Part shown: in pieces, positions 1 to 64,000 of the stretch | Numbering within the stretch: the stretch's first letter is position 1 | How the letters are laid out: each line of letters opens with the position of its first letter | From: Anaerolineales bacterium | GTDB taxonomy: Bacteria > Chloroflexota > Anaerolineae > Anaerolineales > UBA4823 | Assembly: GCA_020060465.1 (NCBI GenBank) | Contig: JAGVAD010000005.1 | Location: 46,003-110,002 of the forward strand | DNA length: 64,000 nucleotides | Reading direction: 5' to 3' | Translations under genes and position numbers: made by a program | Notes under the pieces: model-generated | What the model saw: only the letters and a program-made list of their open reading frames with translations | Told to the model about the DNA's origin: nothing | Databases searched by the model: none

Positions 1-111
1 TTTGCTCAGGAAGGGCATCAGAATACCCACGCCGAAGTCGAAGCCCTCCAACACAAAGAAGCCGATATACAGGATAGCGATGAGAACAAACCAGACTGTG
101 TTGAGCGTCAT
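1..111 (-). CDS. cydB: cytochrome bd oxidase subunit II, 5' end only (gene runs off window start)
   Basis: Not in the ORF track because it is truncated. The reverse complement of 1-111 reads MTLNTVWFVLIAILYIGFFVLEGFDFGVGILMPFLSK, a typical CydB N-terminus. GGAGG lies about 6 nt upstream, and the gene starts 21 nt after the cydA stop on the same strand. Confidence 0.8.
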   Translation of the reverse strand, partial: MTLNTVWFVLIAILYIGFFVLEGFDFGVGILMPFLSK

Positions 112-132
112 GGCGGACCTCCGTCTTTCTCG

Positions 133-1533
133 TCAATCTTGCGCGCCGACCAGGGATGGCATCGCATCTGCTTCGTCGGCTGTTGGGTAATGGCTATCTT
201 CTGGGCCGGCCTTGGCGTATTTCGTTATCAAGTAAACCATGGCAGCCATCAAAGCGCCATAGATCAGCGTATAGACGATCAAGCTAATCAACACATTACC
301 TCCCGGAACGACATTGGATACCCCATCTTCAATGCGCATCAAGCCATACACCACCCAGGGAACGCGCCCCAATTCGGTCAAGATCCAGCCGAAGGCGTTG
401 GCTATATATGGCAATAAGATCGCCCATTGGAAGATTTGGAGCGCCCGCGGCCGCTGTTCGACAATTTCGCCCATCACCAGGAAGAGCGCCCACAACGCAA
501 GTCCAATCATCAGGAAACCCAGGCCAACCATGATGCGAAAGCTCCAATACACGATAGCCACCGGTGGTATGTAATCTCCACTGCCGTATTGTTGCTCAAA
601 TTGCGCTTGCAGATCGTAGATGCCCTGGATTTCACAGTTCAATTGGTTGTACGCCAGCAGACACAGCAGACGAGGCAGGCGGATGGAAAAGACTTCTTCG
701 CGTTGGCTCAGGTCGCCGATGGTGATCAGGGAAAAGGAGGCCGGCGATTCGGTGCGCCACAACGCCTCGGCGGCGGCCATTTTCATGGGTTGCGACTCGA
801 CCATGTGCTGCGCCTGGCTGTGCCCGTTCAGAGCTACCAGAATCGCGGCCATTGTCCCAATGATGGCTGCAATCTGAAAAGAGCGGCGAAAGACCTGGAT
901 GTGATTTTTACGCAGTAAATGATAGGCGCTGATGCCCATGACAAAGAAAGCTGCGGTTACGAAACCGGCAGATAGTGTGTGGGGGAACATCACCCACACG
1001 TTGGGGTTCAGAACCAGGTCGAAGAAATTGACCATCTCGGCGCGCCCGTTGTTCAGCATATAACCAACCGGTTCCTGCATGAAGGAGTTGGCAATCAAGA
1101 TCCACAGGGCAGAAACGTTCGTACCGATGGCTACCAGCCACATGGTCAACGCGTGCACCCCTTTGGAGAGCTTGTCCCAACCAAAGATCCAGATGCCCAG
1201 GAAGGTGGACTCCAGGAAGAAAGCCAGCAGCGCTTCGATAGCTAATGGAGCGCCGAAAATATCGCCCACGAAGCGCGAGTATTCCGACCAGTTCATGCCA
1301 AATTGGAATTCCTGGACGATGCCGGTCACCACCCCCAGGGCGAAATTGATCACAAACAATTTCCCCCAGAACTTGGTCATGCGCAGGTAAAGCTCATTGC
1401 CCGAACGCACGTAAAGCGTTTCCATCAAGGCAACGATCACCGACAGACCTAAGGTCAAGGGGACGAAAAAGAAATGGTAAATTGTGGTGATAGCAAATTG
1501 CAGCCGTGCGAGTACAAGCGCATCCATAAGCAA
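133..1533 (-). CDS. cydA: cytochrome bd ubiquinol oxidase subunit I
   Basis: 466-aa polytopic ORF. The N-terminus MLMDALVLARLQFAITTIYHFFFVPLTLGL and overall layout are typical of CydA, and cydB follows directly. Confidence 0.9.
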   Translation of the reverse strand: MLMDALVLARLQFAITTIYHFFFVPLTLGLSVIVALMETLYVRSGNELYLRMTKFWGKLFVINFALGVVTGIVQEFQFGMNWSEYSRFVGDIFGAPLAIEALLAFFLESTFLGIWIFGWDKLSKGVHALTMWLVAIGTNVSALWILIANSFMQEPVGYMLNNGRAEMVNFFDLVLNPNVWVMFPHTLSAGFVTAAFFVMGISAYHLLRKNHIQVFRRSFQIAAIIGTMAAILVALNGHSQAQHMVESQPMKMAAAEALWRTESPASFSLITIGDLSQREEVFSIRLPRLLCLLAYNQLNCEIQGIYDLQAQFEQQYGSGDYIPPVAIVYWSFRIMVGLGFLMIGLALWALFLVMGEIVEQRPRALQIFQWAILLPYIANAFGWILTELGRVPWVVYGLMRIEDGVSNVVPGGNVLISLIVYTLIYGALMAAMVYLITKYAKAGPEDSHYPTADEADAMPSLVGAQD

Positions 1534-1742
1534 CTCCTTTCGCTGGCGAGGGAATTATTAAACCGCGCGGGTGGTCGTTCGAGGCGCCATTTATAATATT
1601 ATAGTAAGGATATTTATCGGCTGCGCCAGTATCAAAATATCCTGATCGTAGTATAGCAAATGTCACAAATTTTTTAACCCCCAGGTTAACCCTGTACAGG
1701 ATGACCAGACGGCCACCCTGCTTCGGGTTATCGTTTCGCCGC

Positions 1743-2243
1743 CTATGAAGGCCAAAAGCCACGTTGAATGGGGCGCATCTCCTGCGCCACGATAAACGCT
1801 TCTGGGTCGGCGTCCAGGATAATTTGCTGCGCCCGCTCTGTGCTGCGCCTGGGGAGGCTGCATTGTAACAGCGTCACAACCCCGTCTTTGCCTCGACCAG
1901 ATATTTCGGTGACTGCGAACCCCTCCTGGCGCAGGCTCTCAACCAGCAGCGCGCCGCGGCGCGCGCTGACGATCTGCAAGCGAGTATAGCCGACCGCAAT
2001 GCGCTCTTCAATCCACATTCCAACCAGCACACCACTGGCGAAGCCGGCGGCATAACCGATCAGTTTCAGCCAGTTGCCCATATCGGTCAGCACCAGGCGC
2101 ACGCCGATCACATAGACCGCCGCTCCCCCAAACGCCATTGCCCAGGTCATCAGCTTGCGCCCGCGCATCAAGAACATCAGGCGCAAGGTGAACAGGGTCA
2201 TGTCCAGGATACGCAGCAAGAACAGATACAGTGCGTATTGCAA
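1743..2243 (-). CDS. UPF0316/DUF2179-family small membrane protein
   Basis: 166 aa. It has about 3 N-terminal TM helices and then a soluble domain (GFAVTEISGRGKDGVVTLLQCSLPR). It is a paralog of the adjacent ORF. Confidence 0.65.
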   Translation of the reverse strand: MQYALYLFLLRILDMTLFTLRLMFLMRGRKLMTWAMAFGGAAVYVIGVRLVLTDMGNWLKLIGYAAGFASGVLVGMWIEERIAVGYTRLQIVSARRGALLVESLRQEGFAVTEISGRGKDGVVTLLQCSLPRRSTERAQQIILDADPEAFIVAQEMRPIQRGFWPS

Positions 2244-2246
2244 AGT

Positions 2247-2774
2247 TCAGGCTCTCCAGAAACCGCGCCGCACCGGGCGCACATCCTCTGAGGTGATAAA
2301 GGCGTTTTCGTCCACTTCGTTCACCAAGCGATGCACTTTGTCCACATTTTTGCGCAGCACACTGCAGCTCAATAAGGTCACCATGCCATCTTTGCCGCGC
2401 GCCGGAATTTCTGTGATGGCATAGCCTTCGGCGCGCAGCCTCTCGGCGATGGCTGCGCCGCGCCTGGGGCTGACAATGCTGAGCTGCACATGGCCGATAG
2501 CCAGCTTCTCCTCAATCAACATGCCGACTACATTGCCGGTGGCGAAACCGGCTGCATATCCGAGGATGTTCAGCGGATTGTTCAGGTCTTTCAACACTGA
2601 GCCAATCGCAATTACGAAAATCAGCGCCTGGAAGAAACCCAACACCCAGGCGATCCCCTTGCGCCCGCGCATCACCACCAGCACCCGCAACGTGTCCAGG
2701 GTCATATCTGTGACGCGCAGCGCGAAAATAACGCCCGCTGTCAGCCAAGCCGACAGAGATAGTAATGTTTCCAT
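2247..2774 (-). CDS. UPF0316/DUF2179-family small membrane protein (tandem paralog)
   Basis: 175 aa with the same architecture (GYAITEIPARGKDGMVTLLSCSVLR). It is separated from its paralog by 3 nt. Confidence 0.65.
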   Translation of the reverse strand: METLLSLSAWLTAGVIFALRVTDMTLDTLRVLVVMRGRKGIAWVLGFFQALIFVIAIGSVLKDLNNPLNILGYAAGFATGNVVGMLIEEKLAIGHVQLSIVSPRRGAAIAERLRAEGYAITEIPARGKDGMVTLLSCSVLRKNVDKVHRLVNEVDENAFITSEDVRPVRRGFWRA

Positions 2775-2798
2775 AGTCGTTTTCCGTTCTGTCTGAAA

Positions 2799-4973
2799 TT
2801 AATCGAGGCTCTGTGGCGCCTTCAAGCTGGCTTGCAGCGCCGGCAGGTACATTCTTTCGAGATATTCTTTGACCATTCGGCGGGTGCTGAATTGCGGCCC
2901 GATGGTGCGGATGGAACTCTTAATGCGAGAAATCCACTCGCCTGGCAAGCCGTCCGAAGAACGCAGTTGATAGTACAGCGGGATAATCTCATTTTCCAGG
3001 ATGTCGTACAGGGATTTCGCGTCGTCTTCATCCTGGCGGTCGGGGTTATCATAATCAATGTCTTTGCCAATCGCCCAGCCATTCTGACCGTTGTATCCTT
3101 CGCGCCACCAGCCATCCAGGACGGAGAAGTTGAGCACCCCGTTTACGGCAGCCTTTTGACCCGAAGTGCCAGAGGCCTCGTTCGGTCGCCGCGGCGTATT
3201 CAGCCACACGTCCACGCCCTGCACAAGATAACGCGCCAGATTCATATCATATTCTTCCAGGAACGCCAGACGTCCGCCGAACTCTGGACGTTTGACCGCA
3301 CGGTACACTTCCTGGATTAACATTTTCCCGCCCTCGTGATCTGGGTGCGACTTGCCGGCGAAGATGATTTGTACCGGTTTCTCTGGGTCGCTAACCAATC
3401 TAAGCAACCGATCCAGATCGCGCAGGATCAGGTTGGCGCGCTTATACGGCGCAAAGCGACGGGAGAAGCCAATGGTCAAAGCGTATGGATCCAGCATCAC
3501 ACCCGACGCCACAACCTGCGAGGGGTGCCAGCCGCCGCGCAGCCACCGTTCTCGCGCCCGCTCGCGGATGTAAGCGGTCAATTTTCTTTTCAGGTGCAGC
3601 CGCACTGTCCAGAGTTGATCGTCCGGTATGTTGTTGACCAGCTCCCAAACATCTGGGTCGTCGGCGTGTTCTAACCAATCTGCCCCCAGATAGCGCTCAT
3701 ATAGGTGCAATAAGCGACGCGCCAGCCAGGTGCCAGTGTGAATGCCATTGGTGATATGCGTGATGGGCACATCCTCAACGCTCTTATCAGGCCAAAGGTA
3801 TTGCCACATCTTACGCGCCACCTGACCATGCAGTTCAGATACGCCGTTGCGGTGTTCAGAGAAACGCAGCGCCAGAGCCGGCATACTGAAGGTTTCTCCC
3901 CAGGAGACGGTATGGCGCGCCAGATCCATGAATTGTTCCCGCTCCAGGCCGAGTGTTGGCCAGACGTTGGAGAAATACTTATCTACCAGCCACAGGGCAA
4001 ATTCATCGTTTCCAGCAGGAACAGGCGTATGCGTGGTGAAGACATTGCTGGACTGAATCAACTCGGCGGCCTGATCGAACGAGTGTCCCTCTTCCATATA
4101 CTCACGCAGGCGCTCTAGCACCAAAAATGCAGAGTGCCCTTCGTTCATGTGCCAGACATCCGGCGCGTAACCCAGCCGCCTCAAAGCGCGCACGCCGCCG
4201 ATCCCCAGCAGAATCTCCTGTGATATGCGCAGATCAGGGTCGCTGCTATACAGGCGCGCGGTCAGAGCGCGATCGCCGGGGCTGTTCTCCTCCAGATTGG
4301 CGTCCAGCAGATAAAGCGGCACCCGCCCGACGCGCACCTCCCACAGGCGAACGAACACTTTGCGCCCAGGCAAATCCACCGATACCAGGAGCGGTTTGCC
4401 GCCCTCTTCCATCACAGGCAGCACGGGCAGCTCCGAAAATGGATGGGGAAGGTATTGCGCTTCTTGCCAGCCATCTTCCGTGATGCGCTGGGTGAAGTAT
4501 CCTTCGGTGTAGAAAAAGCCGATCGCCACAAAAGGTAAGCCGAGATCGCTGGCTTCTTTGGTATGGTCGCCGGATAGGACCCCCAACCCGCCAGCATAAA
4601 TGGGCAGGGTCTCGTGCAGGCCAAATTCCATCGAGAAATAGGCAATCAAATGGTTTTCCAGCTCTGGATAGGCGCTTTGGAACCAGGTCTCTTTCGCTTC
4701 CATATATTGATCGAAGGAGCGGAAAGTGCGGTCGTAAAATTCCAAATAGTAGCGGTTATTCATCACCGCGTTCAGCCGCGCCCGTTCCACCTGCCGCAGA
4801 AATTGGACGGGGTTATGATATGTGCGTTCCCACAATTCACGGTCAATGCGCGAATATAAACGCTGCGCATCGGGATTCCAGGTCCACCACAGGTTATACG
4901 CCAATTCTCCCAGGCGGGAAATCCGCCGCGGCAAGCTAAAGCCGTTCGGAATTTGTGCGCGAAATGTTAGCAT
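2799..4973 (-). CDS. glgP: alpha-glucan (glycogen/maltodextrin) phosphorylase, GT35 family
   Basis: 724 aa. It carries the PLP-lysine region EASGTSGQKAAVNGVLNFSVLDGWW and N-terminal features of the short alpha-glucan phosphorylase clade. Confidence 0.85.
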   Translation of the reverse strand: MLTFRAQIPNGFSLPRRISRLGELAYNLWWTWNPDAQRLYSRIDRELWERTYHNPVQFLRQVERARLNAVMNNRYYLEFYDRTFRSFDQYMEAKETWFQSAYPELENHLIAYFSMEFGLHETLPIYAGGLGVLSGDHTKEASDLGLPFVAIGFFYTEGYFTQRITEDGWQEAQYLPHPFSELPVLPVMEEGGKPLLVSVDLPGRKVFVRLWEVRVGRVPLYLLDANLEENSPGDRALTARLYSSDPDLRISQEILLGIGGVRALRRLGYAPDVWHMNEGHSAFLVLERLREYMEEGHSFDQAAELIQSSNVFTTHTPVPAGNDEFALWLVDKYFSNVWPTLGLEREQFMDLARHTVSWGETFSMPALALRFSEHRNGVSELHGQVARKMWQYLWPDKSVEDVPITHITNGIHTGTWLARRLLHLYERYLGADWLEHADDPDVWELVNNIPDDQLWTVRLHLKRKLTAYIRERARERWLRGGWHPSQVVASGVMLDPYALTIGFSRRFAPYKRANLILRDLDRLLRLVSDPEKPVQIIFAGKSHPDHEGGKMLIQEVYRAVKRPEFGGRLAFLEEYDMNLARYLVQGVDVWLNTPRRPNEASGTSGQKAAVNGVLNFSVLDGWWREGYNGQNGWAIGKDIDYDNPDRQDEDDAKSLYDILENEIIPLYYQLRSSDGLPGEWISRIKSSIRTIGPQFSTRRMVKEYLERMYLPALQASLKAPQSLD

Positions 4974-5264
4974 CCTCTATTTTCCTCTAAAGCAACTCTA
5001 TAGGTTTGGGCTATCTTATTGAAATACTCAGACAACCCTAATCGGGCGCAAAAGCGCCCGATGCCCTATATCTTACCACAAGCCTGGCTGACAATCTGGA
5101 CAATTCAGGGCAAACGCCATGTTTTTTTTCGCCATCCCTACACAAAAACCGCATTTCATGCTAAGATCAACCTTCGGCAAACCACACTGACGTGGCTGCT
5201 TTCCGCTCCCGGCTGCGCCAACGGCGCTGTCCAGGGGCAATCCCGAGGAAAGGAGGCATCCCTT

Positions 5265-5546
5265 ATGCGCGAATATGAATTGATGTACATCGTCCATCCC
5301 GATCTGGACGAGAGCGCGCTGAACGACGTCGTCCAGCGCGTCGCCGCCTGGATCACCGACGGCGGCGGCGAAGTTGTCAAGACCGAGATGTGGGGCAAGC
5401 GCCAGCTCGCTTACCCAATTCGCAAGCAGACGCAGGGGCAATATGTGCTGATGCATTGCAAAATGGCCCCCAAGTTTGGGGTAACGCTGGAACGCAACCT
5501 GCGCTTCCAGGAACCCATTCTGCGCTTCCTGCTGTCGGTTAAATAG
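5265..5546 (+). CDS. rpsF: 30S ribosomal protein S6
   Basis: MREYELMYIVHPDLDES...GKRQLAYPI is classic S6. AGGAGG lies 8 nt upstream of the ATG at 5265. The longer TTG-started ORF from 5019 is not supported. Confidence 0.9.
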   Translation: MREYELMYIVHPDLDESALNDVVQRVAAWITDGGGEVVKTEMWGKRQLAYPIRKQTQGQYVLMHCKMAPKFGVTLERNLRFQEPILRFLLSVK

Positions 5547-5591
5547 TTCCATCCGGGCCTGGCATTGCGCCAGCGCCGCAAGGAGTTGGAA

Positions 5592-5978
5592 ATGACGCGA
5601 GGATTGAATAAAGTCCTGATCATTGGACGAGTTGGGCGAGATCCAGAGATGCGCTATACACCTTCCGGGCGACCGGTGACTACCTTCAGTATTGGCACCA
5701 GTCGCACCTGGAGCACCGCCGACGGCGAAAAACGCACTGAAACCGAGTGGTTTAATGTCGTCGCATGGAGCAACCTGGCAGAGATTTGCAAACAATATCT
5801 GGCGAAGGATCGTTTGGTCTATGTCGAAGGTCGTTTGCAAACCCGCCATTGGGAAGACCCGGATGGCAACAAGCACTCTGCAACAGAGATCGTCGCCAAT
5901 GAGATGATCATGCTCGATGATCGGCGCGAAAGCAGCGCCGCATCGGAGTTCGAAGACGAAGAGGATCTCTTCACTTAG
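5592..5978 (+). CDS. ssb: single-stranded DNA-binding protein
   Basis: MTRGLNKVLIIGRVGRDPEMRYTPSGRPVTTFSI...EWFNVVAW forms an OB fold with an acidic tail, EDEEDLFT. AGGAG lies upstream. Confidence 0.9.
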   Translation: MTRGLNKVLIIGRVGRDPEMRYTPSGRPVTTFSIGTSRTWSTADGEKRTETEWFNVVAWSNLAEICKQYLAKDRLVYVEGRLQTRHWEDPDGNKHSATEIVANEMIMLDDRRESSAASEFEDEEDLFT

Positions 5979-6037
5979 ATAGATATGCCATGAATCTGGT
6001 CGGTTATCTATGATCCGGACCAGAGAGGAGTTAGAAA

Positions 6038-6307
6038 GTGACCAATCAACCCCCTATGAACGAGGCTCAGCCCGGCGGGCGGCGCTTTTTCTCACGCCCC
6101 CGCGAGTGCATGTTCTGCACGGATAAAAATGCAGTGATTGACTATAAGTTGGTCGAAGTCTTACGCCGCTTTATAACCGATGATGGAAAAATCCGGCCGC
6201 GTCGGCAGACAGGCACCTGCGCCAAACACCAGCGCGAGCTGGCGCGTGCGATCAAACGCTCTCGCCACATAGCGTTGCTTCCCTATACCGGCGAAGTTTT
6301 ACGCTAA
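6038..6307 (+). CDS. rpsR: 30S ribosomal protein S18
   Basis: [60 protein letters not shown] is a classic S18 core. It sits in the conserved rpsF-ssb-rpsR order. Confidence 0.9.
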
Positions 6308-6376
6308 TTCCTTGACCAGGAGCATGGCTTGCCGCCTGCTCCTGGCGAAAATCTTTTTCCAACGAGGCATGATCGC

Positions 6377-7774
6377 ATGGGAAACAATCCATCCAAAAAG
6401 CAGCCGATCCTGACCAAAAAACATCAGGATCGCCTCACTCGCGAAAGGCGTCAGACCCGCCTGATCGTCATTGGCGCCATCCTGGTTACAGCGCTGGTGT
6501 TATTGACGATCGGCTACGGCATTTTGGACCAACAATTCCTGAAATATCGCCGCCCGGTGGCTGTTGTCAACGGAGAGCGAATTTCCGCAGAACAATTTCG
6601 CGGGTTCACCAAATATTATCGTTACAATCTGATCCGCAGCGCCGAACAGACGTACCAGTTCGCCAGTCTGTTTGGCGGCGATCAGACCATGCTGCAAAAT
6701 TTCCTGGGCCAGTTGCAATCCATCTCCGCGCAGCTCAACCCTTTCAACGCTGGGGAAGCTGCCCTGAATGTTTTGGTGGATAACACCTTGATGATTCAAG
6801 AAGCGAAAAAGATGGGCATCATCGTAACGGATGAGGAAATTGAAGCACGCATGCAAGAGGCGATGGGTTATTTCGCCAATGGTACACCCACGCCCACCAA
6901 TACCCGCCCCCCGATTGCAACTTCTACACTTTCACCACAGCAATTGGGGATGTTGAAACCAACCGACACCCCCACTCCGGAGATAACGGCTACGGTAAGC
7001 GGTACGCTGGAAGCCGCTACGGCAACCATCGAGGCGACTGAAACGCCGGAAGTCACCCCCACAGCGACTTCCGAAACGCCGCCGACGTCCACGCCAACCC
7101 CTCTGCCCACCTTTACGCCGACCCCTTATACCTTCGAGGGTTATCAGAGCGTCTATGCCACCACAGTTGCTGGTTATACCCAGGAATTCGAGATCCCCGA
7201 AGAAATCCTGCGTTATGTGCTGGAAGTGGACATTTACCGTAGTAAACTGATGAAGCAAGTGATTGGAGAAGTAGCCTGTGAAGAGGAACAGGTCTGGGCG
7301 CAGCACATCCTGGTGGCCGATGTGGCTTTGGCGGAAGTGATCCGCGCCAAGCTGGAAGCCGGCGAGGACTGGTATCAACTGGCGGCTAAATACTCGCAAG
7401 ATGAAAGCAACAAAGACCAGGGTGGCGACCTGGGTTGGTTCGGCAAAGGCCGAATGGTGCCCGAGTTCGAACAAGCTGCTTTTGGCCTGTCCATTGGCGA
7501 AGTGAGCCAACCGGTGAAGACGCAATTCGGCTGGCATATCATCCGCGTGTTGGGGCACGAAAATCGCCCGCTCACACAATCCGAATGCGATCAATTGGCT
7601 GACAAAAAATTCAGCGATTGGCTCAAGCAGTTGCGTGAGAATTCTGAAGTAGAGCTTCTCTCTTATTGGGAGACCGTTGTCCCCTTATTGCCCACCTTGC
7701 CGCCCGAAATCCAGCAAGTTGTGCAGAGTGCGGCTCAAAACGCTGCGCAACCCGGCGCGATCCCCACACCCTGA
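6377..7774 (+). CDS. membrane-anchored peptidyl-prolyl isomerase, parvulin (PpiC) type with SurA-like N-domain
   Basis: There is an N-terminal TM helix (LIVIGAILVTALVLLTIGYGIL) and a C-terminal parvulin core (AQHILV...GGDLGWFGKGRMVPEFEQAAF...QFGWHIIRV). The start is taken at ATG 6377 (MGNNPSKK). Confidence 0.75.
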   Translation: MGNNPSKKQPILTKKHQDRLTRERRQTRLIVIGAILVTALVLLTIGYGILDQQFLKYRRPVAVVNGERISAEQFRGFTKYYRYNLIRSAEQTYQFASLFGGDQTMLQNFLGQLQSISAQLNPFNAGEAALNVLVDNTLMIQEAKKMGIIVTDEEIEARMQEAMGYFANGTPTPTNTRPPIATSTLSPQQLGMLKPTDTPTPEITATVSGTLEAATATIEATETPEVTPTATSETPPTSTPTPLPTFTPTPYTFEGYQSVYATTVAGYTQEFEIPEEILRYVLEVDIYRSKLMKQVIGEVACEEEQVWAQHILVADVALAEVIRAKLEAGEDWYQLAAKYSQDESNKDQGGDLGWFGKGRMVPEFEQAAFGLSIGEVSQPVKTQFGWHIIRVLGHENRPLTQSECDQLADKKFSDWLKQLRENSEVELLSYWETVVPLLPTLPPEIQQVVQSAAQNAAQPGAIPTP

Positions 7775-7791
7775 GCAGGTTTACAAGTTAC

Positions 7792-7833
7792 AATCCTCCC
7801 GCAGTTTCCAAAGCTGCGGGAGGATTTTGTATT
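7792..7833 (+). terminator. rho-independent terminator between convergent parvulin gene and smc
   Basis: A perfect 13-bp stem AATCCTCCCGCAG / CTGCGGGAGGATT with a 9-nt loop is followed by TTTTGTATT on the plus strand. Confidence 0.7.
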
Positions 7834-10800
7834 ATGATTCCACCACCTGGCTGACTTCATCCAGCTTCAGACTGAGCACCTGGCTGGCCGAATCGCGCCC
7901 CATGGTGACGCCATAAATAACATCCGCCACCTGTACTGTGTTGCGGTTATGCGTGATGATGACAAACTGTGTGGTCTGGCTCAATTCGCGCAGCAGTTCG
8001 CGAAAACGGCTGACATTGGCTTCATCCAGCATGGCGTCCACTTCATCCAGCACGCAAAACGGCGTCGGCGAGACCTTGAGCAATGAAAATACCAAAGCCG
8101 TCGCTGTCAGGCTGCGCTCGCCGCCGGAAAGCAGCGCCAGCCCCTGCTCGCGGCGGCCCGGCAATCGCGCCTGGATTTCGATGCCCGTCGCCGTCAGGTC
8201 ATCTGGTTCGGTCAAGATCAATCGCGCCGACCCGCCGCCAAACAGGCGGATGAAAATTTGGCGGAATTCGTCGGCCACCGAATCGAACGTGCGGCGAAAC
8301 TCGCGCTCCATCAAGTCGTCTAGCTCGGCGATCACCTGGCGAATGTCCTGCTCCGCCCGCTGCAAATCAGCCACCTGATCGGTCAAAAACTGGTAACGTT
8401 GCTTGACTTCCTGATACTCGATCTGTGCTTCAGGGTTGATCGCTCCCAGGCGGCGCAATTGCGCCCGTTGACGCTTGATATTTTCCTCGATGTCTGGAGA
8501 TAGTTTGTGGATTGTCGGCAATTGTTCGACCATGCCAGCCAATGGTAGTGGGGTTGGGCCTGAAACCTGCCCTTCATATTCGAACGCCACCAAGCCGAAA
8601 TCTTCCTCGATGCGCCGCTGCAAGGATTGCATCGCCTCATGACGACGCGCCAGGGCGATGCGCGCCTGGGCGTGATTATGTTCGGCGAAGCTCAACGCCT
8701 GGCGAGCGACGGTCTCGACGCGCTGCAATTCAGTCTGCTCGGCTTCCAATTGACGCAGCTCCATTTCCGCCGGTTCGATCCTGGCGTTCAGTTCCTGGAC
8801 GGCGGCTTCAATTTGGTCAGCTTTCTGAGTCCATTCGGCGCGCTGTTGCTCCAGGGTCACCAGCGCAATTTCCAGCTCTTTTTGGCGCTCTTGCAAGGTA
8901 ATTTGATTGCGGCTGACGCGCTCCAGATTACTCAGGCGTTCCTGCCGACGTGCTTGCTCATTGGCTAAGGCACTTTGTGCTACCGCAACGCGGGTTGACC
9001 AATGCGCTATCTGAGTTTGTATTTCATCTAAAGAGAGCGCTTCAAGCTTAAAATTGCTCTGTCGCAAGGAGCGACGTGCGCTGTCCAGCCGATCCTCGAT
9101 CTCGCCAATTTCCTTTGTCAGGCGCTCCGCTTCAGATTGGCTGCGGTTAAAATCGCTCTGTAAACGCTGATGCTGCTCCTTAGTCCACTGCATCTGGCGT
9201 TCTGCGGCCTCCACAGCGAGGCGCGCCTGATCGGCGGCGCGGGCGGCTTTCTGCCATTCCTGGAGGGCTTCTTCCTGCGCTTGTTCTAGCTGCTTGCCAA
9301 CGCGGCGCAGGCGTTCTAGTTCCGCTTCCAGCGTCGTAAGACGCTCGACCGCCAGGGACAGTTCGTGTTCCAACCGTTGGCTTTCGGCGGTCAGTTGGCG
9401 TTGCTGGCGGTTGCGCCCCAGCAGAGTCTGTTGTTTGCCATCCTCGCCGCCCCCACCGCCCGTGATGGGGCCGCTGGCATGAAAGACCTCGCCTGCCAGC
9501 GTGGCAGCGCGCACATCGCCTGGCTGATTCTCCAGGGCGCGCCGCGCGGCATCGCGATCGCGCACGATAAGCACCTGACCCAACAACAGTTCCAACGCTG
9601 GACGCAACTCCGCCGGTGCAGCAACCAGAGAAGACGCCACCCCTAGAATACCCTCATCTTTACTATTCAATACGAGCGGTTGCCTGAGGGGCCGCAGCGC
9701 ATTCACTGGCAAAAGCACGCCGCGACCGGCTTCGCGCTGCAAAATATCCAGAGCCGTCTCAAGGTCATCTTGCAACACGACTGCATCCAGATATTCCCCC
9801 AGAGCGGCGCTGATGGCGCGTTCCAGTTCCGCCGGGACCTCCAGGAAACTGCTCAGCGCGCCGCGCGCCCCGGAAAGGCGCTGCTGATGGACAGCCTTCA
9901 AGATCGCCTGTGTTCCGGCGGCATACCCTGCCAGGGCGGACTCGGCTTGGTGGAGGACATTGAGCTGCGCCTGGATGCGCGCCAGTTCGGCAGCCAGCGC
10001 CGAGCGTTGTTCCTGCGCCTGGCGGCGCGCGGCATCAGCCTGCTCAACTTGTTGTTTGTGCGCTTGAGCAGACTCTTCAGCCGCTTGCCGGGCCTGGGCA
10101 GCTTTTTCCACTGCCTGGCGGGCTTGCTCTAGCTTTTTGACCGCGGCGCGCAGTTCTTCGTCCGCTTTCGCCTGCGCTTGCAGCGCTGCTTCCAGAGATT
10201 TTTGAGCGCGTGCAGATTGCGCTTGATTTTCCGCCAACTGGGCCTGAGCCTGTCCATAGCGAGTGTTCAACTGACCAATCTCTTGCCGTTGGGCGGCGAT
10301 CATCCGCTCGATTTTACTGCGCTCCTCCTGTCGGGCAGCCAGTTGCCGATCCACGGCGTCCTTCTGGCTCTGGGCTTCCTGTAGCTCTGCCTGTAGCCGC
10401 TCCAGTTCCGCCTCACCAGCCAGGCGCTGCTCCTGGTGGTACGCCAGTTCCTCCGCCAGGCGCGCCAGCTCGCCGACGGTGTTTTCTTTTTGGATGAGCA
10501 ACGAATGCCGCCGTTCTTCGGACACAGCCAGGTCGCGCTGGATCAACTCGCGCTGACTGTGTAAGGCAGAGAGCGCTTTACGCCATTGGCTGAGCTGTTC
10601 GCGCGCCGCCGACAGGCGCTGGCGGCTCTCCGCCAGGCGTTGTTCGAGAGCAGCGACTTCGTTGCGCGCTTGTTCCAGGCGCGCCTCCTGAGTTTGGGCT
10701 AATTGCTGCGCTTCCGCCAGCTCGCGCTGAGTAACCTGCCAGTGATAACCGTACCACTCGCGCAGCATCTCCTGCAAGTCAGCGCGCAACTGCTCGTATT

Positions 10801-11446
10801 CCTGTGAACGGCGCGCCTGGCGTTCCAGGCTGGCCAGGCGCGGCTTCAATTCAGCCAGGATATCCTGCACGCGTTCCAGGTTGCGACGTGTGGTATCCAG
10901 GCGACGCAGCGCTTCCTCGCGGCGAGAGCGGTGCAGCCCAATGCCGGCTGCTTCCTCAAAGAGGCGGCGTCTCTCGTCTGCTTTCAATGAGAGGGCGGCA
11001 TCCACCAGCCCCTGCCCAATGATGGTATAGGTGCGCTCGGCCAGGCCAGATTGGGCAAGCAGCTCCGAGACATCCCTCAATCGCACGCGTTGCCCGTTGA
11101 TTAAATACTCGTTGAGTCCATCGCGATATGCTCGACGGGTGATGGCCACTTCGCTGAAATCTATCGGCAGCCAGCCGTCGCTGTTATCGAAGGTGATTGT
11201 GGCTGAAGCCATTCCGGCGCGCGCCCGGCTTTCTGATCCGGCGAAAATCATATCTTCGGTCTTTTTACCGCGCAACAGGCTATAGGATTGTTCACCCAAC
11301 ACCCAGCGCAGGCTGTCCGCGATGTTCGACTTGCCGCTGCCGTTTGGCCCGACAATCGCCGTCACGGTTTCGGCAAACTCGAAAAGCGTGCGGTTGGCAA
11401 ACGTTTTATATCCGTGCAGTTCAAGCGATTTCAAACGCGTGGGCAT
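7832..11446 (-). CDS. smc: chromosome segregation protein SMC
   Basis: About 1200 aa. It has an N-terminal Walker A (GPNGSGKSNIADSLRWVLGEQS), long coiled coils, a hinge, and a C-terminal LSGGERSLTATALVFSLL...FCVLDEVDAMLD. The start may be 11446 (MPTRLKSLELHGYK) or 11467. Confidence 0.9.
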   Translation of the reverse strand: MPTRLKSLELHGYKTFANRTLFEFAETVTAIVGPNGSGKSNIADSLRWVLGEQSYSLLRGKKTEDMIFAGSESRARAGMASATITFDNSDGWLPIDFSEVAITRRAYRDGLNEYLINGQRVRLRDVSELLAQSGLAERTYTIIGQGLVDAALSLKADERRRLFEEAAGIGLHRSRREEALRRLDTTRRNLERVQDILAELKPRLASLERQARRSQEYEQLRADLQEMLREWYGYHWQVTQRELAEAQQLAQTQEARLEQARNEVAALEQRLAESRQRLSAAREQLSQWRKALSALHSQRELIQRDLAVSEERRHSLLIQKENTVGELARLAEELAYHQEQRLAGEAELERLQAELQEAQSQKDAVDRQLAARQEERSKIERMIAAQRQEIGQLNTRYGQAQAQLAENQAQSARAQKSLEAALQAQAKADEELRAAVKKLEQARQAVEKAAQARQAAEESAQAHKQQVEQADAARRQAQEQRSALAAELARIQAQLNVLHQAESALAGYAAGTQAILKAVHQQRLSGARGALSSFLEVPAELERAISAALGEYLDAVVLQDDLETALDILQREAGRGVLLPVNALRPLRQPLVLNSKDEGILGVASSLVAAPAELRPALELLLGQVLIVRDRDAARRALENQPGDVRAATLAGEVFHASGPITGGGGGEDGKQQTLLGRNRQQRQLTAESQRLEHELSLAVERLTTLEAELERLRRVGKQLEQAQEEALQEWQKAARAADQARLAVEAAERQMQWTKEQHQRLQSDFNRSQSEAERLTKEIGEIEDRLDSARRSLRQSNFKLEALSLDEIQTQIAHWSTRVAVAQSALANEQARRQERLSNLERVSRNQITLQERQKELEIALVTLEQQRAEWTQKADQIEAAVQELNARIEPAEMELRQLEAEQTELQRVETVARQALSFAEHNHAQARIALARRHEAMQSLQRRIEEDFGLVAFEYEGQVSGPTPLPLAGMVEQLPTIHKLSPDIEENIKRQRAQLRRLGAINPEAQIEYQEVKQRYQFLTDQVADLQRAEQDIRQVIAELDDLMEREFRRTFDSVADEFRQIFIRLFGGGSARLILTEPDDLTATGIEIQARLPGRREQGLALLSGGERSLTATALVFSLLKVSPTPFCVLDEVDAMLDEANVSRFRELLRELSQTTQFVIITHNRNTVQVADVIYGVTMGRDSASQVLSLKLDEVSQVVES

Positions 11447-11463
11447 AGAAAAAGAAGCCGCCA

Positions 11464-12255
11464 TCAATTGGGAGAATTTTGAGACGGATCATCCGCCCCA
11501 GGCGGTTTGGAAAGAGCGGCAGGCGCTTCAATTTCCTCTTGTTCAATGCGCTCCAGCGCAGCGCGGGCGGCTGCCTTGGCAGCAGCTTGTTTGCTGGGGC
11601 CTTCGCCGCGTCCGTAAATGCACCCGCCAATTTTCACTTCTACCTCGAAGGATTTCATATGCTCCGGGCCGCTGGTCAACACGGTCTGATAGACAGGCGG
11701 ACCAAAACCCATCGCCTGCACACGTTCTTGCAGCAGGCTTTTAGGATCCTGGTCGCTGTTGGTGATCAGGATTTCATTCACCGCATCGGCTAAAAGAGGT
11801 TCAATAAAGCGGGAAACCGCCTCCAAACCGCTATCCAGGTATAACGCTCCAACCACTGCTTCAAATGTCGCGCAGAGCAACGCTCGGCGCTGACGACCGC
11901 CGCCTTCACCTTCGCCGCGGCCCAGGCGCAACGCATTGCCAAAATGTAATTGATTGGCAAACTCGGCGAGTTGTTCGGTGCATACCAGCGCGGAGCGCAG
12001 GCGCGTCAGATCGCCCTCGCGCAATTCGGGAAATCTCTTATAGAGCCACGCGCCGACCAGAAAATCCAGCACTGCATCGCCCAAAAATTCCAAACGCTCG
12101 TTGTCTTCTAAGGTTTCATCGGGGTGTTCGTTTAGAAAAGAGCGATGGGTAAGCGCGCGAGTCAACAGCGAAATCCGGGTAAACTGCAAGTTCAGCCGAC
12201 GTGCAAATGCCTGTGGAGACTCGATCTCCATCGCGCCCTGAGTTGATCGCTTCAT
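11464..12255 (-). CDS. rnc: ribonuclease III
   Basis: It carries the signature ERLEFLGDAVLDFLVGAWLY and a C-terminal dsRBD (GPEHMKSFEVEVKIGG...GEGPSKQAAAKAAA). Confidence 0.9.
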   Translation of the reverse strand: MKRSTQGAMEIESPQAFARRLNLQFTRISLLTRALTHRSFLNEHPDETLEDNERLEFLGDAVLDFLVGAWLYKRFPELREGDLTRLRSALVCTEQLAEFANQLHFGNALRLGRGEGEGGGRQRRALLCATFEAVVGALYLDSGLEAVSRFIEPLLADAVNEILITNSDQDPKSLLQERVQAMGFGPPVYQTVLTSGPEHMKSFEVEVKIGGCIYGRGEGPSKQAAAKAAARAALERIEQEEIEAPAALSKPPGADDPSQNSPN

Positions 12256-12446
12256 GTAGCATTCCTCCTGAAGAACTCAGGGAACGCCAGCTACCCCACG
12301 GTCGTCGAGTGGCTGGCGATCCATCAGTTCTGAATTATGACGCTCTTCACTTCGATCAAGAACCAGGTCGCGTTGTCGCGCTGGGTCGCCTGATCGAATT
12401 ACCAGAAAGTATACCAGGAAATTTTCAGCCGCGGCCTGTCAATCCT

Positions 12447-13691
12447 CTAGCCGCCATAGGCGCGCACCACCAAAACGGAATTATGACCGCCAAATCCAAA
12501 GGCGTTGTTCAGCGCGACGCTGACTTTCACTTCACGCGCCTGGTTGGGGACATAATCCAGGTCGCAGCGCGGGTCGGGGGTTTGGTAATGGATGGTGGGA
12601 GGCAGGCAACCTTCACGCACCGCCTGCACACAGAAGATGGTCTCCAGCGCGCCGGTGGCGCCCATCATGTGACCCGTCATAGACTTGGTGGATGAGACTG
12701 GAATGTGGTACGCTTGTTCGCCCAGGGCGGCTTTGATCGCCCTGGTTTCAGAGATGTCGTTTAATTCGGTGGCGGTGCCGTGGGCGTTGATATAGCCCAC
12801 GTCTTCGGGGTTCAGATGGGCGGATGCCAGTGCATTGCGGATCGCCGCCGCACCGCCGGAACCGTCCTCCGCTGGGGCGGTGATGTGATAAGCGTCGGCA
12901 GTGGCGGCGTAGCCGGCCAGTTCGGCCAGGATCTCCGCCCCGCGGCGGCGGGCATGGCTTTCCCGCTCCAGCACCAGCACTGCTGCCCCTTCGCCCATCA
13001 CCAGCCCGTCGCGGTTCAGGTCGAAGGGCGCGGGGGTCATCGAATAATCCTCGTTGCGGCGCGACATCGCCCCCACTCGATCAAAGGTGGCCACGCCAAT
13101 CTCGGTGATCGTAGCCTCGCTGGCCCCGGCGATGGCAGCGTCTATCGCCCCCGCCTTGAGCATCATCCAGGCCATGCCAATGCCATCCACCCCCGACGCG
13201 CAGGCCGAAGCAACCGAAAGGCTGGGTCCCCGGAAGCCGTAATCAATGGACACCATGCCCGCCGCCCCATTGGACATCAGCATGGGGATGGCAAAAGGGC
13301 TGATGCGCCGCGGGCCCTCGTTGAGCAGGGTCAGCAAGCTGTCTTTGGTGGCGCTGATCCCGCCAATGGCTGATGAAATCACTACGCCCACACGCGCCGG
13401 GTCTATTCCATCCGCCTGCAAGCCAGATTGTTGAATGGCTTCGCGCGCTGCGGCAGCGGCAAACTGTTCAAAGCGGTCGCGGCGGCGCGCATCCTTGGCT
13501 TCCATGAAGTGTTCGGGCTGGAAGCCTTTCACTTCGCAAGCGATGTGAACCGCAAGGCGGCTGGAATCAAACAGGGTGATCGGTCCAACTCCAGAAACGC
13601 CGTTGACTGCACTACGCCAGCTCTCTGCCACGGACAGCCCCAACGGGTTGACAGTCCCCATGCCGGTAATGACAATGCGTTCTTCCACCAT
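12447..13691 (-). CDS. fabF: beta-ketoacyl-ACP synthase II
   Basis: RIVITGMGTVNPLG, active-site SACASG, HGTATELND and GFGGHNSVLV are present. The start is at ATG 13691, preceded by GGAGG. Confidence 0.9.
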   Translation of the reverse strand: MVEERIVITGMGTVNPLGLSVAESWRSAVNGVSGVGPITLFDSSRLAVHIACEVKGFQPEHFMEAKDARRRDRFEQFAAAAAREAIQQSGLQADGIDPARVGVVISSAIGGISATKDSLLTLLNEGPRRISPFAIPMLMSNGAAGMVSIDYGFRGPSLSVASACASGVDGIGMAWMMLKAGAIDAAIAGASEATITEIGVATFDRVGAMSRRNEDYSMTPAPFDLNRDGLVMGEGAAVLVLERESHARRRGAEILAELAGYAATADAYHITAPAEDGSGGAAAIRNALASAHLNPEDVGYINAHGTATELNDISETRAIKAALGEQAYHIPVSSTKSMTGHMMGATGALETIFCVQAVREGCLPPTIHYQTPDPRCDLDYVPNQAREVKVSVALNNAFGFGGHNSVLVVRAYGG

Positions 13692-13783
13692 GAAACCTCC
13701 AAGAGGATCTTCTTTTTCAGATGATCGCTTCAAGCAATCATTAAACCCCGTTTTCGGCGCTTGGTCGCGTCCGAGGCGCCGCT

Positions 13784-14878
13784 TCAGGCGGGCGCTTTCA
13801 AACCGGAACCGGTCAGCACAACCACAATGGGCTGCGGAAGTTGTTCAGCGAGTTGTTCCAGGGCGTTCCACACGATCGCCGAGGTGGGCTCCACATAAAA
13901 CCCCAGCCGAGCTAATTGTTCACGGCCTGGCAAAATATCCGCCTCCTCCACGGCGGTCAAAACACCTTGCTGCCCGGCGATCATTTGCATCACGGCGTCG
14001 CCGCGCACAGGCTGGCGCACGCGCACTCCCTCAGCCAGCGTTTCGCTTTCGGTCACCCAGCCCAGACCAGCCGCCCCATAACGATACAGCGCCCATAACG
14101 GAGCGCAAGCCATGGCCTGGACGCCGACCAGGCGCGGCAGGCGTTGGATCTGCTGGCTGCGCAACAAGCTCTCAAAGCCGCGCCCAAGAGAGAGCAGCAA
14201 ATTGCCCTGCCCCACCGGAAGGATCACTGCCCCCGGCGCAGCGCCAAGTTGTTCGACCAACTCGTATGCCAGGGTGGCATAGCCGGGAAGGACGTACGGC
14301 AGGTAGGCATGGCTGGCATAGACTGCGCCCTGCTCCACGGCGCGCAAAACCGCTTGAGCGGCGTTGGAGCGCGGTCCCAGGATGCGCACGACCTCCGCTC
14401 CATAAGCCTGGATCTGGCTGCGCTTGGGCGCGGAAGTTGCGTCGGGCGCAAACACCTTCGCCCGGATGCCAGCTACAGCGGCATAGGCAGCAAACGCCGC
14501 CCCGGCGTTGCCGGACGAATCTTCCACTGCGGCTTGCACGCCGCGCCAGTGCAGAAAGCTGATCAACGTCGCCGCCCCGCGATCTTTGTACGAACCGGTC
14601 GGGTTGAGGAATTCCAGTTTGAAAGCCACCTCTCTGCCGAAGACGTTGCGCCACACCAGCGGGGTATTCCCTTCGCCCAGGGTGATCTGCGGCGCGTCGG
14701 CGGGCAGCCCCAACGCGTGACGGTAGCGCCAGAGGCCAGGCTGGTTCTTTTCAACCTGAGCCGGATCGAAGGCGGGCATTTCGGCGAAATCGAACAACCC
14801 GCCGCAAGCCGGGCAGCGATGTGGAACACCCTGTTCGGGATAGGAACGGCGACAATTGGTACAACGGATTTCGGTCAA
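13784..14878 (-). CDS. thrC: threonine synthase-like PLP enzyme with N-terminal zinc ribbon
   Basis: It has a CTNC...CPACGG ribbon and the PLP-lysine motif FLNPTGSYKDRGAA. The first ~48 codons of the tracked ORF overlap moaE out of frame and are Arg-rich junk, so the start is assumed at the TTG at 14878 (uncertain). Confidence 0.7.
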   Translation of the reverse strand: MTEIRCTNCRRSYPEQGVPHRCPACGGLFDFAEMPAFDPAQVEKNQPGLWRYRHALGLPADAPQITLGEGNTPLVWRNVFGREVAFKLEFLNPTGSYKDRGAATLISFLHWRGVQAAVEDSSGNAGAAFAAYAAVAGIRAKVFAPDATSAPKRSQIQAYGAEVVRILGPRSNAAQAVLRAVEQGAVYASHAYLPYVLPGYATLAYELVEQLGAAPGAVILPVGQGNLLLSLGRGFESLLRSQQIQRLPRLVGVQAMACAPLWALYRYGAAGLGWVTESETLAEGVRVRQPVRGDAVMQMIAGQQGVLTAVEEADILPGREQLARLGFYVEPTSAIVWNALEQLAEQLPQPIVVVLTGSGLKAPA

Positions 14879-14915
14879 TGCCTGCTCAACCAGGAGAAAC
14901 GAGGGCTCAAAGGAG

Positions 14916-15626
14916 TCAATCCTGAGGGCTGGGGATGTAATCGCCCTCCACCCATTCCTCGCCCTGCGCCCCGACTTCCTTCTTCCACACCGGCACGATC
15001 TCTTTGAGGCGGTCAATGCCATAGCGCGCGGCTTCGAAGACTCCGGTGTCGCGGTGCGCTGCGGTGCAGGCGATCAGCACCGTCGGCGTGCCGGGGTGCA
15101 GTACGCCGATGCGCTGCACGATGGCGATGCCCTCCACGCTCGGCCAGCGGGCGCGGATTTCTTCCGCCACCTGGCGCATCTTGGCCTCCGCCATTGGCTG
15201 ATAGGCTTCGTATTCCAGGTAAAGGGTCTCGTGTGGTTGGTCGCGGCGGGTGACGCCGCGCACCATGCCGGTGAAGATGCAGGCCGCGCCGGTGGAGGGC
15301 AACGTGATGCGCGCCAGCAGATCATCCAGGTCGAGCGCCTCTTCGGTGATGGCGAAGAAGGTCGGGAATTCAGGCGGCGCGCCGCCGCTGACCGGTGGGA
15401 AGACTGCCGCCTCTGCCCCGGCGGGCAGCAGGTCGTCATCGAAGGCGAACTGGCGGTTGACCGAGACCAGCGCCGTATCCAGCGCCGGAGCCAAAGCGGG
15501 GTACTCCTCCCGCAAACGGCGCTTCAAATCGGCCACGCGCGCCTGATCGGGCATCTCCAGCGTTGCTTGTTTAGTGCCGGCGCGCTCGCGCAGGGTGGCG
15601 AAAAATAAGACAGTAATCTGGTTCAT
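14916..15626 (-). CDS. moaDE: molybdopterin synthase MoaD-MoaE fusion protein
   Basis: The N-terminal 82 aa are MoaD-like and end in FPPVSGG. This continues directly into a MoaE domain (ACIFTGMVR...LEYEAYQPMAE...PVWKKE). AGGTGG lies upstream of ATG 15626. Confidence 0.8.
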   Translation of the reverse strand: MNQITVLFFATLRERAGTKQATLEMPDQARVADLKRRLREEYPALAPALDTALVSVNRQFAFDDDLLPAGAEAAVFPPVSGGAPPEFPTFFAITEEALDLDDLLARITLPSTGAACIFTGMVRGVTRRDQPHETLYLEYEAYQPMAEAKMRQVAEEIRARWPSVEGIAIVQRIGVLHPGTPTVLIACTAAHRDTGVFEAARYGIDRLKEIVPVWKKEVGAQGEEWVEGDYIPSPQD

Positions 15627-15648
15627 ACACTGATCCACCTATAAAAGG

Positions 15649-16128
<480 letters not shown>

Positions 16129-16173
16129 GCGGAGAATTATAACAGGTGGATTTGCTCTACAGTAGCACTCTTG

Positions 16174-16574
16174 TGGCACAGGCTGAAGTCTGTGCTACCT
16201 GGTCACAGGCTAAAAGCCTGTGCTACTTGGTCACAGGCTGAAGCCTGTGCTACTTGGTCACAGGCTAAAAGCCTGTGCTGTGCTACCTGGTCACAGGCTA
16301 AAAGCCTGCGCTACTTGGTCACAGGCTAAAGCCTGCGCTACTTGGTCACAGGCTAAAGCCTGCGCTACTTGGTCACAGGCTAAAGCCTGCGCTACTTGGT
16401 CACAGGCTAAAGCCTGTGCGCTACTTGGTCACAGGCTAAAAGTCTGTGCTACTTGGTCACAGGCTAAAGCCTGCGCTACTTGGTCACAGGCTGAAGTCTG
16501 TGCTACCTGGTCACAGGCTAAAAGCCTGTGCTACCTGGTCACAGGCTAGTGGCACAGGCTTAAGCCTGTGCTAC
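16174..16574. repeat. tandem array of ~15 copies of a 27-28 bp hairpin unit (consensus TGGTCACAGGCTAAAGCCTGYGCTACY)
   Basis: Read directly from the sequence. There are 12 full TGGTCACAGG units of 27-33 bp, one truncated unit, and terminal TGGCACAGG variants, with no spacers. Each unit contains the palindrome CACAGGCT-(2-3 nt)-AGCCTGTG. Confidence 0.9.
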
Positions 16575-16619
16575 GCGAGTAGGGCGATTCGTTCGTCAGC
16601 AGCAGTAGCGAGATCAGGC
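16575..16619 (-). pseudogene. relic of the cysW 3' end next to repeat array 1
   Basis: Both array ends read GCCTGTGCTACGCG. The stretch CAGCAGCAG(TAG)CGAGATCAGGC at 16597-16619 matches cysW 20492-20511 (20 nt, one 3-nt insertion) at a similar distance from the array. Confidence 0.5.
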
Positions 16620-16642
16620 TTTATTTCCCAGGTGCAAGGCAT

Positions 16643-16753
16643 TTGCGCCACGGACGGGTTGCTGCGCTTGCCGCGTGCTGCTTGCTTGAAAGCCGCATAC
16701 AGATTGATGAAAGAGGTGATTTGAGGATAGAGGTTGTCGAAGCGTTTGGTCAT
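16643..16753 (-). pseudogene. N-terminal remnant (~37-45 codons) of a DGR/group-II-type reverse transcriptase
   Basis: MTKRFDNLYPQITSFINLYAAFKQAARGKRSNPSVAQ matches the conserved RT N-terminus pattern (K/R-R-x-x-N-L-[YFW]-x-x-I-x-S-[FW]-x-N-L-x-x-A-[FY]-x-x-A-x-[KR]-G-K-R). The reading frame then runs into the cysW relic and array, and no RT motifs 1-7 are present. Confidence 0.6.
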
Positions 16754-16791
16754 GCACACCAGCCGAAGAAAAAACCTGCCGCGTTTAACCG

Positions 16792-16812
16792 CTGGGGGGC
16801 GCAGCCCCCCAG
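16792..16812 (-). other. GC-rich hairpin (9-bp stem, 3-nt loop) between the VR-bearing gene and the RT remnant
   Basis: CTGGGGGGC-TGC-GCCCCCCAG on the minus strand has a perfect stem. A T-run (GGTTTTTTCTT) lies ~17 nt further downstream. Confidence 0.5.
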
Positions 16813-16861
16813 ACCCCCCTCAGAAACCAGACTCCAGCCGCCAGCAGCCAGAAACCAGCAT

Positions 16862-19834
16862 TCAGTATTCTGCCAGGGACAACACCACCCGGAACCCGAT
16901 GTAGTTGAGGAAGAGGTTGAGCGGATAGTACCTGCCGCGGTAGGCGCAGCGGGCGTCCTGTGGATGGGCGTTCCACGAGCCGCCACGCATCACCCGAGCG
17001 CCATCCGCTTGCAAGTCGTTGCGTCCATCCTCCGCGTGATAGGGGTATGGTTGGTAGAGGCTGAGTGTCCATTCCCAAACGTTGCCGCTCATATCAAGCA
17101 CATCGTAGGGGCTGGCGCCTTTGGGAAAGATGCCCACCGGCGAGGTCTGTTCGAGTTGGGTTTCGCTGTAATTGGCATGCTCGGGGGTGATGCGGTTGCT
17201 GCCCCAGGGATAGATGCGCCCGTCCGCGCCGCGCGCCGCTTTTTCCCATTGCGCCTCGCTGGGCAAGGAGAAACTTTCAGGGCGCTGCGCCGCTAGCCAG
17301 AAGGCGCGCTGCTCTGGAGAGAGGTCGTCCCGCGCCAGGTATTGTGAGCTAAGCGAGGCTAATTTCTCGCCCAGCCAGCGGCAGTAGGCCAACGCTTCAT
17401 ACCAGCTTACCCCCATCACGGGGCGGGTCAGCGCTCCCCCTCTGGCATCTCCCCAATCGTACGGCTGGCTGCGGTTGTTCCTCTGCTGCCAGTCCCAGCC
17501 CGATTCCGGCGGTGTCCAATATCGCCGCTCATCGTAGCCATGCTCGGCGATGAAGTGGGCGAATTGGGCGTTGGTAACCGGGTAACGGCTGATGTAGAAA
17601 GCGGGCAATTCCAGGGTGTGTGGGGGCTTTTCGTCGTTATCCGCCTGCTTGTCATTCTCGGCGCTGCCCATCCGAAATGGCCCGGCAGGGATATACACAA
17701 AGCCCAGGGTCGGTTCTGGCCGGGTGCGGTAAAATGCCGGCAGGCTGAAGGTCTTTTCGTCGAAGCGCGGGTCGCCCAGAGCGGCCAGGGTATCGCCCGC
17801 GCGGGCGCGCAGGGCAGCCGGCGCGTTGCATGCCGGGTCGGTGAGCGCGGCTTCCAACTTCCCCGCCAGTTTGCGGCGAATGGCTGGATCCGGTCGTTCA
17901 ATTTCCAAGACGGCGGCGCCCGCCAGTTCCAATCCCCCCAGTTGCAGCGCTCCCTCGCCGCGCAGATTCGAGAGCCAGTCGAGATACTTTTGGGCGAAAG
18001 GGGCATAATCCTGTTTGGCGAAGCCGTATATCAGCAACAGCGCCTCGCGCCACCAGGAATCCAGCACATAATCCCGCAGCAAGCCCAGCGATAGCTCGCG
18101 GTCTTTGGCTAACCGGCGCGCCGCCAGGAACTCCTGAAAGGTCAAATGGGCGAACTGGAAGAGTTCAGCGCGCTCTTCCAGTAATCCACCGCGGCTGCGC
18201 ACCGCTTTGATAAATTGATCCAACCTTTCTTTCGGCAGTTGAACGCTCAAGATTTCCCGCAAACGCGCTTCATCAACGGCAGCCCCGTTTTCCCCGTTGC
18301 GGTGCATTTCGAGCGCCAAATAAGCAAGCCACTCACGCTGTTCTTCCCAGGGGCCTCCCCAGTTGATCAATTCCTGACGGGCAGTATCCTCCTCCAGGTA
18401 TTGCGCCTGTAAGATGACCCGAACGACCGCTTCGTACAGGCGCGCCCGTTCGCGCGGCAATTCGGCCTCGCCCCATTTGACGCCGATCACCATGGTGGTC
18501 AACAAGGGTGTGCTGATCAGCGGGGGTTGATTTTGCCGTTCGTAGCGCTCATTGATGGTTCGAATAACAGAGGTAATGTCGGCAACCTGCGCCTCAACCT
18601 GAGTGGGGAACAATTGTTCACACCACCGACGCGCCAGATATTCGATTTGGTCGTCCTTCAGCTTGCACACATCCAGGCGGATAAAATCTTCGCTGAAGAT
18701 GGCGTTTTCTTTGTAGCCCGATTCACGTGCCGTGACGATGAACAGATTTCGCGGATAGATTTCGTTCGCCAGACGCTCGATTTCTTGGCGCGCCTGGCCG
18801 CGCTCTTCCTGGCTGACCACTTCATCCAGCCCATCCAACATCACCAGACAACCCCCGCCCACCAGCAGACGGTCAAAAAATTCATCCGCCAGGTCTTCAT
18901 CCGCTGTTTGGATCGCCTGGCTGCGTTTCTTGAGATACCATAAAATGAAACCCGCCAATGTCCCTGAACGCACTTTGGTAAGCACCTGGTCGGGCGACTC
19001 ATGGCACAGGCGCATGTATTCGCGCCGATAGCGCAGAGGAATGACCAGCGGCACCAGGGCGCGTCTCTGACTGGGCAAGTCGAAAGGCAGCGCCGTCTGG
19101 TGCAACGCATGGTCGGCTAATGAAGAAGCCAGAAAGGCCAGCAGGGTGCTTTTGCCGCTGCCCGCGCCGCCGATGATTGCCAGGCGGTCGCCCAGGGTCA
19201 GCATCTCCTTGAGGGCGATTTGTTCGCCTTCTGTTTGCCGCCTCTCGATTAATCGCAAAAAGGCTTTTTGCTCGGCGAATGGGTCGTCCTTGAATTTTTC
19301 TTGGGCCAGCTTTTCCACTTCGCTGCGCGCTGGCGGCGAAAGACGTTGCAAGGTAATGGGCACAAAGACGTCCGCCAGATTGCGCTTCTTGCGTTCTCCA
19401 GAGCGGCCCCACCCTTCCAAACCATACAAACGAGCCTGTCCAAAGGCTTTCTGCGCCCAGACGAAATAATCATACAGCAAACGCCGGAAGTCATCTTCCG
19501 ACATGCGCGGTTTGCCAGGCGGCGTCTGGAAAATCTGATACAGCACGACCCCGGTGTTGAGCCAGGAATGACTGACGGTTCCGCCGCTTGCAATTCCAGC
19601 ATTGTTTGCGTGTGTATTTGGCGCAGATTTCTCGCTCCGTCGGCTCAAGAACCAGAAGACCCCCGAAGCCAGCGACCCAATTGCCCACAGGATAGAGAGG
19701 AATGCATCTGCGCTCTGGATTAGCTCGCCGCGCGCGCCAAGAAAATTCATCAACGGCCGCCAGCCCAACCAGGTAACGATTGCCAGCAGCGCCAAAACGA
19801 GGGTGGTTCGTAGATAAGCCGACTTGTTTTTCAT
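16862..19834 (-). CDS. membrane-anchored NACHT-domain STAND NTPase with C-terminal FGE-sulfatase (SUMF1/DUF323-type) domain
   Basis: 990 aa. Two N-terminal TM helices are present. The NACHT domain shows Walker A IIGGAGSGKSTLLAFLA, Walker B CLVMLDGLDEV and the FIVTARESGY region. The last ~279 aa (nt ~16865-17701) are FGE-type (FVYIPAGPFRMGS...YPVTNAQF...MSGNVWEWT...RVMRGGSW...GFRVV). GGGAGG lies upstream of ATG 19834. Confidence 0.85.
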   Translation of the reverse strand: MKNKSAYLRTTLVLALLAIVTWLGWRPLMNFLGARGELIQSADAFLSILWAIGSLASGVFWFLSRRSEKSAPNTHANNAGIASGGTVSHSWLNTGVVLYQIFQTPPGKPRMSEDDFRRLLYDYFVWAQKAFGQARLYGLEGWGRSGERKKRNLADVFVPITLQRLSPPARSEVEKLAQEKFKDDPFAEQKAFLRLIERRQTEGEQIALKEMLTLGDRLAIIGGAGSGKSTLLAFLASSLADHALHQTALPFDLPSQRRALVPLVIPLRYRREYMRLCHESPDQVLTKVRSGTLAGFILWYLKKRSQAIQTADEDLADEFFDRLLVGGGCLVMLDGLDEVVSQEERGQARQEIERLANEIYPRNLFIVTARESGYKENAIFSEDFIRLDVCKLKDDQIEYLARRWCEQLFPTQVEAQVADITSVIRTINERYERQNQPPLISTPLLTTMVIGVKWGEAELPRERARLYEAVVRVILQAQYLEEDTARQELINWGGPWEEQREWLAYLALEMHRNGENGAAVDEARLREILSVQLPKERLDQFIKAVRSRGGLLEERAELFQFAHLTFQEFLAARRLAKDRELSLGLLRDYVLDSWWREALLLIYGFAKQDYAPFAQKYLDWLSNLRGEGALQLGGLELAGAAVLEIERPDPAIRRKLAGKLEAALTDPACNAPAALRARAGDTLAALGDPRFDEKTFSLPAFYRTRPEPTLGFVYIPAGPFRMGSAENDKQADNDEKPPHTLELPAFYISRYPVTNAQFAHFIAEHGYDERRYWTPPESGWDWQQRNNRSQPYDWGDARGGALTRPVMGVSWYEALAYCRWLGEKLASLSSQYLARDDLSPEQRAFWLAAQRPESFSLPSEAQWEKAARGADGRIYPWGSNRITPEHANYSETQLEQTSPVGIFPKGASPYDVLDMSGNVWEWTLSLYQPYPYHAEDGRNDLQADGARVMRGGSWNAHPQDARCAYRGRYYPLNLFLNYIGFRVVLSLAEY
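16877..17000 (-). other. DGR-type variable region (VR) at the 3' end of the NACHT-FGE gene
   Basis: This 124-nt segment is homologous to 20026-20146, with identical 27-nt and 24-nt flanks. In the core, 13 of 15 substitutions fall on adenines of the other copy. It encodes [33 protein letters not shown]. Confidence 0.75.
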
Positions 19835-19850
19835 CCATACCTCCCAGAAT

Positions 19851-19890
19851 GCCTCCGCGCCGCGCTCTTGCAGAGACAGGGCGCGGAGGC
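19851..19890 (-). other. 11-bp perfect stem-loop just upstream of the NACHT gene RBS
   Basis: GCCTCCGCGCC ...18 nt... GGCGCGGAGGC. The loop contains a further CTCT/AGAG pairing. The structure ends ~5 nt upstream of the GGGAGG RBS on the transcribed strand (~16 nt upstream of the ATG). Confidence 0.5.
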
Positions 19891-20025
19891 GGTTGGATAT
19901 TCGGCCGGGCGTCGCCTCGCCAGGGGCAAACGCCGCGACCAGGGGCTGACCAGGCTGGCAAAGTTTCTAACGCTCCGTCCCGCCTCTGTAAAGGTTGGGA
20001 TTTACCGGCGTTTTCATTTCGCTAT

Positions 20026-20146
20026 GGACAACACCACCCGGAACCCGATGTTGTTGTTGAAATTGTTCGGATTGTTCCTGTTGCGGTAGGCGCAGCGGGC
20101 GTTCCGTGGATTGTTGTTCCACGAGCCGCCACGCATCACCCGAGCG
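20026..20146 (-). repeat. DGR-type template repeat (TR), Asn-codon (AAC/AAT) rich
   Basis: This 121-nt copy of the VR reads [32 protein letters not shown]. It lies inside a 77-aa TTG-started ORF (20014-20247) that lacks the rest of an FGE domain and has no RBS. Confidence 0.75.
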
Positions 20147-20259
20147 GTGTGGGTCAGTCCCTGCAAAGCTGCGGCGCAAAGCCGCGGATTGCTCGATTGA
20201 TGTGGCATCTGTCGCTTCCAGCCGCGCTGGATCGCGAGTTTTCCCAATCGTTATTCACT

Positions 20260-20288
20260 ATTGTAGAATAATTTGTAGAGGATGGCAA
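20260..20288 (-). promoter_or_regulatory. candidate sigma70-type promoter reading toward TR and the NACHT gene
   Basis: The minus strand reads TTGCCA (20288-20283), a 17-nt spacer, then TACAAT (20265-20260), within an AT-rich patch. Tandem AAAATCCGTTG direct repeats lie just upstream. Confidence 0.4.
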
Positions 20289-20366
20289 CGGATTTTCAAC
20301 AACGGATTTTTATAATGGAGAGCATTCGGATGGTTTTCCACTCATAGAGGGGAATTTGATCTGAAG

Positions 20367-20447
20367 TGGCACAGGCTTTAGCCTGTGCTACCTGGTCACA
20401 GGCTAAAAGCCTGTGCTACTTGGTCACAGGCTAAAAGCCTGTGCTAC
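20367..20447. repeat. second array (3 units) of the same hairpin repeat, same orientation as array 1
   Basis: TGGCACAGGCTTTAGCCTGTGCTACC, TGGTCACAGGCTAAAAGCCTGTGCTACT and TGGTCACAGGCTAAAAGCCTGTGCTAC. The cysW stop codon (20444-20446) lies inside the last unit. Confidence 0.9.
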
Positions 20448-21289
20448 GCGGGATTGCGCTCTTTGCGGCGCATCCAGTCTGCGCCCATCACCAGCAGCAG
20501 CGAGATCAGGCCCAACACCAGGGCGGCGCTGTAGGCGCCGATGTACTGGCGTTCATCCAGCGCTCGATAGATGTACAAGGTGGCGGTTTCGGTGCGCCCC
20601 TGGATGCCTCCACCGATCACCAACACCGCGCCGAACTCGCCCAGGGCGCGCGCCAGAGTCAGCGTCACGCCGTAGATGAAGCCCCAGCGCAACGCCGGCA
20701 GGGTCACCCGCCAGAAGGTCTGCCAGCCGCTGGCGCCCAGGGTGGCGGCGGCCTGCTCTTGCTGTACGCCGAAGTTCTCTAAGATGGGGATCAGTTCGCG
20801 CACCATGAACGGCAGGGTGACAAACAGGGTGGCCAGGATCATACCTGGAACAGCGAACGCCACGCGGATGTGAAGCGCATCGAGCAGAGGCGCAAACAGT
20901 CCATTGCGTCCGAAGAGCAGCAGCAGCATATAGCCCACCACCACCGGCGAGACGGCGAAGGGCATGTCTATCAAGCCGTTGATATACTTGCGCCCCGGAA
21001 AGCGGTCGCGCACCATCACCCAGGCGACAATGACGCCAAAGACGCTGTGAACCGCGACCACGATGGCGCTGATTTGCAGGGTGAGCCAAAAGGCTTTGAG
21101 CACCTCCGGCTGCGACAGCGTCTCCAGCGCCGCCCCCAGGCCCTCTCGGAACGCTCCGCTCACCAGGGCAACGATGGGCGCCAGGATCAACACCCCCACA
21201 TAGAGAGCCACCGCTCCAATCAAGAGCCAACGCACCCAGCGGTTGCTGGCCGGTGTGGGACGGGTCGTTTTGTTGGTATTGAGGTTCAT
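20444..21289 (-). CDS. cysW: sulfate ABC transporter permease CysW
   Basis: 281-aa 6-TM permease. The EAA-loop region ARALGEFGAVLVIGGGIQGRTETATLYIY resembles CysW. Its start overlaps the cysT stop by 4 nt. Confidence 0.8.
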   Translation of the reverse strand: MNLNTNKTTRPTPASNRWVRWLLIGAVALYVGVLILAPIVALVSGAFREGLGAALETLSQPEVLKAFWLTLQISAIVVAVHSVFGVIVAWVMVRDRFPGRKYINGLIDMPFAVSPVVVGYMLLLLFGRNGLFAPLLDALHIRVAFAVPGMILATLFVTLPFMVRELIPILENFGVQQEQAAATLGASGWQTFWRVTLPALRWGFIYGVTLTLARALGEFGAVLVIGGGIQGRTETATLYIYRALDERQYIGAYSAALVLGLISLLLVMGADWMRRKERNPA

Positions 21290-22167
21290 GAAAGGTTGCT
21301 CCGGCTGCGCCGCTGAAAAGCGTCCACGATCATCATCAGGCAGAAGGCAATGGCCAGCATCACCACCGAAACGGCGCTGGCGCCCAGCCGGTTCTCGGAC
21401 TCGACCTCGCCCAATACATAGACCGCCGCCGTTTGTGAATACATGGGAATATTGCCAGCCACAATGACGATGGAGCCGAATTCGCCGATGGCGCGGGCAA
21501 AGCTCAGCAGTGCGCCGCTCGCCATAGGCAGGATCAGCGGCGGCAAGGTGATGCGACGGAAGATCGTCCAGGCGTTCGCGCCCAGGGTGGCGGCGGCGTC
21601 TTCCTGCGTGCGGTCAAGGCTCATCAGCACGGGCTGGATGGCGCGTACCACAAAGGGAAAGGTGATAAACAGCAGCGCCAGGATGATCCCCGGCGGAGCA
21701 AAGATCACCGAGAGGCCCAGTTTTTGTTTCAACCACACGCCCAATGCCTGCTGCGGCCCGAACAGCACCACCAGCATCACGCCGGTCACTAGGGTGGGGA
21801 TGGAGAGCGGCAGGTCAACCACGCTGTTGAGCAGCGACTTGCCGGGAAATTCATAACGCACCAGCACATAAGCCGTTAGAGCGCCCATGCCGGTATTGAT
21901 GATTGTCATCACCGCCGCCGTCCACAAGGTCAGCTTCAGGGCGTGCCAGGCGATGGGATTGCTGACCTGCGCCCATAGACCACTCAGCCCGGCGCGCAGC
22001 CCGTCTTGCAGGATGACCAGCAAAGGGATGATGAGCATCACCGTCAGATAGGTGAGGGCAATCGAGCGCATCGTCCATCGCCCCCAGGGCAGTGGACGGC
22101 GGCTCACATTTTTACCTGCTGGTTGGCTCAGGCGGCGTTCCAGTGAAAGCGGAGGCGTCTTTTCCAT
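21286..22167 (-). CDS. cysT: sulfate ABC transporter permease CysT
   Basis: 293-aa permease. ARAIGEFGSIVIVAGNIPMYSQTAAVYV resembles CysT/CysU. Confidence 0.8.
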   Translation of the reverse strand: MEKTPPLSLERRLSQPAGKNVSRRPLPWGRWTMRSIALTYLTVMLIIPLLVILQDGLRAGLSGLWAQVSNPIAWHALKLTLWTAAVMTIINTGMGALTAYVLVRYEFPGKSLLNSVVDLPLSIPTLVTGVMLVVLFGPQQALGVWLKQKLGLSVIFAPPGIILALLFITFPFVVRAIQPVLMSLDRTQEDAAATLGANAWTIFRRITLPPLILPMASGALLSFARAIGEFGSIVIVAGNIPMYSQTAAVYVLGEVESENRLGASAVSVVMLAIAFCLMMIVDAFQRRSRSNLS

Positions 22168-22203
22168 AAAGAACCTGATCTTCAGCGGCGAATCCCGTCT
22201 GCT

Positions 22204-24099
22204 TTAGCTTTCGATAATCAATGGATAGATCTGCGCGCCGATGAAATGCGAGCGCACAATCAGCGTCGCCCGGTCGTTGATCGTGTTCAATGCCTGCTCC
22301 ACCACGCCCGAAAGTGAAATTTGGCCTTTTTGGCCGGCCAGCGGCGCGCCCATAACCAATAAGTCATACCCGCCGCGCTTGACTTCCTGGGCGATGACCT
22401 CTACTGGCTGACCCTGATGAACAATCGCCTGCGCTGGGACGCCCAGCAATGCCAGCGACTGAATGCCGTCCTCCAGGAAACGCTCGGCGCGCCGCTTTGC
22501 ATCGGGATCGTTTCCGCTCAGCACAGAGAGCAGAGCCGCGTCGGCGCCCAGGTGGCGCACCAGGCGGCCGGCGAACAGCACATCGTCTTTGCCTGGCTCG
22601 CCTCTGGCGACGCAGATCAGGGCGTGACTGGGCGGCGCTTGCGGGCGCGGGATCAACAGCAAGTGATGCTCGCCCACCTGCAGAATCTGTTCCGCCAGGG
22701 GGATGTCTTCCTGCGGGTTGAACCCCAACACGATCAAATCGAACGGTTGTTGTTCGACCGCTTTGGTGATCGCCGCGGCGACGGGCTCCGGCGAAAGGCG
22801 CGCCTCCAGCGAGGCCAACCCGCTGCCGAGCTGCTTGCGCGCCTCCTGCAAATGCTCCTGCATCACCTCTTCTTTTTGCCCACAACCCAGCAGCGTCACG
22901 CGAGCATGGGCGAGGCGGGCAATTTGCCCGCCCAATTCGATTGCCGCCTGAGCGCGCAGTGAACCATCTGTGATAATCAAGAAACTCAACCCTGGATGCG
23001 CCAGGGCATGGATGCGATGGACGCCAACCCAGGCTTTTGCGCCTGGTCGGAGCGGAAAGCGCGCCGCCTGTTCCGGCGAGCGCGTGGCATCCACCAGGAT
23101 GGATTTGGTGCCAAACGGCGATGGCGGCGAGATGGGGCGCACATTGGGAATGGGCGGTAAGCGCAGCCGCAGCCGTTCGTAAGCCCCGCCAAACGAGACC
23201 TCCTCGACCTCCGCCTGCCCCAGGCGAGGGCAGTCCAGCGCTTTGGGTTCTGGCGCCAGGGCGACATCCTCCGGGCGGAACAGCACCTGAACGCGCCGCT
23301 CTTGCCCGGTTTCTAGGATCTCTTGCTCAATGGGAAAATGCAATGGCCCAACCGTAACGCCTTGTGAATTTACGTTACCTAACAACAAATTGGCTGACCC
23401 CAGGAAGGAGGCGACGAATTCGGTGCGCGGCCGTTGATAGAGGTCTTCCGGCGCGCCCACTTCGATCAAGCGCCCAAAGCTCATGATCCCCACCCGATCC
23501 GCCAGATCGAAGGCTTCTTCCTGATCGTGGGTGACAAAGATAGTGGCGATGCCCAACTGGCGCTGGATGGATTTCAAACTGCGGCGCAGTTCAATGCGAA
23601 TCTTGGCATCCAGCGCGCCCAGGGGTTCGTCCAACAGCAACACATCCGGGCGATAAGCCAGGGCGCGCGCCAGCGCCACGCGTTGTTGCTGACCGCCGGA
23701 TAACTGGCGCGGCATTCGGTCGCCCAGCCCCGCCAGGCCCACCAGCTCCAACAGCTCGTCGCGCCGCCGTTTGCGCTCTGCCGCGGGAATTTTACGGATG
23801 CTCAAACCGAACTCAATGTTTTCGGCAACGGTCATATATTGAAACAAAGCATAATTTTGGAAGACGAACCCCACCCTGCGTTGCTGCGTGGGCAGGTGGG
23901 TCACATCCCGCCCATGCAGCAAAATGCGTCCCTCGTCTGCATGAGTCAGCCCGGCGATGAGGCTCAGGATGGTGGTCTTGCCGCTGCCGCTTGAACCGAG
24001 CAGCACGAAGAATTCGCCGTCGCCCACTTCTAAAGAGACGTTATTCACCACCGGGTGCCCGTCATAACGCTTGGTCAGATGTTCGAGAATGATGGACAT
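22204..24099 (-). CDS. cysA: sulfate ABC transporter ATPase CysA fused to two C-terminal USP-like domains
   Basis: Walker A GSSGSGKTT, signature LSGGQQQRVALARAL and Walker B LLLDEP are followed by a TOBE-like segment. About 270 extra residues then form two universal-stress-protein-like repeats, the second ending LLVMGAPLAGQKGQISLSGVVEQAL...ATLIV. The start is at ATG 24099 (MSIILEHLTKRY). Confidence 0.8.
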   Translation of the reverse strand: MSIILEHLTKRYDGHPVVNNVSLEVGDGEFFVLLGSSGSGKTTILSLIAGLTHADEGRILLHGRDVTHLPTQQRRVGFVFQNYALFQYMTVAENIEFGLSIRKIPAAERKRRRDELLELVGLAGLGDRMPRQLSGGQQQRVALARALAYRPDVLLLDEPLGALDAKIRIELRRSLKSIQRQLGIATIFVTHDQEEAFDLADRVGIMSFGRLIEVGAPEDLYQRPRTEFVASFLGSANLLLGNVNSQGVTVGPLHFPIEQEILETGQERRVQVLFRPEDVALAPEPKALDCPRLGQAEVEEVSFGGAYERLRLRLPPIPNVRPISPPSPFGTKSILVDATRSPEQAARFPLRPGAKAWVGVHRIHALAHPGLSFLIITDGSLRAQAAIELGGQIARLAHARVTLLGCGQKEEVMQEHLQEARKQLGSGLASLEARLSPEPVAAAITKAVEQQPFDLIVLGFNPQEDIPLAEQILQVGEHHLLLIPRPQAPPSHALICVARGEPGKDDVLFAGRLVRHLGADAALLSVLSGNDPDAKRRAERFLEDGIQSLALLGVPAQAIVHQGQPVEVIAQEVKRGGYDLLVMGAPLAGQKGQISLSGVVEQALNTINDRATLIVRSHFIGAQIYPLIIES

Positions 24100-24185
24100 A
24101 GACAGTTCCCTGAGTTGAGCGCGCGCCAATGACCGTTTACGCGCCAACCTTGAAGCCAGTTTACCCCAGGGGAATGACAGGCGGC

Positions 24186-24217
24186 GTGATGAAGTTGTGA
24201 TAAAGTTGTGACAAAGG
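24186..24217 (-). promoter_or_regulatory. conserved 32-nt motif upstream of cysA (copy 1 of 2)
   Basis: The minus strand reads CCTTTGTCACAACTTTATCACAACTTCATCAC, with TCACAAC direct repeats spaced 11 bp. It is 26/32 identical to 28605-28636. Confidence 0.45.
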
Positions 24218-24269
24218 GGAGAATTTCCTGAGAAAATCGGCTTACAAAGCTCAGGCGGTTGGGGGTAGC

Positions 24270-24971
24270 CTATGGCGTTCCGCCTGGATCGCGTTTTAAG
24301 CCATAGCCGCGCCCGGGGATGGTTTCGATAAAGACCGGGGAAGAGGGGTCGGGTTCAATCTTGCTGCGCAGCCGGCGCACCAACTGGCGCAGCATGTCGC
24401 GGCTGCCGCCGCCCGGCCCCCAAATGTGGTCAATCAGCTCCTGGATAGTCAGGATATGCCCGGCATGGAGCATCATATATTCCAGCAGGCGGCATTCCAG
24501 GGCGGTGAGAGAAACGGGCTCTTGCTCTCCGCAGCGCGCTTCGCGGCGGTCGGCGTCCAGGGTGAGCTTGCCGGCTTGCAGCGTGCTGGAAATGGGGCCG
24601 CGCGCCGTCCGACGCAACACTGCCTGTACACGCGCCACCAGTTGACGCGGGCTGAACGGCTTGAGGATATAATCATCCGCGCCGACTTTCAAGCCGTAAA
24701 CAATGTCGTCTTCGTCTTCGCGCACGGTGAGCAGGATGATCGGCACATCGGATTGCTCGCGGATTTTTCGGCAGATGGTAAACCCATCTAAGGGGGGCGA
24801 TGTTTTCGGTAAGTTGACATCCAAGATAATAATGTCCGGTTGATCCTCCATCCAGCGGCGCAGGGCGCTTTCGCCGTCTTGCGCCTGGCTGACCTGGAAC
24901 CCCTCCCGCCGCAGCGTGAAGCTGACCAGGTCAGCTAACACTCGATCATCGTCCACCACCAACGCTTTCAC
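24270..24971 (-). CDS. OmpR-family response regulator
   Basis: The receiver domain (VVDDDRVLADL...IILDVNLP) is followed by a winged-helix output domain (LTALECRLLEYMMLHAGHILTIQELIDHIWG...IETIPGRGYGL). Confidence 0.85.
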   Translation of the reverse strand: MKALVVDDDRVLADLVSFTLRREGFQVSQAQDGESALRRWMEDQPDIIILDVNLPKTSPPLDGFTICRKIREQSDVPIILLTVREDEDDIVYGLKVGADDYILKPFSPRQLVARVQAVLRRTARGPISSTLQAGKLTLDADRREARCGEQEPVSLTALECRLLEYMMLHAGHILTIQELIDHIWGPGGGSRDMLRQLVRRLRSKIEPDPSSPVFIETIPGRGYGLKRDPGGTP

Positions 24972-27148
24972 AACTCACCGCCTTCGCTATCTTGCGTCGC
25001 TAAGGGGATCGTGAACCAGAAGAGTGCGCCGCCATTCACCTGGTTTTCCACACCAACCCGCCCGCCCTGCGCCTCTACAATCGCCTTGACCACCGATAGC
25101 CCCAGCCCGGCGCCGTATTCCGCGCGATGGTTATCCATTTGTAAATGGGCAAAGCGCGTAAAGACGTCCTTCAGATGTTCGGGCGGCACGCCCGGTCCGC
25201 AATCGGCGACCGAAAGACGCGCTTCCGTAGGGCTGAATTCCACCTGTAAGACGATTTGCGAACCAGGCGGGCTCCATTTGATGGCATTGGACAACAGGTT
25301 CACCAAAACCTGACCGGTGCGCCGCGCATCCGCGAAAACAAACGGCGTTTCGCTCGGCAGGCGAACCTCAAGCCGCTGATCATATTTTTCCAGCAGTGGT
25401 TGCATGACGCGCGCCGCATCCTGCACCACTGCTGCCAGGCTGGTGGGTTTGAGGCGTACGCGGAAACGCCCGGCTTCGATGCTGGCGCCTTCCAACAGGT
25501 TGTCAATCAGCGTTTGCAAACCCAGTGTTCCTAACCGCAGGGAATTGAGCAGCTCTGCCAGTTCCTCCTGACTGAGGGATGGCAATTGATCAATCAATAA
25601 CTCAATCGAAGCCGCCAGCGCAGAGAGCGGGGTGCGAAATTCGTGGGTAATGTTAGCTAAGAAATCGCCCAACAAACGGCGGATGGCTTGTTCATCGCTG
25701 ACATCACGCAGCACCAACGCTGTCTCTGCTCTACCGGCCTCGGGCGGCGCCCGATGGGCGCGGGTGATTGCCAGCGTGGCCTGCCGCCCCTGGCTGAGGG
25801 CGACCGTGATTGTGCGCTTTCCCCCTGGTTCTGGCAGCGCCTGGCTGAATTTCTCGTCGCTGCCCGGCAAATGAAAAAGCTCATCAATGTGCTTGCCGAT
25901 GACCAACGATTTATTCCAGCCGGTGATCTGTTCCGCGCCCTGGCTGAAAAACGTGATTCGCCCCTTCGGATCCAGGGTGAGAATTCCCTCCACCACCGTT
26001 TCGAGCAAGGATTCGCCCCAGGCTTTCTCTTTGCGCAGCTCTTCTAATGAATGTTGCAGAGCAATGCGGGCATCCTCCAGGGCAAATGAAACCTGGGCGA
26101 TCTCACGGATGCGAGTGTGGGCGGAAACCGGCGTTTCCAGATCGCCTTTGCGCAGAGCAACGGCGGCCGCCCACAACCGTTCAAGTGGCTGGCTGAGGCG
26201 CTTTGCCAACAGGAAAGCCAGAGCTGCGCCCACCAAAATCACTAAAAAAATGCCGCCGCCCATGGCGCGGGTGAGTTGTCGCTGCACCTCGAGGACGTTT
26301 GCCGCCGATAAAGCTGCCAGGATTTCCAAGTCGCTTTGTTCAAATGGCATCCGTAATGCAAAATACGGCGTCTCATCCAAAACGAACGATGCAGTTTCCC
26401 TGACCCCAGCGCTGAGCTCGTTTTTGGCGCTCAGTTGGGTGGCAATCGTCTGCCAGTCCTGCGCTCCACCGGGCAGACTGCTGGCGATATACCGCTTGCC
26501 AGAGAGCAGGATAATCTCCAGCCCGGATTGTCGTCCCAGTTCAACCATGAAAGATTGATCCAGCGCGCTCCCAACCAGGACGATATAAGCTGCGCCCAAT
26601 TCTCCGCCGACGTCTTCGACAGGTTGGGCGGCGAGCATCCAGCCAGGTGAATCTGAACCTCCAGACGCCAGAAGCGTCTGGGTGGAGGGGGGATCATGGC
26701 ACGCCTCTGCGGGCAGAGTTTGACCAGCCTGGGCGGTGATCTGTCCCTTGGGGTTGCAAATTGCCACCACATCCAGCCCGGAGCCGCTTTGCAAGGCGTT
26801 CAAGTAGGTTTGCAAATTTTGCAGGTCGTTTTGTTCCAAAAGCTGGCGCAAGGTTGGCCGTTGAGCGCTCAAGATCGCCAGATTGCTGAGGTCGCTCAGG
26901 TTAGCCGAGAGGCTGGCCTGGATCGTCTGGCCGCCTTGCTCCACCAACGCCCAGGCCTGGCGGTTAAGTTGCTGGCGCAGCAGCCAGATCGCCGGCGCGC
27001 CGATCGCTCCAACCGTCAAAATGATCAGCGAGACGGTCATCAGCGTCATCTGCGCGGGCAGGCTCATCTGGCCAGGTCGTGGATATTTATGCATAACAGA
27101 TAACCGCTCACTCGGCGTCACAAGGTTATGGATGAAGAAGGTTTGCAA
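24968..27148 (-). CDS. sensor histidine kinase (periplasmic sensor, HAMP, PAS, HisKA, HATPase_c)
   Basis: Two TM helices flank a ~240-aa extracytoplasmic domain. The H-box is ITHEFRTPLSAL, with N/G boxes near the C-terminus. It overlaps the response regulator start by 4 nt. The exact start is uncertain (27148 or 27094). Confidence 0.8.
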   Translation of the reverse strand: MQTFFIHNLVTPSERLSVMHKYPRPGQMSLPAQMTLMTVSLIILTVGAIGAPAIWLLRQQLNRQAWALVEQGGQTIQASLSANLSDLSNLAILSAQRPTLRQLLEQNDLQNLQTYLNALQSGSGLDVVAICNPKGQITAQAGQTLPAEACHDPPSTQTLLASGGSDSPGWMLAAQPVEDVGGELGAAYIVLVGSALDQSFMVELGRQSGLEIILLSGKRYIASSLPGGAQDWQTIATQLSAKNELSAGVRETASFVLDETPYFALRMPFEQSDLEILAALSAANVLEVQRQLTRAMGGGIFLVILVGAALAFLLAKRLSQPLERLWAAAVALRKGDLETPVSAHTRIREIAQVSFALEDARIALQHSLEELRKEKAWGESLLETVVEGILTLDPKGRITFFSQGAEQITGWNKSLVIGKHIDELFHLPGSDEKFSQALPEPGGKRTITVALSQGRQATLAITRAHRAPPEAGRAETALVLRDVSDEQAIRRLLGDFLANITHEFRTPLSALAASIELLIDQLPSLSQEELAELLNSLRLGTLGLQTLIDNLLEGASIEAGRFRVRLKPTSLAAVVQDAARVMQPLLEKYDQRLEVRLPSETPFVFADARRTGQVLVNLLSNAIKWSPPGSQIVLQVEFSPTEARLSVADCGPGVPPEHLKDVFTRFAHLQMDNHRAEYGAGLGLSVVKAIVEAQGGRVGVENQVNGGALFWFTIPLATQDSEGGEL

Positions 27149-27295
27149 TCGAAGAATAGTTTATTTTAACTTGTTTTCATTCGACTGCGATTCTTTTCAC
27201 CAGCGGGCGCAAGGCGCTTTTATCCCTGTGATACCTGAAAGGGAAAAAGCGCCTTACATCCTGGGGGCGCGAAATACACCGCCTTTGCGCGCATT

Positions 27296-28387
27296 TCAAG
27301 GGTTCAGCCGCTGCACTTTACCCACTGTAAGGGTATAGATGCCGTTTTCGCCAAAGAAAGCTGGAGAGGCTTCCTTCCAGCCGCCAAAGTATTCAATGGT
27401 AAAAAGGTCTTCCACAGATGGGTATTTGCTGGCGACCGCGCTCGCTGTCTGAGCATCCACCGGGCGCAGCCCATATTTGGCAAAGATTTGCTGCGCTTCT
27501 TGCGTGAACAGAAAAGCTACAAACGCCTCTGCTGCCTGGCGGACGCCGTGTTTCTCAGCGTAAACATCTACGACCGCCACCGGGTTCTCGATCAGGATGG
27601 TTGAGCGTGGGATCACCAGTTCGTATTTCTCGCCGTTCATCTGACCCACCAGCACTTCGTTCTCATAGGTGATCGCCACGTCGCCAACGCCCTTCTCAAA
27701 ATTGGTGATGCTCTCACGGGCGCCTTTATCCATCACGCTGACGTTGTTCAGCACCGATAGAAGAAAGGCAGTAGCTGCTTCATCGTCATCCTTTGGAACG
27801 CCCTTCACAAAGCCGCGCTTGGCTGCGCCGTATAACGCCAGGATATTCCACATCGCTCCGCCGCTGGTCTTGGGATTGGGCGTCAGGATTTCGATGCCCG
27901 GTTTTCCCAGATCGGCCCAATCGTGAATTGCCTTAGGATTGCCCTCCCGCACAGCAAAAGATACGATCGAGGTGCTCACCATGCCTTTATAAGCGCCGCT
28001 CTTCCAATCATGGGTGATCAAGCCGGCGTCTTGAATGCGGGTGATGTCCGCCTCCAGCGATAAGGCGGCTATATCTGCCTCAAAACCTTCTACAATGGCG
28101 CGCGACTGCGCCCCAGAACCCAGGTAAGATTCTTCAAAAATAACATCCTGACCGGTCTTTTCCTTCCATTGTTTTTGGAAGATGGGGATCAGCTCCTTAT
28201 ACGCCTCGCGCGGGGTGGTGTACGCCCCCAGCGTCAATTTGATCTGGCCTCCTTGCGCTACACCGCTGGTTGGCGCAGCGCTGTTTTGGCCGCAAGCAGC
28301 CAGAGAGGTCATTAAGAAGGCTGCCAGCAGTAGATAGATGATCAGCAGACGGATTGGATAGTGTCCTTTGAATTGATCCGTGTTCAT
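27296..28387 (-). CDS. sbp: sulfate ABC transporter substrate-binding lipoprotein
   Basis: It has a lipobox (LAAC) and Sbp/CysP-type motifs: SYLGSGAQSRAIVEGFEADIAALSLEAD, REGNPKAIHDWADL and LTPNPKTSGGAMWN. Confidence 0.85.
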   Translation of the reverse strand: MNTDQFKGHYPIRLLIIYLLLAAFLMTSLAACGQNSAAPTSGVAQGGQIKLTLGAYTTPREAYKELIPIFQKQWKEKTGQDVIFEESYLGSGAQSRAIVEGFEADIAALSLEADITRIQDAGLITHDWKSGAYKGMVSTSIVSFAVREGNPKAIHDWADLGKPGIEILTPNPKTSGGAMWNILALYGAAKRGFVKGVPKDDDEAATAFLLSVLNNVSVMDKGARESITNFEKGVGDVAITYENEVLVGQMNGEKYELVIPRSTILIENPVAVVDVYAEKHGVRQAAEAFVAFLFTQEAQQIFAKYGLRPVDAQTASAVASKYPSVEDLFTIEYFGGWKEASPAFFGENGIYTLTVGKVQRLNP

Positions 28388-28604
28388 GACAAACCTCCTG
28401 GTTCGTTAATCTTGAATGCCCGTAGATTGAGTGGGCGCTCTCCAGCTAAGATTATTGACCGTCAGATCATTTGGTTATGAACGTCCCGCAGGTTTCTAAT
28501 CGCACAGGCTTGTTTTTAGGGGAACCCGCGAGACGTTTTGCACCAACGAGAGAAACCAATTTCGGTGAATATCAATAGTTTACCGGAGACCCGTGACAGA
28601 CAAA

Positions 28605-28636
28605 GTGATGAAGTTGTTATATTGCTGTGACAAAAG
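28605..28636 (-). promoter_or_regulatory. conserved 32-nt motif upstream of sbp (copy 2 of 2)
   Basis: The minus strand reads CTTTTGTCACAGCAATATAACAACTTCATCAC, ~220 nt upstream of the sbp start. Confidence 0.45.
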
Positions 28637-28668
28637 CGCTTAGAAATCGCCCCCTATCACGCGACGCT

Positions 28669-31600
28669 TTACGCTGACTTTTTGGGCTGCTTAAGCGGCA
28701 GCGCCAGATAGAAGGTGCTGCCTTTGCCCAACTGACTTTCTGCCCAGGCGCGCCCGCCGTGGCGTTCGGCGATAGACTTGACAATCGCCAGTCCTAAACC
28801 AGTGCCGCGCTCGTCTTTGGATCCCTGCTGCGCCCCGCGATAAAATTTCTCGAACAGGCGCGGCATATCCATCGGCGAGATGCCGCTGCCGTTATCAATG
28901 ACTTGAAAAACAACGCCGATGGGCTGCACTTGAACCCGCACCAAAACTTTGCCGTCCGCCTTGGTGTATTTGATGGCATTCTCCACCAGGTTGTGCAGCG
29001 CCTGCTGCAACAAAGCCTGATCGGCCTCCACCAGCGGCACCGTGTGCGCCGGCAATTCACTGGTCAGTTGGACGCGCTTTTGTGACGCCTGGAGCTGTAG
29101 AGCGCTTACCACCCGCTCGACCACATCCACCACCGGCACCATTTCGAGTTGCAAGCCCACGCCGGCTTCAATGCGTCCCAGGTCCAGCAGGTTGTTCACC
29201 AGGCGCGACATGCTTTCTACGCCGCTGACAATTTTGCGCACATAACTGATCTGCTGCTCGTTAAGCTGGCCGACCATCTCCAACATGCTGGCGTAGCCAC
29301 GCATCAGGGTCAATGGCGAGCGTAGATCATGGCTGACGGTGGAAACAAACTCGGATTTCAAGGCGTCAATTTCCTTGAAGTGCGTCACATCGCGCAGCAC
29401 ACAGACCCGCCCAACGCGCCGGCCTTCGGCTAATACCGGCGTGGCGCTGGCCAGGAATACCCGTCCGCCGGGCAAGGCCACCTCAACCATCTGTTTTTCA
29501 TGGGCGCCGTCGCCGTTTTCGCTGCGCAGCAGGTCAACCAGACTACGCACCGAGATGACCTTATCCAGGAGCTGCCCTTCGTAAGTCTCTGCGCCCAATC
29601 CCAATACCTGCCAGGCTGCCGGGTTCGCCAACAACAGGCGCTCGTTTTCATCGGTCACCAGCACAGGATCTGGGGTGGAAGCCAGGATGGATTCCAATCG
29701 CTTGCGCCCGATCTCGGCGTTCAAGAATAAGCGAGCGTTGGCTGCTGCCAGCGCCGCCTGACCACCCAACGTGACCAGGAAACGCACCTCTTCCTCAGAG
29801 AAGGTGTGCGGTTGGTCATAGGCTACCCAGAGCGCCCCGTAGTATTGATTTTCATGTTTCAAGGCTACTGCCATCAACGATTCGGGGCGCGGCGCGCCGG
29901 GGATGAAGTTCAACATGCGTGGCCGGTTGGTATTGGATAAAACAAGGCGATCCTGTTGCCGGCTGAGGTTCAAAATCTGTTCATCCAGGTTCTGGTACAG
30001 GTTTTGCGCCGGGCCAGCGCCAAAACGCGCCGGCGTCGCGGCAGCCCATTCCAGATCGGGGAGCATGCTGGACGCTAACACCACCCGCGCGGAGCTGGCG
30101 CCCGAACCCAGCGCCGATTCCAACACCGGCTGAATGGCCTCGGAAAATTCCAGGCTGGAGGCGACGCCCTGACTGACCACTAACAGGCGATTCAGTTCAT
30201 CCAAACGTGCTTTCAGGCTGACGCGCATTTGCTCAAAGGCGCGGCTCAATTGGCCGACCTCATCCGCGCTGTTGATGGTTACCGGTTGCTCCAATTGCCC
30301 CTCTGCCAGGCGCCCAGCTTCAGCAGCCAGTTTTTCGAGCGAACGCGTGATCACATTCAACCCCAGCCGGATGATGAGGACGCCAATCAGCGAGAGCAGG
30401 GCGATCATGCCCAGCAACGGCGCGGCGATCGTGAGGGCGATTTGCTGCACGCGATAGGCTGGAACTACCAGGACAATTGACCAGGGCTGGCCTTGCGCCG
30501 GATGGATGGCAACCAGCACTCGCGTTCCGTCCTCGGCGGTATCATCGTAGAATGCGCTCTGGCGTCCGGGCTGGCTGGTGAACGTCTGCATCACGCGTTC
30601 GGGGTTGGGATGCGCCAGGATGCGATTGTTTTCATCTAATAGCATCCCCTGACCATCCGCGCCGGCGACCCTGTTAAGGCTGGCGAGAATCGGCTGCGTG
30701 AGGGGATTGGTCACCAGGTCGCTGCGCCCAATCAAGACGCGGCGCGCCCGGTTTTGTGAGTCAAACACCGCAGCAATAAAGGATGTTTGAGCGGTGGTCT
30801 GCCCATTGGCGGGCGGCGCATTGTAGTATTGAAAAGGCAGCCCGTTCAGCGCCGTGTTCACCGCCACCAGCTCGTCCAGGGGCGCTTGCTTGCCGACGTA
30901 ATAGCTGGTTGGATAGCTGGCGATCGTCTCCGCGTTCTCGTCCAGCAAGGTCAATTGATTGAAAAAGGGCGCTTTTTTAATGTCTTGAGCCAGCAAATTT
31001 TCCACCGCCAGCCGATTGTTGCTCAGCAAAATCGGATCAGCGGCAAGCTGCAGGATCAAAGTCTGGCCGGTCTCCAGATAATAAGGCACCCCTTGCGCAG
31101 CGACTTCGGCGGCGTTGGTCATCTGCGCCTCTAACATATCTCGGGCGACTCGCCCGGCGACGAACCAGTCGCCAGCCATCAATGTAACAATCAGGATGAG
31201 CGCCAGCGGCGCCATACTGACGATGAAGCGCGTTTGCAGGCTGCGTTCGGATGGAGATGGCTCCAGGGGTGCAGCAACGGGCCAGGCGCCGGGCGCTATC
31301 AGTTGGATCAATTGCATCACCAGCCCGGCAATCAACAGCTCGCTGACTACCGCCAGCCAAATCCCCGCCAGGTTGGTCAGGGCGTAATCCAGGCGGCTGA
31401 CTAACAGCCCGGGTGAAGTGACGAGCGCGACCAATAGATGCAACGCCGGGAAGACCAACGCCATCAGCCCAGCAGCAATCAAGGGACGTCTCGCAGCTCG
31501 ATAAAAGAATGTGCGGTAACGTTGACGCAACAGGGCGCTCAACAGAGCGGCGATCAGCCCCATTTCCAGCGCATAGAATGGATTATGGTAATGCCAGCCA

Positions 31601-31974
31601 GCGATGATCAATCCGCTCAACAACGCCAACGCTGAGGCGGATAGCGGTCCCAACAATCCAGCCGCCAACGCCCAGGGGATGGCGGCCATGAACATGACGA
31701 CCGGTTCTGCAGGCGCGGCGATGATCCCGGGCGGCGGCAAGCCCGGATTAATTGAAAAACGCGCGCCTAGATACAGGCTGGCAAAGGGGGTAATGAGCAG
31801 CAGAATGATAAACAATGCCCATTGGCCGCGGTGGAAAGAAGCGTTATATCTTCGCCCTGTCCAGAGAAGCGCCAGAAGCGCGCAAATCCCCAAAAAAAGC
31901 CCCAACCAACCAACCAACCCTGGCGGAGGGTCGAGATAAAGGGCTGCCGTGATCAATGTCAAAATTGGGGTCAT
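28669..31974 (-). CDS. large multi-domain sensor histidine kinase (polytopic N-terminus, extracytoplasmic domain, HAMP, GAF, PAS, HisKA, HATPase_c)
   Basis: 1101 aa. The first ~260 aa contain about 8 TM helices. The H-box is VSHDLRSPLTLM and the C-terminus carries GTGLGLAIVKSIAERHGG. No cognate regulator is adjacent. Confidence 0.8.
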   Translation of the reverse strand: MTPILTLITAALYLDPPPGLVGWLGLFLGICALLALLWTGRRYNASFHRGQWALFIILLLITPFASLYLGARFSINPGLPPPGIIAAPAEPVVMFMAAIPWALAAGLLGPLSASALALLSGLIIAGWHYHNPFYALEMGLIAALLSALLRQRYRTFFYRAARRPLIAAGLMALVFPALHLLVALVTSPGLLVSRLDYALTNLAGIWLAVVSELLIAGLVMQLIQLIAPGAWPVAAPLEPSPSERSLQTRFIVSMAPLALILIVTLMAGDWFVAGRVARDMLEAQMTNAAEVAAQGVPYYLETGQTLILQLAADPILLSNNRLAVENLLAQDIKKAPFFNQLTLLDENAETIASYPTSYYVGKQAPLDELVAVNTALNGLPFQYYNAPPANGQTTAQTSFIAAVFDSQNRARRVLIGRSDLVTNPLTQPILASLNRVAGADGQGMLLDENNRILAHPNPERVMQTFTSQPGRQSAFYDDTAEDGTRVLVAIHPAQGQPWSIVLVVPAYRVQQIALTIAAPLLGMIALLSLIGVLIIRLGLNVITRSLEKLAAEAGRLAEGQLEQPVTINSADEVGQLSRAFEQMRVSLKARLDELNRLLVVSQGVASSLEFSEAIQPVLESALGSGASSARVVLASSMLPDLEWAAATPARFGAGPAQNLYQNLDEQILNLSRQQDRLVLSNTNRPRMLNFIPGAPRPESLMAVALKHENQYYGALWVAYDQPHTFSEEEVRFLVTLGGQAALAAANARLFLNAEIGRKRLESILASTPDPVLVTDENERLLLANPAAWQVLGLGAETYEGQLLDKVISVRSLVDLLRSENGDGAHEKQMVEVALPGGRVFLASATPVLAEGRRVGRVCVLRDVTHFKEIDALKSEFVSTVSHDLRSPLTLMRGYASMLEMVGQLNEQQISYVRKIVSGVESMSRLVNNLLDLGRIEAGVGLQLEMVPVVDVVERVVSALQLQASQKRVQLTSELPAHTVPLVEADQALLQQALHNLVENAIKYTKADGKVLVRVQVQPIGVVFQVIDNGSGISPMDMPRLFEKFYRGAQQGSKDERGTGLGLAIVKSIAERHGGRAWAESQLGKGSTFYLALPLKQPKKSA

Positions 31975-32057
31975 ACGGGCTGTAGATGCATGACTGATGC
32001 CAGATAACCTTTTCGATTATAACCTGTTTTGCCGCAAAAAGCCTCCGCCTCATTGGA

Positions 32058-32822
32058 TCAAATAAACTCGATGGTTTCTTGAGTGGCTCGCGAGAGGTCC
32101 GCGTATACCCCGCGGCGGTGAGGCGGAAGCATCCCGGCGAGGACATACATGGCTTCGTCCGTCATCTGGCGCAGATGTTCACGCCCGGCGCGGCGGAACT
32201 CGGCGCGATAGCGGAAAGGTTTACCAAAATGGATCTGCGCTCCTGGTCCGCGCCAGGCGGCGGTAAAACGCAACGCCGGGAAACCTTGCGTCCCGTCTAT
32301 AGCGACCGGCACGATGGGCGCGCCGCTGCGGCTGGCCAGGTAAGCCACGCCCTCTTTGCCCTGTTTCAGCGCCGGACCGCGCGTGCCCTCCGGCGCCACC
32401 AGGACAATTTCCCCGGCTCTTAACACCTCCAATGTTTGTTGAATGGCGCGGCGATCCACCTCCTCGCGTCGCACGGGAATGACCCCCCACAATCGAGGGA
32501 ATATTCCCACGACCGGATAATCATATACCTCAATCTTCGCCATTGGCGTGATCAAACGCGGCGTGACTTGCAAGACAACGATGGGGTCAATAAAGGCGAT
32601 ATGGTTAATCATCAGAATCGCCGCGCCCTCTGTGGGTATATTTTCCACGCCTTCCACTTCGCCGATTTTTGCCAGCAGCGTGAAACCGATCCAACGCAAC
32701 AAAAAACGGCACAACTTGCGCCGGTTCGTATAACGGGCGTGATCATAATGGAAAGCTTGAACTCGATCATCCTGTAAACCATCTACTACCATTTGACGCC
32801 TCCGTAAGCAAATCAAAGCCAA
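32058..32822 (-). CDS. PlsC-family (lysophospholipid) acyltransferase
   Basis: H(X)4D motif NHIAFID and an acyl-acceptor pocket motif APEGTRG. Confidence 0.75.
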   Translation of the reverse strand: MALICLRRRQMVVDGLQDDRVQAFHYDHARYTNRRKLCRFLLRWIGFTLLAKIGEVEGVENIPTEGAAILMINHIAFIDPIVVLQVTPRLITPMAKIEVYDYPVVGIFPRLWGVIPVRREEVDRRAIQQTLEVLRAGEIVLVAPEGTRGPALKQGKEGVAYLASRSGAPIVPVAIDGTQGFPALRFTAAWRGPGAQIHFGKPFRYRAEFRRAGREHLRQMTDEAMYVLAGMLPPHRRGVYADLSRATQETIEFI

Positions 32823-33569
32823 TTATTCGACGCTGTTGTTGTACACCCCTCGATATTGCGCTGGAAGCTGAGCGGCCAGCGCCTGCATGATGCGTTGCGT
32901 ACCTTTTTCCACTGCTGTGCGCCAATCGGCGGCTTTCTCCAACTCAAACGGCGTCCCTATCGTGATGGTTACATGACTGCGTCGAAGCCGTTTAAGATTT
33001 GAGTAAATGATCTGATTTTCAGTACCAGTGAAAGTTACCGGGATAATGCGTGCGTTGGCCTTGAGCGCCAGGTAAGCCGCGCCAGGCGTCCCTTCTTCCA
33101 GCGCGCCGGTCAGGCTTTCGCGACCTTCTGGGGCAATCACCAACATACGCCCTTCCGCCAGGCCTTGAAGACCAGCGCGTATCGCGCGGCGGTCGGGTTG
33201 ACCGCGGTGCACCCAGATCACGCCATAAGCTTCAAGAATCCGACCCAACAAGGGGTAATCATAAAGGTCGGCTTTAGCAAAAACATCCGGCATACGGGTG
33301 GAAAACGCCAATCCCAACGGCAGATCTGCATCGCCTAGATGGTTGCATACCACTAACACGCTGCCCAACGCCGGGATGTTTTCCAGACCGGTGATTTTCG
33401 CCTGTACGAAGAGGCGGGCTAATATTCGCGCCAGACCGCGCAGCAAACGGCGGATGAATAGCCTCTTCGCCGTGAGGCGGGGCAGACGCGTAATTTCTGG
33501 CCTCACGTGTAAGGTAATCGGTTTTTCGTTCGGCGTTGGATGCTGCACCTCATCCATCATCTTCCTCAC
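32823..33569 (-). CDS. PlsC-family acyltransferase (paralog 2)
   Basis: H(X)4D motif NHLGDAD and APEGRES. It directly abuts the downstream paralog. Confidence 0.75.
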   Translation of the reverse strand: MRKMMDEVQHPTPNEKPITLHVRPEITRLPRLTAKRLFIRRLLRGLARILARLFVQAKITGLENIPALGSVLVVCNHLGDADLPLGLAFSTRMPDVFAKADLYDYPLLGRILEAYGVIWVHRGQPDRRAIRAGLQGLAEGRMLVIAPEGRESLTGALEEGTPGAAYLALKANARIIPVTFTGTENQIIYSNLKRLRRSHVTITIGTPFELEKAADWRTAVEKGTQRIMQALAAQLPAQYRGVYNNSVE

Positions 33570-34339
33570 CGCGCCGTGAGTTTTTGATCATCGCTGGCTT
33601 GAACTTCAGATTCGTTCACTGGCGCGGTGGGGCGCGCCTCGTCGAAGTTCCGCGCAGCGTAATAGCCATGATATTCGGAGGGGAGCAGAGCGGCAATGTG
33701 CAACATAATCTGATCGGCGTTGCGCTGCCGCTGGATGCGCCGCGCTTCACCCTTTCCCTCCAGCGGCGGCAACCTGAAAGGTTTGCCAATGCGTATTTCG
33801 ACCCTCGGGCGTTCGCCGCGTAACGCCCTTTTTAAAAGATCGTCGCTGGTACCCACAACGCCCACCGGCAGAACTGGCACATTCGCCTGGTCAACGATGT
33901 GCGCGGCGCCGGGGAGAGCCTGACGCATAGCTGGCGAGTGTGTGCGACCACCCTCTGGCGCAAGCAGCAAAGGTTTACCAGATCGGAGGACGCTGAGCAT
34001 GGCGTCAATCAACTTGCGGTCATATTCGCCGCGATGCACAGGGATACCTCCATACAACCGAACCAGGATATTTTGCCCTGGCCTTTCCCAAATTTCAACT
34101 GCGCCCGCGGCTTCTGGCGCGTGCGGCCAAAATGCCAGCACCAGAGGCGGCTCAAATAGCGACGCGTGATTAATGGCAATTAGATAAGCGCCACGCCGGG
34201 GGACATTTTCCAAACCAACGACACGCACCCGACAAAGGATGCGGAATAAAAGGCGAAAAACGGGGCGCAAGATTAACCGCATGATGCGGTGGCGAAACGC
34301 AACTCGATAGGAGGATTGACCTTTATTATGCCCAACCAT
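33566..34339 (-). CDS. PlsC-family acyltransferase (paralog 3, H(X)4E variant)
   Basis: The motif is NHASLFE, with Glu in place of the usual Asp, and APEGGRT is present. It overlaps the next gene by 4 nt. Confidence 0.7.
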   Translation of the reverse strand: MVGHNKGQSSYRVAFRHRIMRLILRPVFRLLFRILCRVRVVGLENVPRRGAYLIAINHASLFEPPLVLAFWPHAPEAAGAVEIWERPGQNILVRLYGGIPVHRGEYDRKLIDAMLSVLRSGKPLLLAPEGGRTHSPAMRQALPGAAHIVDQANVPVLPVGVVGTSDDLLKRALRGERPRVEIRIGKPFRLPPLEGKGEARRIQRQRNADQIMLHIAALLPSEYHGYYAARNFDEARPTAPVNESEVQASDDQKLTAR

Positions 34340-34369
34340 TTTTAGACGGATCTATAGATGATGCATCGC

Positions 34370-35065
34370 TCAAGACGCGGGCGGGTCATCTTGGGTTGCC
34401 AGGTTCATCACCACAGAAAATACCTGCTCTGCGTCCATCCCATCGGAATTGATGCGGTGAGCATCGCTGGCCGGCCGCAACGGCGCCAGATCGCGCGTTG
34501 AATCGATCTGGTCGCGGCGGCGCACACCAGCCAGGATTTCTTCATAGTCAGCCGCCTCGCCACGGGCAAGCAACTCCTGGTATCGGCGGCGGGCGCGCTC
34601 TTCCGGCGAGGCGTCCAGATAAATTTTTAAGTCGGCGTCCGGCATGACCACTGTGCCAATATCTCGTCCGACCATCACCACGCGCCCGCGCGCGCCAATA
34701 CGGCGTTGTTGAACCGTCATCGCCTGGCGCACGCCTGCATAGGCGGATACCTGTGAAACGTTTGCATCTACCTCTGGTCGGCGCACCTGCCAGGTAATAT
34801 CTTTGCCGTTAAGCAAAATATCGCAGTTGCGCCCATCGGCTTGCGAAGGCGGGCGCAGGTCAATGTCTATGGTTTGCGCCAGGCGGGCGACGCTCTCTTC
34901 ATCATCAATATCCAGCCCGTTTTCTAGCGCCGCCCAGGTGACGGCGCGGTACATGACACCGGTATCGAAGAAGAGATAACCCAAAGCGTCTGCCAGTTTC
35001 TTGCCCAGGGTGGATTTGCCCGAAGCGGCGGGGCCGTCAATGGCAATTGTAAAAGGAAGCGGCAT
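34370..35065 (-). CDS. cmk: cytidylate kinase
   Basis: FTIAIDGPAASGKSTLGKKLA and FDTGVMYRA. The start is at ATG 35065 with AGGAG upstream. The longer tracked ORF overlaps the upstream gene. Confidence 0.9.
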   Translation of the reverse strand: MPLPFTIAIDGPAASGKSTLGKKLADALGYLFFDTGVMYRAVTWAALENGLDIDDEESVARLAQTIDIDLRPPSQADGRNCDILLNGKDITWQVRRPEVDANVSQVSAYAGVRQAMTVQQRRIGARGRVVMVGRDIGTVVMPDADLKIYLDASPEERARRRYQELLARGEAADYEEILAGVRRRDQIDSTRDLAPLRPASDAHRINSDGMDAEQVFSVVMNLATQDDPPAS

Positions 35066-35094
35066 CGCGGCTCCTGAAAGATGCGGCGCGCACA

Positions 35095-36870
35095 TCAATC
35101 CTGCGCCGCGCCGGGAAAGAGGCTGTTGCGCGCCCATAGAATAATGTACTGATTGGTGATCGGCGCTCTGCGGAAGGTCAGCCAGCGGATGAAATCCGGC
35201 GGAATGCCGCCTGACCAGCCCGGCAGCGTCCACCAGACAAAATCTTGGCCGCGATAAGTCTCAGAAACGCCGGGCGTCTCCGCCTCCAGCCGGGTGATCA
35301 GAACATCGGGCAGGTTATCGCGGTCAATGGCGCTGCTGAAACGAGCGTTTGGATAATCGCGCAAGAACCAGCGCAGGGAAGGCGTATCTACCAGAGAAAG
35401 AATATCAATGGAATTTTGCATTCCGGTCGCCCAGTTAGACAGATCTCTCAGCGTGGACTGCGCCAGGCGCGCCTGACCCGTGCCAGGCGGCGCGCCCCAT
35501 AACTCTGCAGGCTGGTTTGGGCGTAACTGCGTCGCTCCCCAAAGCGCGTTGGTGGAGTAAATCAGCAGGGTAACTGCCAGACCCCAAATCAAGCCATCCC
35601 GACTGATCTCCCAACTCCAGCCCAGCGCCACCAGGGTCGAGGTCAAGATGCCCAGCGCAAGGATGCCCGCCAGCACCACCAGCCGCAGGATATTCCACGG
35701 GATCGTAGCCGTGGCGATCAGATCTGGAGCGATCAATGTGTTGTAGAACAACGCAGCCAGGATCATGACCAGACATGCCTGTAAAAACACCATGATATGT
35801 GGCTTTTCTTGCGGCAAATACGCCGCCAACGCCGCCGCGGCAACTGCCCAGATGGGGACGATGCTCCAGATCAGGTCGCTGACCTGGCGTCCTGGATATA
35901 GCAACGTCAGCAACAGGCTTGCCGCAGCCCAGATGAGCAAACCAGGTTGGATGGCGGCGCCTTCGGCGGTGCGCTCGTCTCTGCCTATCTGGTTGATTAC
36001 GCCAATCGTTGCGAAGATGATCGCCAATAGCTCGAAGGTAAAGAGAGCCAGGAGAATGGTCGAAGGACTGATGTTCGAGGGGATCGCCCAGCCCTGGAAA
36101 TAGGCGATCAGGCTGGCAAAAAAACCAGCCAATCCTTGCGGAAAACGTCCCAAACCGGATCCCACCAGCAAAAACGCGCTCAGCCCGGCTACCCAGGCCA
36201 TGCCGACCTCTCGCCGACTGAAAAAGCTCAAAGTTGGCTCAGGATTAGATTGTTCGTGATGGTCTTGTAGCGGATCGGCGGCATGGAGACGCAGCCGCCG
36301 CTGGCGCAGGGCGCCCTCGGCCAGCAAAGCTGCCGCCAAACCGATTGCGCCGGGCAAGATTGCCGGGCCAGAGAGCAAAGCCAGGCTGCCGGTGACGCTA
36401 GCCCATATCGGCTGGCGAGCACGCCATAATCCCAGAGCCAGCAGGCTGAAGCTTAGCGCCAGTATGGGACCGCCTGCCTGGCGGGAGACTGTGGTCAACC
36501 CTGGGTCAAGCGCCAGACCGAAAGCCAGAAGCACAGCAGCGGATCGGCCCAGATCGCGGCGGAAGCAGTAAGGCGCCCAGACCAATAGAGCGCCAGCCAG
36601 AGCAGGCCAAAATCGCGCCAGAAAATCATTCGCTCCCAGGAAAATGAAGGTGAGACCGGTCAGGATGATATAAGCAGGCTGAGCGCCGCTGCCCTGGCTG
36701 GCGGCTGCTATTTCAGGGCGGGCGATCTGCAATGCTTGTAACGCCCAGCCAGCCTCTTGATCGGAGAGCGGAGCCGCCCCCAGGTTGAGCAGGCGCAGAG
36801 ATAACGCCAGCAGGAAGGCCAGGCTGTATAAAACAATTTCTACGGTGAGCTTTTGCGATTTATTCATCAT
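35095..36870 (-). CDS. polytopic membrane protein, GT-C/ArnT-like fold suspected (TIGR03663-like by recollection)
   Basis: About 590 aa with more than 12 predicted TM helices. The N-terminus is LRLLNLGAAPLSDQEAGW. Its ATG overlaps the stop of the upstream DUF2298 gene (ATGATGAATAA), which suggests translational coupling. Confidence 0.5.
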   Translation of the reverse strand: MMNKSQKLTVEIVLYSLAFLLALSLRLLNLGAAPLSDQEAGWALQALQIARPEIAAASQGSGAQPAYIILTGLTFIFLGANDFLARFWPALAGALLVWAPYCFRRDLGRSAAVLLAFGLALDPGLTTVSRQAGGPILALSFSLLALGLWRARQPIWASVTGSLALLSGPAILPGAIGLAAALLAEGALRQRRLRLHAADPLQDHHEQSNPEPTLSFFSRREVGMAWVAGLSAFLLVGSGLGRFPQGLAGFFASLIAYFQGWAIPSNISPSTILLALFTFELLAIIFATIGVINQIGRDERTAEGAAIQPGLLIWAAASLLLTLLYPGRQVSDLIWSIVPIWAVAAAALAAYLPQEKPHIMVFLQACLVMILAALFYNTLIAPDLIATATIPWNILRLVVLAGILALGILTSTLVALGWSWEISRDGLIWGLAVTLLIYSTNALWGATQLRPNQPAELWGAPPGTGQARLAQSTLRDLSNWATGMQNSIDILSLVDTPSLRWFLRDYPNARFSSAIDRDNLPDVLITRLEAETPGVSETYRGQDFVWWTLPGWSGGIPPDFIRWLTFRRAPITNQYIILWARNSLFPGAAQD

Positions 36871-39403
36871 TAAGGCCGGTGTATTCATAAATAACCACAG
36901 TGCCGGAACTGAATACAGGAGGCAAATTGCGAATGAATTTTGTCTCCACCAAACCGTTAGGGCAGGCGTCATCGTTGGCGTTGTATGTGGCGCGCTCTAG
37001 CGTCCCAACGACGACATAACGAATCGAATATTGATCCAGGATGAGGCGCGCTTCCTGCCAATTGCGGGTGCAATAAAGCCTTTCGATGTCGTCTTGTCGG
37101 CTGCCCATGGCTTTACCACTATTCTCGCCGCGCCATTGATTCTGATGACCAATCCAGCCCAGCACCGCGGGATGCCCAGAGAAGGTCGCCATTCTACCAT
37201 ATTCCCGGTAATCGCCGCCTTGATAATCCACTGCTTCAGCCAACACACCCGGCGGCGCAGCTTGCAAGAACTGGATCGCTTTCATTTCATCGGGTGATTG
37301 GCGCGCCAGATAGGCGCTGCTATCCAACGTCCATTGACCGGGGGCAAAACCGTTGGTTTTGCTCCATAAACCGAAAACAGGATAGACCAAACCAGCCGCC
37401 AACAGAGCGGTTATTCCCAGGCTGAACAAAGCGCGCAGACTGCCCCGCAATTCCATAACTAGAATCACTGCGCCGTAAGAGGCGGCGATGCTCCACACCT
37501 GCCAGGCGGTGAAATAGAACTTAAAAATCGTGTTCATGCGCCAGCCGAACAGGTCGCGCAGATAAAAGAATTCCGGCCCAACAACCAGGAGCGTCCCCAT
37601 CAGGATCAGTAAGACGGCAAAAGTTCGCGCCCGAAAGGGGGGCGATGCCTCTTGAGCTGAGGAATTGCGGCGATCGAAAGCGGTGAGCAGACCCAGGCAG
37701 AATGCCAGCAAAACCAACAGGGTGATCCAGCCCCCTGGGGACAGAAAGCGGCGTATCAGGGCGTTGCTAAATAGCTGGGCGCTGTCCTGCGCGGCCAGCG
37801 ATCCGAGGAACGGCGCGCGCGCTTCAGGGATCAGCAGGATGAGCGCGCCCAGGGTCAGCGATAAGAGCCACAACAGCAGCATAAAGCCCCCCGCCAGCCC
37901 CAGGCCTCGCGCCAGCCATTGGCGATCCGTCAGCGATCGGCTAAAGTAGACCAGATAAGCCAGGATTGGCGGCAGAAGCGTTCCGAACATCACCCACAAA
38001 TGAGCGCCGCGCGTGGGGTAGATCAGGTTGGGCAGAACGCCGCCCGCCTGAGACGAGAAGCTGAGATAAAAAGGCAGGTACAGGAGCACGCCGGCTAATC
38101 CCACAAACAGCCCAAACCATAAGAAATCCGCTGTCGCCTGCAAGATGGACTTCTCCCCTTGCAGCACAAAGCTCAGGGCGTAAGCGGAGGCTGCCAGCGT
38201 CAGAAAGAGGGGGAAATCCCAGATATTTAAGAACGCCATCCCGCCCAGCGCAACGGCAGCCAGCAATGCCGCTGCCGGGCTCAAGCGTAAGGGGGCGAAC
38301 TCGCTTCCCCGACTCAATCTCAAGCGCGGCCAGGGCTGTGGACTGCGACTGCCACCGAGCAGGAAGTTCAGGGCAATGGTCATGGCCAGCATGGCGAACG
38401 GCATGGCTAAGACGTGCGGGTGCAGATCGCCTAGCAGGTATGAGAAGAAGGGGAATTCGTCAATGATTTCTCTGGCGTTATTGGCCAGGTCGTAATCCTG
38501 CAAGACGCGCGATGCCCGCCACCACCACCAAAACCGCGTGGGTTGCCAGCTCAAAGGCAATGCCGGGGGTTGATTTAAGTCTTTGATATCCAGCCATTTC
38601 CAAAAGGCAGAGCTCAGCGCGCCAGTTTCATCCGCCGTCCAGAATAACCCGCGCGTATGCAGGCTGTGCAGAAAGCCTTCCAGGTTGCTGACGATCAACA
38701 GAAAGAATGGCGCCAGCAAAGGCGAGAGAATATGGCGCTGTGGTGCAAGATCACCCTCATTCGTCTGTCGGGCGACGGGCACAGAGGCGTTGAGCAAGTT
38801 ATACAACAATCCATAAGCGCCAATCGCGCTGAGCGCAAACACCAGGCTGACACCCAGGTTGAAGGCGATGGCGCCCGGCGTCCCTGAAATCATTGCCAGC
38901 ATAGCAACCAGCACGTAACCAAAGTAATAGTAAGAAATGGCATAACCCGAAAGCCAGGGATCATGCGGCGGAAAGGTGGGCGATTTCAGGATGGCGTTAA
39001 TAAAAGCCAGTTCCATGGGCTTTTCTGTGCCTACCGCCTCCGGGTTAGCCGCTCGCACGAGCGCCCATAGCGCAAAGGCCAACAGGAAGAGCACCTCTAC
39101 GACCAGGATCATGCGCCGCTGCGCTCTCAACCAGGCGAACATCTCTTGCGGGTGAACGCCCAGCAAAGCCCATAGGGTGAGTCCGCCCATCAGCGCGGCG
39201 GCGAAGAGCAACCCCGTCGGCTCGTTGCGCAGAATGCCCAGAGAAGCCAGCAGCCAGAAGAGAAAGCCCCAAAGCAGCAAGCCCAGGGCGCGGCTGACTG
39301 CATAGCCGCGATCCTTCAGCGCGGGGAGCAAGCGATAGGAGATGGGAAACGCCAACCAGCTCAGCCCGGTGACAACCAAATACCAGATCGCCCAATGACT
39401 CAA
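36860..39403 (-). CDS. DUF2298-type 'YYY-motif' polytopic membrane protein
   Basis: 847 aa. It has PPHDPWLSGYAISYYYFGY and a C-terminal soluble domain paralogous to the C-terminus of the 1771-aa neighbour. Confidence 0.6.
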   Translation of the reverse strand: MSHWAIWYLVVTGLSWLAFPISYRLLPALKDRGYAVSRALGLLLWGFLFWLLASLGILRNEPTGLLFAAALMGGLTLWALLGVHPQEMFAWLRAQRRMILVVEVLFLLAFALWALVRAANPEAVGTEKPMELAFINAILKSPTFPPHDPWLSGYAISYYYFGYVLVAMLAMISGTPGAIAFNLGVSLVFALSAIGAYGLLYNLLNASVPVARQTNEGDLAPQRHILSPLLAPFFLLIVSNLEGFLHSLHTRGLFWTADETGALSSAFWKWLDIKDLNQPPALPLSWQPTRFWWWWRASRVLQDYDLANNAREIIDEFPFFSYLLGDLHPHVLAMPFAMLAMTIALNFLLGGSRSPQPWPRLRLSRGSEFAPLRLSPAAALLAAVALGGMAFLNIWDFPLFLTLAASAYALSFVLQGEKSILQATADFLWFGLFVGLAGVLLYLPFYLSFSSQAGGVLPNLIYPTRGAHLWVMFGTLLPPILAYLVYFSRSLTDRQWLARGLGLAGGFMLLLWLLSLTLGALILLIPEARAPFLGSLAAQDSAQLFSNALIRRFLSPGGWITLLVLLAFCLGLLTAFDRRNSSAQEASPPFRARTFAVLLILMGTLLVVGPEFFYLRDLFGWRMNTIFKFYFTAWQVWSIAASYGAVILVMELRGSLRALFSLGITALLAAGLVYPVFGLWSKTNGFAPGQWTLDSSAYLARQSPDEMKAIQFLQAAPPGVLAEAVDYQGGDYREYGRMATFSGHPAVLGWIGHQNQWRGENSGKAMGSRQDDIERLYCTRNWQEARLILDQYSIRYVVVGTLERATYNANDDACPNGLVETKFIRNLPPVFSSGTVVIYEYTGLNDE

Positions 39404-39412
39404 GCGAGCACC

Positions 39413-42400
39413 TCAATCAGCGATGACTTCGTAAATCACGGTGTCGCCATCGCGATAGACTTCTAACCAAAATACGCCGTCGGCGGCTTCAAACTTGTCC
39501 AGCCCAGGGCCAGGATAATGCCCGCGCTCCTGTTGGCCTACGATGATATATCGAACCTGATATTTGCGCAAGAACTCCACAGCCGCGCCCAGGTCGTCGG
39601 TGAGGTAAAACTCATCCACTTCGCGGATGCGGTCGCTGATCCAGGCGGCTGGAATGACCGCCCGCTGCTGCTGCTGATGCCACTCCCAACCCACCACGCC
39701 GGGCAAGCCGGTGTAGATGCTAAAGCGGGAGCCCCAACGGTACAGGTTGCGCAGGTTGGCTTCGACGATCACCGGCGACCCTTTTATATGATCTTGTATC
39801 CAGCGAATGGCGCGATAATCCTGACTCAAATCCATGGGACCCCATTCATCGTTATAGACCGAATAGGGCATGAACGCCATGCCATCCAGGGTGTGCGGGG
39901 CGGCTTTGCTCATGCGGTCATCTATCTTGGCGGTGGTAGCCATGATTGGATATAGGGCTGCTCCGCTCACCAGACCAACCAACAGGATTTGCCAGCCGGC
40001 TCGCCAGGAGGGGCGCCAATCCGGTAGAGCGGGGATCACCCAGCCCAACGCAACAGCCGCGCTGATTGAAAACAGCGTCCACACCTGAAGATAAAACTTG
40101 AACACAGTGTTCATGCGCCCAATGTCGCCGCGCAATACAATAAGCTCGACCATCAAGGTCAGCGTCAGTCCAGTGCCAACCATGAACAAAACAAACCGCT
40201 TGGCGTCTGGCATTTCCGGGCGCAGCAGCAAGACGCCCGCCAGCGCCGCTAACGGCAGCGCCAGCCAGGCGATATATACATTGAACAGGTACAACCCTAA
40301 AACCAACAAGACGCCCAGGATCAGGACAAATTGTATCAGCCAGCGATAAGGCGCCAACCGGCGCAAAGCAGAGAGGGGCGTCTTCGCCAGCCAATCCCGC
40401 GTTTCCCATGCCATCCAGCTCAGGATGGCGAACAGGAACACCCCCCAATGGATAAGGTAAGAATAGGTGGGCGTGTGCGTGCCTTTCCAAAGGTCAATTT
40501 TGGTGTAACCGAGCGCATACCATTGGGCATAAGGCCGGAAAAGCAGCAGGGATAAACCTACTAACAAACCCGCTCCAATGAGCGCTGCCAGCGCGCTCAG
40601 AAAGCCTGGGCTGAGTTGCTCCAGGAAGGCGAACCTTTGCCGCCATGCATCAGGGAGTCGAAAGTAGCGTATCCAGGTGTACAGGACGATCACAATGGCT
40701 AGTGCCAGGTAGGTGGGCATATCCCAGGTGTTGGTGGGGCGCAAGACGCCAATTGCCAGCCCAGCCAGCCCGAACCAGGCGATCCCGCCGCCGATCTGTT
40801 TCCATTGACCTTTGCCTAATAAGAAGGCAACGATCAAACCTAAGGCCAGCAGGGTGAGCGGCAGGGCCAGCAGGTGGGCGTGCAGGTCGGCGTACAAAAC
40901 GGTAAAATAGGGAAATTCTGTGATGGGTTCGACATCTCCCGGCGCGGGGATCGCCCGGCTGGGGATCCAATACCAATCGCCCACGCCGTACGGCAGACGC
41001 GCCCCTTCCAAAACCTGGAAGAACCCTCGAATTGTCCATACCCAGAGAGTGGGCAGAGCCGCCCCCTCGATGTTTCCGCCAGGCGCGGCCACCCGCTGGA
41101 ATCCCTGGTAAAGCATACGCACCGTGCCGAGATTGCCCAGCACAGCCATCCCTAATGCAGCCGCCAGGCCGGGGATATAGGGCGAAATCCTGCCCGCTTC
41201 TACGGGCAAGGTTTTCGAAGCGCGCTGCGCCGCTGCTCCTTGCGCCAGGTTCCAGGCGGCGGAAAATGCGCCCAGGGCGATCAGGCTGAACAGGGTGGGC
41301 AGAATCAGGTTATATGCAATGGATGGAACAATGCCCAGCAGCTTGACCGGGACGCCGACCAGAACAAAGCCGTAATAATAATAGTTGAGATAACCGCCAG
41401 CGTACCAGGGGTCATAGGGCGGAAAGCTGACGCTCTTCAATACCGCGTTAAAGTAAGAAAAATCCATGGGCTTTTCGCCGCCCTTCCAGGGATGCCACAG
41501 ATCCGGGTTGCCCAAGCGTATCAGCAGGAATGCGACGAAAAAGGCCAGGCTCAAGCCTTCAATGCTCAGGAAATATTTTCTTTTCTGGCGCAGTTCAGAA
41601 CGGATTTCACCCCACTGACGACCATAAAGCCAGGCGCTGATGAAAGCCATCCCCAGCAAGACGATCCCGATGGTTAATTTCGTCGCCGGAATGCGAAGCG
41701 AACCGGCCAGCCAAACCAGATAAGACAGGACGAGCATTCCGGCGATGCGCGCCAATGGATAGCCGCGATCCTCCAGCCCAGGCGCAGCCAGGCGCAGCAG
41801 TGGGTAGGCGATCCAGCCCAATAAGGTAATGGTCAGATACCAGATCACCGCTGCCAGAAGAGGGTAACGGTTGTGCAGGGCGTTGACGTTGAACAGCTCG
41901 CTCCATGTGCCGCCCGCCTGCTGTTCTGCCCAACGCTCGTCGGGCAATTGCAGATCGCTGGGGTATGAACCAGCCCGCAGTGGAGCGACACGAATGACTT
42001 TCGACAAATCCACCGACTCTAAAATCGCCCGCGCTTTGGCTGAGTCGTAATCGCCGGTCTTCTGGAAGATAAATACTTTTGGATGGTCGTAAACCGTGAA
42101 AGCTTCTTCCGCAAACTGGTCGTTCAAGCGGATCGGCCCCAGGCGCGGCTCGGAGGTGAATGTCTCGACCAATTCAAACCCGAGGTTGCCCTTGAACATC
42201 CCAGGCTCGGCGATGCGATAGCAGTTCTCCACCGACATCTCGCTGGGGCAACCCAGCAGGTTGCGATAATAGATAGTGGTCATCGGGAAGCGTTCGGGCA
42301 GGCGCGGCAGACTGCCCCATTGACGGCTGGAGCTGATTAAGATGTAATCGGCTTCGTCCAGGATGCGTAGAAAACGCTCGCGCTTTTCGGGGTTTTCATC

Positions 42401-44728
42401 CCAGTACATGTTGAAGTTTAATTCGAGGGGATAGATGCCGCCGAACCCATCGTAGCCGTCCATGCGCAGCGGTAGGCCATCGTCCCATTCGCCTTCATTG
42501 GCGACGCCCAGTCCGTTGAGCGCAATCGCCGTGCCTTGCGGCGGTAGTTCCAGGGTCAGGCGATAGGTTTCGCCGCCATTGACCCGAATGGGCGCACCCA
42601 GGTTTAAGATGATCTCCCCACCTTCGGCGACCTCCTGCAACTGTAGCGAGGAATGGATGATTTCACCGCCCGGCTGCGAGCCGAGAACGGATTCTACAGC
42701 TATGCTCAGGCTCTCCGGGCGAGTCAGCGGGCGTGTATCGGGCGCCCCGCGGATGCGCAACTGGCTCAACTGACCGTTGGTTTGAGGCTGGAATTCGTAT
42801 ACGGGGCGATCTGCGGATGGCGGCTGAACAGGGGCTGCGGGCAAGGTCTGGCTGGTTGAAACGTCCGGTTCGGTTGCCAGCGGAGCGACAGTCACCCAGA
42901 CTTCGGCGCTAAAGCTGGAGGCAGGCGCAGAGCCGCTTTCCGCCACTTCAAGACTCAGGATATAAGATTGATCCGTTTCTAATTGGATAGGTGGATCGAG
43001 CGTCAGGATGATGTTTTTACCGCGTGAATCCTCTGCCGCAGCCAGGTTATCTTGCAAGACCGCCGTCGCCATAGGAGCAGCCGGGGAGGCAACATTTGTC
43101 AGCGCGAGCTTCAAGGTCACAATCTGACTTGCGCCGCTTTCATCTCGCACGCGGGGCAAAAGAACCTGCGCCAGCGCTCCGCTTGCCTTTGGGACAAACG
43201 TGGTTGTGAAGGGCGTCGTCGGCGTGATGCGAAAAGTATAAGGGAAAGGCAATATCTGATTGAAAACGCCATTGCCAGTTTGGATCGGCAAAGTGATCGG
43301 CCCGGGAATATTCTGATAAATCCAGCGAGAGGCGGCGATGCGCGTGATGGGGCGGGTGTAAATGCGCGAGAAGGCATAGGCGTAAGCATACGTGGCGAGC
43401 AAAACCATGCCTGCGAGCAGGATGGACACCGGGCGCGCCCATCGCAGGCGAACCAGTTTGCGCCTGGAGAGAGATTCTGCAACCTCAGTTACCTCCGTTT
43501 CGCCAGGCGCGCTGGATTGGCGAAGATTGAACAAGGCCAGGATCGCCCAGGCGGCAAAGATTGCCAGCGTTGGATAGATTGGCAGTTGATAACGCATGGT
43601 GGGGTTAAGCTGGATGGACTGCCAGGCGAAATACGCCGCCGTCCAGCTCCAGATCAGGCTATGGGCGAGCCATTGCTCTCGCTTCGCTTTCCAAACGGTC
43701 AGCAATCGCCAGCCTACCCATAAGAAACCCGTCCAGGCCAGGGCGCCTAACGGCAAACCCAGGCCCCACACAGTCAGATTCTGGAATGAAAACCAGATTG
43801 GGCGGCGCGCCCATTGCATATTGGGCGGAAAATCGAAATCCGGGCTGGCCTGGGCGCGCTGCGAGCGGATATTCTCCACCCATTGAGGGTTAGGCTTCAG
43901 ACCGAAGAAACCCGGCCCGCTGAAGGCATAGGGTTGCAACAGGCGAAACGTCAGCAAACTGAGGAACGCTGCCAGCGCCAGGTAAGCAAACAAACGCGGC
44001 CATTTGCTCTCACGCTCCTGCGCCGGTGTGCGCGCCAAAACGATGAGCATCGCCGCCGGCAGTGTAAAGGCGACCAGGACGGTGTTGATCTTAGAGGCGA
44101 CGGCCATGCCCAGGGCGACGCCAAAGGCTGTGCTGGGCCATAACAGCGATTCATCCACCCGGCTGCTGACGACTTGCACGGCGAAGTATAGCGCCAGGGT
44201 GGAGAAAAACGTGGTGAAGGTGTCCATGGTGAAGAAGTGCGACTGCTGAATTTGCAATACGGCTGCGGCAGAAAAAGCCATGCCCAGCAGCCCCACCCAT
44301 CTTCCATATAAACGTTTGCCAATCAGGTACACCAGGAAGACTGTCCCCAGGTCGGCCAGTGCAGAGAGCATACGGCCCATGTCGGTCATCTCTTGCCAGC
44401 CGGAGCCGCCATAGACCCATTCGACCAGATAGCGAGCCACAAACATGGGGAACGTGCCATAGACATAAAAGCCGTGCCCGCGGTTATGCGGGTTCAGGCT
44501 GGAATTTGCAGTGTCAAAATACGCCGAAAGACTTTCAACCGGCTGGATGTCTGTGCCTACCCAGACCAGAAAACGCTCATCGGGGTGCAAAAATTGATAT
44601 TCGCCCCAATCCAGTCCGGAAAAGCGAAAAAAGGCGGCTGCGCCTAAGATGAGCAGCACAAGGATGGTTTCAAGGATTGCATCGGTGAAGCGCCTGAACG
44701 GCGAGGAGGACGGTTGAGTGGATGTCAT
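39413..44728 (-). CDS. giant (1771 aa) fusion: GT39/PMT_2-like GT-C membrane domain + extracytoplasmic beta-rich region + DUF2298 'YYY' membrane domain
   Basis: The N-terminus carries FLHPDERFLVW, with a DE motif in the first loop typical of GT-C enzymes. The C-terminal half (from ~aa 1000) parallels the 847-aa protein, including PPYDPWYAGGYLNYYYYGF and the terminal RYIIVGQQERGHY region. Confidence 0.6.
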   Translation of the reverse strand: MTSTQPSSSPFRRFTDAILETILVLLILGAAAFFRFSGLDWGEYQFLHPDERFLVWVGTDIQPVESLSAYFDTANSSLNPHNRGHGFYVYGTFPMFVARYLVEWVYGGSGWQEMTDMGRMLSALADLGTVFLVYLIGKRLYGRWVGLLGMAFSAAAVLQIQQSHFFTMDTFTTFFSTLALYFAVQVVSSRVDESLLWPSTAFGVALGMAVASKINTVLVAFTLPAAMLIVLARTPAQERESKWPRLFAYLALAAFLSLLTFRLLQPYAFSGPGFFGLKPNPQWVENIRSQRAQASPDFDFPPNMQWARRPIWFSFQNLTVWGLGLPLGALAWTGFLWVGWRLLTVWKAKREQWLAHSLIWSWTAAYFAWQSIQLNPTMRYQLPIYPTLAIFAAWAILALFNLRQSSAPGETEVTEVAESLSRRKLVRLRWARPVSILLAGMVLLATYAYAYAFSRIYTRPITRIAASRWIYQNIPGPITLPIQTGNGVFNQILPFPYTFRITPTTPFTTTFVPKASGALAQVLLPRVRDESGASQIVTLKLALTNVASPAAPMATAVLQDNLAAAEDSRGKNIILTLDPPIQLETDQSYILSLEVAESGSAPASSFSAEVWVTVAPLATEPDVSTSQTLPAAPVQPPSADRPVYEFQPQTNGQLSQLRIRGAPDTRPLTRPESLSIAVESVLGSQPGGEIIHSSLQLQEVAEGGEIILNLGAPIRVNGGETYRLTLELPPQGTAIALNGLGVANEGEWDDGLPLRMDGYDGFGGIYPLELNFNMYWDENPEKRERFLRILDEADYILISSSRQWGSLPRLPERFPMTTIYYRNLLGCPSEMSVENCYRIAEPGMFKGNLGFELVETFTSEPRLGPIRLNDQFAEEAFTVYDHPKVFIFQKTGDYDSAKARAILESVDLSKVIRVAPLRAGSYPSDLQLPDERWAEQQAGGTWSELFNVNALHNRYPLLAAVIWYLTITLLGWIAYPLLRLAAPGLEDRGYPLARIAGMLVLSYLVWLAGSLRIPATKLTIGIVLLGMAFISAWLYGRQWGEIRSELRQKRKYFLSIEGLSLAFFVAFLLIRLGNPDLWHPWKGGEKPMDFSYFNAVLKSVSFPPYDPWYAGGYLNYYYYGFVLVGVPVKLLGIVPSIAYNLILPTLFSLIALGAFSAAWNLAQGAAAQRASKTLPVEAGRISPYIPGLAAALGMAVLGNLGTVRMLYQGFQRVAAPGGNIEGAALPTLWVWTIRGFFQVLEGARLPYGVGDWYWIPSRAIPAPGDVEPITEFPYFTVLYADLHAHLLALPLTLLALGLIVAFLLGKGQWKQIGGGIAWFGLAGLAIGVLRPTNTWDMPTYLALAIVIVLYTWIRYFRLPDAWRQRFAFLEQLSPGFLSALAALIGAGLLVGLSLLLFRPYAQWYALGYTKIDLWKGTHTPTYSYLIHWGVFLFAILSWMAWETRDWLAKTPLSALRRLAPYRWLIQFVLILGVLLVLGLYLFNVYIAWLALPLAALAGVLLLRPEMPDAKRFVLFMVGTGLTLTLMVELIVLRGDIGRMNTVFKFYLQVWTLFSISAAVALGWVIPALPDWRPSWRAGWQILLVGLVSGAALYPIMATTAKIDDRMSKAAPHTLDGMAFMPYSVYNDEWGPMDLSQDYRAIRWIQDHIKGSPVIVEANLRNLYRWGSRFSIYTGLPGVVGWEWHQQQQRAVIPAAWISDRIREVDEFYLTDDLGAAVEFLRKYQVRYIIVGQQERGHYPGPGLDKFEAADGVFWLEVYRDGDTVIYEVIAD

Positions 44729-44737
44729 AAGAGCGAT

Positions 44738-46942
44738 TCAATCGGTTGCGGATCCAGGCTCAGAAGATTGCGGCGGGACGAAAAATAAGCGAAAGTCTTT
44801 GGTTGGCGTCTTCGACGGATAGAAAGACAACCAGCCTTGCGGATACATCTGGCGCAGGGCGTCCGCCGCTGCCTGATCGTCTTTGTTGAGGATAAATAAC
44901 TTGGCGCGCGTATCCGGCAGAGTGGTCTCCAGTTCCTGAACGAATAACTCATAATCTCTTCCGGGGAAACCGGCATTCAACGCCACCAGGCGGGTATCTA
45001 CCCAATGGGGATAACCCATCACCCAGACAGTATCTGGGCTTCCAATGGTTTCGGCAAACTCTTTGGCGATGGCGCCGATTTCGGAAGAGTTCCAGGAAGC
45101 CATACGGTATTGTTGATAATAATCGTCAAAGACCAGTTGATAATCCTGAATGGCCGCCAGACCCAGGAGCAGAACGGCGAGCGCCCAGGCCAGGCGCGCG
45201 CCCTCTGGGGTTTTGATCCCCGCTTGAATGCTGTTAATCAGCCCATCCAGGGCAAAGCCAGCCATCAGAAACACGGGGATCATCGCCCCTCCGGCGCGAT
45301 ACAGGTTGGGGTTTTCGGCGGGGAAAGCCAACGCCAACGTGGAAGGGATCTGTAGCAATGGGATAGAGATCAGCAAGAACAGATCCAGCCAATTGCGCCT
45401 TTTTATATAACGTATCAACAGCGCGGCTGCGCCCAGGTAAAACAACCCTCCAGCGATGACGCCCAGCGCCGGACGGTGCGGTATCGAAATCGGCCAGATT
45501 TCGCCGTTATCCACGCTGAACATCCCCAACGCCCGCCAGGTGTTCTTGAGAAAAATCCAGACCGCCGGCGCTTCCAGCGGACGCTCCACGTCGCCGATGC
45601 GCGACAGGGTGCGAAACAAAAAGGCATCCGGCTGCGCCAGGCCGTAGCGCAACATGGGCAGGAATAATGCCAGGCTGACGGCCACCACCGCCAGCAGCGA
45701 AACGACGACGAAACGCAGGCGCGTCATAGAACGATGGTGAAGCAGATATAACCCAAAGGCTATCACCGTTACGAGCGGCAAAATGCGATCCGGCGTATAA
45801 CCGTAGAACCCGATTCCCAGCGCTGCGCCAGCCAGGATAAAGTCATTTCGCTTGCCGGTGCGCAAGCCGCGCGCCAGGTAATAGAGGGTCGCCGCTGTGA
45901 ATAGAAAATAGAAAGGCAAGCGCAGGCCAAAACGCGAGACGACGTTCGGCCAATAGGCTACCCCTGCCAACAAAGTCGCCAGCCAGGCAACCCGTCGCCC
46001 GCCCAGTTCGACGCCCAAGCCAAAGAGGAAGGGCAGCGCAGCCAGGCCGATCAATACTGAGGTCAATTTGAGCAACATAAAGCCCAAAGGAATGTTGAAC
46101 CATATATGAAGAGCGGCGTTCAGGTAAAAAATCAGCGCCTCGCGCCCGCCGTTGGTGGGGAAAAAGATCAGGTGCTGACCGTTCAGCACATGCAGCACAT
46201 CCAGGATTTTCTCGGCATGGTCACTGTTCATCTCCGGCGGCACTTCCCCCAGGCGATAAAAGCGGAAGAACAAAATCGCTGCAACCGCCAGACATCCGGC
46301 GAGGGTTTGAAGGTTTATGGTAATCGTCCAACTGGGGAGACGGAACATTGCTCGCAGACGATCCTGCCAGGTTGGGGCGTTGGACGGCGAAACCCAGAAC
46401 GCCCGCACGATGAACGCAAGTCCGGCGAGCAGCAGGCCAAGATTAAGCGGGTTGAATTCCAGCCCGCCAAAAGCTGCGAAAGCGATGACCAACAGAGCCA
46501 GCCCTGCCGCCAGGTCGAATAGATTGAGCACCGGCGGGTCGAGCGTTTCCGCGCTCGGCCTGGGCGATGCAGCCTGCCATTCACCGCTCGCGGCAGCCCA
46601 GGTCAACGCGCCTGCAGCCAGCATCAAAAAAACGCCCCCCACCATCAGAAACGGGCTATCACCCAACCCCATACTCGCCTGAGCGAATAACGCCAGTAAA
46701 AGGGCGGTGATGCTCTTCAAGGGCAGGCGACGCACCTCCATAGGAGATTCTTCAGCTTGCGGAGGTTTAGGTTTCCGCGCAAGCTCAGCAGGAGGCGCTT
46801 CAGGCTCCGGCGGCAGTTCGACGCGCGGATATTTCTGCGGTCTCAGTCGCGATTTGATGTAATCCAGAATGCTGGGTTCTTCCATAAGCTTTCGTTGAGG
46901 CGCGGCGCGACCTTTCAGACCCCTGATTATAAACCAATCCAC
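44738..46942 (-). CDS. GT39/ArnT-like (PMT_2) polytopic glycosyltransferase-family membrane protein
   Basis: 734 aa. A cytoplasmic Pro/Glu-rich N-terminus is followed by more than 12 TM helices, with MNSDHAEKILDV...FFPTNGGREALIFYL in the first loop region. Confidence 0.55.
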   Translation of the reverse strand: MDWFIIRGLKGRAAPQRKLMEEPSILDYIKSRLRPQKYPRVELPPEPEAPPAELARKPKPPQAEESPMEVRRLPLKSITALLLALFAQASMGLGDSPFLMVGGVFLMLAAGALTWAAASGEWQAASPRPSAETLDPPVLNLFDLAAGLALLVIAFAAFGGLEFNPLNLGLLLAGLAFIVRAFWVSPSNAPTWQDRLRAMFRLPSWTITINLQTLAGCLAVAAILFFRFYRLGEVPPEMNSDHAEKILDVLHVLNGQHLIFFPTNGGREALIFYLNAALHIWFNIPLGFMLLKLTSVLIGLAALPFLFGLGVELGGRRVAWLATLLAGVAYWPNVVSRFGLRLPFYFLFTAATLYYLARGLRTGKRNDFILAGAALGIGFYGYTPDRILPLVTVIAFGLYLLHHRSMTRLRFVVVSLLAVVAVSLALFLPMLRYGLAQPDAFLFRTLSRIGDVERPLEAPAVWIFLKNTWRALGMFSVDNGEIWPISIPHRPALGVIAGGLFYLGAAALLIRYIKRRNWLDLFLLISIPLLQIPSTLALAFPAENPNLYRAGGAMIPVFLMAGFALDGLINSIQAGIKTPEGARLAWALAVLLLGLAAIQDYQLVFDDYYQQYRMASWNSSEIGAIAKEFAETIGSPDTVWVMGYPHWVDTRLVALNAGFPGRDYELFVQELETTLPDTRAKLFILNKDDQAAADALRQMYPQGWLSFYPSKTPTKDFRLFFVPPQSSEPGSATD

Positions 46943-46943
46943 C

Positions 46944-47747
46944 TTATAACTTACGGGCGATGTAAAAAGTGCAGACCCCGTCGGCGCATTCTTGCGGAAA
47001 ATAACGACGGCGGGTATAGCGTTCGGTCAACCCCAGATTCCAGCGTTGAGGAACCAATATCCATCGCCCGGTGAGCCAGTGGCTAACCAGCGATGGCAGG
47101 CCGAAATAATGTCCCCATTCGGTGACATGCAAAGCCTGCGGGGGGTAATAATGCCAGTATTGTTCCAAAGCAAAGCCGCAGCGTTCCAGCCTGGCCTGCC
47201 AGACTTCGGGCGGATCGCAGTGATAATGGCGCGAAATACGGTTGAAGAAACTTCGATAAGCATCCGCCAATGGGCGCAAACGCGCCTGATCCAGGAAGTT
47301 GCTCACCGATAAATTCGCCAGGAAGCGGTCATTGGGGCCGCAGAAGACAAAGGGAGCGCCCGGCTTGAGCACCCGCGCCGTTTCCGCCAGCACATTCTCC
47401 ACCTGGGGGATATGCTCCAACACCGAATTGCTTAATGCGCTGCCAAAAACACTATCGGGAAATGGCATACGCTGACCATCGCCCAGCGTCAACAAGCGAT
47501 AACTTTGGCGCCGGCGCGCCTCGGCCATGGGTTTCGGCCAGGGATCAATGCCCACATCAATGGGTTGATCGAAGGCCACGCTGGCGAAGTGACCGTCGCC
47601 GCTGCCCACGTCCAGGATCGGGCGGGGTAAGTCTATGCGAGTGTAGAAGCTGGCTTCCACGGCGCGCATCAATGCGCGGAAGTAAGGCAACTCCCGCAAG
47701 TGAAGCCAGAGAAAGTCTTTGGATTGCGCCGGTTGCATTGCGTCCAT
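46944..47747 (-). CDS. class I SAM-dependent methyltransferase
   Basis: Motif I ILDVGSGDGHF, plus post-I and motif II spacing (Methyltransf_11-like). Confidence 0.7.
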   Translation of the reverse strand: MDAMQPAQSKDFLWLHLRELPYFRALMRAVEASFYTRIDLPRPILDVGSGDGHFASVAFDQPIDVGIDPWPKPMAEARRRQSYRLLTLGDGQRMPFPDSVFGSALSNSVLEHIPQVENVLAETARVLKPGAPFVFCGPNDRFLANLSVSNFLDQARLRPLADAYRSFFNRISRHYHCDPPEVWQARLERCGFALEQYWHYYPPQALHVTEWGHYFGLPSLVSHWLTGRWILVPQRWNLGLTERYTRRRYFPQECADGVCTFYIARKL

Positions 47748-47753
47748 GTCGGA

Positions 47754-48950
47754 TTAGAGATTGGGTTGTTGCCGTGCGGCAAGATACGCTCGCACTTTTG
47801 CTCCGCTGCGCGCCAGTTCGAAAACCCTTTCATATTCTTCGGCCACAGCTTGCGGCGTGGAAAGGCGCAGGAGATTTTCCGGCTGGCCGCGAAAGCGCTT
47901 GGGGTTTTCCAGGATGGCGATGATCGCCTCGGCCAACGCCTGGCTGTCTCGTACGGGGACAACCAGGCCGGCGCCGGTCTTGGTCGCCGGTACACGCACC
48001 CCCGGCAGGTCGGAAGCCACCACTGGAGCGCCGCAGCTTATCGCTTCTACCTGTACCATGCCAAACGACTCGGTGCTGTTCAGGCTGGGCAGCGCCAACA
48101 CCTCGCACTCATGAAAGAAAACAGCCATTTCCTCCGGCGAGGCAACTCCCAAAAAAGTCCAGTGATCTTTGAGCGGCTCAATCATTGAGAGCACACGCTG
48201 TCCATATTCTTCTTCGCCGACCACGTTCTGGTAAGGACCGACAAAAAGCACTCGCGCCTGGGGGAAACGTTCTAAAACCCGCGGCAACGCCTGAACCAGA
48301 ACCTCTACGCCCTTTTCAGTCGCCAGGCGGGCTGCCATGCCAATCACCCGTTGATCAGGTCGGATGGCGTATTTTTCCCGAAAAGCGGCGCGCTGCGCAG
48401 CGGTGACGGGTTCCAGTTCCACCGGCGGGTAAATCGGCAGCAGTTTATCCAAATAATGGCGCAGGAAAGGCGAATGTTCCGCGTAATCGCGAGTATTGTG
48501 TACGATCACGTTCGCTGCCCTGGCGGCAATATGATTGGTGAGGTTAGAGACGCGGTTGGCAATGGAATGGATGAAGCCGCGCGGCAGAAGCAGGTCGCAG
48601 TGATAGGTCAACACCACCGGCTTGCCTAGCAGACGGCTGAGCAATGCGATATAGGCGGCGTCGAACTGCGGCACGTGCAGATTTACCACATCAGCCTGCC
48701 GCGCCAGTTTCCATGCCCAGATGGGCATGGCCGGCATGATGACGCCTTTGCTGATGTGGAACAGCACATCTGGGCGAACCACCTGCACGCCATCGCAGAT
48801 TTCACGCTGCAACAGGCGTTTATCAAAACGCGAGGTGAGAATGGTAACCTGATGGCCGCGCGCCGCCAGCGCGCGCGCCTGGCGCTCGGCGTAGATCGTC
48901 AAACCCGAATAATGGGGGCGATAATAAGTCAACGCAATCAAAATACGCAT
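47754..48950 (-). CDS. glycosyltransferase family 4 (GT-B, group 1)
   Basis: An N-terminal YYRPHYSGLT segment and a C-terminal EX7E-type region ESFGMVQVEAISCGAPVVASDLPG. Confidence 0.75.
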   Translation of the reverse strand: MRILIALTYYRPHYSGLTIYAERQARALAARGHQVTILTSRFDKRLLQREICDGVQVVRPDVLFHISKGVIMPAMPIWAWKLARQADVVNLHVPQFDAAYIALLSRLLGKPVVLTYHCDLLLPRGFIHSIANRVSNLTNHIAARAANVIVHNTRDYAEHSPFLRHYLDKLLPIYPPVELEPVTAAQRAAFREKYAIRPDQRVIGMAARLATEKGVEVLVQALPRVLERFPQARVLFVGPYQNVVGEEEYGQRVLSMIEPLKDHWTFLGVASPEEMAVFFHECEVLALPSLNSTESFGMVQVEAISCGAPVVASDLPGVRVPATKTGAGLVVPVRDSQALAEAIIAILENPKRFRGQPENLLRLSTPQAVAEEYERVFELARSGAKVRAYLAARQQPNL

Positions 48951-48956
48951 AAAAAA

Positions 48957-49973
48957 TTAATCGGATTCTCCTGGCTTGGGGGGCGAGATTTGGCGCACTT
49001 CACGAAAGACTCCAGATAATGTGAGACCGTCTTTCAGCAAAGCAAACGCGCCGATCACGCCGGTGATTAAATAATTCGTCAGGTGCGCCGTCAGAGCCGC
49101 CGCCAGAGCAGTGGAAGCATCCAGCTTGAAGGCTGAGAGAGCGCCCATAATGGCAAGCTCCAACACGCCCACCGCCCCAGGCGATGACGGCGCAGCAATG
49201 CCCAAAGCCATCACGCTCACCGTGAACGGCGCCCAGAGCAAGCGTGCTTGGGGGAAAAAAGCGCGCAGCAGCACATAAAATTGGCCGACGGCAATCGCCC
49301 AGTTCAGCGTCATCAAAAAGAGCGCTTTTAAGAAACGCTGACCATCCACCAGAGCGGCTAATCCGGCGAAGAAAGCGTCTAATTGTTGTGCTCCGATAAA
49401 TCTGCGCAAGATGGGCAGGCGCACAGAGAGCGCCTCGAACTGTCGAGAAGTCCAGGCTTGATTGCGCGCCAGCAAATGCAGTCCAAACAGACCTGCCAGC
49501 ACCAATGCCCCGGCGCTGATCGCCGCTTCTCTGGCAAGGCCGCCGCCGACGACAAAGGGCAGCGTAGTCAAAAGCAGCCCGGCCGCAAAGGCGACATCCA
49601 TCGCCCGTTCGATCAGCACGGTCGAAACCACCTGCAGAAACTCCAGGTTTGCCTTGCGGCCAAGCAGAAAAGCGCGCCCAACTTCTCCCAAACGGAAGGG
49701 CAGCAGGTTGTTCAGCAGATAACCTTCGTTTAAAGTCAAAAATACCTGGCTATAGCTGGCTTGTTCTTGCAGCAAGGCGCGCCAGACCAGACCGCGTACC
49801 CCGATCCACACCAGGCTGATGAGGAATAATAAGGCAATGTAGCCATAGTCAGCCAGTTGCAGCGCCTGCCCCAGGCGCTGGAAGTCAACCCAATAAAAGA
49901 TGACCGCCAACGCTAACAGGCTTACAGCAATGCCGGGGAGTATTTTTCGCCAGTCCTGCCGCGTCAAGCTCAT
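48957..49973 (-). CDS. UPF0104 / LPG-synthase-TM-like (flippase-like) membrane protein
   Basis: 338 aa with about 8 TM helices. The pattern LNNLLPFRLGEVGRAFLLGRK is typical of this family. Confidence 0.55.
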   Translation of the reverse strand: MSLTRQDWRKILPGIAVSLLALAVIFYWVDFQRLGQALQLADYGYIALLFLISLVWIGVRGLVWRALLQEQASYSQVFLTLNEGYLLNNLLPFRLGEVGRAFLLGRKANLEFLQVVSTVLIERAMDVAFAAGLLLTTLPFVVGGGLAREAAISAGALVLAGLFGLHLLARNQAWTSRQFEALSVRLPILRRFIGAQQLDAFFAGLAALVDGQRFLKALFLMTLNWAIAVGQFYVLLRAFFPQARLLWAPFTVSVMALGIAAPSSPGAVGVLELAIMGALSAFKLDASTALAAALTAHLTNYLITGVIGAFALLKDGLTLSGVFREVRQISPPKPGESD

Positions 49974-49980
49974 GCCCGGG

Positions 49981-51783
49981 CTAATCCTCTTGCAGACGCA
50001 GCACCGCTAAGAAGGCTTCTTGAGGGATTTCGACGTTGCCCACCATCTTCATGCGCTTTTTACCGCGCTTTTGTTTTTCCAGCAGTTTTTTCTTACGGGT
50101 GATGTCGCCGCCGTAGCATTTGGCAAGCACATCTTTACGCAGCGCCTTGACGTTGGCGCGTGAGATGACCCGTCCGCCAGCGTACGCCTGAATGGGGACG
50201 ACGAACAACTGCTGCGGGATAATATCTTTGAGTTTGGAGATCGCCGCCTGACCTTTGTGATAAGCATCTTCGCGATGAACAATCGTCGCCAGGGCGTCCA
50301 CCGGCTCTTCGTTCACCAGGATTTCCAGTTTCACCAGATCTTCCGGGCGATATTCAGCAAATTGATAATCCAATGAAGCATAACCGCGCGTCTTTGATTT
50401 CAGTTGATCGAAGAAATTCACAATTAGTTCGGAGAGCGGAATTTCAAACTGTAACAGCACGCGGTTCGGAGCCGGGTATTCCTGGCCGGTAAAGACGGCG
50501 CGCCGTTGGGTGGCCAGCTCCATCACCACCCCATAAAATTCGGTCGGGGTAAAAATCTGGATTTTCATCCACGGCTCGCGGATTTCGGCGATCAAATCCT
50601 CTTTAGGCAGTTCAGCCGGAGAGTCGATCGTGATGACCTCGCCGTTGCGCATCAGCACCTCATATTCCACCGAAGGCGCAGTAAACACAACATCCAGGTC
50701 ATATTCCCGCTCCAGCCTTTCCTGGATGATCTCCATGTGGAACATACCCAGGAAACCGCAGCGGAAGCCAAACCCCAGCGCCTGCGAGGTCTCTGGCTCG
50801 AAAACCAGCGAGGCGTCGTTGAGTTGCAGCTTCTCTAATGCATCTTTCAAATCTTGATAATCGTCGGCTTCGGACGGATAGACGCCAGCAAAGACCATCG
50901 GCTTGACCTTGCGGTAACCGGGCAGTGGTTCCGGCGCCGGACGAGCAGCCAGCGTAATCGTATCGCCTACGCGACATTCGCGCACCGTTTTCAGCCCCGT
51001 GGCGATATAGCCCACTTCGCCGGCGGAAAGCTGCCCGGTTGTGTGCAGGTCAGGCGCAAAGACGCCGATCTCCACCGGTTTGAGCGTGGCGCCGCTGGCC
51101 ATCAACAACAAGGTGTCGGTCGGACATACCTCGCCATCCATTACACGTACATAGGCCACCACGCCTTTGTATGGGTCATAATGCGAGTCAAATATTAGAG
51201 CGCGTAATGGGGACTGCACATCCCCCCTGGGCGGTGGTACATGCTGAACAATCGCCTCCAGCACCGCCTCTATATTCAGCCCGGCTTTTGCCGAAATGCG
51301 CAAAATTTGTTCGGCGGGCGTCCCCAGCAGATTGCTAATCTCCTCAGCCACTTCATCCGGTCGGGCGGAAGGCAAATCAATCTTGTTGATGACCGGAATG
51401 ATTTCCAGGTCCGACTCAAGCGCCAGGTACAGGTTCGCCAGCGTTTGGGCTTCAACGCCCTGTGAGGCGTCCACCACCAGCAAAGCGCCCTCACAGGCTG
51501 CCAGGGCGCGGCTGACTTCATAGCCAAAATCAACGTGACCCGGGGTATCAATCAGGTTTAGCTCATAGGTTTTGCTATCTTGAGCGGTATAGCTCATGCG
51601 CACCGCCGAAGCCTTAATCGTCACGCCCTTCTCGCGCTCTAAATCCATGCTGTCCAGCACTTGCTCGGTCATCTCTCGCTCAGAAATCGTGCCGGTCAGT
51701 TGCAGCAGGCGGTCTGCCAGGGTGGATTTGCCGTGGTCAATATGCGCGATAATGCAGAAATTGCGGATATGCTCAAGATTCAT
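49981..51783 (-). CDS. lepA: translation elongation factor 4
   Basis: [30 protein letters not shown] and NKIDL, plus the LepA-specific C-terminus. The start is at ATG 51783. Confidence 0.95.
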
Positions 51784-51875
51784 AGACGAATAGCAAGTAT
51801 ACCTTGATTTGGTCGGCAATCGTTAAAATAAAGCTAAAGTTTTGCGCGCCCGGATTGGATTTAAAATGCCGCAAG

Positions 51876-52814
51876 TCACGCTGGCAGGCGACCATCTCCT
51901 GCCACAGTTTGCAGGATCGCCGGCGCAATATGGGTCAAATCCTTCAGCCCAGCAGTAAAGCGGCGGCGCGCCGACCGGGCGCCGATCACCAAAGCAGGGG
52001 ATGGGTTTTCAGTATGCCGTCGCGTGCTCAGGTCTTCCAGATTGCCATGGTCGGAGGTAATCAAGATTAGCCCTGCTTCATCGTCCCAGTTTGTGAGCAA
52101 GCCCTCCAACACCTGGTCGAAGGTTTCCAGCAGCTCGCAAGCGGCGTCCATGTCCTGACCATGTCCGGCGTAGTCGCTCGGCCAATACTCAAACAGTGAA
52201 AAATCGCAACCCAACGCCAACCGCGCCAGACGTTCACCAGCGGCGCGCGGCGAAATGAGCGGCGCGTCTTTTAACCCCAATCGCTGTCGCAGCCCCAAAC
52301 CGGTGAAATCCGCGGCGATCGCCTCGCCGCGGCGCAGATCATCCATATCTCGCAACATCAAACCAGCGCGCGTGGCTGCCAGCGCAATCGCAGCGTAAAT
52401 CCGGCGGCCGGATTCGATGGCGGCAAAGTATCCTGGCGGATAAGCGTTTAGAAAAGCTGTACAGCGTCCGGCGGCTTTAAGGCGGGCAAAAAGGTTGCCA
52501 TTGGAGACCAGGCTGGCAACCTGCGGGTTCGGTTTGGGGCCATAGTGATAGCCCAGTTCGCGGGGAACGTTGCGCCCAGTGAGCAGCGTGGCCTGACCAG
52601 TGGCGGATTGCGGCAGACCAGAGACGCCCAGACAGGCATCCAGGGCGAGCAGCGAGGCGCGCCTTCCTTCAAACGGCGCGGCGTCTGCCAACAAGCGGCG
52701 GCCCTCCAGCAGCGCTTCCAGCGCCGGCATTCGGGCGCGGGCGAAAGGGTTGATCTGTGGGTCATCTTTACCCAGACCAACCCCATCCATGAACAGAAAT
52801 AGCAGTTTCATCAT
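51876..52814 (-). CDS. metalloenzyme-domain protein (alkaline-phosphatase superfamily; iPGM/phosphopentomutase-like)
   Basis: N-terminal LFLFMDGVGLG and C-terminal ILITSDHGNLED metal-ligand motifs. Confidence 0.6.
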   Translation of the reverse strand: MMKLLFLFMDGVGLGKDDPQINPFARARMPALEALLEGRRLLADAAPFEGRRASLLALDACLGVSGLPQSATGQATLLTGRNVPRELGYHYGPKPNPQVASLVSNGNLFARLKAAGRCTAFLNAYPPGYFAAIESGRRIYAAIALAATRAGLMLRDMDDLRRGEAIAADFTGLGLRQRLGLKDAPLISPRAAGERLARLALGCDFSLFEYWPSDYAGHGQDMDAACELLETFDQVLEGLLTNWDDEAGLILITSDHGNLEDLSTRRHTENPSPALVIGARSARRRFTAGLKDLTHIAPAILQTVAGDGRLPA

Positions 52815-53407
52815 GGGTTGGTTTTTCGCTGAAAGGTAAACCAGGCTGAAGCCTGCTGGCGGCGGTCAACGCCCTCCTGACGAACGACCAATCTTAAATG
52901 TTTTTCCAGCAGCGCCACGTCTTCAGGGGTGATTCCATGGCCTCCTTCGTTGCCCAGGAAGCCATACAACATGTAAACGCCGTCTGGCGCCAGCAAGCCG
53001 GGCAGGTTTTCAATGTAGTTGCGTTTTCCGGCAGGCGTCAGGCTGTGAAAGCAGCCGATGTCCAGAATAAGATCAAATGGCCCAACGATGCCCTCCAGCC
53101 TGGCGACGTCCCCCTGGCGGAAATCCACCTGTACGCCCTCCAGGCGCGCCTTGCGCCGTGCAGCACGGATCGCTCGTCCGACAAAGTCCACGCCCACTGT
53201 CTGCCAACCGCATTTTGCCAGGGTGATGGCGTTGGTGCCGGTGCCGCAGCCCAAGTCCAGCGCTCTGCCAGGCGGATGGCTTTCGATAAATGCCAACAGC
53301 TCTGGCGGACTGACGCCCGTATCCCAGGGCGGTTTACGCAGATAGGATAGATAATAGAATAATTTTCGCTGAAAATTCATCGCCGCGCCTGTAGATCGCT
53401 CAACCAA
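52811..53407 (-). CDS. class I SAM-dependent methyltransferase
   Basis: Motif I ALDLGCGTGTNAITLA. The start may be ATG 53380. Confidence 0.7.
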   Translation of the reverse strand: MVERSTGAAMNFQRKLFYYLSYLRKPPWDTGVSPPELLAFIESHPPGRALDLGCGTGTNAITLAKCGWQTVGVDFVGRAIRAARRKARLEGVQVDFRQGDVARLEGIVGPFDLILDIGCFHSLTPAGKRNYIENLPGLLAPDGVYMLYGFLGNEGGHGITPEDVALLEKHLRLVVRQEGVDRRQQASAWFTFQRKTNP

Positions 53408-53477
53408 TCCAGATGATTTTACTACGGATTTGACCGAGAGTCTCAGTGCAGCCAGACGCGGGGCGTCTGTTCAAGGT

Positions 53478-54944
53478 TTATCCTGAACGCGCCTCTTGAA
53501 CGGCGCGCTGTTGGAAAGCGACCGCCATACGCTCGATCTCACGCGCCTGGTCAGCAGTAAGGACTTGCGGAGCGTGACGCGCCAGGATCTGACGCGCCGT
53601 CTCGTTGGCGCGTTGGCGGATGTCCTTGCCCTGATATAGCCGCTGCCATTCGTCCCACGCCACCCGCGTGGTTAGTTGAGGGTGCCATTGGTGGCGGCGA
53701 TAATTGCGCAGCGTATAGTCTTCGGTCAAGAACTGACCGCCCGGGCCAACGGCTTTGATCTGTTCCACGGCGAGCGTCTCAGGACCGATCTCAATGCCAT
53801 GCGCCAGGCGAAAGGCAGCGGTGAGGATCTCGTTGTCAATCACAGCCTGTTCGTAGCTGGAGGTCAACAATTGATCCATCATGCCAAAAGCCAGGTGGAT
53901 GAAATTTACCCCTGCCAGGCTCATCGGCACAGCCTGTAGCATGCGCTCATAACCCGCCTGACCATCCGGGATACAGCTATCCACGCCGCTGCCGCCCTGG
54001 AAGGGTAAGCCGTAAAAATGTGCCATCTGCGCGCTGGCGCAGTGCAACAGCACTGCCTCCGGGGAAGAGGCTACATAGCTGCCAGAACGCATGTTGAACC
54101 CGCCGGAGGCGACGGCAAAAATACACGGGTGGCCCGGGTTGAGCAACTGCATCAGGACGACCCCCGCCAGCACGTTGGCGGTGTGTTCCACCAAAGCGCC
54201 GGCGATCGTCACCGGGCCTGTGGAACCCATCATGTTGGTCGCTTCGAGCCAGACAGGGATGTGATAGCGGGCGCAGGTCATCATCTCTTGCACCCGGTCG
54301 GCGGGATGCACCAATGGAGAGATAAAGCAGATTACCATGCTGAAGACAGGTTGCCTCATCACCCCATCAACGCTTCCCTGGACGACTGCCGCCATTTTGA
54401 CCTGATCTTCGACGCTCTGCCCGCCCAGACCCTGTGAATAATAGTGCTTGCGAGAGTTTTGCATGATTGTGGAAAACAGGATGCGATCAAATCCGGCTTG
54501 CGGAATGTCCTGCGGCACGACCATGGCGTGCATGATATGCGCCTGTTCCAACGCATCAATCAAGCGGGTGAAATCAACCAGATCCTGCAAGGTTGCCGGA
54601 CGGTGGTTGCCATCCAAATCCAGGACGGAAAGCGCCGAAGAGCCAGCCACGGTGTACACGTCTTCCAGCGTCACCAGCACATCAAAAGCCTCATCTGGAG
54701 CGTGCAGACGGAAGTTTGACGGAGCAGTCTTCAAAGCGCTCATCAAGACTGCCTCAGGGATTTGCACCACGGATTGGTTGAAATCCACACGGCAGCCGGC
54801 CTGCTGATAAACTTCCAACGCCGGCCGCCATTCCACCCGCACGCCCACCTCTTCCAAGACGCGCAAAACCGCCTGGTGAACCTGATGCACCTCCTCCTGG
54901 CTCAAGAAATGCAACCAATTACTCCTAAGCGACCGAATGCTCAT
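53478..54944 (-). CDS. MttB-family (trimethylamine methyltransferase superfamily) protein, non-pyrrolysine type
   Basis: About 488 aa, uninterrupted. It has the family-typical N-terminus (LSQEEVHQVHQAVLRVLEEVGVRV) and TIM-barrel-length body. The start is at ATG 54944. Confidence 0.7.
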   Translation of the reverse strand: MSIRSLRSNWLHFLSQEEVHQVHQAVLRVLEEVGVRVEWRPALEVYQQAGCRVDFNQSVVQIPEAVLMSALKTAPSNFRLHAPDEAFDVLVTLEDVYTVAGSSALSVLDLDGNHRPATLQDLVDFTRLIDALEQAHIMHAMVVPQDIPQAGFDRILFSTIMQNSRKHYYSQGLGGQSVEDQVKMAAVVQGSVDGVMRQPVFSMVICFISPLVHPADRVQEMMTCARYHIPVWLEATNMMGSTGPVTIAGALVEHTANVLAGVVLMQLLNPGHPCIFAVASGGFNMRSGSYVASSPEAVLLHCASAQMAHFYGLPFQGGSGVDSCIPDGQAGYERMLQAVPMSLAGVNFIHLAFGMMDQLLTSSYEQAVIDNEILTAAFRLAHGIEIGPETLAVEQIKAVGPGGQFLTEDYTLRNYRRHQWHPQLTTRVAWDEWQRLYQGKDIRQRANETARQILARHAPQVLTADQAREIERMAVAFQQRAVQEARSG

Positions 54945-55024
54945 TGCGCCCTCCACAAATAAATGACTGAAATCCCGCTGGCCTCGCGACTTTGAGAAAG
55001 CCACACGCCTCGATCTACAGCGTC

Positions 55025-55053
55025 TTGACAGCCGCGCCAAATCGTGCTAAAGT
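55025..55053 (+). promoter_or_regulatory. candidate sigma70 promoter for the sugar ABC operon
   Basis: TTGACA (55025-55030), a 17-nt spacer, then TGC-TAAAGT, an extended -10 at 55045-55053. Confidence 0.45.
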
Positions 55054-55063
55054 GATTATACCC

Positions 55064-55085
55064 TGTGTGCAAACGTTCTCACACA
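55064..55085 (+). promoter_or_regulatory. LacI-family-type operator palindrome
   Basis: TGTGTGCAAAC|GTTCTCACACA matches 9 of 11 positions per half-site. The core TGCAAACGTTCTCA resembles TGNAANCGNTNNCA. It lies directly downstream of the -10 element. Confidence 0.4.
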
Positions 55086-55233
55086 AAAATCCCCTTGACC
55101 TGGATGCGCGTACATTTGAATTTTCCCCACTCTAAGCACAAAGGAGGCGTTTTCGACTAAAATTATTGCTAGAGACCTCGTTCTGCCCGTCATATAGTTC
55201 CCGTCTATTGGATCATGCCGAGGAGATAAGGAA

Positions 55234-56586
55234 ATGAGGCAAAAGTTACAACCCCTTCTTCATTTGGCGTTGCTGGTCATGCTGTTTGCCGGTTGCGCTG
55301 CCCCTGCCGCTCAGCAGACTTCTGCCCCCGCCCCTGCCGAAACATCGCCCGCCGCTGAGAAAGTCAAACTGGTGGTGTGGTGGTGGGGCGAGCAAGAAGC
55401 GCCGGGCGCTCAAAAGTGGATGGACGAAACCATCGCTAAGTATCAAGAAGCAAACCCCAATGTTACCATCGAAGCTGTACTGCAATCCACCGACACCCTG
55501 ATCCCGGCTTTCCAGGCTGCCGCTGCAGCCAAAGAAGGCCCGGACATTCAGTATTTCTGGGGCGGCGTTTGGACGCTCGAATCGGTGTGGAGCGGCGCGC
55601 TGATCCCGTTGGATGATTTAATTCCAGCAGAAGAACGTGCGCATTATATCAACAACTTTGAGCGCGCCTTTGATGGGAAGCAATACGGGATCGGCTGGTA
55701 TCTCTCCGGCAACCCGTTTGTTTACAATCCCAAATTGTTCGAACAGGCCGGCCTGAGCACCACAGACTTGCCGGACACCTGGGATGAACTCAAAGCCGCC
55801 TGCACAAAGCTGAACGAAGCCGGCATTATCCCCATCGCCGGGGGACTTAAGGACGGCTGGTTTGGTGGCTGGTTGTTCTCCATCGTTGGTCGCCAACCAC
55901 ACGATAGCGAAAAAGCTTTCATGGAGGCTTCGGTTGGCAAATCCAAATTCACCGATCCGCAGTTTGCCGAGTGGTGGTCGCGGATGAAAGAATTGATTGA
56001 CGCTGGCTGCTGGAACAAGGACATCAACTCATTGGATTACCAGCAAGGTCAGGACTTGTTCGTACAGGGCAAGGCTGCCATGATCTTCGGCAACGACACC
56101 TTCCTTAAAGGTTGGGCGGATGTTATCGGCTGGGATCAGATCGGCGTGATGCCGGTGCCTAAATACAGCTCAGGAAAACTGGCGGATACTTATGTAGTCA
56201 CTGCCCAGGGCTGGGGAATTACTTCGTGGAGCAAGTATCCCAAGCAGGCGGCGGATTTCCTGATGTTCATGCACACTCCTGAGCGACTGAACGCCTGGTT
56301 CCAATATACAGGCGTGTTCCCGGCGGATGATCGCCTGGACACCAGTTTGATCACGATCCCACAGCTCAAGCAAATATTTGAGTGGGATACCACGCGACCC
56401 GGCCCGAACCTGGAAAACTTCATCCCCAGCATGTTGGACGAACAATCGAATTTTGCCGGGGCGCAATTGCTCTTCGCTGGCGAGAAGACGCCTGAGGAAC
56501 TGGCTCAGATGGCGGAAGAAGTCATCGCTAAGTGGCGCGAGCAAAATCCAGACGCGGTCAAAAACTTTGAGCTTTGGCTCAAGTGA
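55234..56586 (+). CDS. sugar ABC transporter substrate-binding lipoprotein (family 1 SBP)
   Basis: Lipobox LFAGC and the typical SBP_bac_1 length and composition. It heads a three-gene operon. Confidence 0.8.
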   Translation: MRQKLQPLLHLALLVMLFAGCAAPAAQQTSAPAPAETSPAAEKVKLVVWWWGEQEAPGAQKWMDETIAKYQEANPNVTIEAVLQSTDTLIPAFQAAAAAKEGPDIQYFWGGVWTLESVWSGALIPLDDLIPAEERAHYINNFERAFDGKQYGIGWYLSGNPFVYNPKLFEQAGLSTTDLPDTWDELKAACTKLNEAGIIPIAGGLKDGWFGGWLFSIVGRQPHDSEKAFMEASVGKSKFTDPQFAEWWSRMKELIDAGCWNKDINSLDYQQGQDLFVQGKAAMIFGNDTFLKGWADVIGWDQIGVMPVPKYSSGKLADTYVVTAQGWGITSWSKYPKQAADFLMFMHTPERLNAWFQYTGVFPADDRLDTSLITIPQLKQIFEWDTTRPGPNLENFIPSMLDEQSNFAGAQLLFAGEKTPEELAQMAEEVIAKWREQNPDAVKNFELWLK

Positions 56587-56684
56587 GCCGTCAAAGGATT
56601 TACCCGCGGATTATTGATATTGAATAATATGGAGGCAGCGACAGTTGTAGGCCCAGAGGCAAGCTGTCGTCAGTGATCGGTCAG

Positions 56685-56739
56685 GCTGAGCCTGTCGAAG
56701 AATTTGTAAGTTGCGCCAACCAGCTTCGACAGGCTCAGC
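56685..56739 (+). other. intercistronic stem-loop (16-bp perfect stem, 23-nt loop)
   Basis: GCTGAGCCTGTCGAAG (56685-56700) pairs with CTTCGACAGGCTCAGC (56724-56739), between the SBP and permease genes. Confidence 0.6.
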
Positions 56740-56758
56740 GCGCAATACACAATATTCT

Positions 56759-57631
56759 ATGCAGAAAAAGATCGAACCCTTCCTCTACCTGGCGCCAGCG
56801 TTGCTCGTATTTATCTTGATATTTGGCTATCCGTTGGCGCGCCTGGCGGTGATGAGCCTCCAGCGGCCATCGCAAGGTCAGCAGACATTCGTTGGTTTGA
56901 CCAATTACAAATCCATCTTCAGCGATAGCGTGTTCTTGACGGCAGTAAAGAACAACGCCATGTTGTTGATCTGTGTGCCGATCATGGTAGTGATTGCCCT
57001 GATCCTGGCGGTGTTCTTGTTTGAACGCATTCGCGGCTGGCAGTTTTATCGCACCACGCTGTTCTTGCCGTACCTCTTGCCGATCACAGTAGTGGGGTTG
57101 GTATTTTCGTATATCTTCCAACTCAGCGGGGTGCTTAATGAATTTTTGGCGCTTATCGGGCTGGAACGGTTGGGGTTGGACTGGTTAGGCAGTCCACGCT
57201 ACGCCCTGTACACGCTCATGTTCGTTGTGATCTGGAAAGAAGTCGGTTTTGGCGTGGTGCTGTTTTTGGCGCGGCTGATGTCGGTAGAAGAGGAGTTGTT
57301 CGACGCCGCCAAAATTGATGGCGCCAACTGGTGGCAGCTCCAGTGGTATATCACCGTGCCGCAGTTAGCGACGGTGATCGAGTTCTTCACCGTGGTTTCG
57401 GTGATCACGATGCTTTCCTGGGTATTTAATTATGTTTATGTGATGACCGCCGGCGGTCCCGGCAATTCAACGATGGTTACTGAGCTATACATCTATCTGA
57501 CGGGTTTCCGTTATAACCAAATGAACATTGCCTCCGCCGTCGCGGTGCTTTTGCTGCTGGTGACCGGCGTTTTGATCTTTTTAGAATTGCGGCTGCGCGA
57601 ACGCTCCGAGCTGATGCAGGTGGTTGGATGA
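56759..57631 (+). CDS. sugar ABC transporter permease (MalF/UgpA-like)
   Basis: Six TM helices and the EAA-loop region EEELFDAAKIDGANWWQLQWYITVPQL. The start is at ATG 56759. Confidence 0.85.
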   Translation: MQKKIEPFLYLAPALLVFILIFGYPLARLAVMSLQRPSQGQQTFVGLTNYKSIFSDSVFLTAVKNNAMLLICVPIMVVIALILAVFLFERIRGWQFYRTTLFLPYLLPITVVGLVFSYIFQLSGVLNEFLALIGLERLGLDWLGSPRYALYTLMFVVIWKEVGFGVVLFLARLMSVEEELFDAAKIDGANWWQLQWYITVPQLATVIEFFTVVSVITMLSWVFNYVYVMTAGGPGNSTMVTELYIYLTGFRYNQMNIASAVAVLLLLVTGVLIFLELRLRERSELMQVVG

Positions 57632-58467
57632 ATCGCCGCGATCTGTTTCTCCGTTGGATTGGGGTCATTATACGTCAGGGTTCGGTTTTCCTGGCGACGC
57701 TGTTATCTTTGTTCCCGGTTTATTTCATGACCGTTTCAGCCTTTAAGACCCGGGCGGAATACATCGCCGACAAATGGGGGCCGCCAAACTCCCTCTATTG
57801 GGCGAACTTTACCACAGCCGTAGCGGGGGAGAAGTTCTTCATCCGTTTCGCCAACAGCGCAATTTTGACGGTGGGATCGGTAGCGGTCTCTTTGATTGTT
57901 GCCTGTTTGGCTGCTTATGCATTTGCGCGCATGGAATTCCCCGGCAAGCGCACCCTGTTTAACCTGATCCTCTCGCTCATGGTGGTGCCTCCGGTGGTGA
58001 TGGTGGTGCCTTTGTTTGTCTCCATGGTGCGCTGGGGACTGGTAAACTCCTATACCGGCACAACCCTGATCTATATTGGGCTGTTGTTGCCGTTCTCTAT
58101 TTATATGATGACCAATTTCTTCCGCACGATCCCCTGGGAGATCATCGAAGCAGCGCGCATTGACGGCTGCTCGTCGTTTGGCGTGCTGTGGCGCATCATG
58201 ATGCCGCTTTCCGCACCGGCGCTGATCACGCTCATCGTGGTCAACGCGCTGTGGGTCTGGAATGAACTGCTCATCGCGCTGGTCTTCATGCAAAAGGACG
58301 AGCTAAAAACGCTGATGGTAGGAATTGCGGCGCTGCGTTCACGCAATTATGTGGATATTCCAGCGACCATGGCTGGACTGTTGATCGCCACGATCCCCAT
58401 TCTTGTGGTGTATATGTTCGGACAGCGCTACTTCATCCGCGGACTGACCGGCGGGGCGGTGAAGTAA
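57628..58467 (+). CDS. sugar ABC transporter permease (MalG/UgpE-like)
   Basis: EAA loop WEIIEAARIDGCSSFGVLWRIMMPLS. It overlaps the previous gene by 4 nt. Confidence 0.85.
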   Translation: MNRRDLFLRWIGVIIRQGSVFLATLLSLFPVYFMTVSAFKTRAEYIADKWGPPNSLYWANFTTAVAGEKFFIRFANSAILTVGSVAVSLIVACLAAYAFARMEFPGKRTLFNLILSLMVVPPVVMVVPLFVSMVRWGLVNSYTGTTLIYIGLLLPFSIYMMTNFFRTIPWEIIEAARIDGCSSFGVLWRIMMPLSAPALITLIVVNALWVWNELLIALVFMQKDELKTLMVGIAALRSRNYVDIPATMAGLLIATIPILVVYMFGQRYFIRGLTGGAVK

Positions 58468-58488
58468 GGTGAAACATCTGTAGCTGAC

Positions 58489-58893
58489 TCATTCGTTCAC
58501 GATTTCGTAATCGCGGGTGATTTCAACGCAATCACGCAACGTTGCATAAGTGGCGCAGTATTTTGTTTCGCTTAGCTCAATGGCGCGGCGGATCTGTTTC
58601 TCATCGAGATCTCGACCGGTGAACTTGTAATGAATATGGATGCGGCGAAAGCGCCACGGCGGCTGCTCATCACGCAGGCTCTCGGCGGTTGCCTGCAAGC
58701 CTGTTAATTGTTGGCGCTGCTTTTGTAGAATTGATGCAATGTCCCACACGGCGCAGCCAATCACGCTCAACGGCAGCAGATCGGCGCCGTTCACGCCACC
58801 GGGCTGCGTCATCACAATCGGAAAACCGGAACGATCTTGCATCAGGAACACTTGATCGCGCACCCAGTCAACAGCAACTGTTTCGTTGGACAT
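58489..58893 (-). CDS. OsmC/Ohr-family protein
   Basis: 134 aa with two conserved Cys contexts (LSVIGCAVWD and SETKYCATYATL) typical of OsmC-like peroxiredoxins. Confidence 0.6.
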   Translation of the reverse strand: MSNETVAVDWVRDQVFLMQDRSGFPIVMTQPGGVNGADLLPLSVIGCAVWDIASILQKQRQQLTGLQATAESLRDEQPPWRFRRIHIHYKFTGRDLDEKQIRRAIELSETKYCATYATLRDCVEITRDYEIVNE

Positions 58894-59061
58894 TGCCTCT
58901 CCTCATAATAGATGGTTCTGTTAAAATATACACGATATTCTATACCTGTTTGGTGAGATTTGGTTGTAAAATCTTTTGGGTTGATATGGCTGAGACCACC
59001 CACAGCGTTGCCCTGTACGCGCGCTGGCCGATTCACCTCTGACATTATTGGTTGACCTCTC

Positions 59062-60666
59062 ATGATCCAGTTCACCACTCCCTTATCTATCCGCCTGGGC
59101 GTCATCGGCGCGGGCACCATGGGCAGCGGCATCGCGCTAACTGCCTTGCTCGCCGACATGTACGTGACTCTATATGATATTGATTTACAGACGCTGGAAC
59201 GCGCCTGGAATTCTATTGACCGCTACCTGGCGCGCAAATCCAGGTCCAGCAATCTGACCCATCTCAAATTAACCTCTGAATGGGAGGACCTGGGCAAAGC
59301 TAATTTCATCATCGAAGCTGTTCCAGAAGATCTGGCGATTAAGCAAGACCTGTTCTCCCGCCTGGACGCTTTGTGTCCACCGCCGGCCATTCTGGCAACC
59401 AATACCAGCACGTTGGCGGTGACGGCCATTGCCGCTGCGACTCAATACCCTGAACGTGTGGTGGGCATGCATTTCTTTAACCCGGCGCCCGTGTTGCCGT
59501 TGGTCGAAGTCGTACGCGCCGCGCAGACCGACGACGCTGCGGTTCAGGCGGCGGTGGCGGCGGCAAAGTTCCTGGGAAAAACGCCGGTTGAAGTGCGCGA
59601 TACCCCTGGCTTCATTGTCAACCGCGTGGCGCGTCCTTTCTATGGCGAGGCGCTGCGCCTGGCTGGCGAAGGGGCAGCCAGCTATGAGGTCATTGACCGC
59701 GTTGTGCGCCTGGGCGGCGGGTTTAAGATGGGGCCGTTTCAACTGATGGATCTGATTGGCATAGATGTCAACCTGGCCGCCACGCAATCCATGTACGAAC
59801 AGACTTACGGCGAGCCGCGTTACCGGCCGCATTATTTGCAAGTGCAAATGACGCAGCAAAAGGCTTTAGGGCGCAAGACCGGGCGCGGCTTCTATAACTA
59901 TGACTCAGAGCCGCCTTTTGACGATTCGCTCCGCCTGCCCGCCGGTTTGGGCGTAGCCAAGGGTCCCGGTGAGCAGGCAGTGTACCTTGCTGCGGGCGAC
60001 TGGGCGCCGGGGATGGCGCAAGCCTGCCGGCAAGCCGGTTATTTGCTGGCAGCCGCGCCGGGCGCGGGTTACCTCGCGCTGTCGCCCACGTCGGATTCGG
60101 TTGGGCTGGTTGCAGTGGGTTATTCAGAGGGGCTGAAGGAAAGGCTTGCCAGCCTGGAACGCCAGCTTCCCTCTGAAGCATTGATCCTGTGCCAATGCGC
60201 CGACGTTACATTGACGGAGCTGGCTGCCGAGATGAATACTCCTGAACGGTTGGTGGGCTTCGATGGCCTGTTCTTTGCTGGCGGACAGGTCGCCACGTTG
60301 GTCGCCAGCCCTGTGCTGACGGATCGGGCGCGCCGGGCGGCGGAGACTTTTATCGCCAGCCTGGGGCGGCTGCCGATCTGGGTGAACGACTCGCCAGGGC
60401 TGATCTTGCCGCGCATGGTTTGTATGCTGGCGAATGAGGCCGCCTTTGCCGCCGGAGAAGGGATCGCTGAGCCAGAGGAGATTGACCGCGCTATGCAGCT
60501 TGGCGTTAATTATCCAAAAGGACCACTGGCCTGGGCGCGCCAGTTGGGTCTTGCCCGCGTCGTCGCGGTATTGGATCATCTACACGCTGAATTGGGGGAA
60601 GAGCGCTACCGCGTTGCGCCTCTGTTGCGGCGATGGGCGAGGCTGGAAAAGTTGACCCGCTACTAA
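59062..60666 (+). CDS. 3-hydroxyacyl-CoA dehydrogenase, PaaH-like with duplicated C-terminal domain
   Basis: NAD site IGVIGAGTMGSGIA, FFNPAPVLPLVEV and PGFIVNRV are present. A second 3HCDH_C-like segment sits at the C-terminus (PGLILPRMVCMLANEAAF...GVNYPKGPLAWA). Confidence 0.75.
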   Translation: MIQFTTPLSIRLGVIGAGTMGSGIALTALLADMYVTLYDIDLQTLERAWNSIDRYLARKSRSSNLTHLKLTSEWEDLGKANFIIEAVPEDLAIKQDLFSRLDALCPPPAILATNTSTLAVTAIAAATQYPERVVGMHFFNPAPVLPLVEVVRAAQTDDAAVQAAVAAAKFLGKTPVEVRDTPGFIVNRVARPFYGEALRLAGEGAASYEVIDRVVRLGGGFKMGPFQLMDLIGIDVNLAATQSMYEQTYGEPRYRPHYLQVQMTQQKALGRKTGRGFYNYDSEPPFDDSLRLPAGLGVAKGPGEQAVYLAAGDWAPGMAQACRQAGYLLAAAPGAGYLALSPTSDSVGLVAVGYSEGLKERLASLERQLPSEALILCQCADVTLTELAAEMNTPERLVGFDGLFFAGGQVATLVASPVLTDRARRAAETFIASLGRLPIWVNDSPGLILPRMVCMLANEAAFAAGEGIAEPEEIDRAMQLGVNYPKGPLAWARQLGLARVVAVLDHLHAELGEERYRVAPLLRRWARLEKLTRY

Positions 60667-62540
60667 CGCGGCTGCGCCTGCTTGCACCCCTCCACAATCT
60701 CGGCGGATAGATCGTAACGCCCAAACTGCGGCATGAGATATACCCCGCTCGCCCAGGGACGCATTTGCTCGATCAATTCTAAGGCAATGCGCACGCCCTC
60801 CCATGGGGCGTCATTACCGGCTTTGCGAATGCGTTCTTGCATGGCCTCGGAAATCAAGATGCCCGGCACCTCGTTGTGCAAGAAGGCAGCATGACGCACG
60901 CTGTATAAGGGCAGCACGCCGACCAGAATGGGGATTTCGATAGGGCCGTGCTGGTCAACGATACGGCGGATGAAAGCTTCTGCGGCTGGCGGATCGAACA
61001 CCGGCTGCGTGAGGATGAAGTCCGCCCCAGCTTTGATTTTACGCAACAAGTTCTTGATCTCGCGTTCCGGGTCTTGCGGACATAGGTTTAGCGCGCAGCC
61101 TACAAAGAACGAAGTTGGTTGACCAATATCCACCCCGGCGTGATCTTGCCCCAAATTGAAGTTTTGTTTGATCAATCGGATCAGCCCAGAAGGGGTCAGA
61201 TCGTAATTGTCCATGGCGTCGGGGTAGTCGCCAATCGCCGTAGGATCGCCCATGACAACAAACACATTGCGAATGCCCAGCGAGTGCGCTGCCAGCAGAT
61301 CGCCCTGTACACGCAGCAGATTGCGCCCGCGAGTTGGGAAGTGCAGCGTGGTATCCACCCCCACCTGACGCTGTATCAGGTCGCACACTGCCCAGGGGCT
61401 CATGCGCATACGCGCCATTGGGCTATCGGCCACATTGATCACGTCCGCGCCAGCTTCCGCCAGCAGGCTGGCGCCAGCTAACAGCTTGTGAGTGGACAAA
61501 CCGCGCGGTGGGTCCATCTCGACGGCGACCACAAATTTCCTCTCCGCTAGTTTCTGCGCCAGCGGCGAAGGCGGCTGCGTTGCCCCAGCCAGTTCTTCGC
61601 TCTCCACAGGCAGATATAGCTCGCTGATGGAGGGGCCGCAGCCTTCCGGCAAGCGCGCCAGGGCGGCGTGCATCGCAGCGATGTGTTGGGGTGTGGTGCC
61701 GCAACAGCCGCCGACCAGGCGGGCGCCGGCTTCGCAAAACGCCAGGGCGTAATCGCCAAAATATTGCGGGTTGGCCGGGTACATAATGCGTCCGCCTACT
61801 TGCTCCGGCCAACCGGCGTTGGGCATCGCCGAGAAGCGCGCTCCGGGCGCTGCCTGCGCCATCTGCCGCAGGATGCGCCAGATTTGCGCCGGCCCGCCGG
61901 AACAATTCACGCCGATCACATCTGCCCCGCATTCCGTCAACTTACGCGCTACCGCAACTGGTGAGTCGCCTAACAGGGTGCGGTCATCACGGGTGTAGGT
62001 CATGGAAGCCACTACGGGCAGGTTGCATACCTGTCGGGCGGCGGCGATTGCCTCGCATAGCTCAATCAGATCGCTGAACGTTTCGATGATCAGCAGATCC
62101 GCGCCCGCCTCCGCTAATGCCCGAATCTGCTCTGCGAAAGCCAACCGCGCCTGATCGGGCTGGACGCGTCCAAAGGGCGCCAGGCGCACACCCAATGGGC
62201 CGACATCACCGGCAATATAGACGTCTTTCGCGGATGCCTCAGCCGCGCGTCGCGCCAGCTCCACCCCGGCGCGGTTGATCTCAGCTACCTGACCCTCTAA
62301 CCCATGCGCGGCGAGCTTATATCGGTTCGCGCCAAAGGTGTTGGTCTGGATCACCTGCGCCCCGGCTTCAATATACTCGCGGTGAATATCAGTCACCAAA
62401 GAGGGTTGAGCCAGGTTGAGGGCGTCAAAACACTGGTCAAAGCTCACCCCACGCGCGTTGAGCAGGGTGCCCATTGCCCCATCAGCCAGCGCCGGAGCGG
62501 TTGAATGGTCGAGCAGAGTCAGGAACTCTATTTTGGGCAT
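60663..62540 (-). CDS. bifunctional homocysteine S-methyltransferase domain / 5,10-methylenetetrahydrofolate reductase (YitJ-like)
   Basis: The N-terminal Hcy-binding domain (ADGAMGTLL...IQTNTFGAN...GGCCGTTPQHI) is followed by an MTHFR domain (FVVAVEMDPPRG...HFPTRGRN...ILTQPVFD). Confidence 0.8.
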   Translation of the reverse strand: MPKIEFLTLLDHSTAPALADGAMGTLLNARGVSFDQCFDALNLAQPSLVTDIHREYIEAGAQVIQTNTFGANRYKLAAHGLEGQVAEINRAGVELARRAAEASAKDVYIAGDVGPLGVRLAPFGRVQPDQARLAFAEQIRALAEAGADLLIIETFSDLIELCEAIAAARQVCNLPVVASMTYTRDDRTLLGDSPVAVARKLTECGADVIGVNCSGGPAQIWRILRQMAQAAPGARFSAMPNAGWPEQVGGRIMYPANPQYFGDYALAFCEAGARLVGGCCGTTPQHIAAMHAALARLPEGCGPSISELYLPVESEELAGATQPPSPLAQKLAERKFVVAVEMDPPRGLSTHKLLAGASLLAEAGADVINVADSPMARMRMSPWAVCDLIQRQVGVDTTLHFPTRGRNLLRVQGDLLAAHSLGIRNVFVVMGDPTAIGDYPDAMDNYDLTPSGLIRLIKQNFNLGQDHAGVDIGQPTSFFVGCALNLCPQDPEREIKNLLRKIKAGADFILTQPVFDPPAAEAFIRRIVDQHGPIEIPILVGVLPLYSVRHAAFLHNEVPGILISEAMQERIRKAGNDAPWEGVRIALELIEQMRPWASGVYLMPQFGRYDLSAEIVEGCKQAQPR

Positions 62541-62666
62541 TCTTCGCCTCGATCTGGATTTACAGCCGTCGCTTACGACCGGACTGAAAGATTGCGCCTA
62601 TTTTACTCCGAATTGGGGTGACTTTCACTGCAATTGTCAACCGTTGCGTTTCTTTACCGGTCAGTT

Positions 62667-62675
62667 TGTTATAAT
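62667..62675 (+). promoter_or_regulatory. candidate extended -10 promoter element for the sbcC-like gene
   Basis: TGTTATAAT lies ~53 nt upstream of ATG 62728. No good -35 element is present. Confidence 0.3.
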
Positions 62676-62727
62676 CTCTCCTATCCAGGCGTTCGCTGGT
62701 CATAACCTGTTCACGTTCTATCATGCG

Positions 62728-64000
62728 ATGATACCGTTACACCTTTCAATTGCTGGGTTTTTATCTTATCGCGAGCCGGTCGAATTGGATTTCACCCGTT
62801 TCGACCTGGCGTGCATCTCCGGCCCAAATGGCGCGGGAAAGTCGTCCTTGCTGGACGCCATCACCTGGGCGTTGTTTGGTCAGGCGCGCAAACGCGATGA
62901 TTCGCTCATCAATGCTCAATCCTCCGCGGCAAAGGTCAGCCTGGCATTTGCGTACGAAGGGAATGTTTACCGCGTGTTACGCGCCAAGCCGCGCGACAAG
63001 ACGGCATTGCTGGAATTCCACATCTTGCAGCGCGACGCAACATTCAATGCAGACGATTGGAGCGATCTCTCTGGCGCATGGCGGCCGTTGACCGAACGCA
63101 GCCTGCGGGAGACCGAAGCGCGCATCCAGCAGACGCTGCGCATGGATTACGAGACCTTCACCAACGCTTCCTTCTTCTTGCAGGGCAAGGCTGACCAGTT
63201 TACCCAACAGCGCCCCGGCGATCGCAAGCGCATCCTGAGCAGCATCCTGGGGTTGGAGATCTGGGAAAGCTATAAAGAGCGCGCCGCCCAACGGCGCAAA
63301 GACGTGGAAGCGGAAATTCGCAGCCTGGATGGGCGATTGCAAGAAATAAACGCTGAACTGGCTGAGGAAAAAAACCGTAAACAACGATTGGCTGAGTTGG
63401 AAGCCGATCTGGAGCGCCTCAGCCAACAGCGGCAAAGCCAGGATCTTGTAGTGCAGAATGCGCGCCAGATTTACGCCACGCTGTTGGAGCAAGAACGGCT
63501 GGTAGAAGCGCTCCAGCGCCAGGTTGAGGCGGCTGAAAAACGCCTTCTTGATACGCAGGAATTGCTGCTCGTTCGCCAGCAGGAACGCAGCGGTTATGCT
63601 GAAATTTTGGCGCGTGCGGAGGAAATTCAGGCGAGATATGAAGCCTGGCAGCAGGCGCGGCGAGCTTTGGAACAGTTTGAAAAAATCGCCGCTCAATTTC
63701 GTGAGCAGGAGAAACAACGAGAAGCTCCACGCCTGGAAATCCAAACCGCCCGCGCCCGCTTGGAACAAGAATTGCAGGGATTAATCACCCGCCAGGCAGA
63801 GATCGAAGCCAGCGCAGGCGAAATAGCTGACCTGAAACAACGCCTCCAGGCAGTGCAATCGGAGGCGAAACGCGCCGAAGAGCGACGGGCGTTCCGTTTG
63901 GAATTGGAGGCTCGGTTGCAGCGAGCGATCCAGCAGCAGGCAGAGGCGCGCGCCGAAAACCCACGACTGAAGAAAGAGATGGATGAGCTGAAGGCGCGTC
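62728..64000 (+). CDS. sbcC: SbcC/Rad50-like SMC-family ATPase, 5' part (runs off window end)
   Basis: Not in the ORF track because there is no stop in the window. I translated MIPLHLSIAGFLSYREPVELDFTRFDLACISGPNGAGKSSLLDAITWALFGQARKRDD... followed by an uninterrupted coiled-coil to position 64000. The tracked ORFs 62750-63091(+) and 62977-63768(-) are off-frame or antisense artefacts. Confidence 0.75.
   Translation, partial: MIPLHLSIAGFLSYREPVELDFTRFDLACISGPNGAGKSSLLDAITWALFGQARKRDDSLINAQSSAAKVSLAFAYEGNVYRVLRAKPRDKTALLEFHILQRDATFNADDWSDLSGAWRPLTERSLRETEARIQQTLRMDYETFTNASFFLQGKADQFTQQRPGDRKRILSSILGLEIWESYKERAAQRRKDVEAEIRSLDGRLQEINAELAEEKNRKQRLAELEADLERLSQQRQSQDLVVQNARQIYATLLEQERLVEALQRQVEAAEKRLLDTQELLLVRQQERSGYAEILARAEEIQARYEAWQQARRALEQFEKIAAQFREQEKQREAPRLEIQTARARLEQELQGLITRQAEIEASAGEIADLKQRLQAVQSEAKRAEERRAFRLELEARLQRAIQQQAEARAENPRLKKEMDELKAR

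Follow-up and report, generated by a model that had tools for sequence, protein, structure and literature searches.

A conserved Chloroflexota gene cluster that looks like an envelope sugar-assembly line, with predicted GT-C folds for a DUF2298 protein and an unannotated 590-aa protein

What do seven tightly packed genes of an Anaerolineales bacterium build, when four of them encode giant membrane proteins? The open reading frames, G1 to G7, all lie on the minus strand and fill positions 35095-49973 of the window, by which we mean the whole 64-kb stretch of DNA that was analysed (Table 1). A preliminary description had read them as a complete pathway of cytoplasmic priming, methylation, flipping and extracytoplasmic polymerisation. 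In our analysis the cluster looks like a conserved envelope sugar-assembly line, in which a glycolipid-making and glycolipid-flipping module stands next to four giant GT-C membrane proteins. New here is the GT-C fold that structure models predict for a DUF2298 protein and for the unannotated 590-aa protein G7.

Table 1. Genes and gene segments of the cluster and its two flanks, with positions counted in the window
Feature	Position	Strand	Size	Assignment	Basis or remark
lepA	49981-51819	-		EF4 GTPase	GTP_EFTU and LepA_C; ends 7 nt before G1
G1	48957-49973	-	338 aa	UPF0104/LPG_synthase_TM membrane protein	PF03706 and TIGR00374 matches
G2	47754-48950	-	398 aa	soluble GT4 (GT-B fold, retaining) glycosyltransferase	Glycos_transf_1 and Glyco_transf_4
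G3	46944-47747	-	267 aa	class I SAM-dependent methyltransferase	Methyltransf_11, 59 bits
G4, longest ORF	44738-46942	-	734 aa		
G4, from Met20	44738-46885	-	715 aa	polytopic protein, putative PMT_2-type GT-C	734 aa if GTG at 46942 is used
G5, whole ORF	39413-44728	-	1771 aa		
G5, N-terminal module (G5-N)	43289-44728	-	residues ~1-480	putative GT-C module, PMT_2 type	
G5, central region	41861-43288	-	residues ~481-956	soluble region	no TM segments
G5, C-terminal module (G5-C)	39413-41860	-	residues 957-1771	DUF2298/Chlor_Arch_YYY module, putative GT-C	
G6	36860-39403	-	847 aa	free-standing DUF2298/Chlor_Arch_YYY protein	DUF2298 and TIGR03662
G7, longest ORF	35095-36972	-			
G7, from ATG	35095-36867	-	590 aa	predicted ArnT-like GT-C protein	AF2 model and Foldseek
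cmk	34370-35065	-		cytidylate kinase	Cytidylate_kin, 236 bits; ~29 nt downstream of G7

The ORF check of the window matched the described coordinates of seven packed, co-directional genes with one overlap, and only the start of G4 was revised. When G4 is taken as the longest ORF, the gaps from G1 to G6 are 6, 6, 1, 9 and 9 nt. The conserved MEEPS sequence at the N-terminus and the start called in GenBank place the beginning of G4 most probably at Met20 (MEEPSILDY), which gives 715 residues and a gap of 58 nt, not 1, between G3 and G4. The same calls are found in the 99%-identical Anaerolineales MAG GCA_030017765.1 (338, 398, 267, 715, 1771, 847 and 590 aa). With its ATG start at 36867, the 590-aa G7 overlaps G6, which has its stop codon at 36860-62, by 8 nt (ATGATGAATAA); the junction sequence is CTTAATGATGAATAA. 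Together, the products of G4 to G7 comprise 3923-3942 aa, in agreement with the earlier estimate of almost 4000 aa.

Close packing runs beyond the borders of the cluster, into lepA and cmk. The minus strand holds nearly all genes from about 0 to 55 kb of the window, so co-direction by itself is weak evidence. The lepA gene is also present upstream of the cluster in the related loci L071, L076 and L085; it directly adjoins G1 in the first two, and a PMT_2 gene lies in between in L085. Its adjacency is conserved and it is outside the pathway. On the other side, three PlsC-type acyltransferase genes come after cmk.

In profile searches the earlier domain calls (UPF0104, GT4, SAM methyltransferase, PMT_2, PMT_2 plus DUF2298, and DUF2298) all held. 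G1 was matched by PF03706 (E 7e-38, 131 bits, cut-off 33.4) and by the 'flippase-like domain' TIGR00374 (80.8 bits, cut-off 43.2), and it has about 6 hydrophobic segments. Its scores and its polytopic nature place it in the UPF0104/LPG_synthase_TM family (COG0392), as an MprF-type flippase-like domain without the attached synthase domain and with a putative flippase activity. A flippase role of COG0392 had been predicted earlier (PMC5898192). G2 has both GT4 domains, with 111 bits for Glycos_transf_1 and 61 bits for Glyco_transf_4, and scored below every NCBIfam equivalog cut-off. Its nearest solved relatives were PimA (E 2e-18), PimB' and MshA, mostly for the C-terminal domain only. With G3, all NCBIfam matches were sub-threshold.

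The PMT_2 profile was found in G4 and in G5-N. The match in G4 was marginal (27.7 bits, gathering score 26.1, residues 292-431); about 200 additional N-terminal residues with 3-4 TM segments stand ahead of the canonical module, and a soluble domain of 136 aa forms the C-terminus. G5-N scored 40.8 bits (PF13231, gathering score 26.1, residues 119-257) and is followed by some 500 residues (~453-956) of soluble sequence. This central region begins with a variable part and closes with a conserved block of ~160 aa (747-905), which has two invariant cysteines; no sequence match to it was found in Pfam or the PDB. A homologue of the N-terminal module plus its soluble domain is free-standing in L085. 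G5-C matched DUF2298 with 372 bits (cut-off 27.8) and TIGR03662 with 508 bits (cut-off 300, residues 957-1768), and it contains YYYY at 1116-1119 (NYYYYG, 1115-1120) and a GGERPMD motif. A soluble terminal domain of 136-176 aa ends each of the large proteins. That the four products are mostly membrane-embedded is correct only in part, given these terminal domains and the soluble stretch of G5.

G5-C and G6 are clear members of DUF2298 (PF10060)/TIGR03662 'Chlor_Arch_YYY', with scores above the cut-offs and the YYY motif. DUF2298 has no assigned function, as had been noted, and a literature search found no functional study or biochemical data for any DUF2298 protein. G6 scored 354 bits for DUF2298 (cut-off 27.8) and 453 bits for TIGR03662 (cut-off 300), has the YYYxG motif as SYYYFGY at 157-163, and consists of a multi-pass TM module and a C-terminal globular domain of 174 aa. 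When its AF2 model (pLDDT 83, pTM 0.89) was compared with the PDB by Foldseek, the best 8 matches were all GT-C proteins (STT3, DPY19, AftA, AglB) with E-values of 6e-6 to 6e-5 and a probability of 1.00, and the matches after this set fell to a probability below 0.25. The TM-scores were modest (0.26-0.48), the highest (TMt 0.48) being that of AftA, and the C-terminal domain matched the globular domain of AglB (3vu0). STT3, AglB, PglB and the C-mannosyltransferase DPY19 share with G6 a TM module that is followed by an extracytoplasmic globular domain, but this is a likeness of fold only (TM-scores 0.26-0.41). No sequence similarity of the DUF2298 protein to them was found, even with a profile against the PDB; no STT3 (GT66) match was obtained in Pfam at E<0.01, and the motif WWD[YWF]G (WWDYG) was absent from G5 and G6 in a motif search. 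The predicted fold places DUF2298 in the GT-C superfamily, and the gene order places it in a defined conserved gene set.

G7 had no Pfam match, PMT_2 included. Its AF2 model (pLDDT 88, pTM 0.88) was closest to ArnT (GT83; 5f15, E 3e-8, TM 0.49/0.53), with which it has an N-terminal acidic motif past TM1 in common. The top 22 Foldseek matches were GT-C superfamily folds throughout, and ALG12, ALG9, STT3, PglB, EmbC, Pmt4, PimE and AftD were among the further matches. A Chloroflexota bacterium without lipopolysaccharide should lack lipid A, the acceptor of ArnT. The sole family match of G7 was a weak one to TIGR03663/Agl23 in the same N-terminal region, over 130 residues, and its score of 39.6 bits, where the cut-off is 126, places G7 outside TIGR03663. 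Proteins of this family are described as having, close to the N-terminus, the tripeptide HGP and a DE dipeptide that never varies, whereas in G7 the motif search found D36-Q-E38 in place of DE and no HGP. G4 and G5 had no TIGR03663 match at E<0.01, although G5-N carries HPDE. G7 is a divergent relative of TIGR03663/Agl23. Agl23 has been described as flippase-associated and, as the only studied relative of G7, was reported as a flippase (PMC11182771), which speaks against a transferase role of G7. In an hhalign comparison, G7 aligned with the G4 family over 178 N-terminal columns (probability 73%, E 3e-5).

GT-C enzymes work on the non-cytoplasmic side of the membrane, where they take their sugars from lipid-phosphate-linked donors. 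They begin with a polytopic TM module, behind which a soluble extracytoplasmic domain often follows, and conserved acidic residues lie in their first extracytoplasmic loop, just past TM1. With the fold matches of the DUF2298 protein and of the 590-aa protein, the four large proteins are predicted to contain five GT-C modules, namely G4, G5-N, G5-C, G6 and G7. The preliminary description had made its pathway depend on GT-C similarity, and this was found in the models of G6 and G7 and in the PMT_2 matches of G4 and G5-N; G5-C was assigned as the DUF2298 homologue of G6. Acidic residues past TM1, as placed by model secondary structure and hydropathy, are conserved: HPDE in G5-N (H48-P49-D50-E51, immediately past TM1 and invariant in 32 orthologues), SDHAEK in G4 (S240-D241-H-A-E244-K245, just past a TM helix and invariant in 35 orthologues, D241 and E244 being the acidic residues), D-x-E in G7 (D36 at least 90% conserved, E38 invariant) and PxLxDRGY in DUF2298 (D31 of G6 at least 90% conserved). 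These motifs are plausibly the active sites.

Some 80 Anaerolineae genomes retain the order G2-G3-G4-G5-G6-G7, with 45-55% identity. In loci anchored on G6, G5 was present in 62 of 64, G4 in 53 of 55, G7 in 66 of 71, G2 in 44 of 50 and G3 in 40 of 51, with a second methyltransferase adjoining G3 in 18 of these 40. The other extra gene in the cluster of relatives encodes an NDP-sugar epimerase/dehydratase; in at least 16 relatives it immediately precedes the GT4 gene, and wherever the region was visible it stands between UPF0104 and GT4. The cmk gene follows G7 in 59 of 65 loci, and the synteny of cmk, of plsC and of a histidine kinase gene comes close to that of the cluster genes, which means that some of the collinearity is just vertical inheritance.

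The G4-G5-G6 block has also been relocated to unrelated contexts in L079 and L052, which differ from each other. In L079, a methyltransferase::GT2 fusion resembling AglJ and dolichyl-phosphate hexose synthases is encoded two genes downstream of the block, which hints indirectly at donors of the lipid-phosphate-linked kind. G5 and G6 are fused in some lineages; in one of these they form a single 2434-aa PMT_2-DUF2298-DUF2298 protein, and lepA, PMT_2, UPF0104, GT4 and the methyltransferase are present in a rearranged order. A PMT_2::DUF2298 protein beside a free DUF2298 protein recurs in Ardenticatena (Ardenticatenia) and Roseiflexus, with no GT4, methyltransferase or UPF0104 gene near this GT-C core. 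The tie between G1-G3 and the GT-C core is therefore weaker than the ties inside the core. The co-conservation that the preliminary description had called for was evident from the G6-anchored loci, the displaced copies, the fusions and the other Chloroflexota classes. DUF2298 proteins are fused to TPR repeats in Roseiflexus and other Chloroflexales, and adjoining PMT_2 proteins of relatives are fused to NHL propellers; these fusions hint at protein acceptors.

We tentatively propose, at a little under even confidence, that the locus encodes an envelope glycoconjugate assembly line of two modules. In the first module (G1-G3), G2 would move a sugar from a nucleotide sugar to a membrane lipid at the cytoplasmic face, most likely a glycerolipid as for PimA or GpgS, G3 may act as an O-methyltransferase on the sugar or the head group, and G1 would carry the glycolipid to the outer leaflet. 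In the second module (G4-G7), five GT-C modules would work on the outer face with polyprenyl-phosphate-linked sugars from a GT2 encoded elsewhere and would build a polymer on the flipped primer or on a wall-linked acceptor, with different linkages made by the PMT_2/ArnT-like modules and by the DUF2298 modules, which resemble STT3 and AftA. Both the order of the steps and the nature of the product are what we infer, and the acceptor may be a lipoglycan, a wall polymer or a protein. The top structural neighbours of DUF2298, STT3, AglB and DPY19, are protein glycosyltransferases, an observation that speaks against a lipoglycan. GT-C donors are usually supplied by a GT2 polyprenyl-phosphate sugar synthase; no gene for such a synthase and no nucleotide-sugar gene was found in the cluster or the 64-kb window, which leaves the claim of a complete pathway unsupported. 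What stays plausible of the earlier model is backed by the GT-C folds, by the co-conservation and by a GT4+UPF0104 precedent (PMC12713373); its linear order of priming, methylating, flipping and polymerising is not among the supported parts.

The functional analogue would be the assembly of PIM/LM/LAM and arabinogalactan in mycobacteria and corynebacteria. There, a cytoplasmic GT4 enzyme (PimA or PimB', the closest solved relatives of G2) primes a membrane lipid, and after flipping, the intermediate is lengthened outside by a number of large GT-C enzymes (PimE, MptA-C, EmbA-C, AftA-D) with polyprenyl-phosphate sugars, as is proposed here. Polymer-building systems, those of LM, LAM and AG for example, typically have many GT-C enzymes, and AftA, EmbC, PimE and AftD occur among the fold matches of the G6 and G7 models. 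The systems differ in the GT-C families (DUF2298 and PMT_2 here, GT87, GT53 and others in mycobacteria), in the fusion of two GT-C modules in one 1771-aa protein and in the Chloroflexota host. The likeness of G2 to PimA is mainly in the nucleotide-sugar domain, and a phosphatidylinositol acceptor is not indicated here.

A second likeness is to gpgSDF of P. aeruginosa and hexSDF of C. difficile, GT4+UPF0104 operons whose products synthesise, and by prediction also flip, glycolipids built on a glycerolipid (PMC12713373). As in our cluster, a GT4-type synthase adjoins a predicted UPF0104/COG0392 flippase and a small-molecule-modifying enzyme (PMC12713373), but a methyltransferase is found here in place of the deacetylase, which is not present. 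G2 scored 46.8 bits with the GlcNAc-PG synthase model (GlcN_PG_synth, cut-off 480), which keeps it outside this group, and the two operons have no GT-C partners, unlike this cluster.

It is possible, if on balance unlikely, that the locus encodes a bacterial O- or N-glycosylation apparatus and not a lipoglycan builder. G4, G5-N and G7 would then work on the outer face, attaching sugars or lengthening them, and the DUF2298 modules would transfer the sugar or glycan to secreted, S-layer or sheath proteins. The protein-glycosylating neighbours of DUF2298 (STT3, AglB, DPY19) and the AglB counterpart of its C-terminal domain fit this reading, but AftA, a polysaccharide builder, matches the DUF2298 model about equally, and G5 and G6 have neither the STT3 Pfam match nor WWDYG. 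ALG12 and ALG9, which G7 matches, lengthen the lipid-linked oligosaccharide ahead of STT3, the protein O-mannosyltransferases belong to the PMT_2 family, and the TPR and NHL repeats fused in relatives are typical protein-binding modules. However, known bacterial systems require one GT-C and not five, and the neighbouring GT4+UPF0104 pair indicates a glycolipid of the glycerolipid type.

Two unrelated functions that are adjacent in Anaerolineae by vertical inheritance only, with G1-G3 making, methylating and flipping a stand-alone glycolipid and G4-G7 acting separately, are unlikely. Such a glycolipid would modify membrane properties like GlcN-PG. The gpgSDF and hexSDF operons are self-contained in this way (PMC12713373), and the housekeeping genes lepA, cmk and plsC match the cluster in synteny. 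In L052 and L079, and also in Ardenticatena and Roseiflexus, the GT-C core is found apart from G1-G3, from which it follows that G1-G3 and G4-G7 may be independent. This is countered by the deeply rearranged L085, where UPF0104, GT4 and methyltransferase are again beside GT-C genes despite a different order and fusions, and by the gaps of 6-9 nt in the window, which suggest translational coupling.

That some large proteins, notably G7 and possibly also G4, translocate lipid-linked sugars in the manner of Agl23 of Haloarcula hispanica is very unlikely. Agl23 is reported to have translocated lipid-linked Man5GlcNAc2 in proteoliposomes as a purified protein and to have rescued a yeast rft1 deletion (PMC11182771); TIGR03663/Agl23 is the only family match of G7, but G7 is outside TIGR03663 by its 39.6 of 126 bits and retains, in an ArnT-like fold, an acidic motif that is invariant and sits where GT-C enzymes canonically have their catalytic residues, and with G1 a dedicated flippase-like protein is already in the cluster.

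Returning to the assembly line, its DUF2298 modules might belong to a new OST-like GT-C family which, with PMT_2/ALG-like partners, forms an equivalent, in bacteria and archaea, of the luminal pathway of eukaryotes, an idea that we regard as improbable. If it were true, ALG/ArnT-like GT-C enzymes would extend a lipid-linked glycan outside and DUF2298 would pass it on as a whole to acceptors that are proteins or parts of the wall, and the family could cover the archaeal O-glycosylation transferase that has so far been missing.

The arrangement of the genes was determined by ORF calling, which placed seven co-directional genes (G1, the most upstream, to G7) on the minus strand where the preliminary description had put them. 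G6 and G7 overlap by 8 nt (junction sequence CTTAATGATGAATAA), and the remaining gaps from G1 to G6 measure 6, 6, 1, 9 and 9 nt when G4 is taken as its longest ORF. An Anaerolineales MAG with a 99% identical contig (GCA_030017765.1) has identical gene calls save for G4, which is 715 aa long there. In the long ORF of G4 the conserved N-terminus, MEEPSILDY, starts only at Met20, so the true protein is probably 715 aa, leaving a 58-nt gap between G3 and G4.

Features of the cluster, its neighbourhood and selected related loci (window coordinates unless a locus is named; presence counted over related loci long enough for each gene)
Feature	Coordinates	Strand	Size	Acidic motif	Presence
G1, UPF0104	48957-49973	minus	338 aa		
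G2, GT4	47754-48950	minus	398 aa		44/50
G3, methyltransferase	46944-47747	minus	267 aa		40/51
G4, PMT_2	44738-46942	minus	734 aa (longest ORF)	S-D241-H-A-E244-K (D241, E244 invariant)	53/55
G5, PMT_2 + DUF2298	39413-44728	minus	1771 aa	HPDE (invariant; N-terminal module)	62/64
G6, DUF2298	36860-39403	minus	847 aa	PxLxD31-R-G-Y	
G7, ArnT-like	35095-36867	minus	590 aa	D36-x-E38	66/71
cmk					59/65
plsC-type, three tandem paralogues (PF01553)	32058-34339	minus	254, 248, 257 aa		51/62 (plsC)
Large sensor histidine kinase	28669-31974	minus	1101 aa		39/56
ABC ATPase-Usp	22204-24147	minus			
NACHT-FGE-sulfatase	16862-19834	minus	990 aa		
MttB-family group	51876-55040	minus			
815-aa protein and methyltransferase::GT2 genes, L079	12595-16497				
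PMT_2::NHL, L084 (Ardenticatena)	13025-16216		1063 aa		
PMT_2::NHL, L085 (second Anaerolineae lineage)	21622-24657		1011 aa		
PIG-L family, L082 (Roseiflexus)	24690-25625				

The tight packing does not end at the borders given for the cluster (35095-49973): the lepA stop lies 7 nt ahead of G1, and only about 29 nt separate G7 from cmk. Co-direction alone means little because almost every gene in the first 55 kb of the window lies on the minus strand. In a promoter and terminator scan of the window, promoter-like sites occurred at shuffle expectation, and terminator-like sites were in modest excess, almost all inside coding sequence and none marking a junction between cluster genes. The plus-strand AT skew climbs to about +0.2 over 36000-50000, against values close to 0 for most of the remaining window, as expected for the T-rich coding strand of Phe/Leu/Ile-rich membrane proteins. 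Such coding probably also explains the intragenic terminator-like matches and their modest excess.

Several neighbours were recorded. Just upstream of lepA lies a closely packed group (gaps 70, -4 and 56 nt) with MttB-family (trimethylamine methyltransferase-like), small SAM methyltransferase and 'Metalloenzyme' superfamily genes. The PlsC-type acyltransferase genes directly follow cmk; one to three are kept at the same place in relatives, and the acyl chains of membrane lipids or glycolipids could be substrates of their products. Downstream of them is the histidine kinase gene (dCache-HAMP-GAF-PAS-HisKA-HATPase). Further on, an ABC-transporter ATPase with a fused C-terminal universal stress protein domain adjoins two ABC permease genes and a two-component system, and a NACHT NTPase carries a C-terminal formylglycine-generating enzyme-like domain, an unusual STAND-type architecture.

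Pfam and NCBIfam upheld the domains previously assigned to G1-G6: UPF0104/LPG_synthase_TM in G1, GT4 in G2, a class I SAM methyltransferase in G3, PMT_2 followed by DUF2298/TIGR03662 in G5, and DUF2298/TIGR03662 in G6. The Pfam assignment of G4 to PMT_2 is marginal (27.7 bits against a cut-off of 26.1). G7 matched no Pfam family, and its sole family match, in NCBIfam, was a sub-threshold one to the N-terminal region of TIGR03663 (39.6 against 126 bits), currently named 'flippase activity-associated protein Agl23'. The nearest solved relatives of G2 were PimA, PimB' and MshA, chiefly over the nucleotide-sugar domain; its PF20706 'GT4-conflict' match (36 bits) was dismissed, as it lies far below the generic GT4 scores and has no defence context. 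The two modules of G5 are separated by about 500 residues of soluble sequence, and each of the large proteins G4-G7 ends in a soluble C-terminal domain of 136-176 aa that belongs to no assigned family. Five soluble or N-terminal regions had no Pfam match at E <= 1, and a PDB sequence search with the central domain of G5 gave no match.

The folds of G6 and G7 were approached through predicted structures. No solved relatives of G4-G7 were found in the PDB with single sequences, nor with profiles of G6 and G7; matches to triosephosphate isomerase, LHC proteins, claudin and a lectin were judged to be noise. The AlphaFold2 model of G6, built from 46 homologues (pLDDT 83, pTM 0.89), gave eight significant Foldseek matches in the PDB (E 6e-6 to 6e-5, probability 1.00), all of them GT-C enzymes: STT3 in three OST complexes, the C-mannosyltransferase DPY19, the arabinosyltransferase AftA (TMt 0.48) and archaeal AglB. 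Pyrophosphatases and transporters followed at probability <0.25. The C-terminal globular domain of G6 gave a match of its own to that of AglB (3vu0, probability 1.00, TMt 0.51). For the G7 model (pLDDT 88, pTM 0.88), the best matches were ArnT (E 3e-8, TM 0.49/0.53), ALG12, ALG9, STT3, PglB and AglB, with EmbC, Pmt4, PimE and AftD weaker (E 5e-3 to 0.5). The similarity to GT-C folds proposed in the preliminary description is thus borne out by both models.

Profile-profile comparison with hhalign joined the G7 and G4 families over the N-terminal 178 columns (probability 73%, E 3e-5) and found no relationship of DUF2298 to either. Because of this, DUF2298 is placed among the GT-C enzymes by its predicted fold only. 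The usual GT-C catalytic position is directly after the first canonical TM helix, and conserved acidic residues occur there in every GT-C module (motifs in the table). The four proteins G4-G7 comprise five GT-C modules, as G5 has two.

Conservation was followed in 80 related loci found by scanning a single genome for each species; almost all carry the label Anaerolineae or Chloroflexota, and their G6 is 42-56% identical. Window proteins were compared with the ORFs of each locus, and the cluster genes were found to be conserved together. Synteny alone was rejected as proof of an operon, since lepA, cmk, plsC and the histidine kinase gene are nearly as syntenic; the frequent retention of the last three means that the collinearity partly mirrors vertical inheritance. 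The projected distance between G5 and G6 is about 400 nt in many loci (L002-L081; median 383, IQR 41-451) compared with 9 nt in the window, which could reflect an N-terminal extension of G6 (some orthologues exceed 900 aa) or a small extra ORF.

Displaced copies and fusions are stronger evidence of functional coupling than collinearity. G4-G5-G6 travels as a block into other contexts. In L052 it is flanked by an Fe-S/CCG protein and a Ser/Thr kinase, and in L079 (Candidatus Villigracilis adiacens) an ArsR regulator precedes it and an 815-aa protein and a methyltransferase::GT2 fusion follow. The GT2 domain of this fusion has sub-threshold similarity to AglJ and dolichyl-phosphate hexose synthases. 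The fusion protein is a candidate for the enzyme that makes donors for the GT-C proteins. The 815-aa protein had no Pfam match, the other 80 loci contain no relative of it, and it was rejected as a G7 or G4 relative for lack of similarity to either profile. L085 has the same gene content as the cluster, in rearranged order: lepA, PMT_2 (629 aa), UPF0104, GT4, methyltransferase, a 2434-aa PMT_2-DUF2298-DUF2298 fusion of G5 and G6, DUF2298 (794 aa), a 595-aa protein and PMT_2::NHL. In Ardenticatena the order is PMT_2, cupin, PMT_2::DUF2298 (1484 aa), DUF2298 (771 aa), a weak PMT_2 (571 aa) and PMT_2::NHL; in Roseiflexus, a PMT_2::DUF2298::DUF2298::TPR protein (2677 aa) precedes DUF2298 (948 aa). 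From these blocks and fusions, the core is therefore PMT_2::DUF2298 plus a free DUF2298 protein, usually with more PMT_2/ArnT-like proteins. The G1-G3 module is tied to it in Anaerolineae, not everywhere. At least 16 Anaerolineae loci have a gene for an NDP-sugar epimerase/dehydratase immediately upstream of GT4, between G1 and G2 wherever the region is visible, and 18 Anaerolineae loci have a second methyltransferase between G3 and G4. The PMT_2::NHL genes, encoding a GT-C protein fused to NHL-repeat beta-propellers, close the cluster in Ardenticatena and L085; the window has no such gene.

Full-text searches for DUF2298, PF10060 and TIGR03662 returned two incidental mentions and no functional study, and none was turned up by searches for 'YYY domain' and for GT-C with Chloroflexi. 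The enzyme kinds GT4, UPF0104 and GT-C are already known. A flippase role in glycosylation pathways has been predicted for UPF0104/COG0392 (PMC5898192), and operons of GT4, deacetylase and UPF0104 genes lead to GlcN-phosphatidylglycerol in P. aeruginosa (gpgSDF) and to an aminohexosyl glycolipid in C. difficile (hexSDF) (PMC12713373). The Roseiflexus PIG-L family gene (GlcNAc-lipid deacetylase-like), on the opposite strand about 3 kb from the DUF2298 genes, recalls the deacetylase of such operons.

The best-supported model, which we hold tentatively, is the assembly of an envelope glycoconjugate by G1-G7, with PIM/LM/LAM and arabinogalactan assembly as the proposed functional counterpart. What the analysis shows is the parts list, the predicted folds, the motifs, the co-conservation and the fusions; the chemical steps are all inferred. 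G2 would add a sugar to a membrane lipid at the cytoplasmic face, G3 might methylate the resulting glycolipid and G1 would flip it. Outside, the five GT-C modules would lengthen the flipped lipid, or a wall acceptor, from polyprenyl-phosphate sugars. The model is incomplete, as neither the cluster nor the 64-kb window contains a GT2 donor synthase or a nucleotide-sugar gene. The observation in the preliminary description is confirmed with minor corrections, and its interpretation withstood the two refuting conditions that it set, on GT-C structural similarity and on co-conservation; the complete linear pathway that it proposed exceeds the evidence.

That G4-G7 form a protein-glycosylation system would fit the fold matches to STT3/AglB/DPY19 and ALG9/12 and the TPR and NHL fusions, but the absence of STT3 motifs and the number of GT-C modules speak against it, and we regard it as rather doubtful. 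It is unlikely that G1-G3 and the GT-C core are two independent modules. Agl23 of Haloarcula hispanica is a putative hexose-P-dolichol flippase that translocated lipid-linked Man5GlcNAc2 in proteoliposomes (PMC11182771), and an Agl23-like translocator role for G7, perhaps also G4, is quite improbable.

What is new is the predicted fold-level placement of DUF2298 beside STT3, AglB, DPY19 and AftA, the identification of G7 as a GT-C protein of ArnT-like type, and the definition across Chloroflexota of a PMT_2::DUF2298 / DUF2298 core with recurrent fusions. The Chloroflexota in question are filamentous and free of lipopolysaccharide, and their envelope, the coat of these bacteria, is poorly understood. 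The locus is among the most conserved envelope-related gene sets of Anaerolineae, and its core reaches Ardenticatenia and Chloroflexia. For the sizeable DUF2298 family, with 6927 clusters at 50% identity (E <= 1e-3), the predicted GT-C placement offers handles in the acidic residues after TM1, the partner gene set and core-bearing cultured relatives such as Anaerolinea thermophila, Ardenticatena maritima and Roseiflexus castenholzii. A lipoglycan or wall-polymer product would make the system a Chloroflexota counterpart to LAM/arabinogalactan; with a protein glycan as product, DUF2298 would represent a new family resembling oligosaccharyltransferases.
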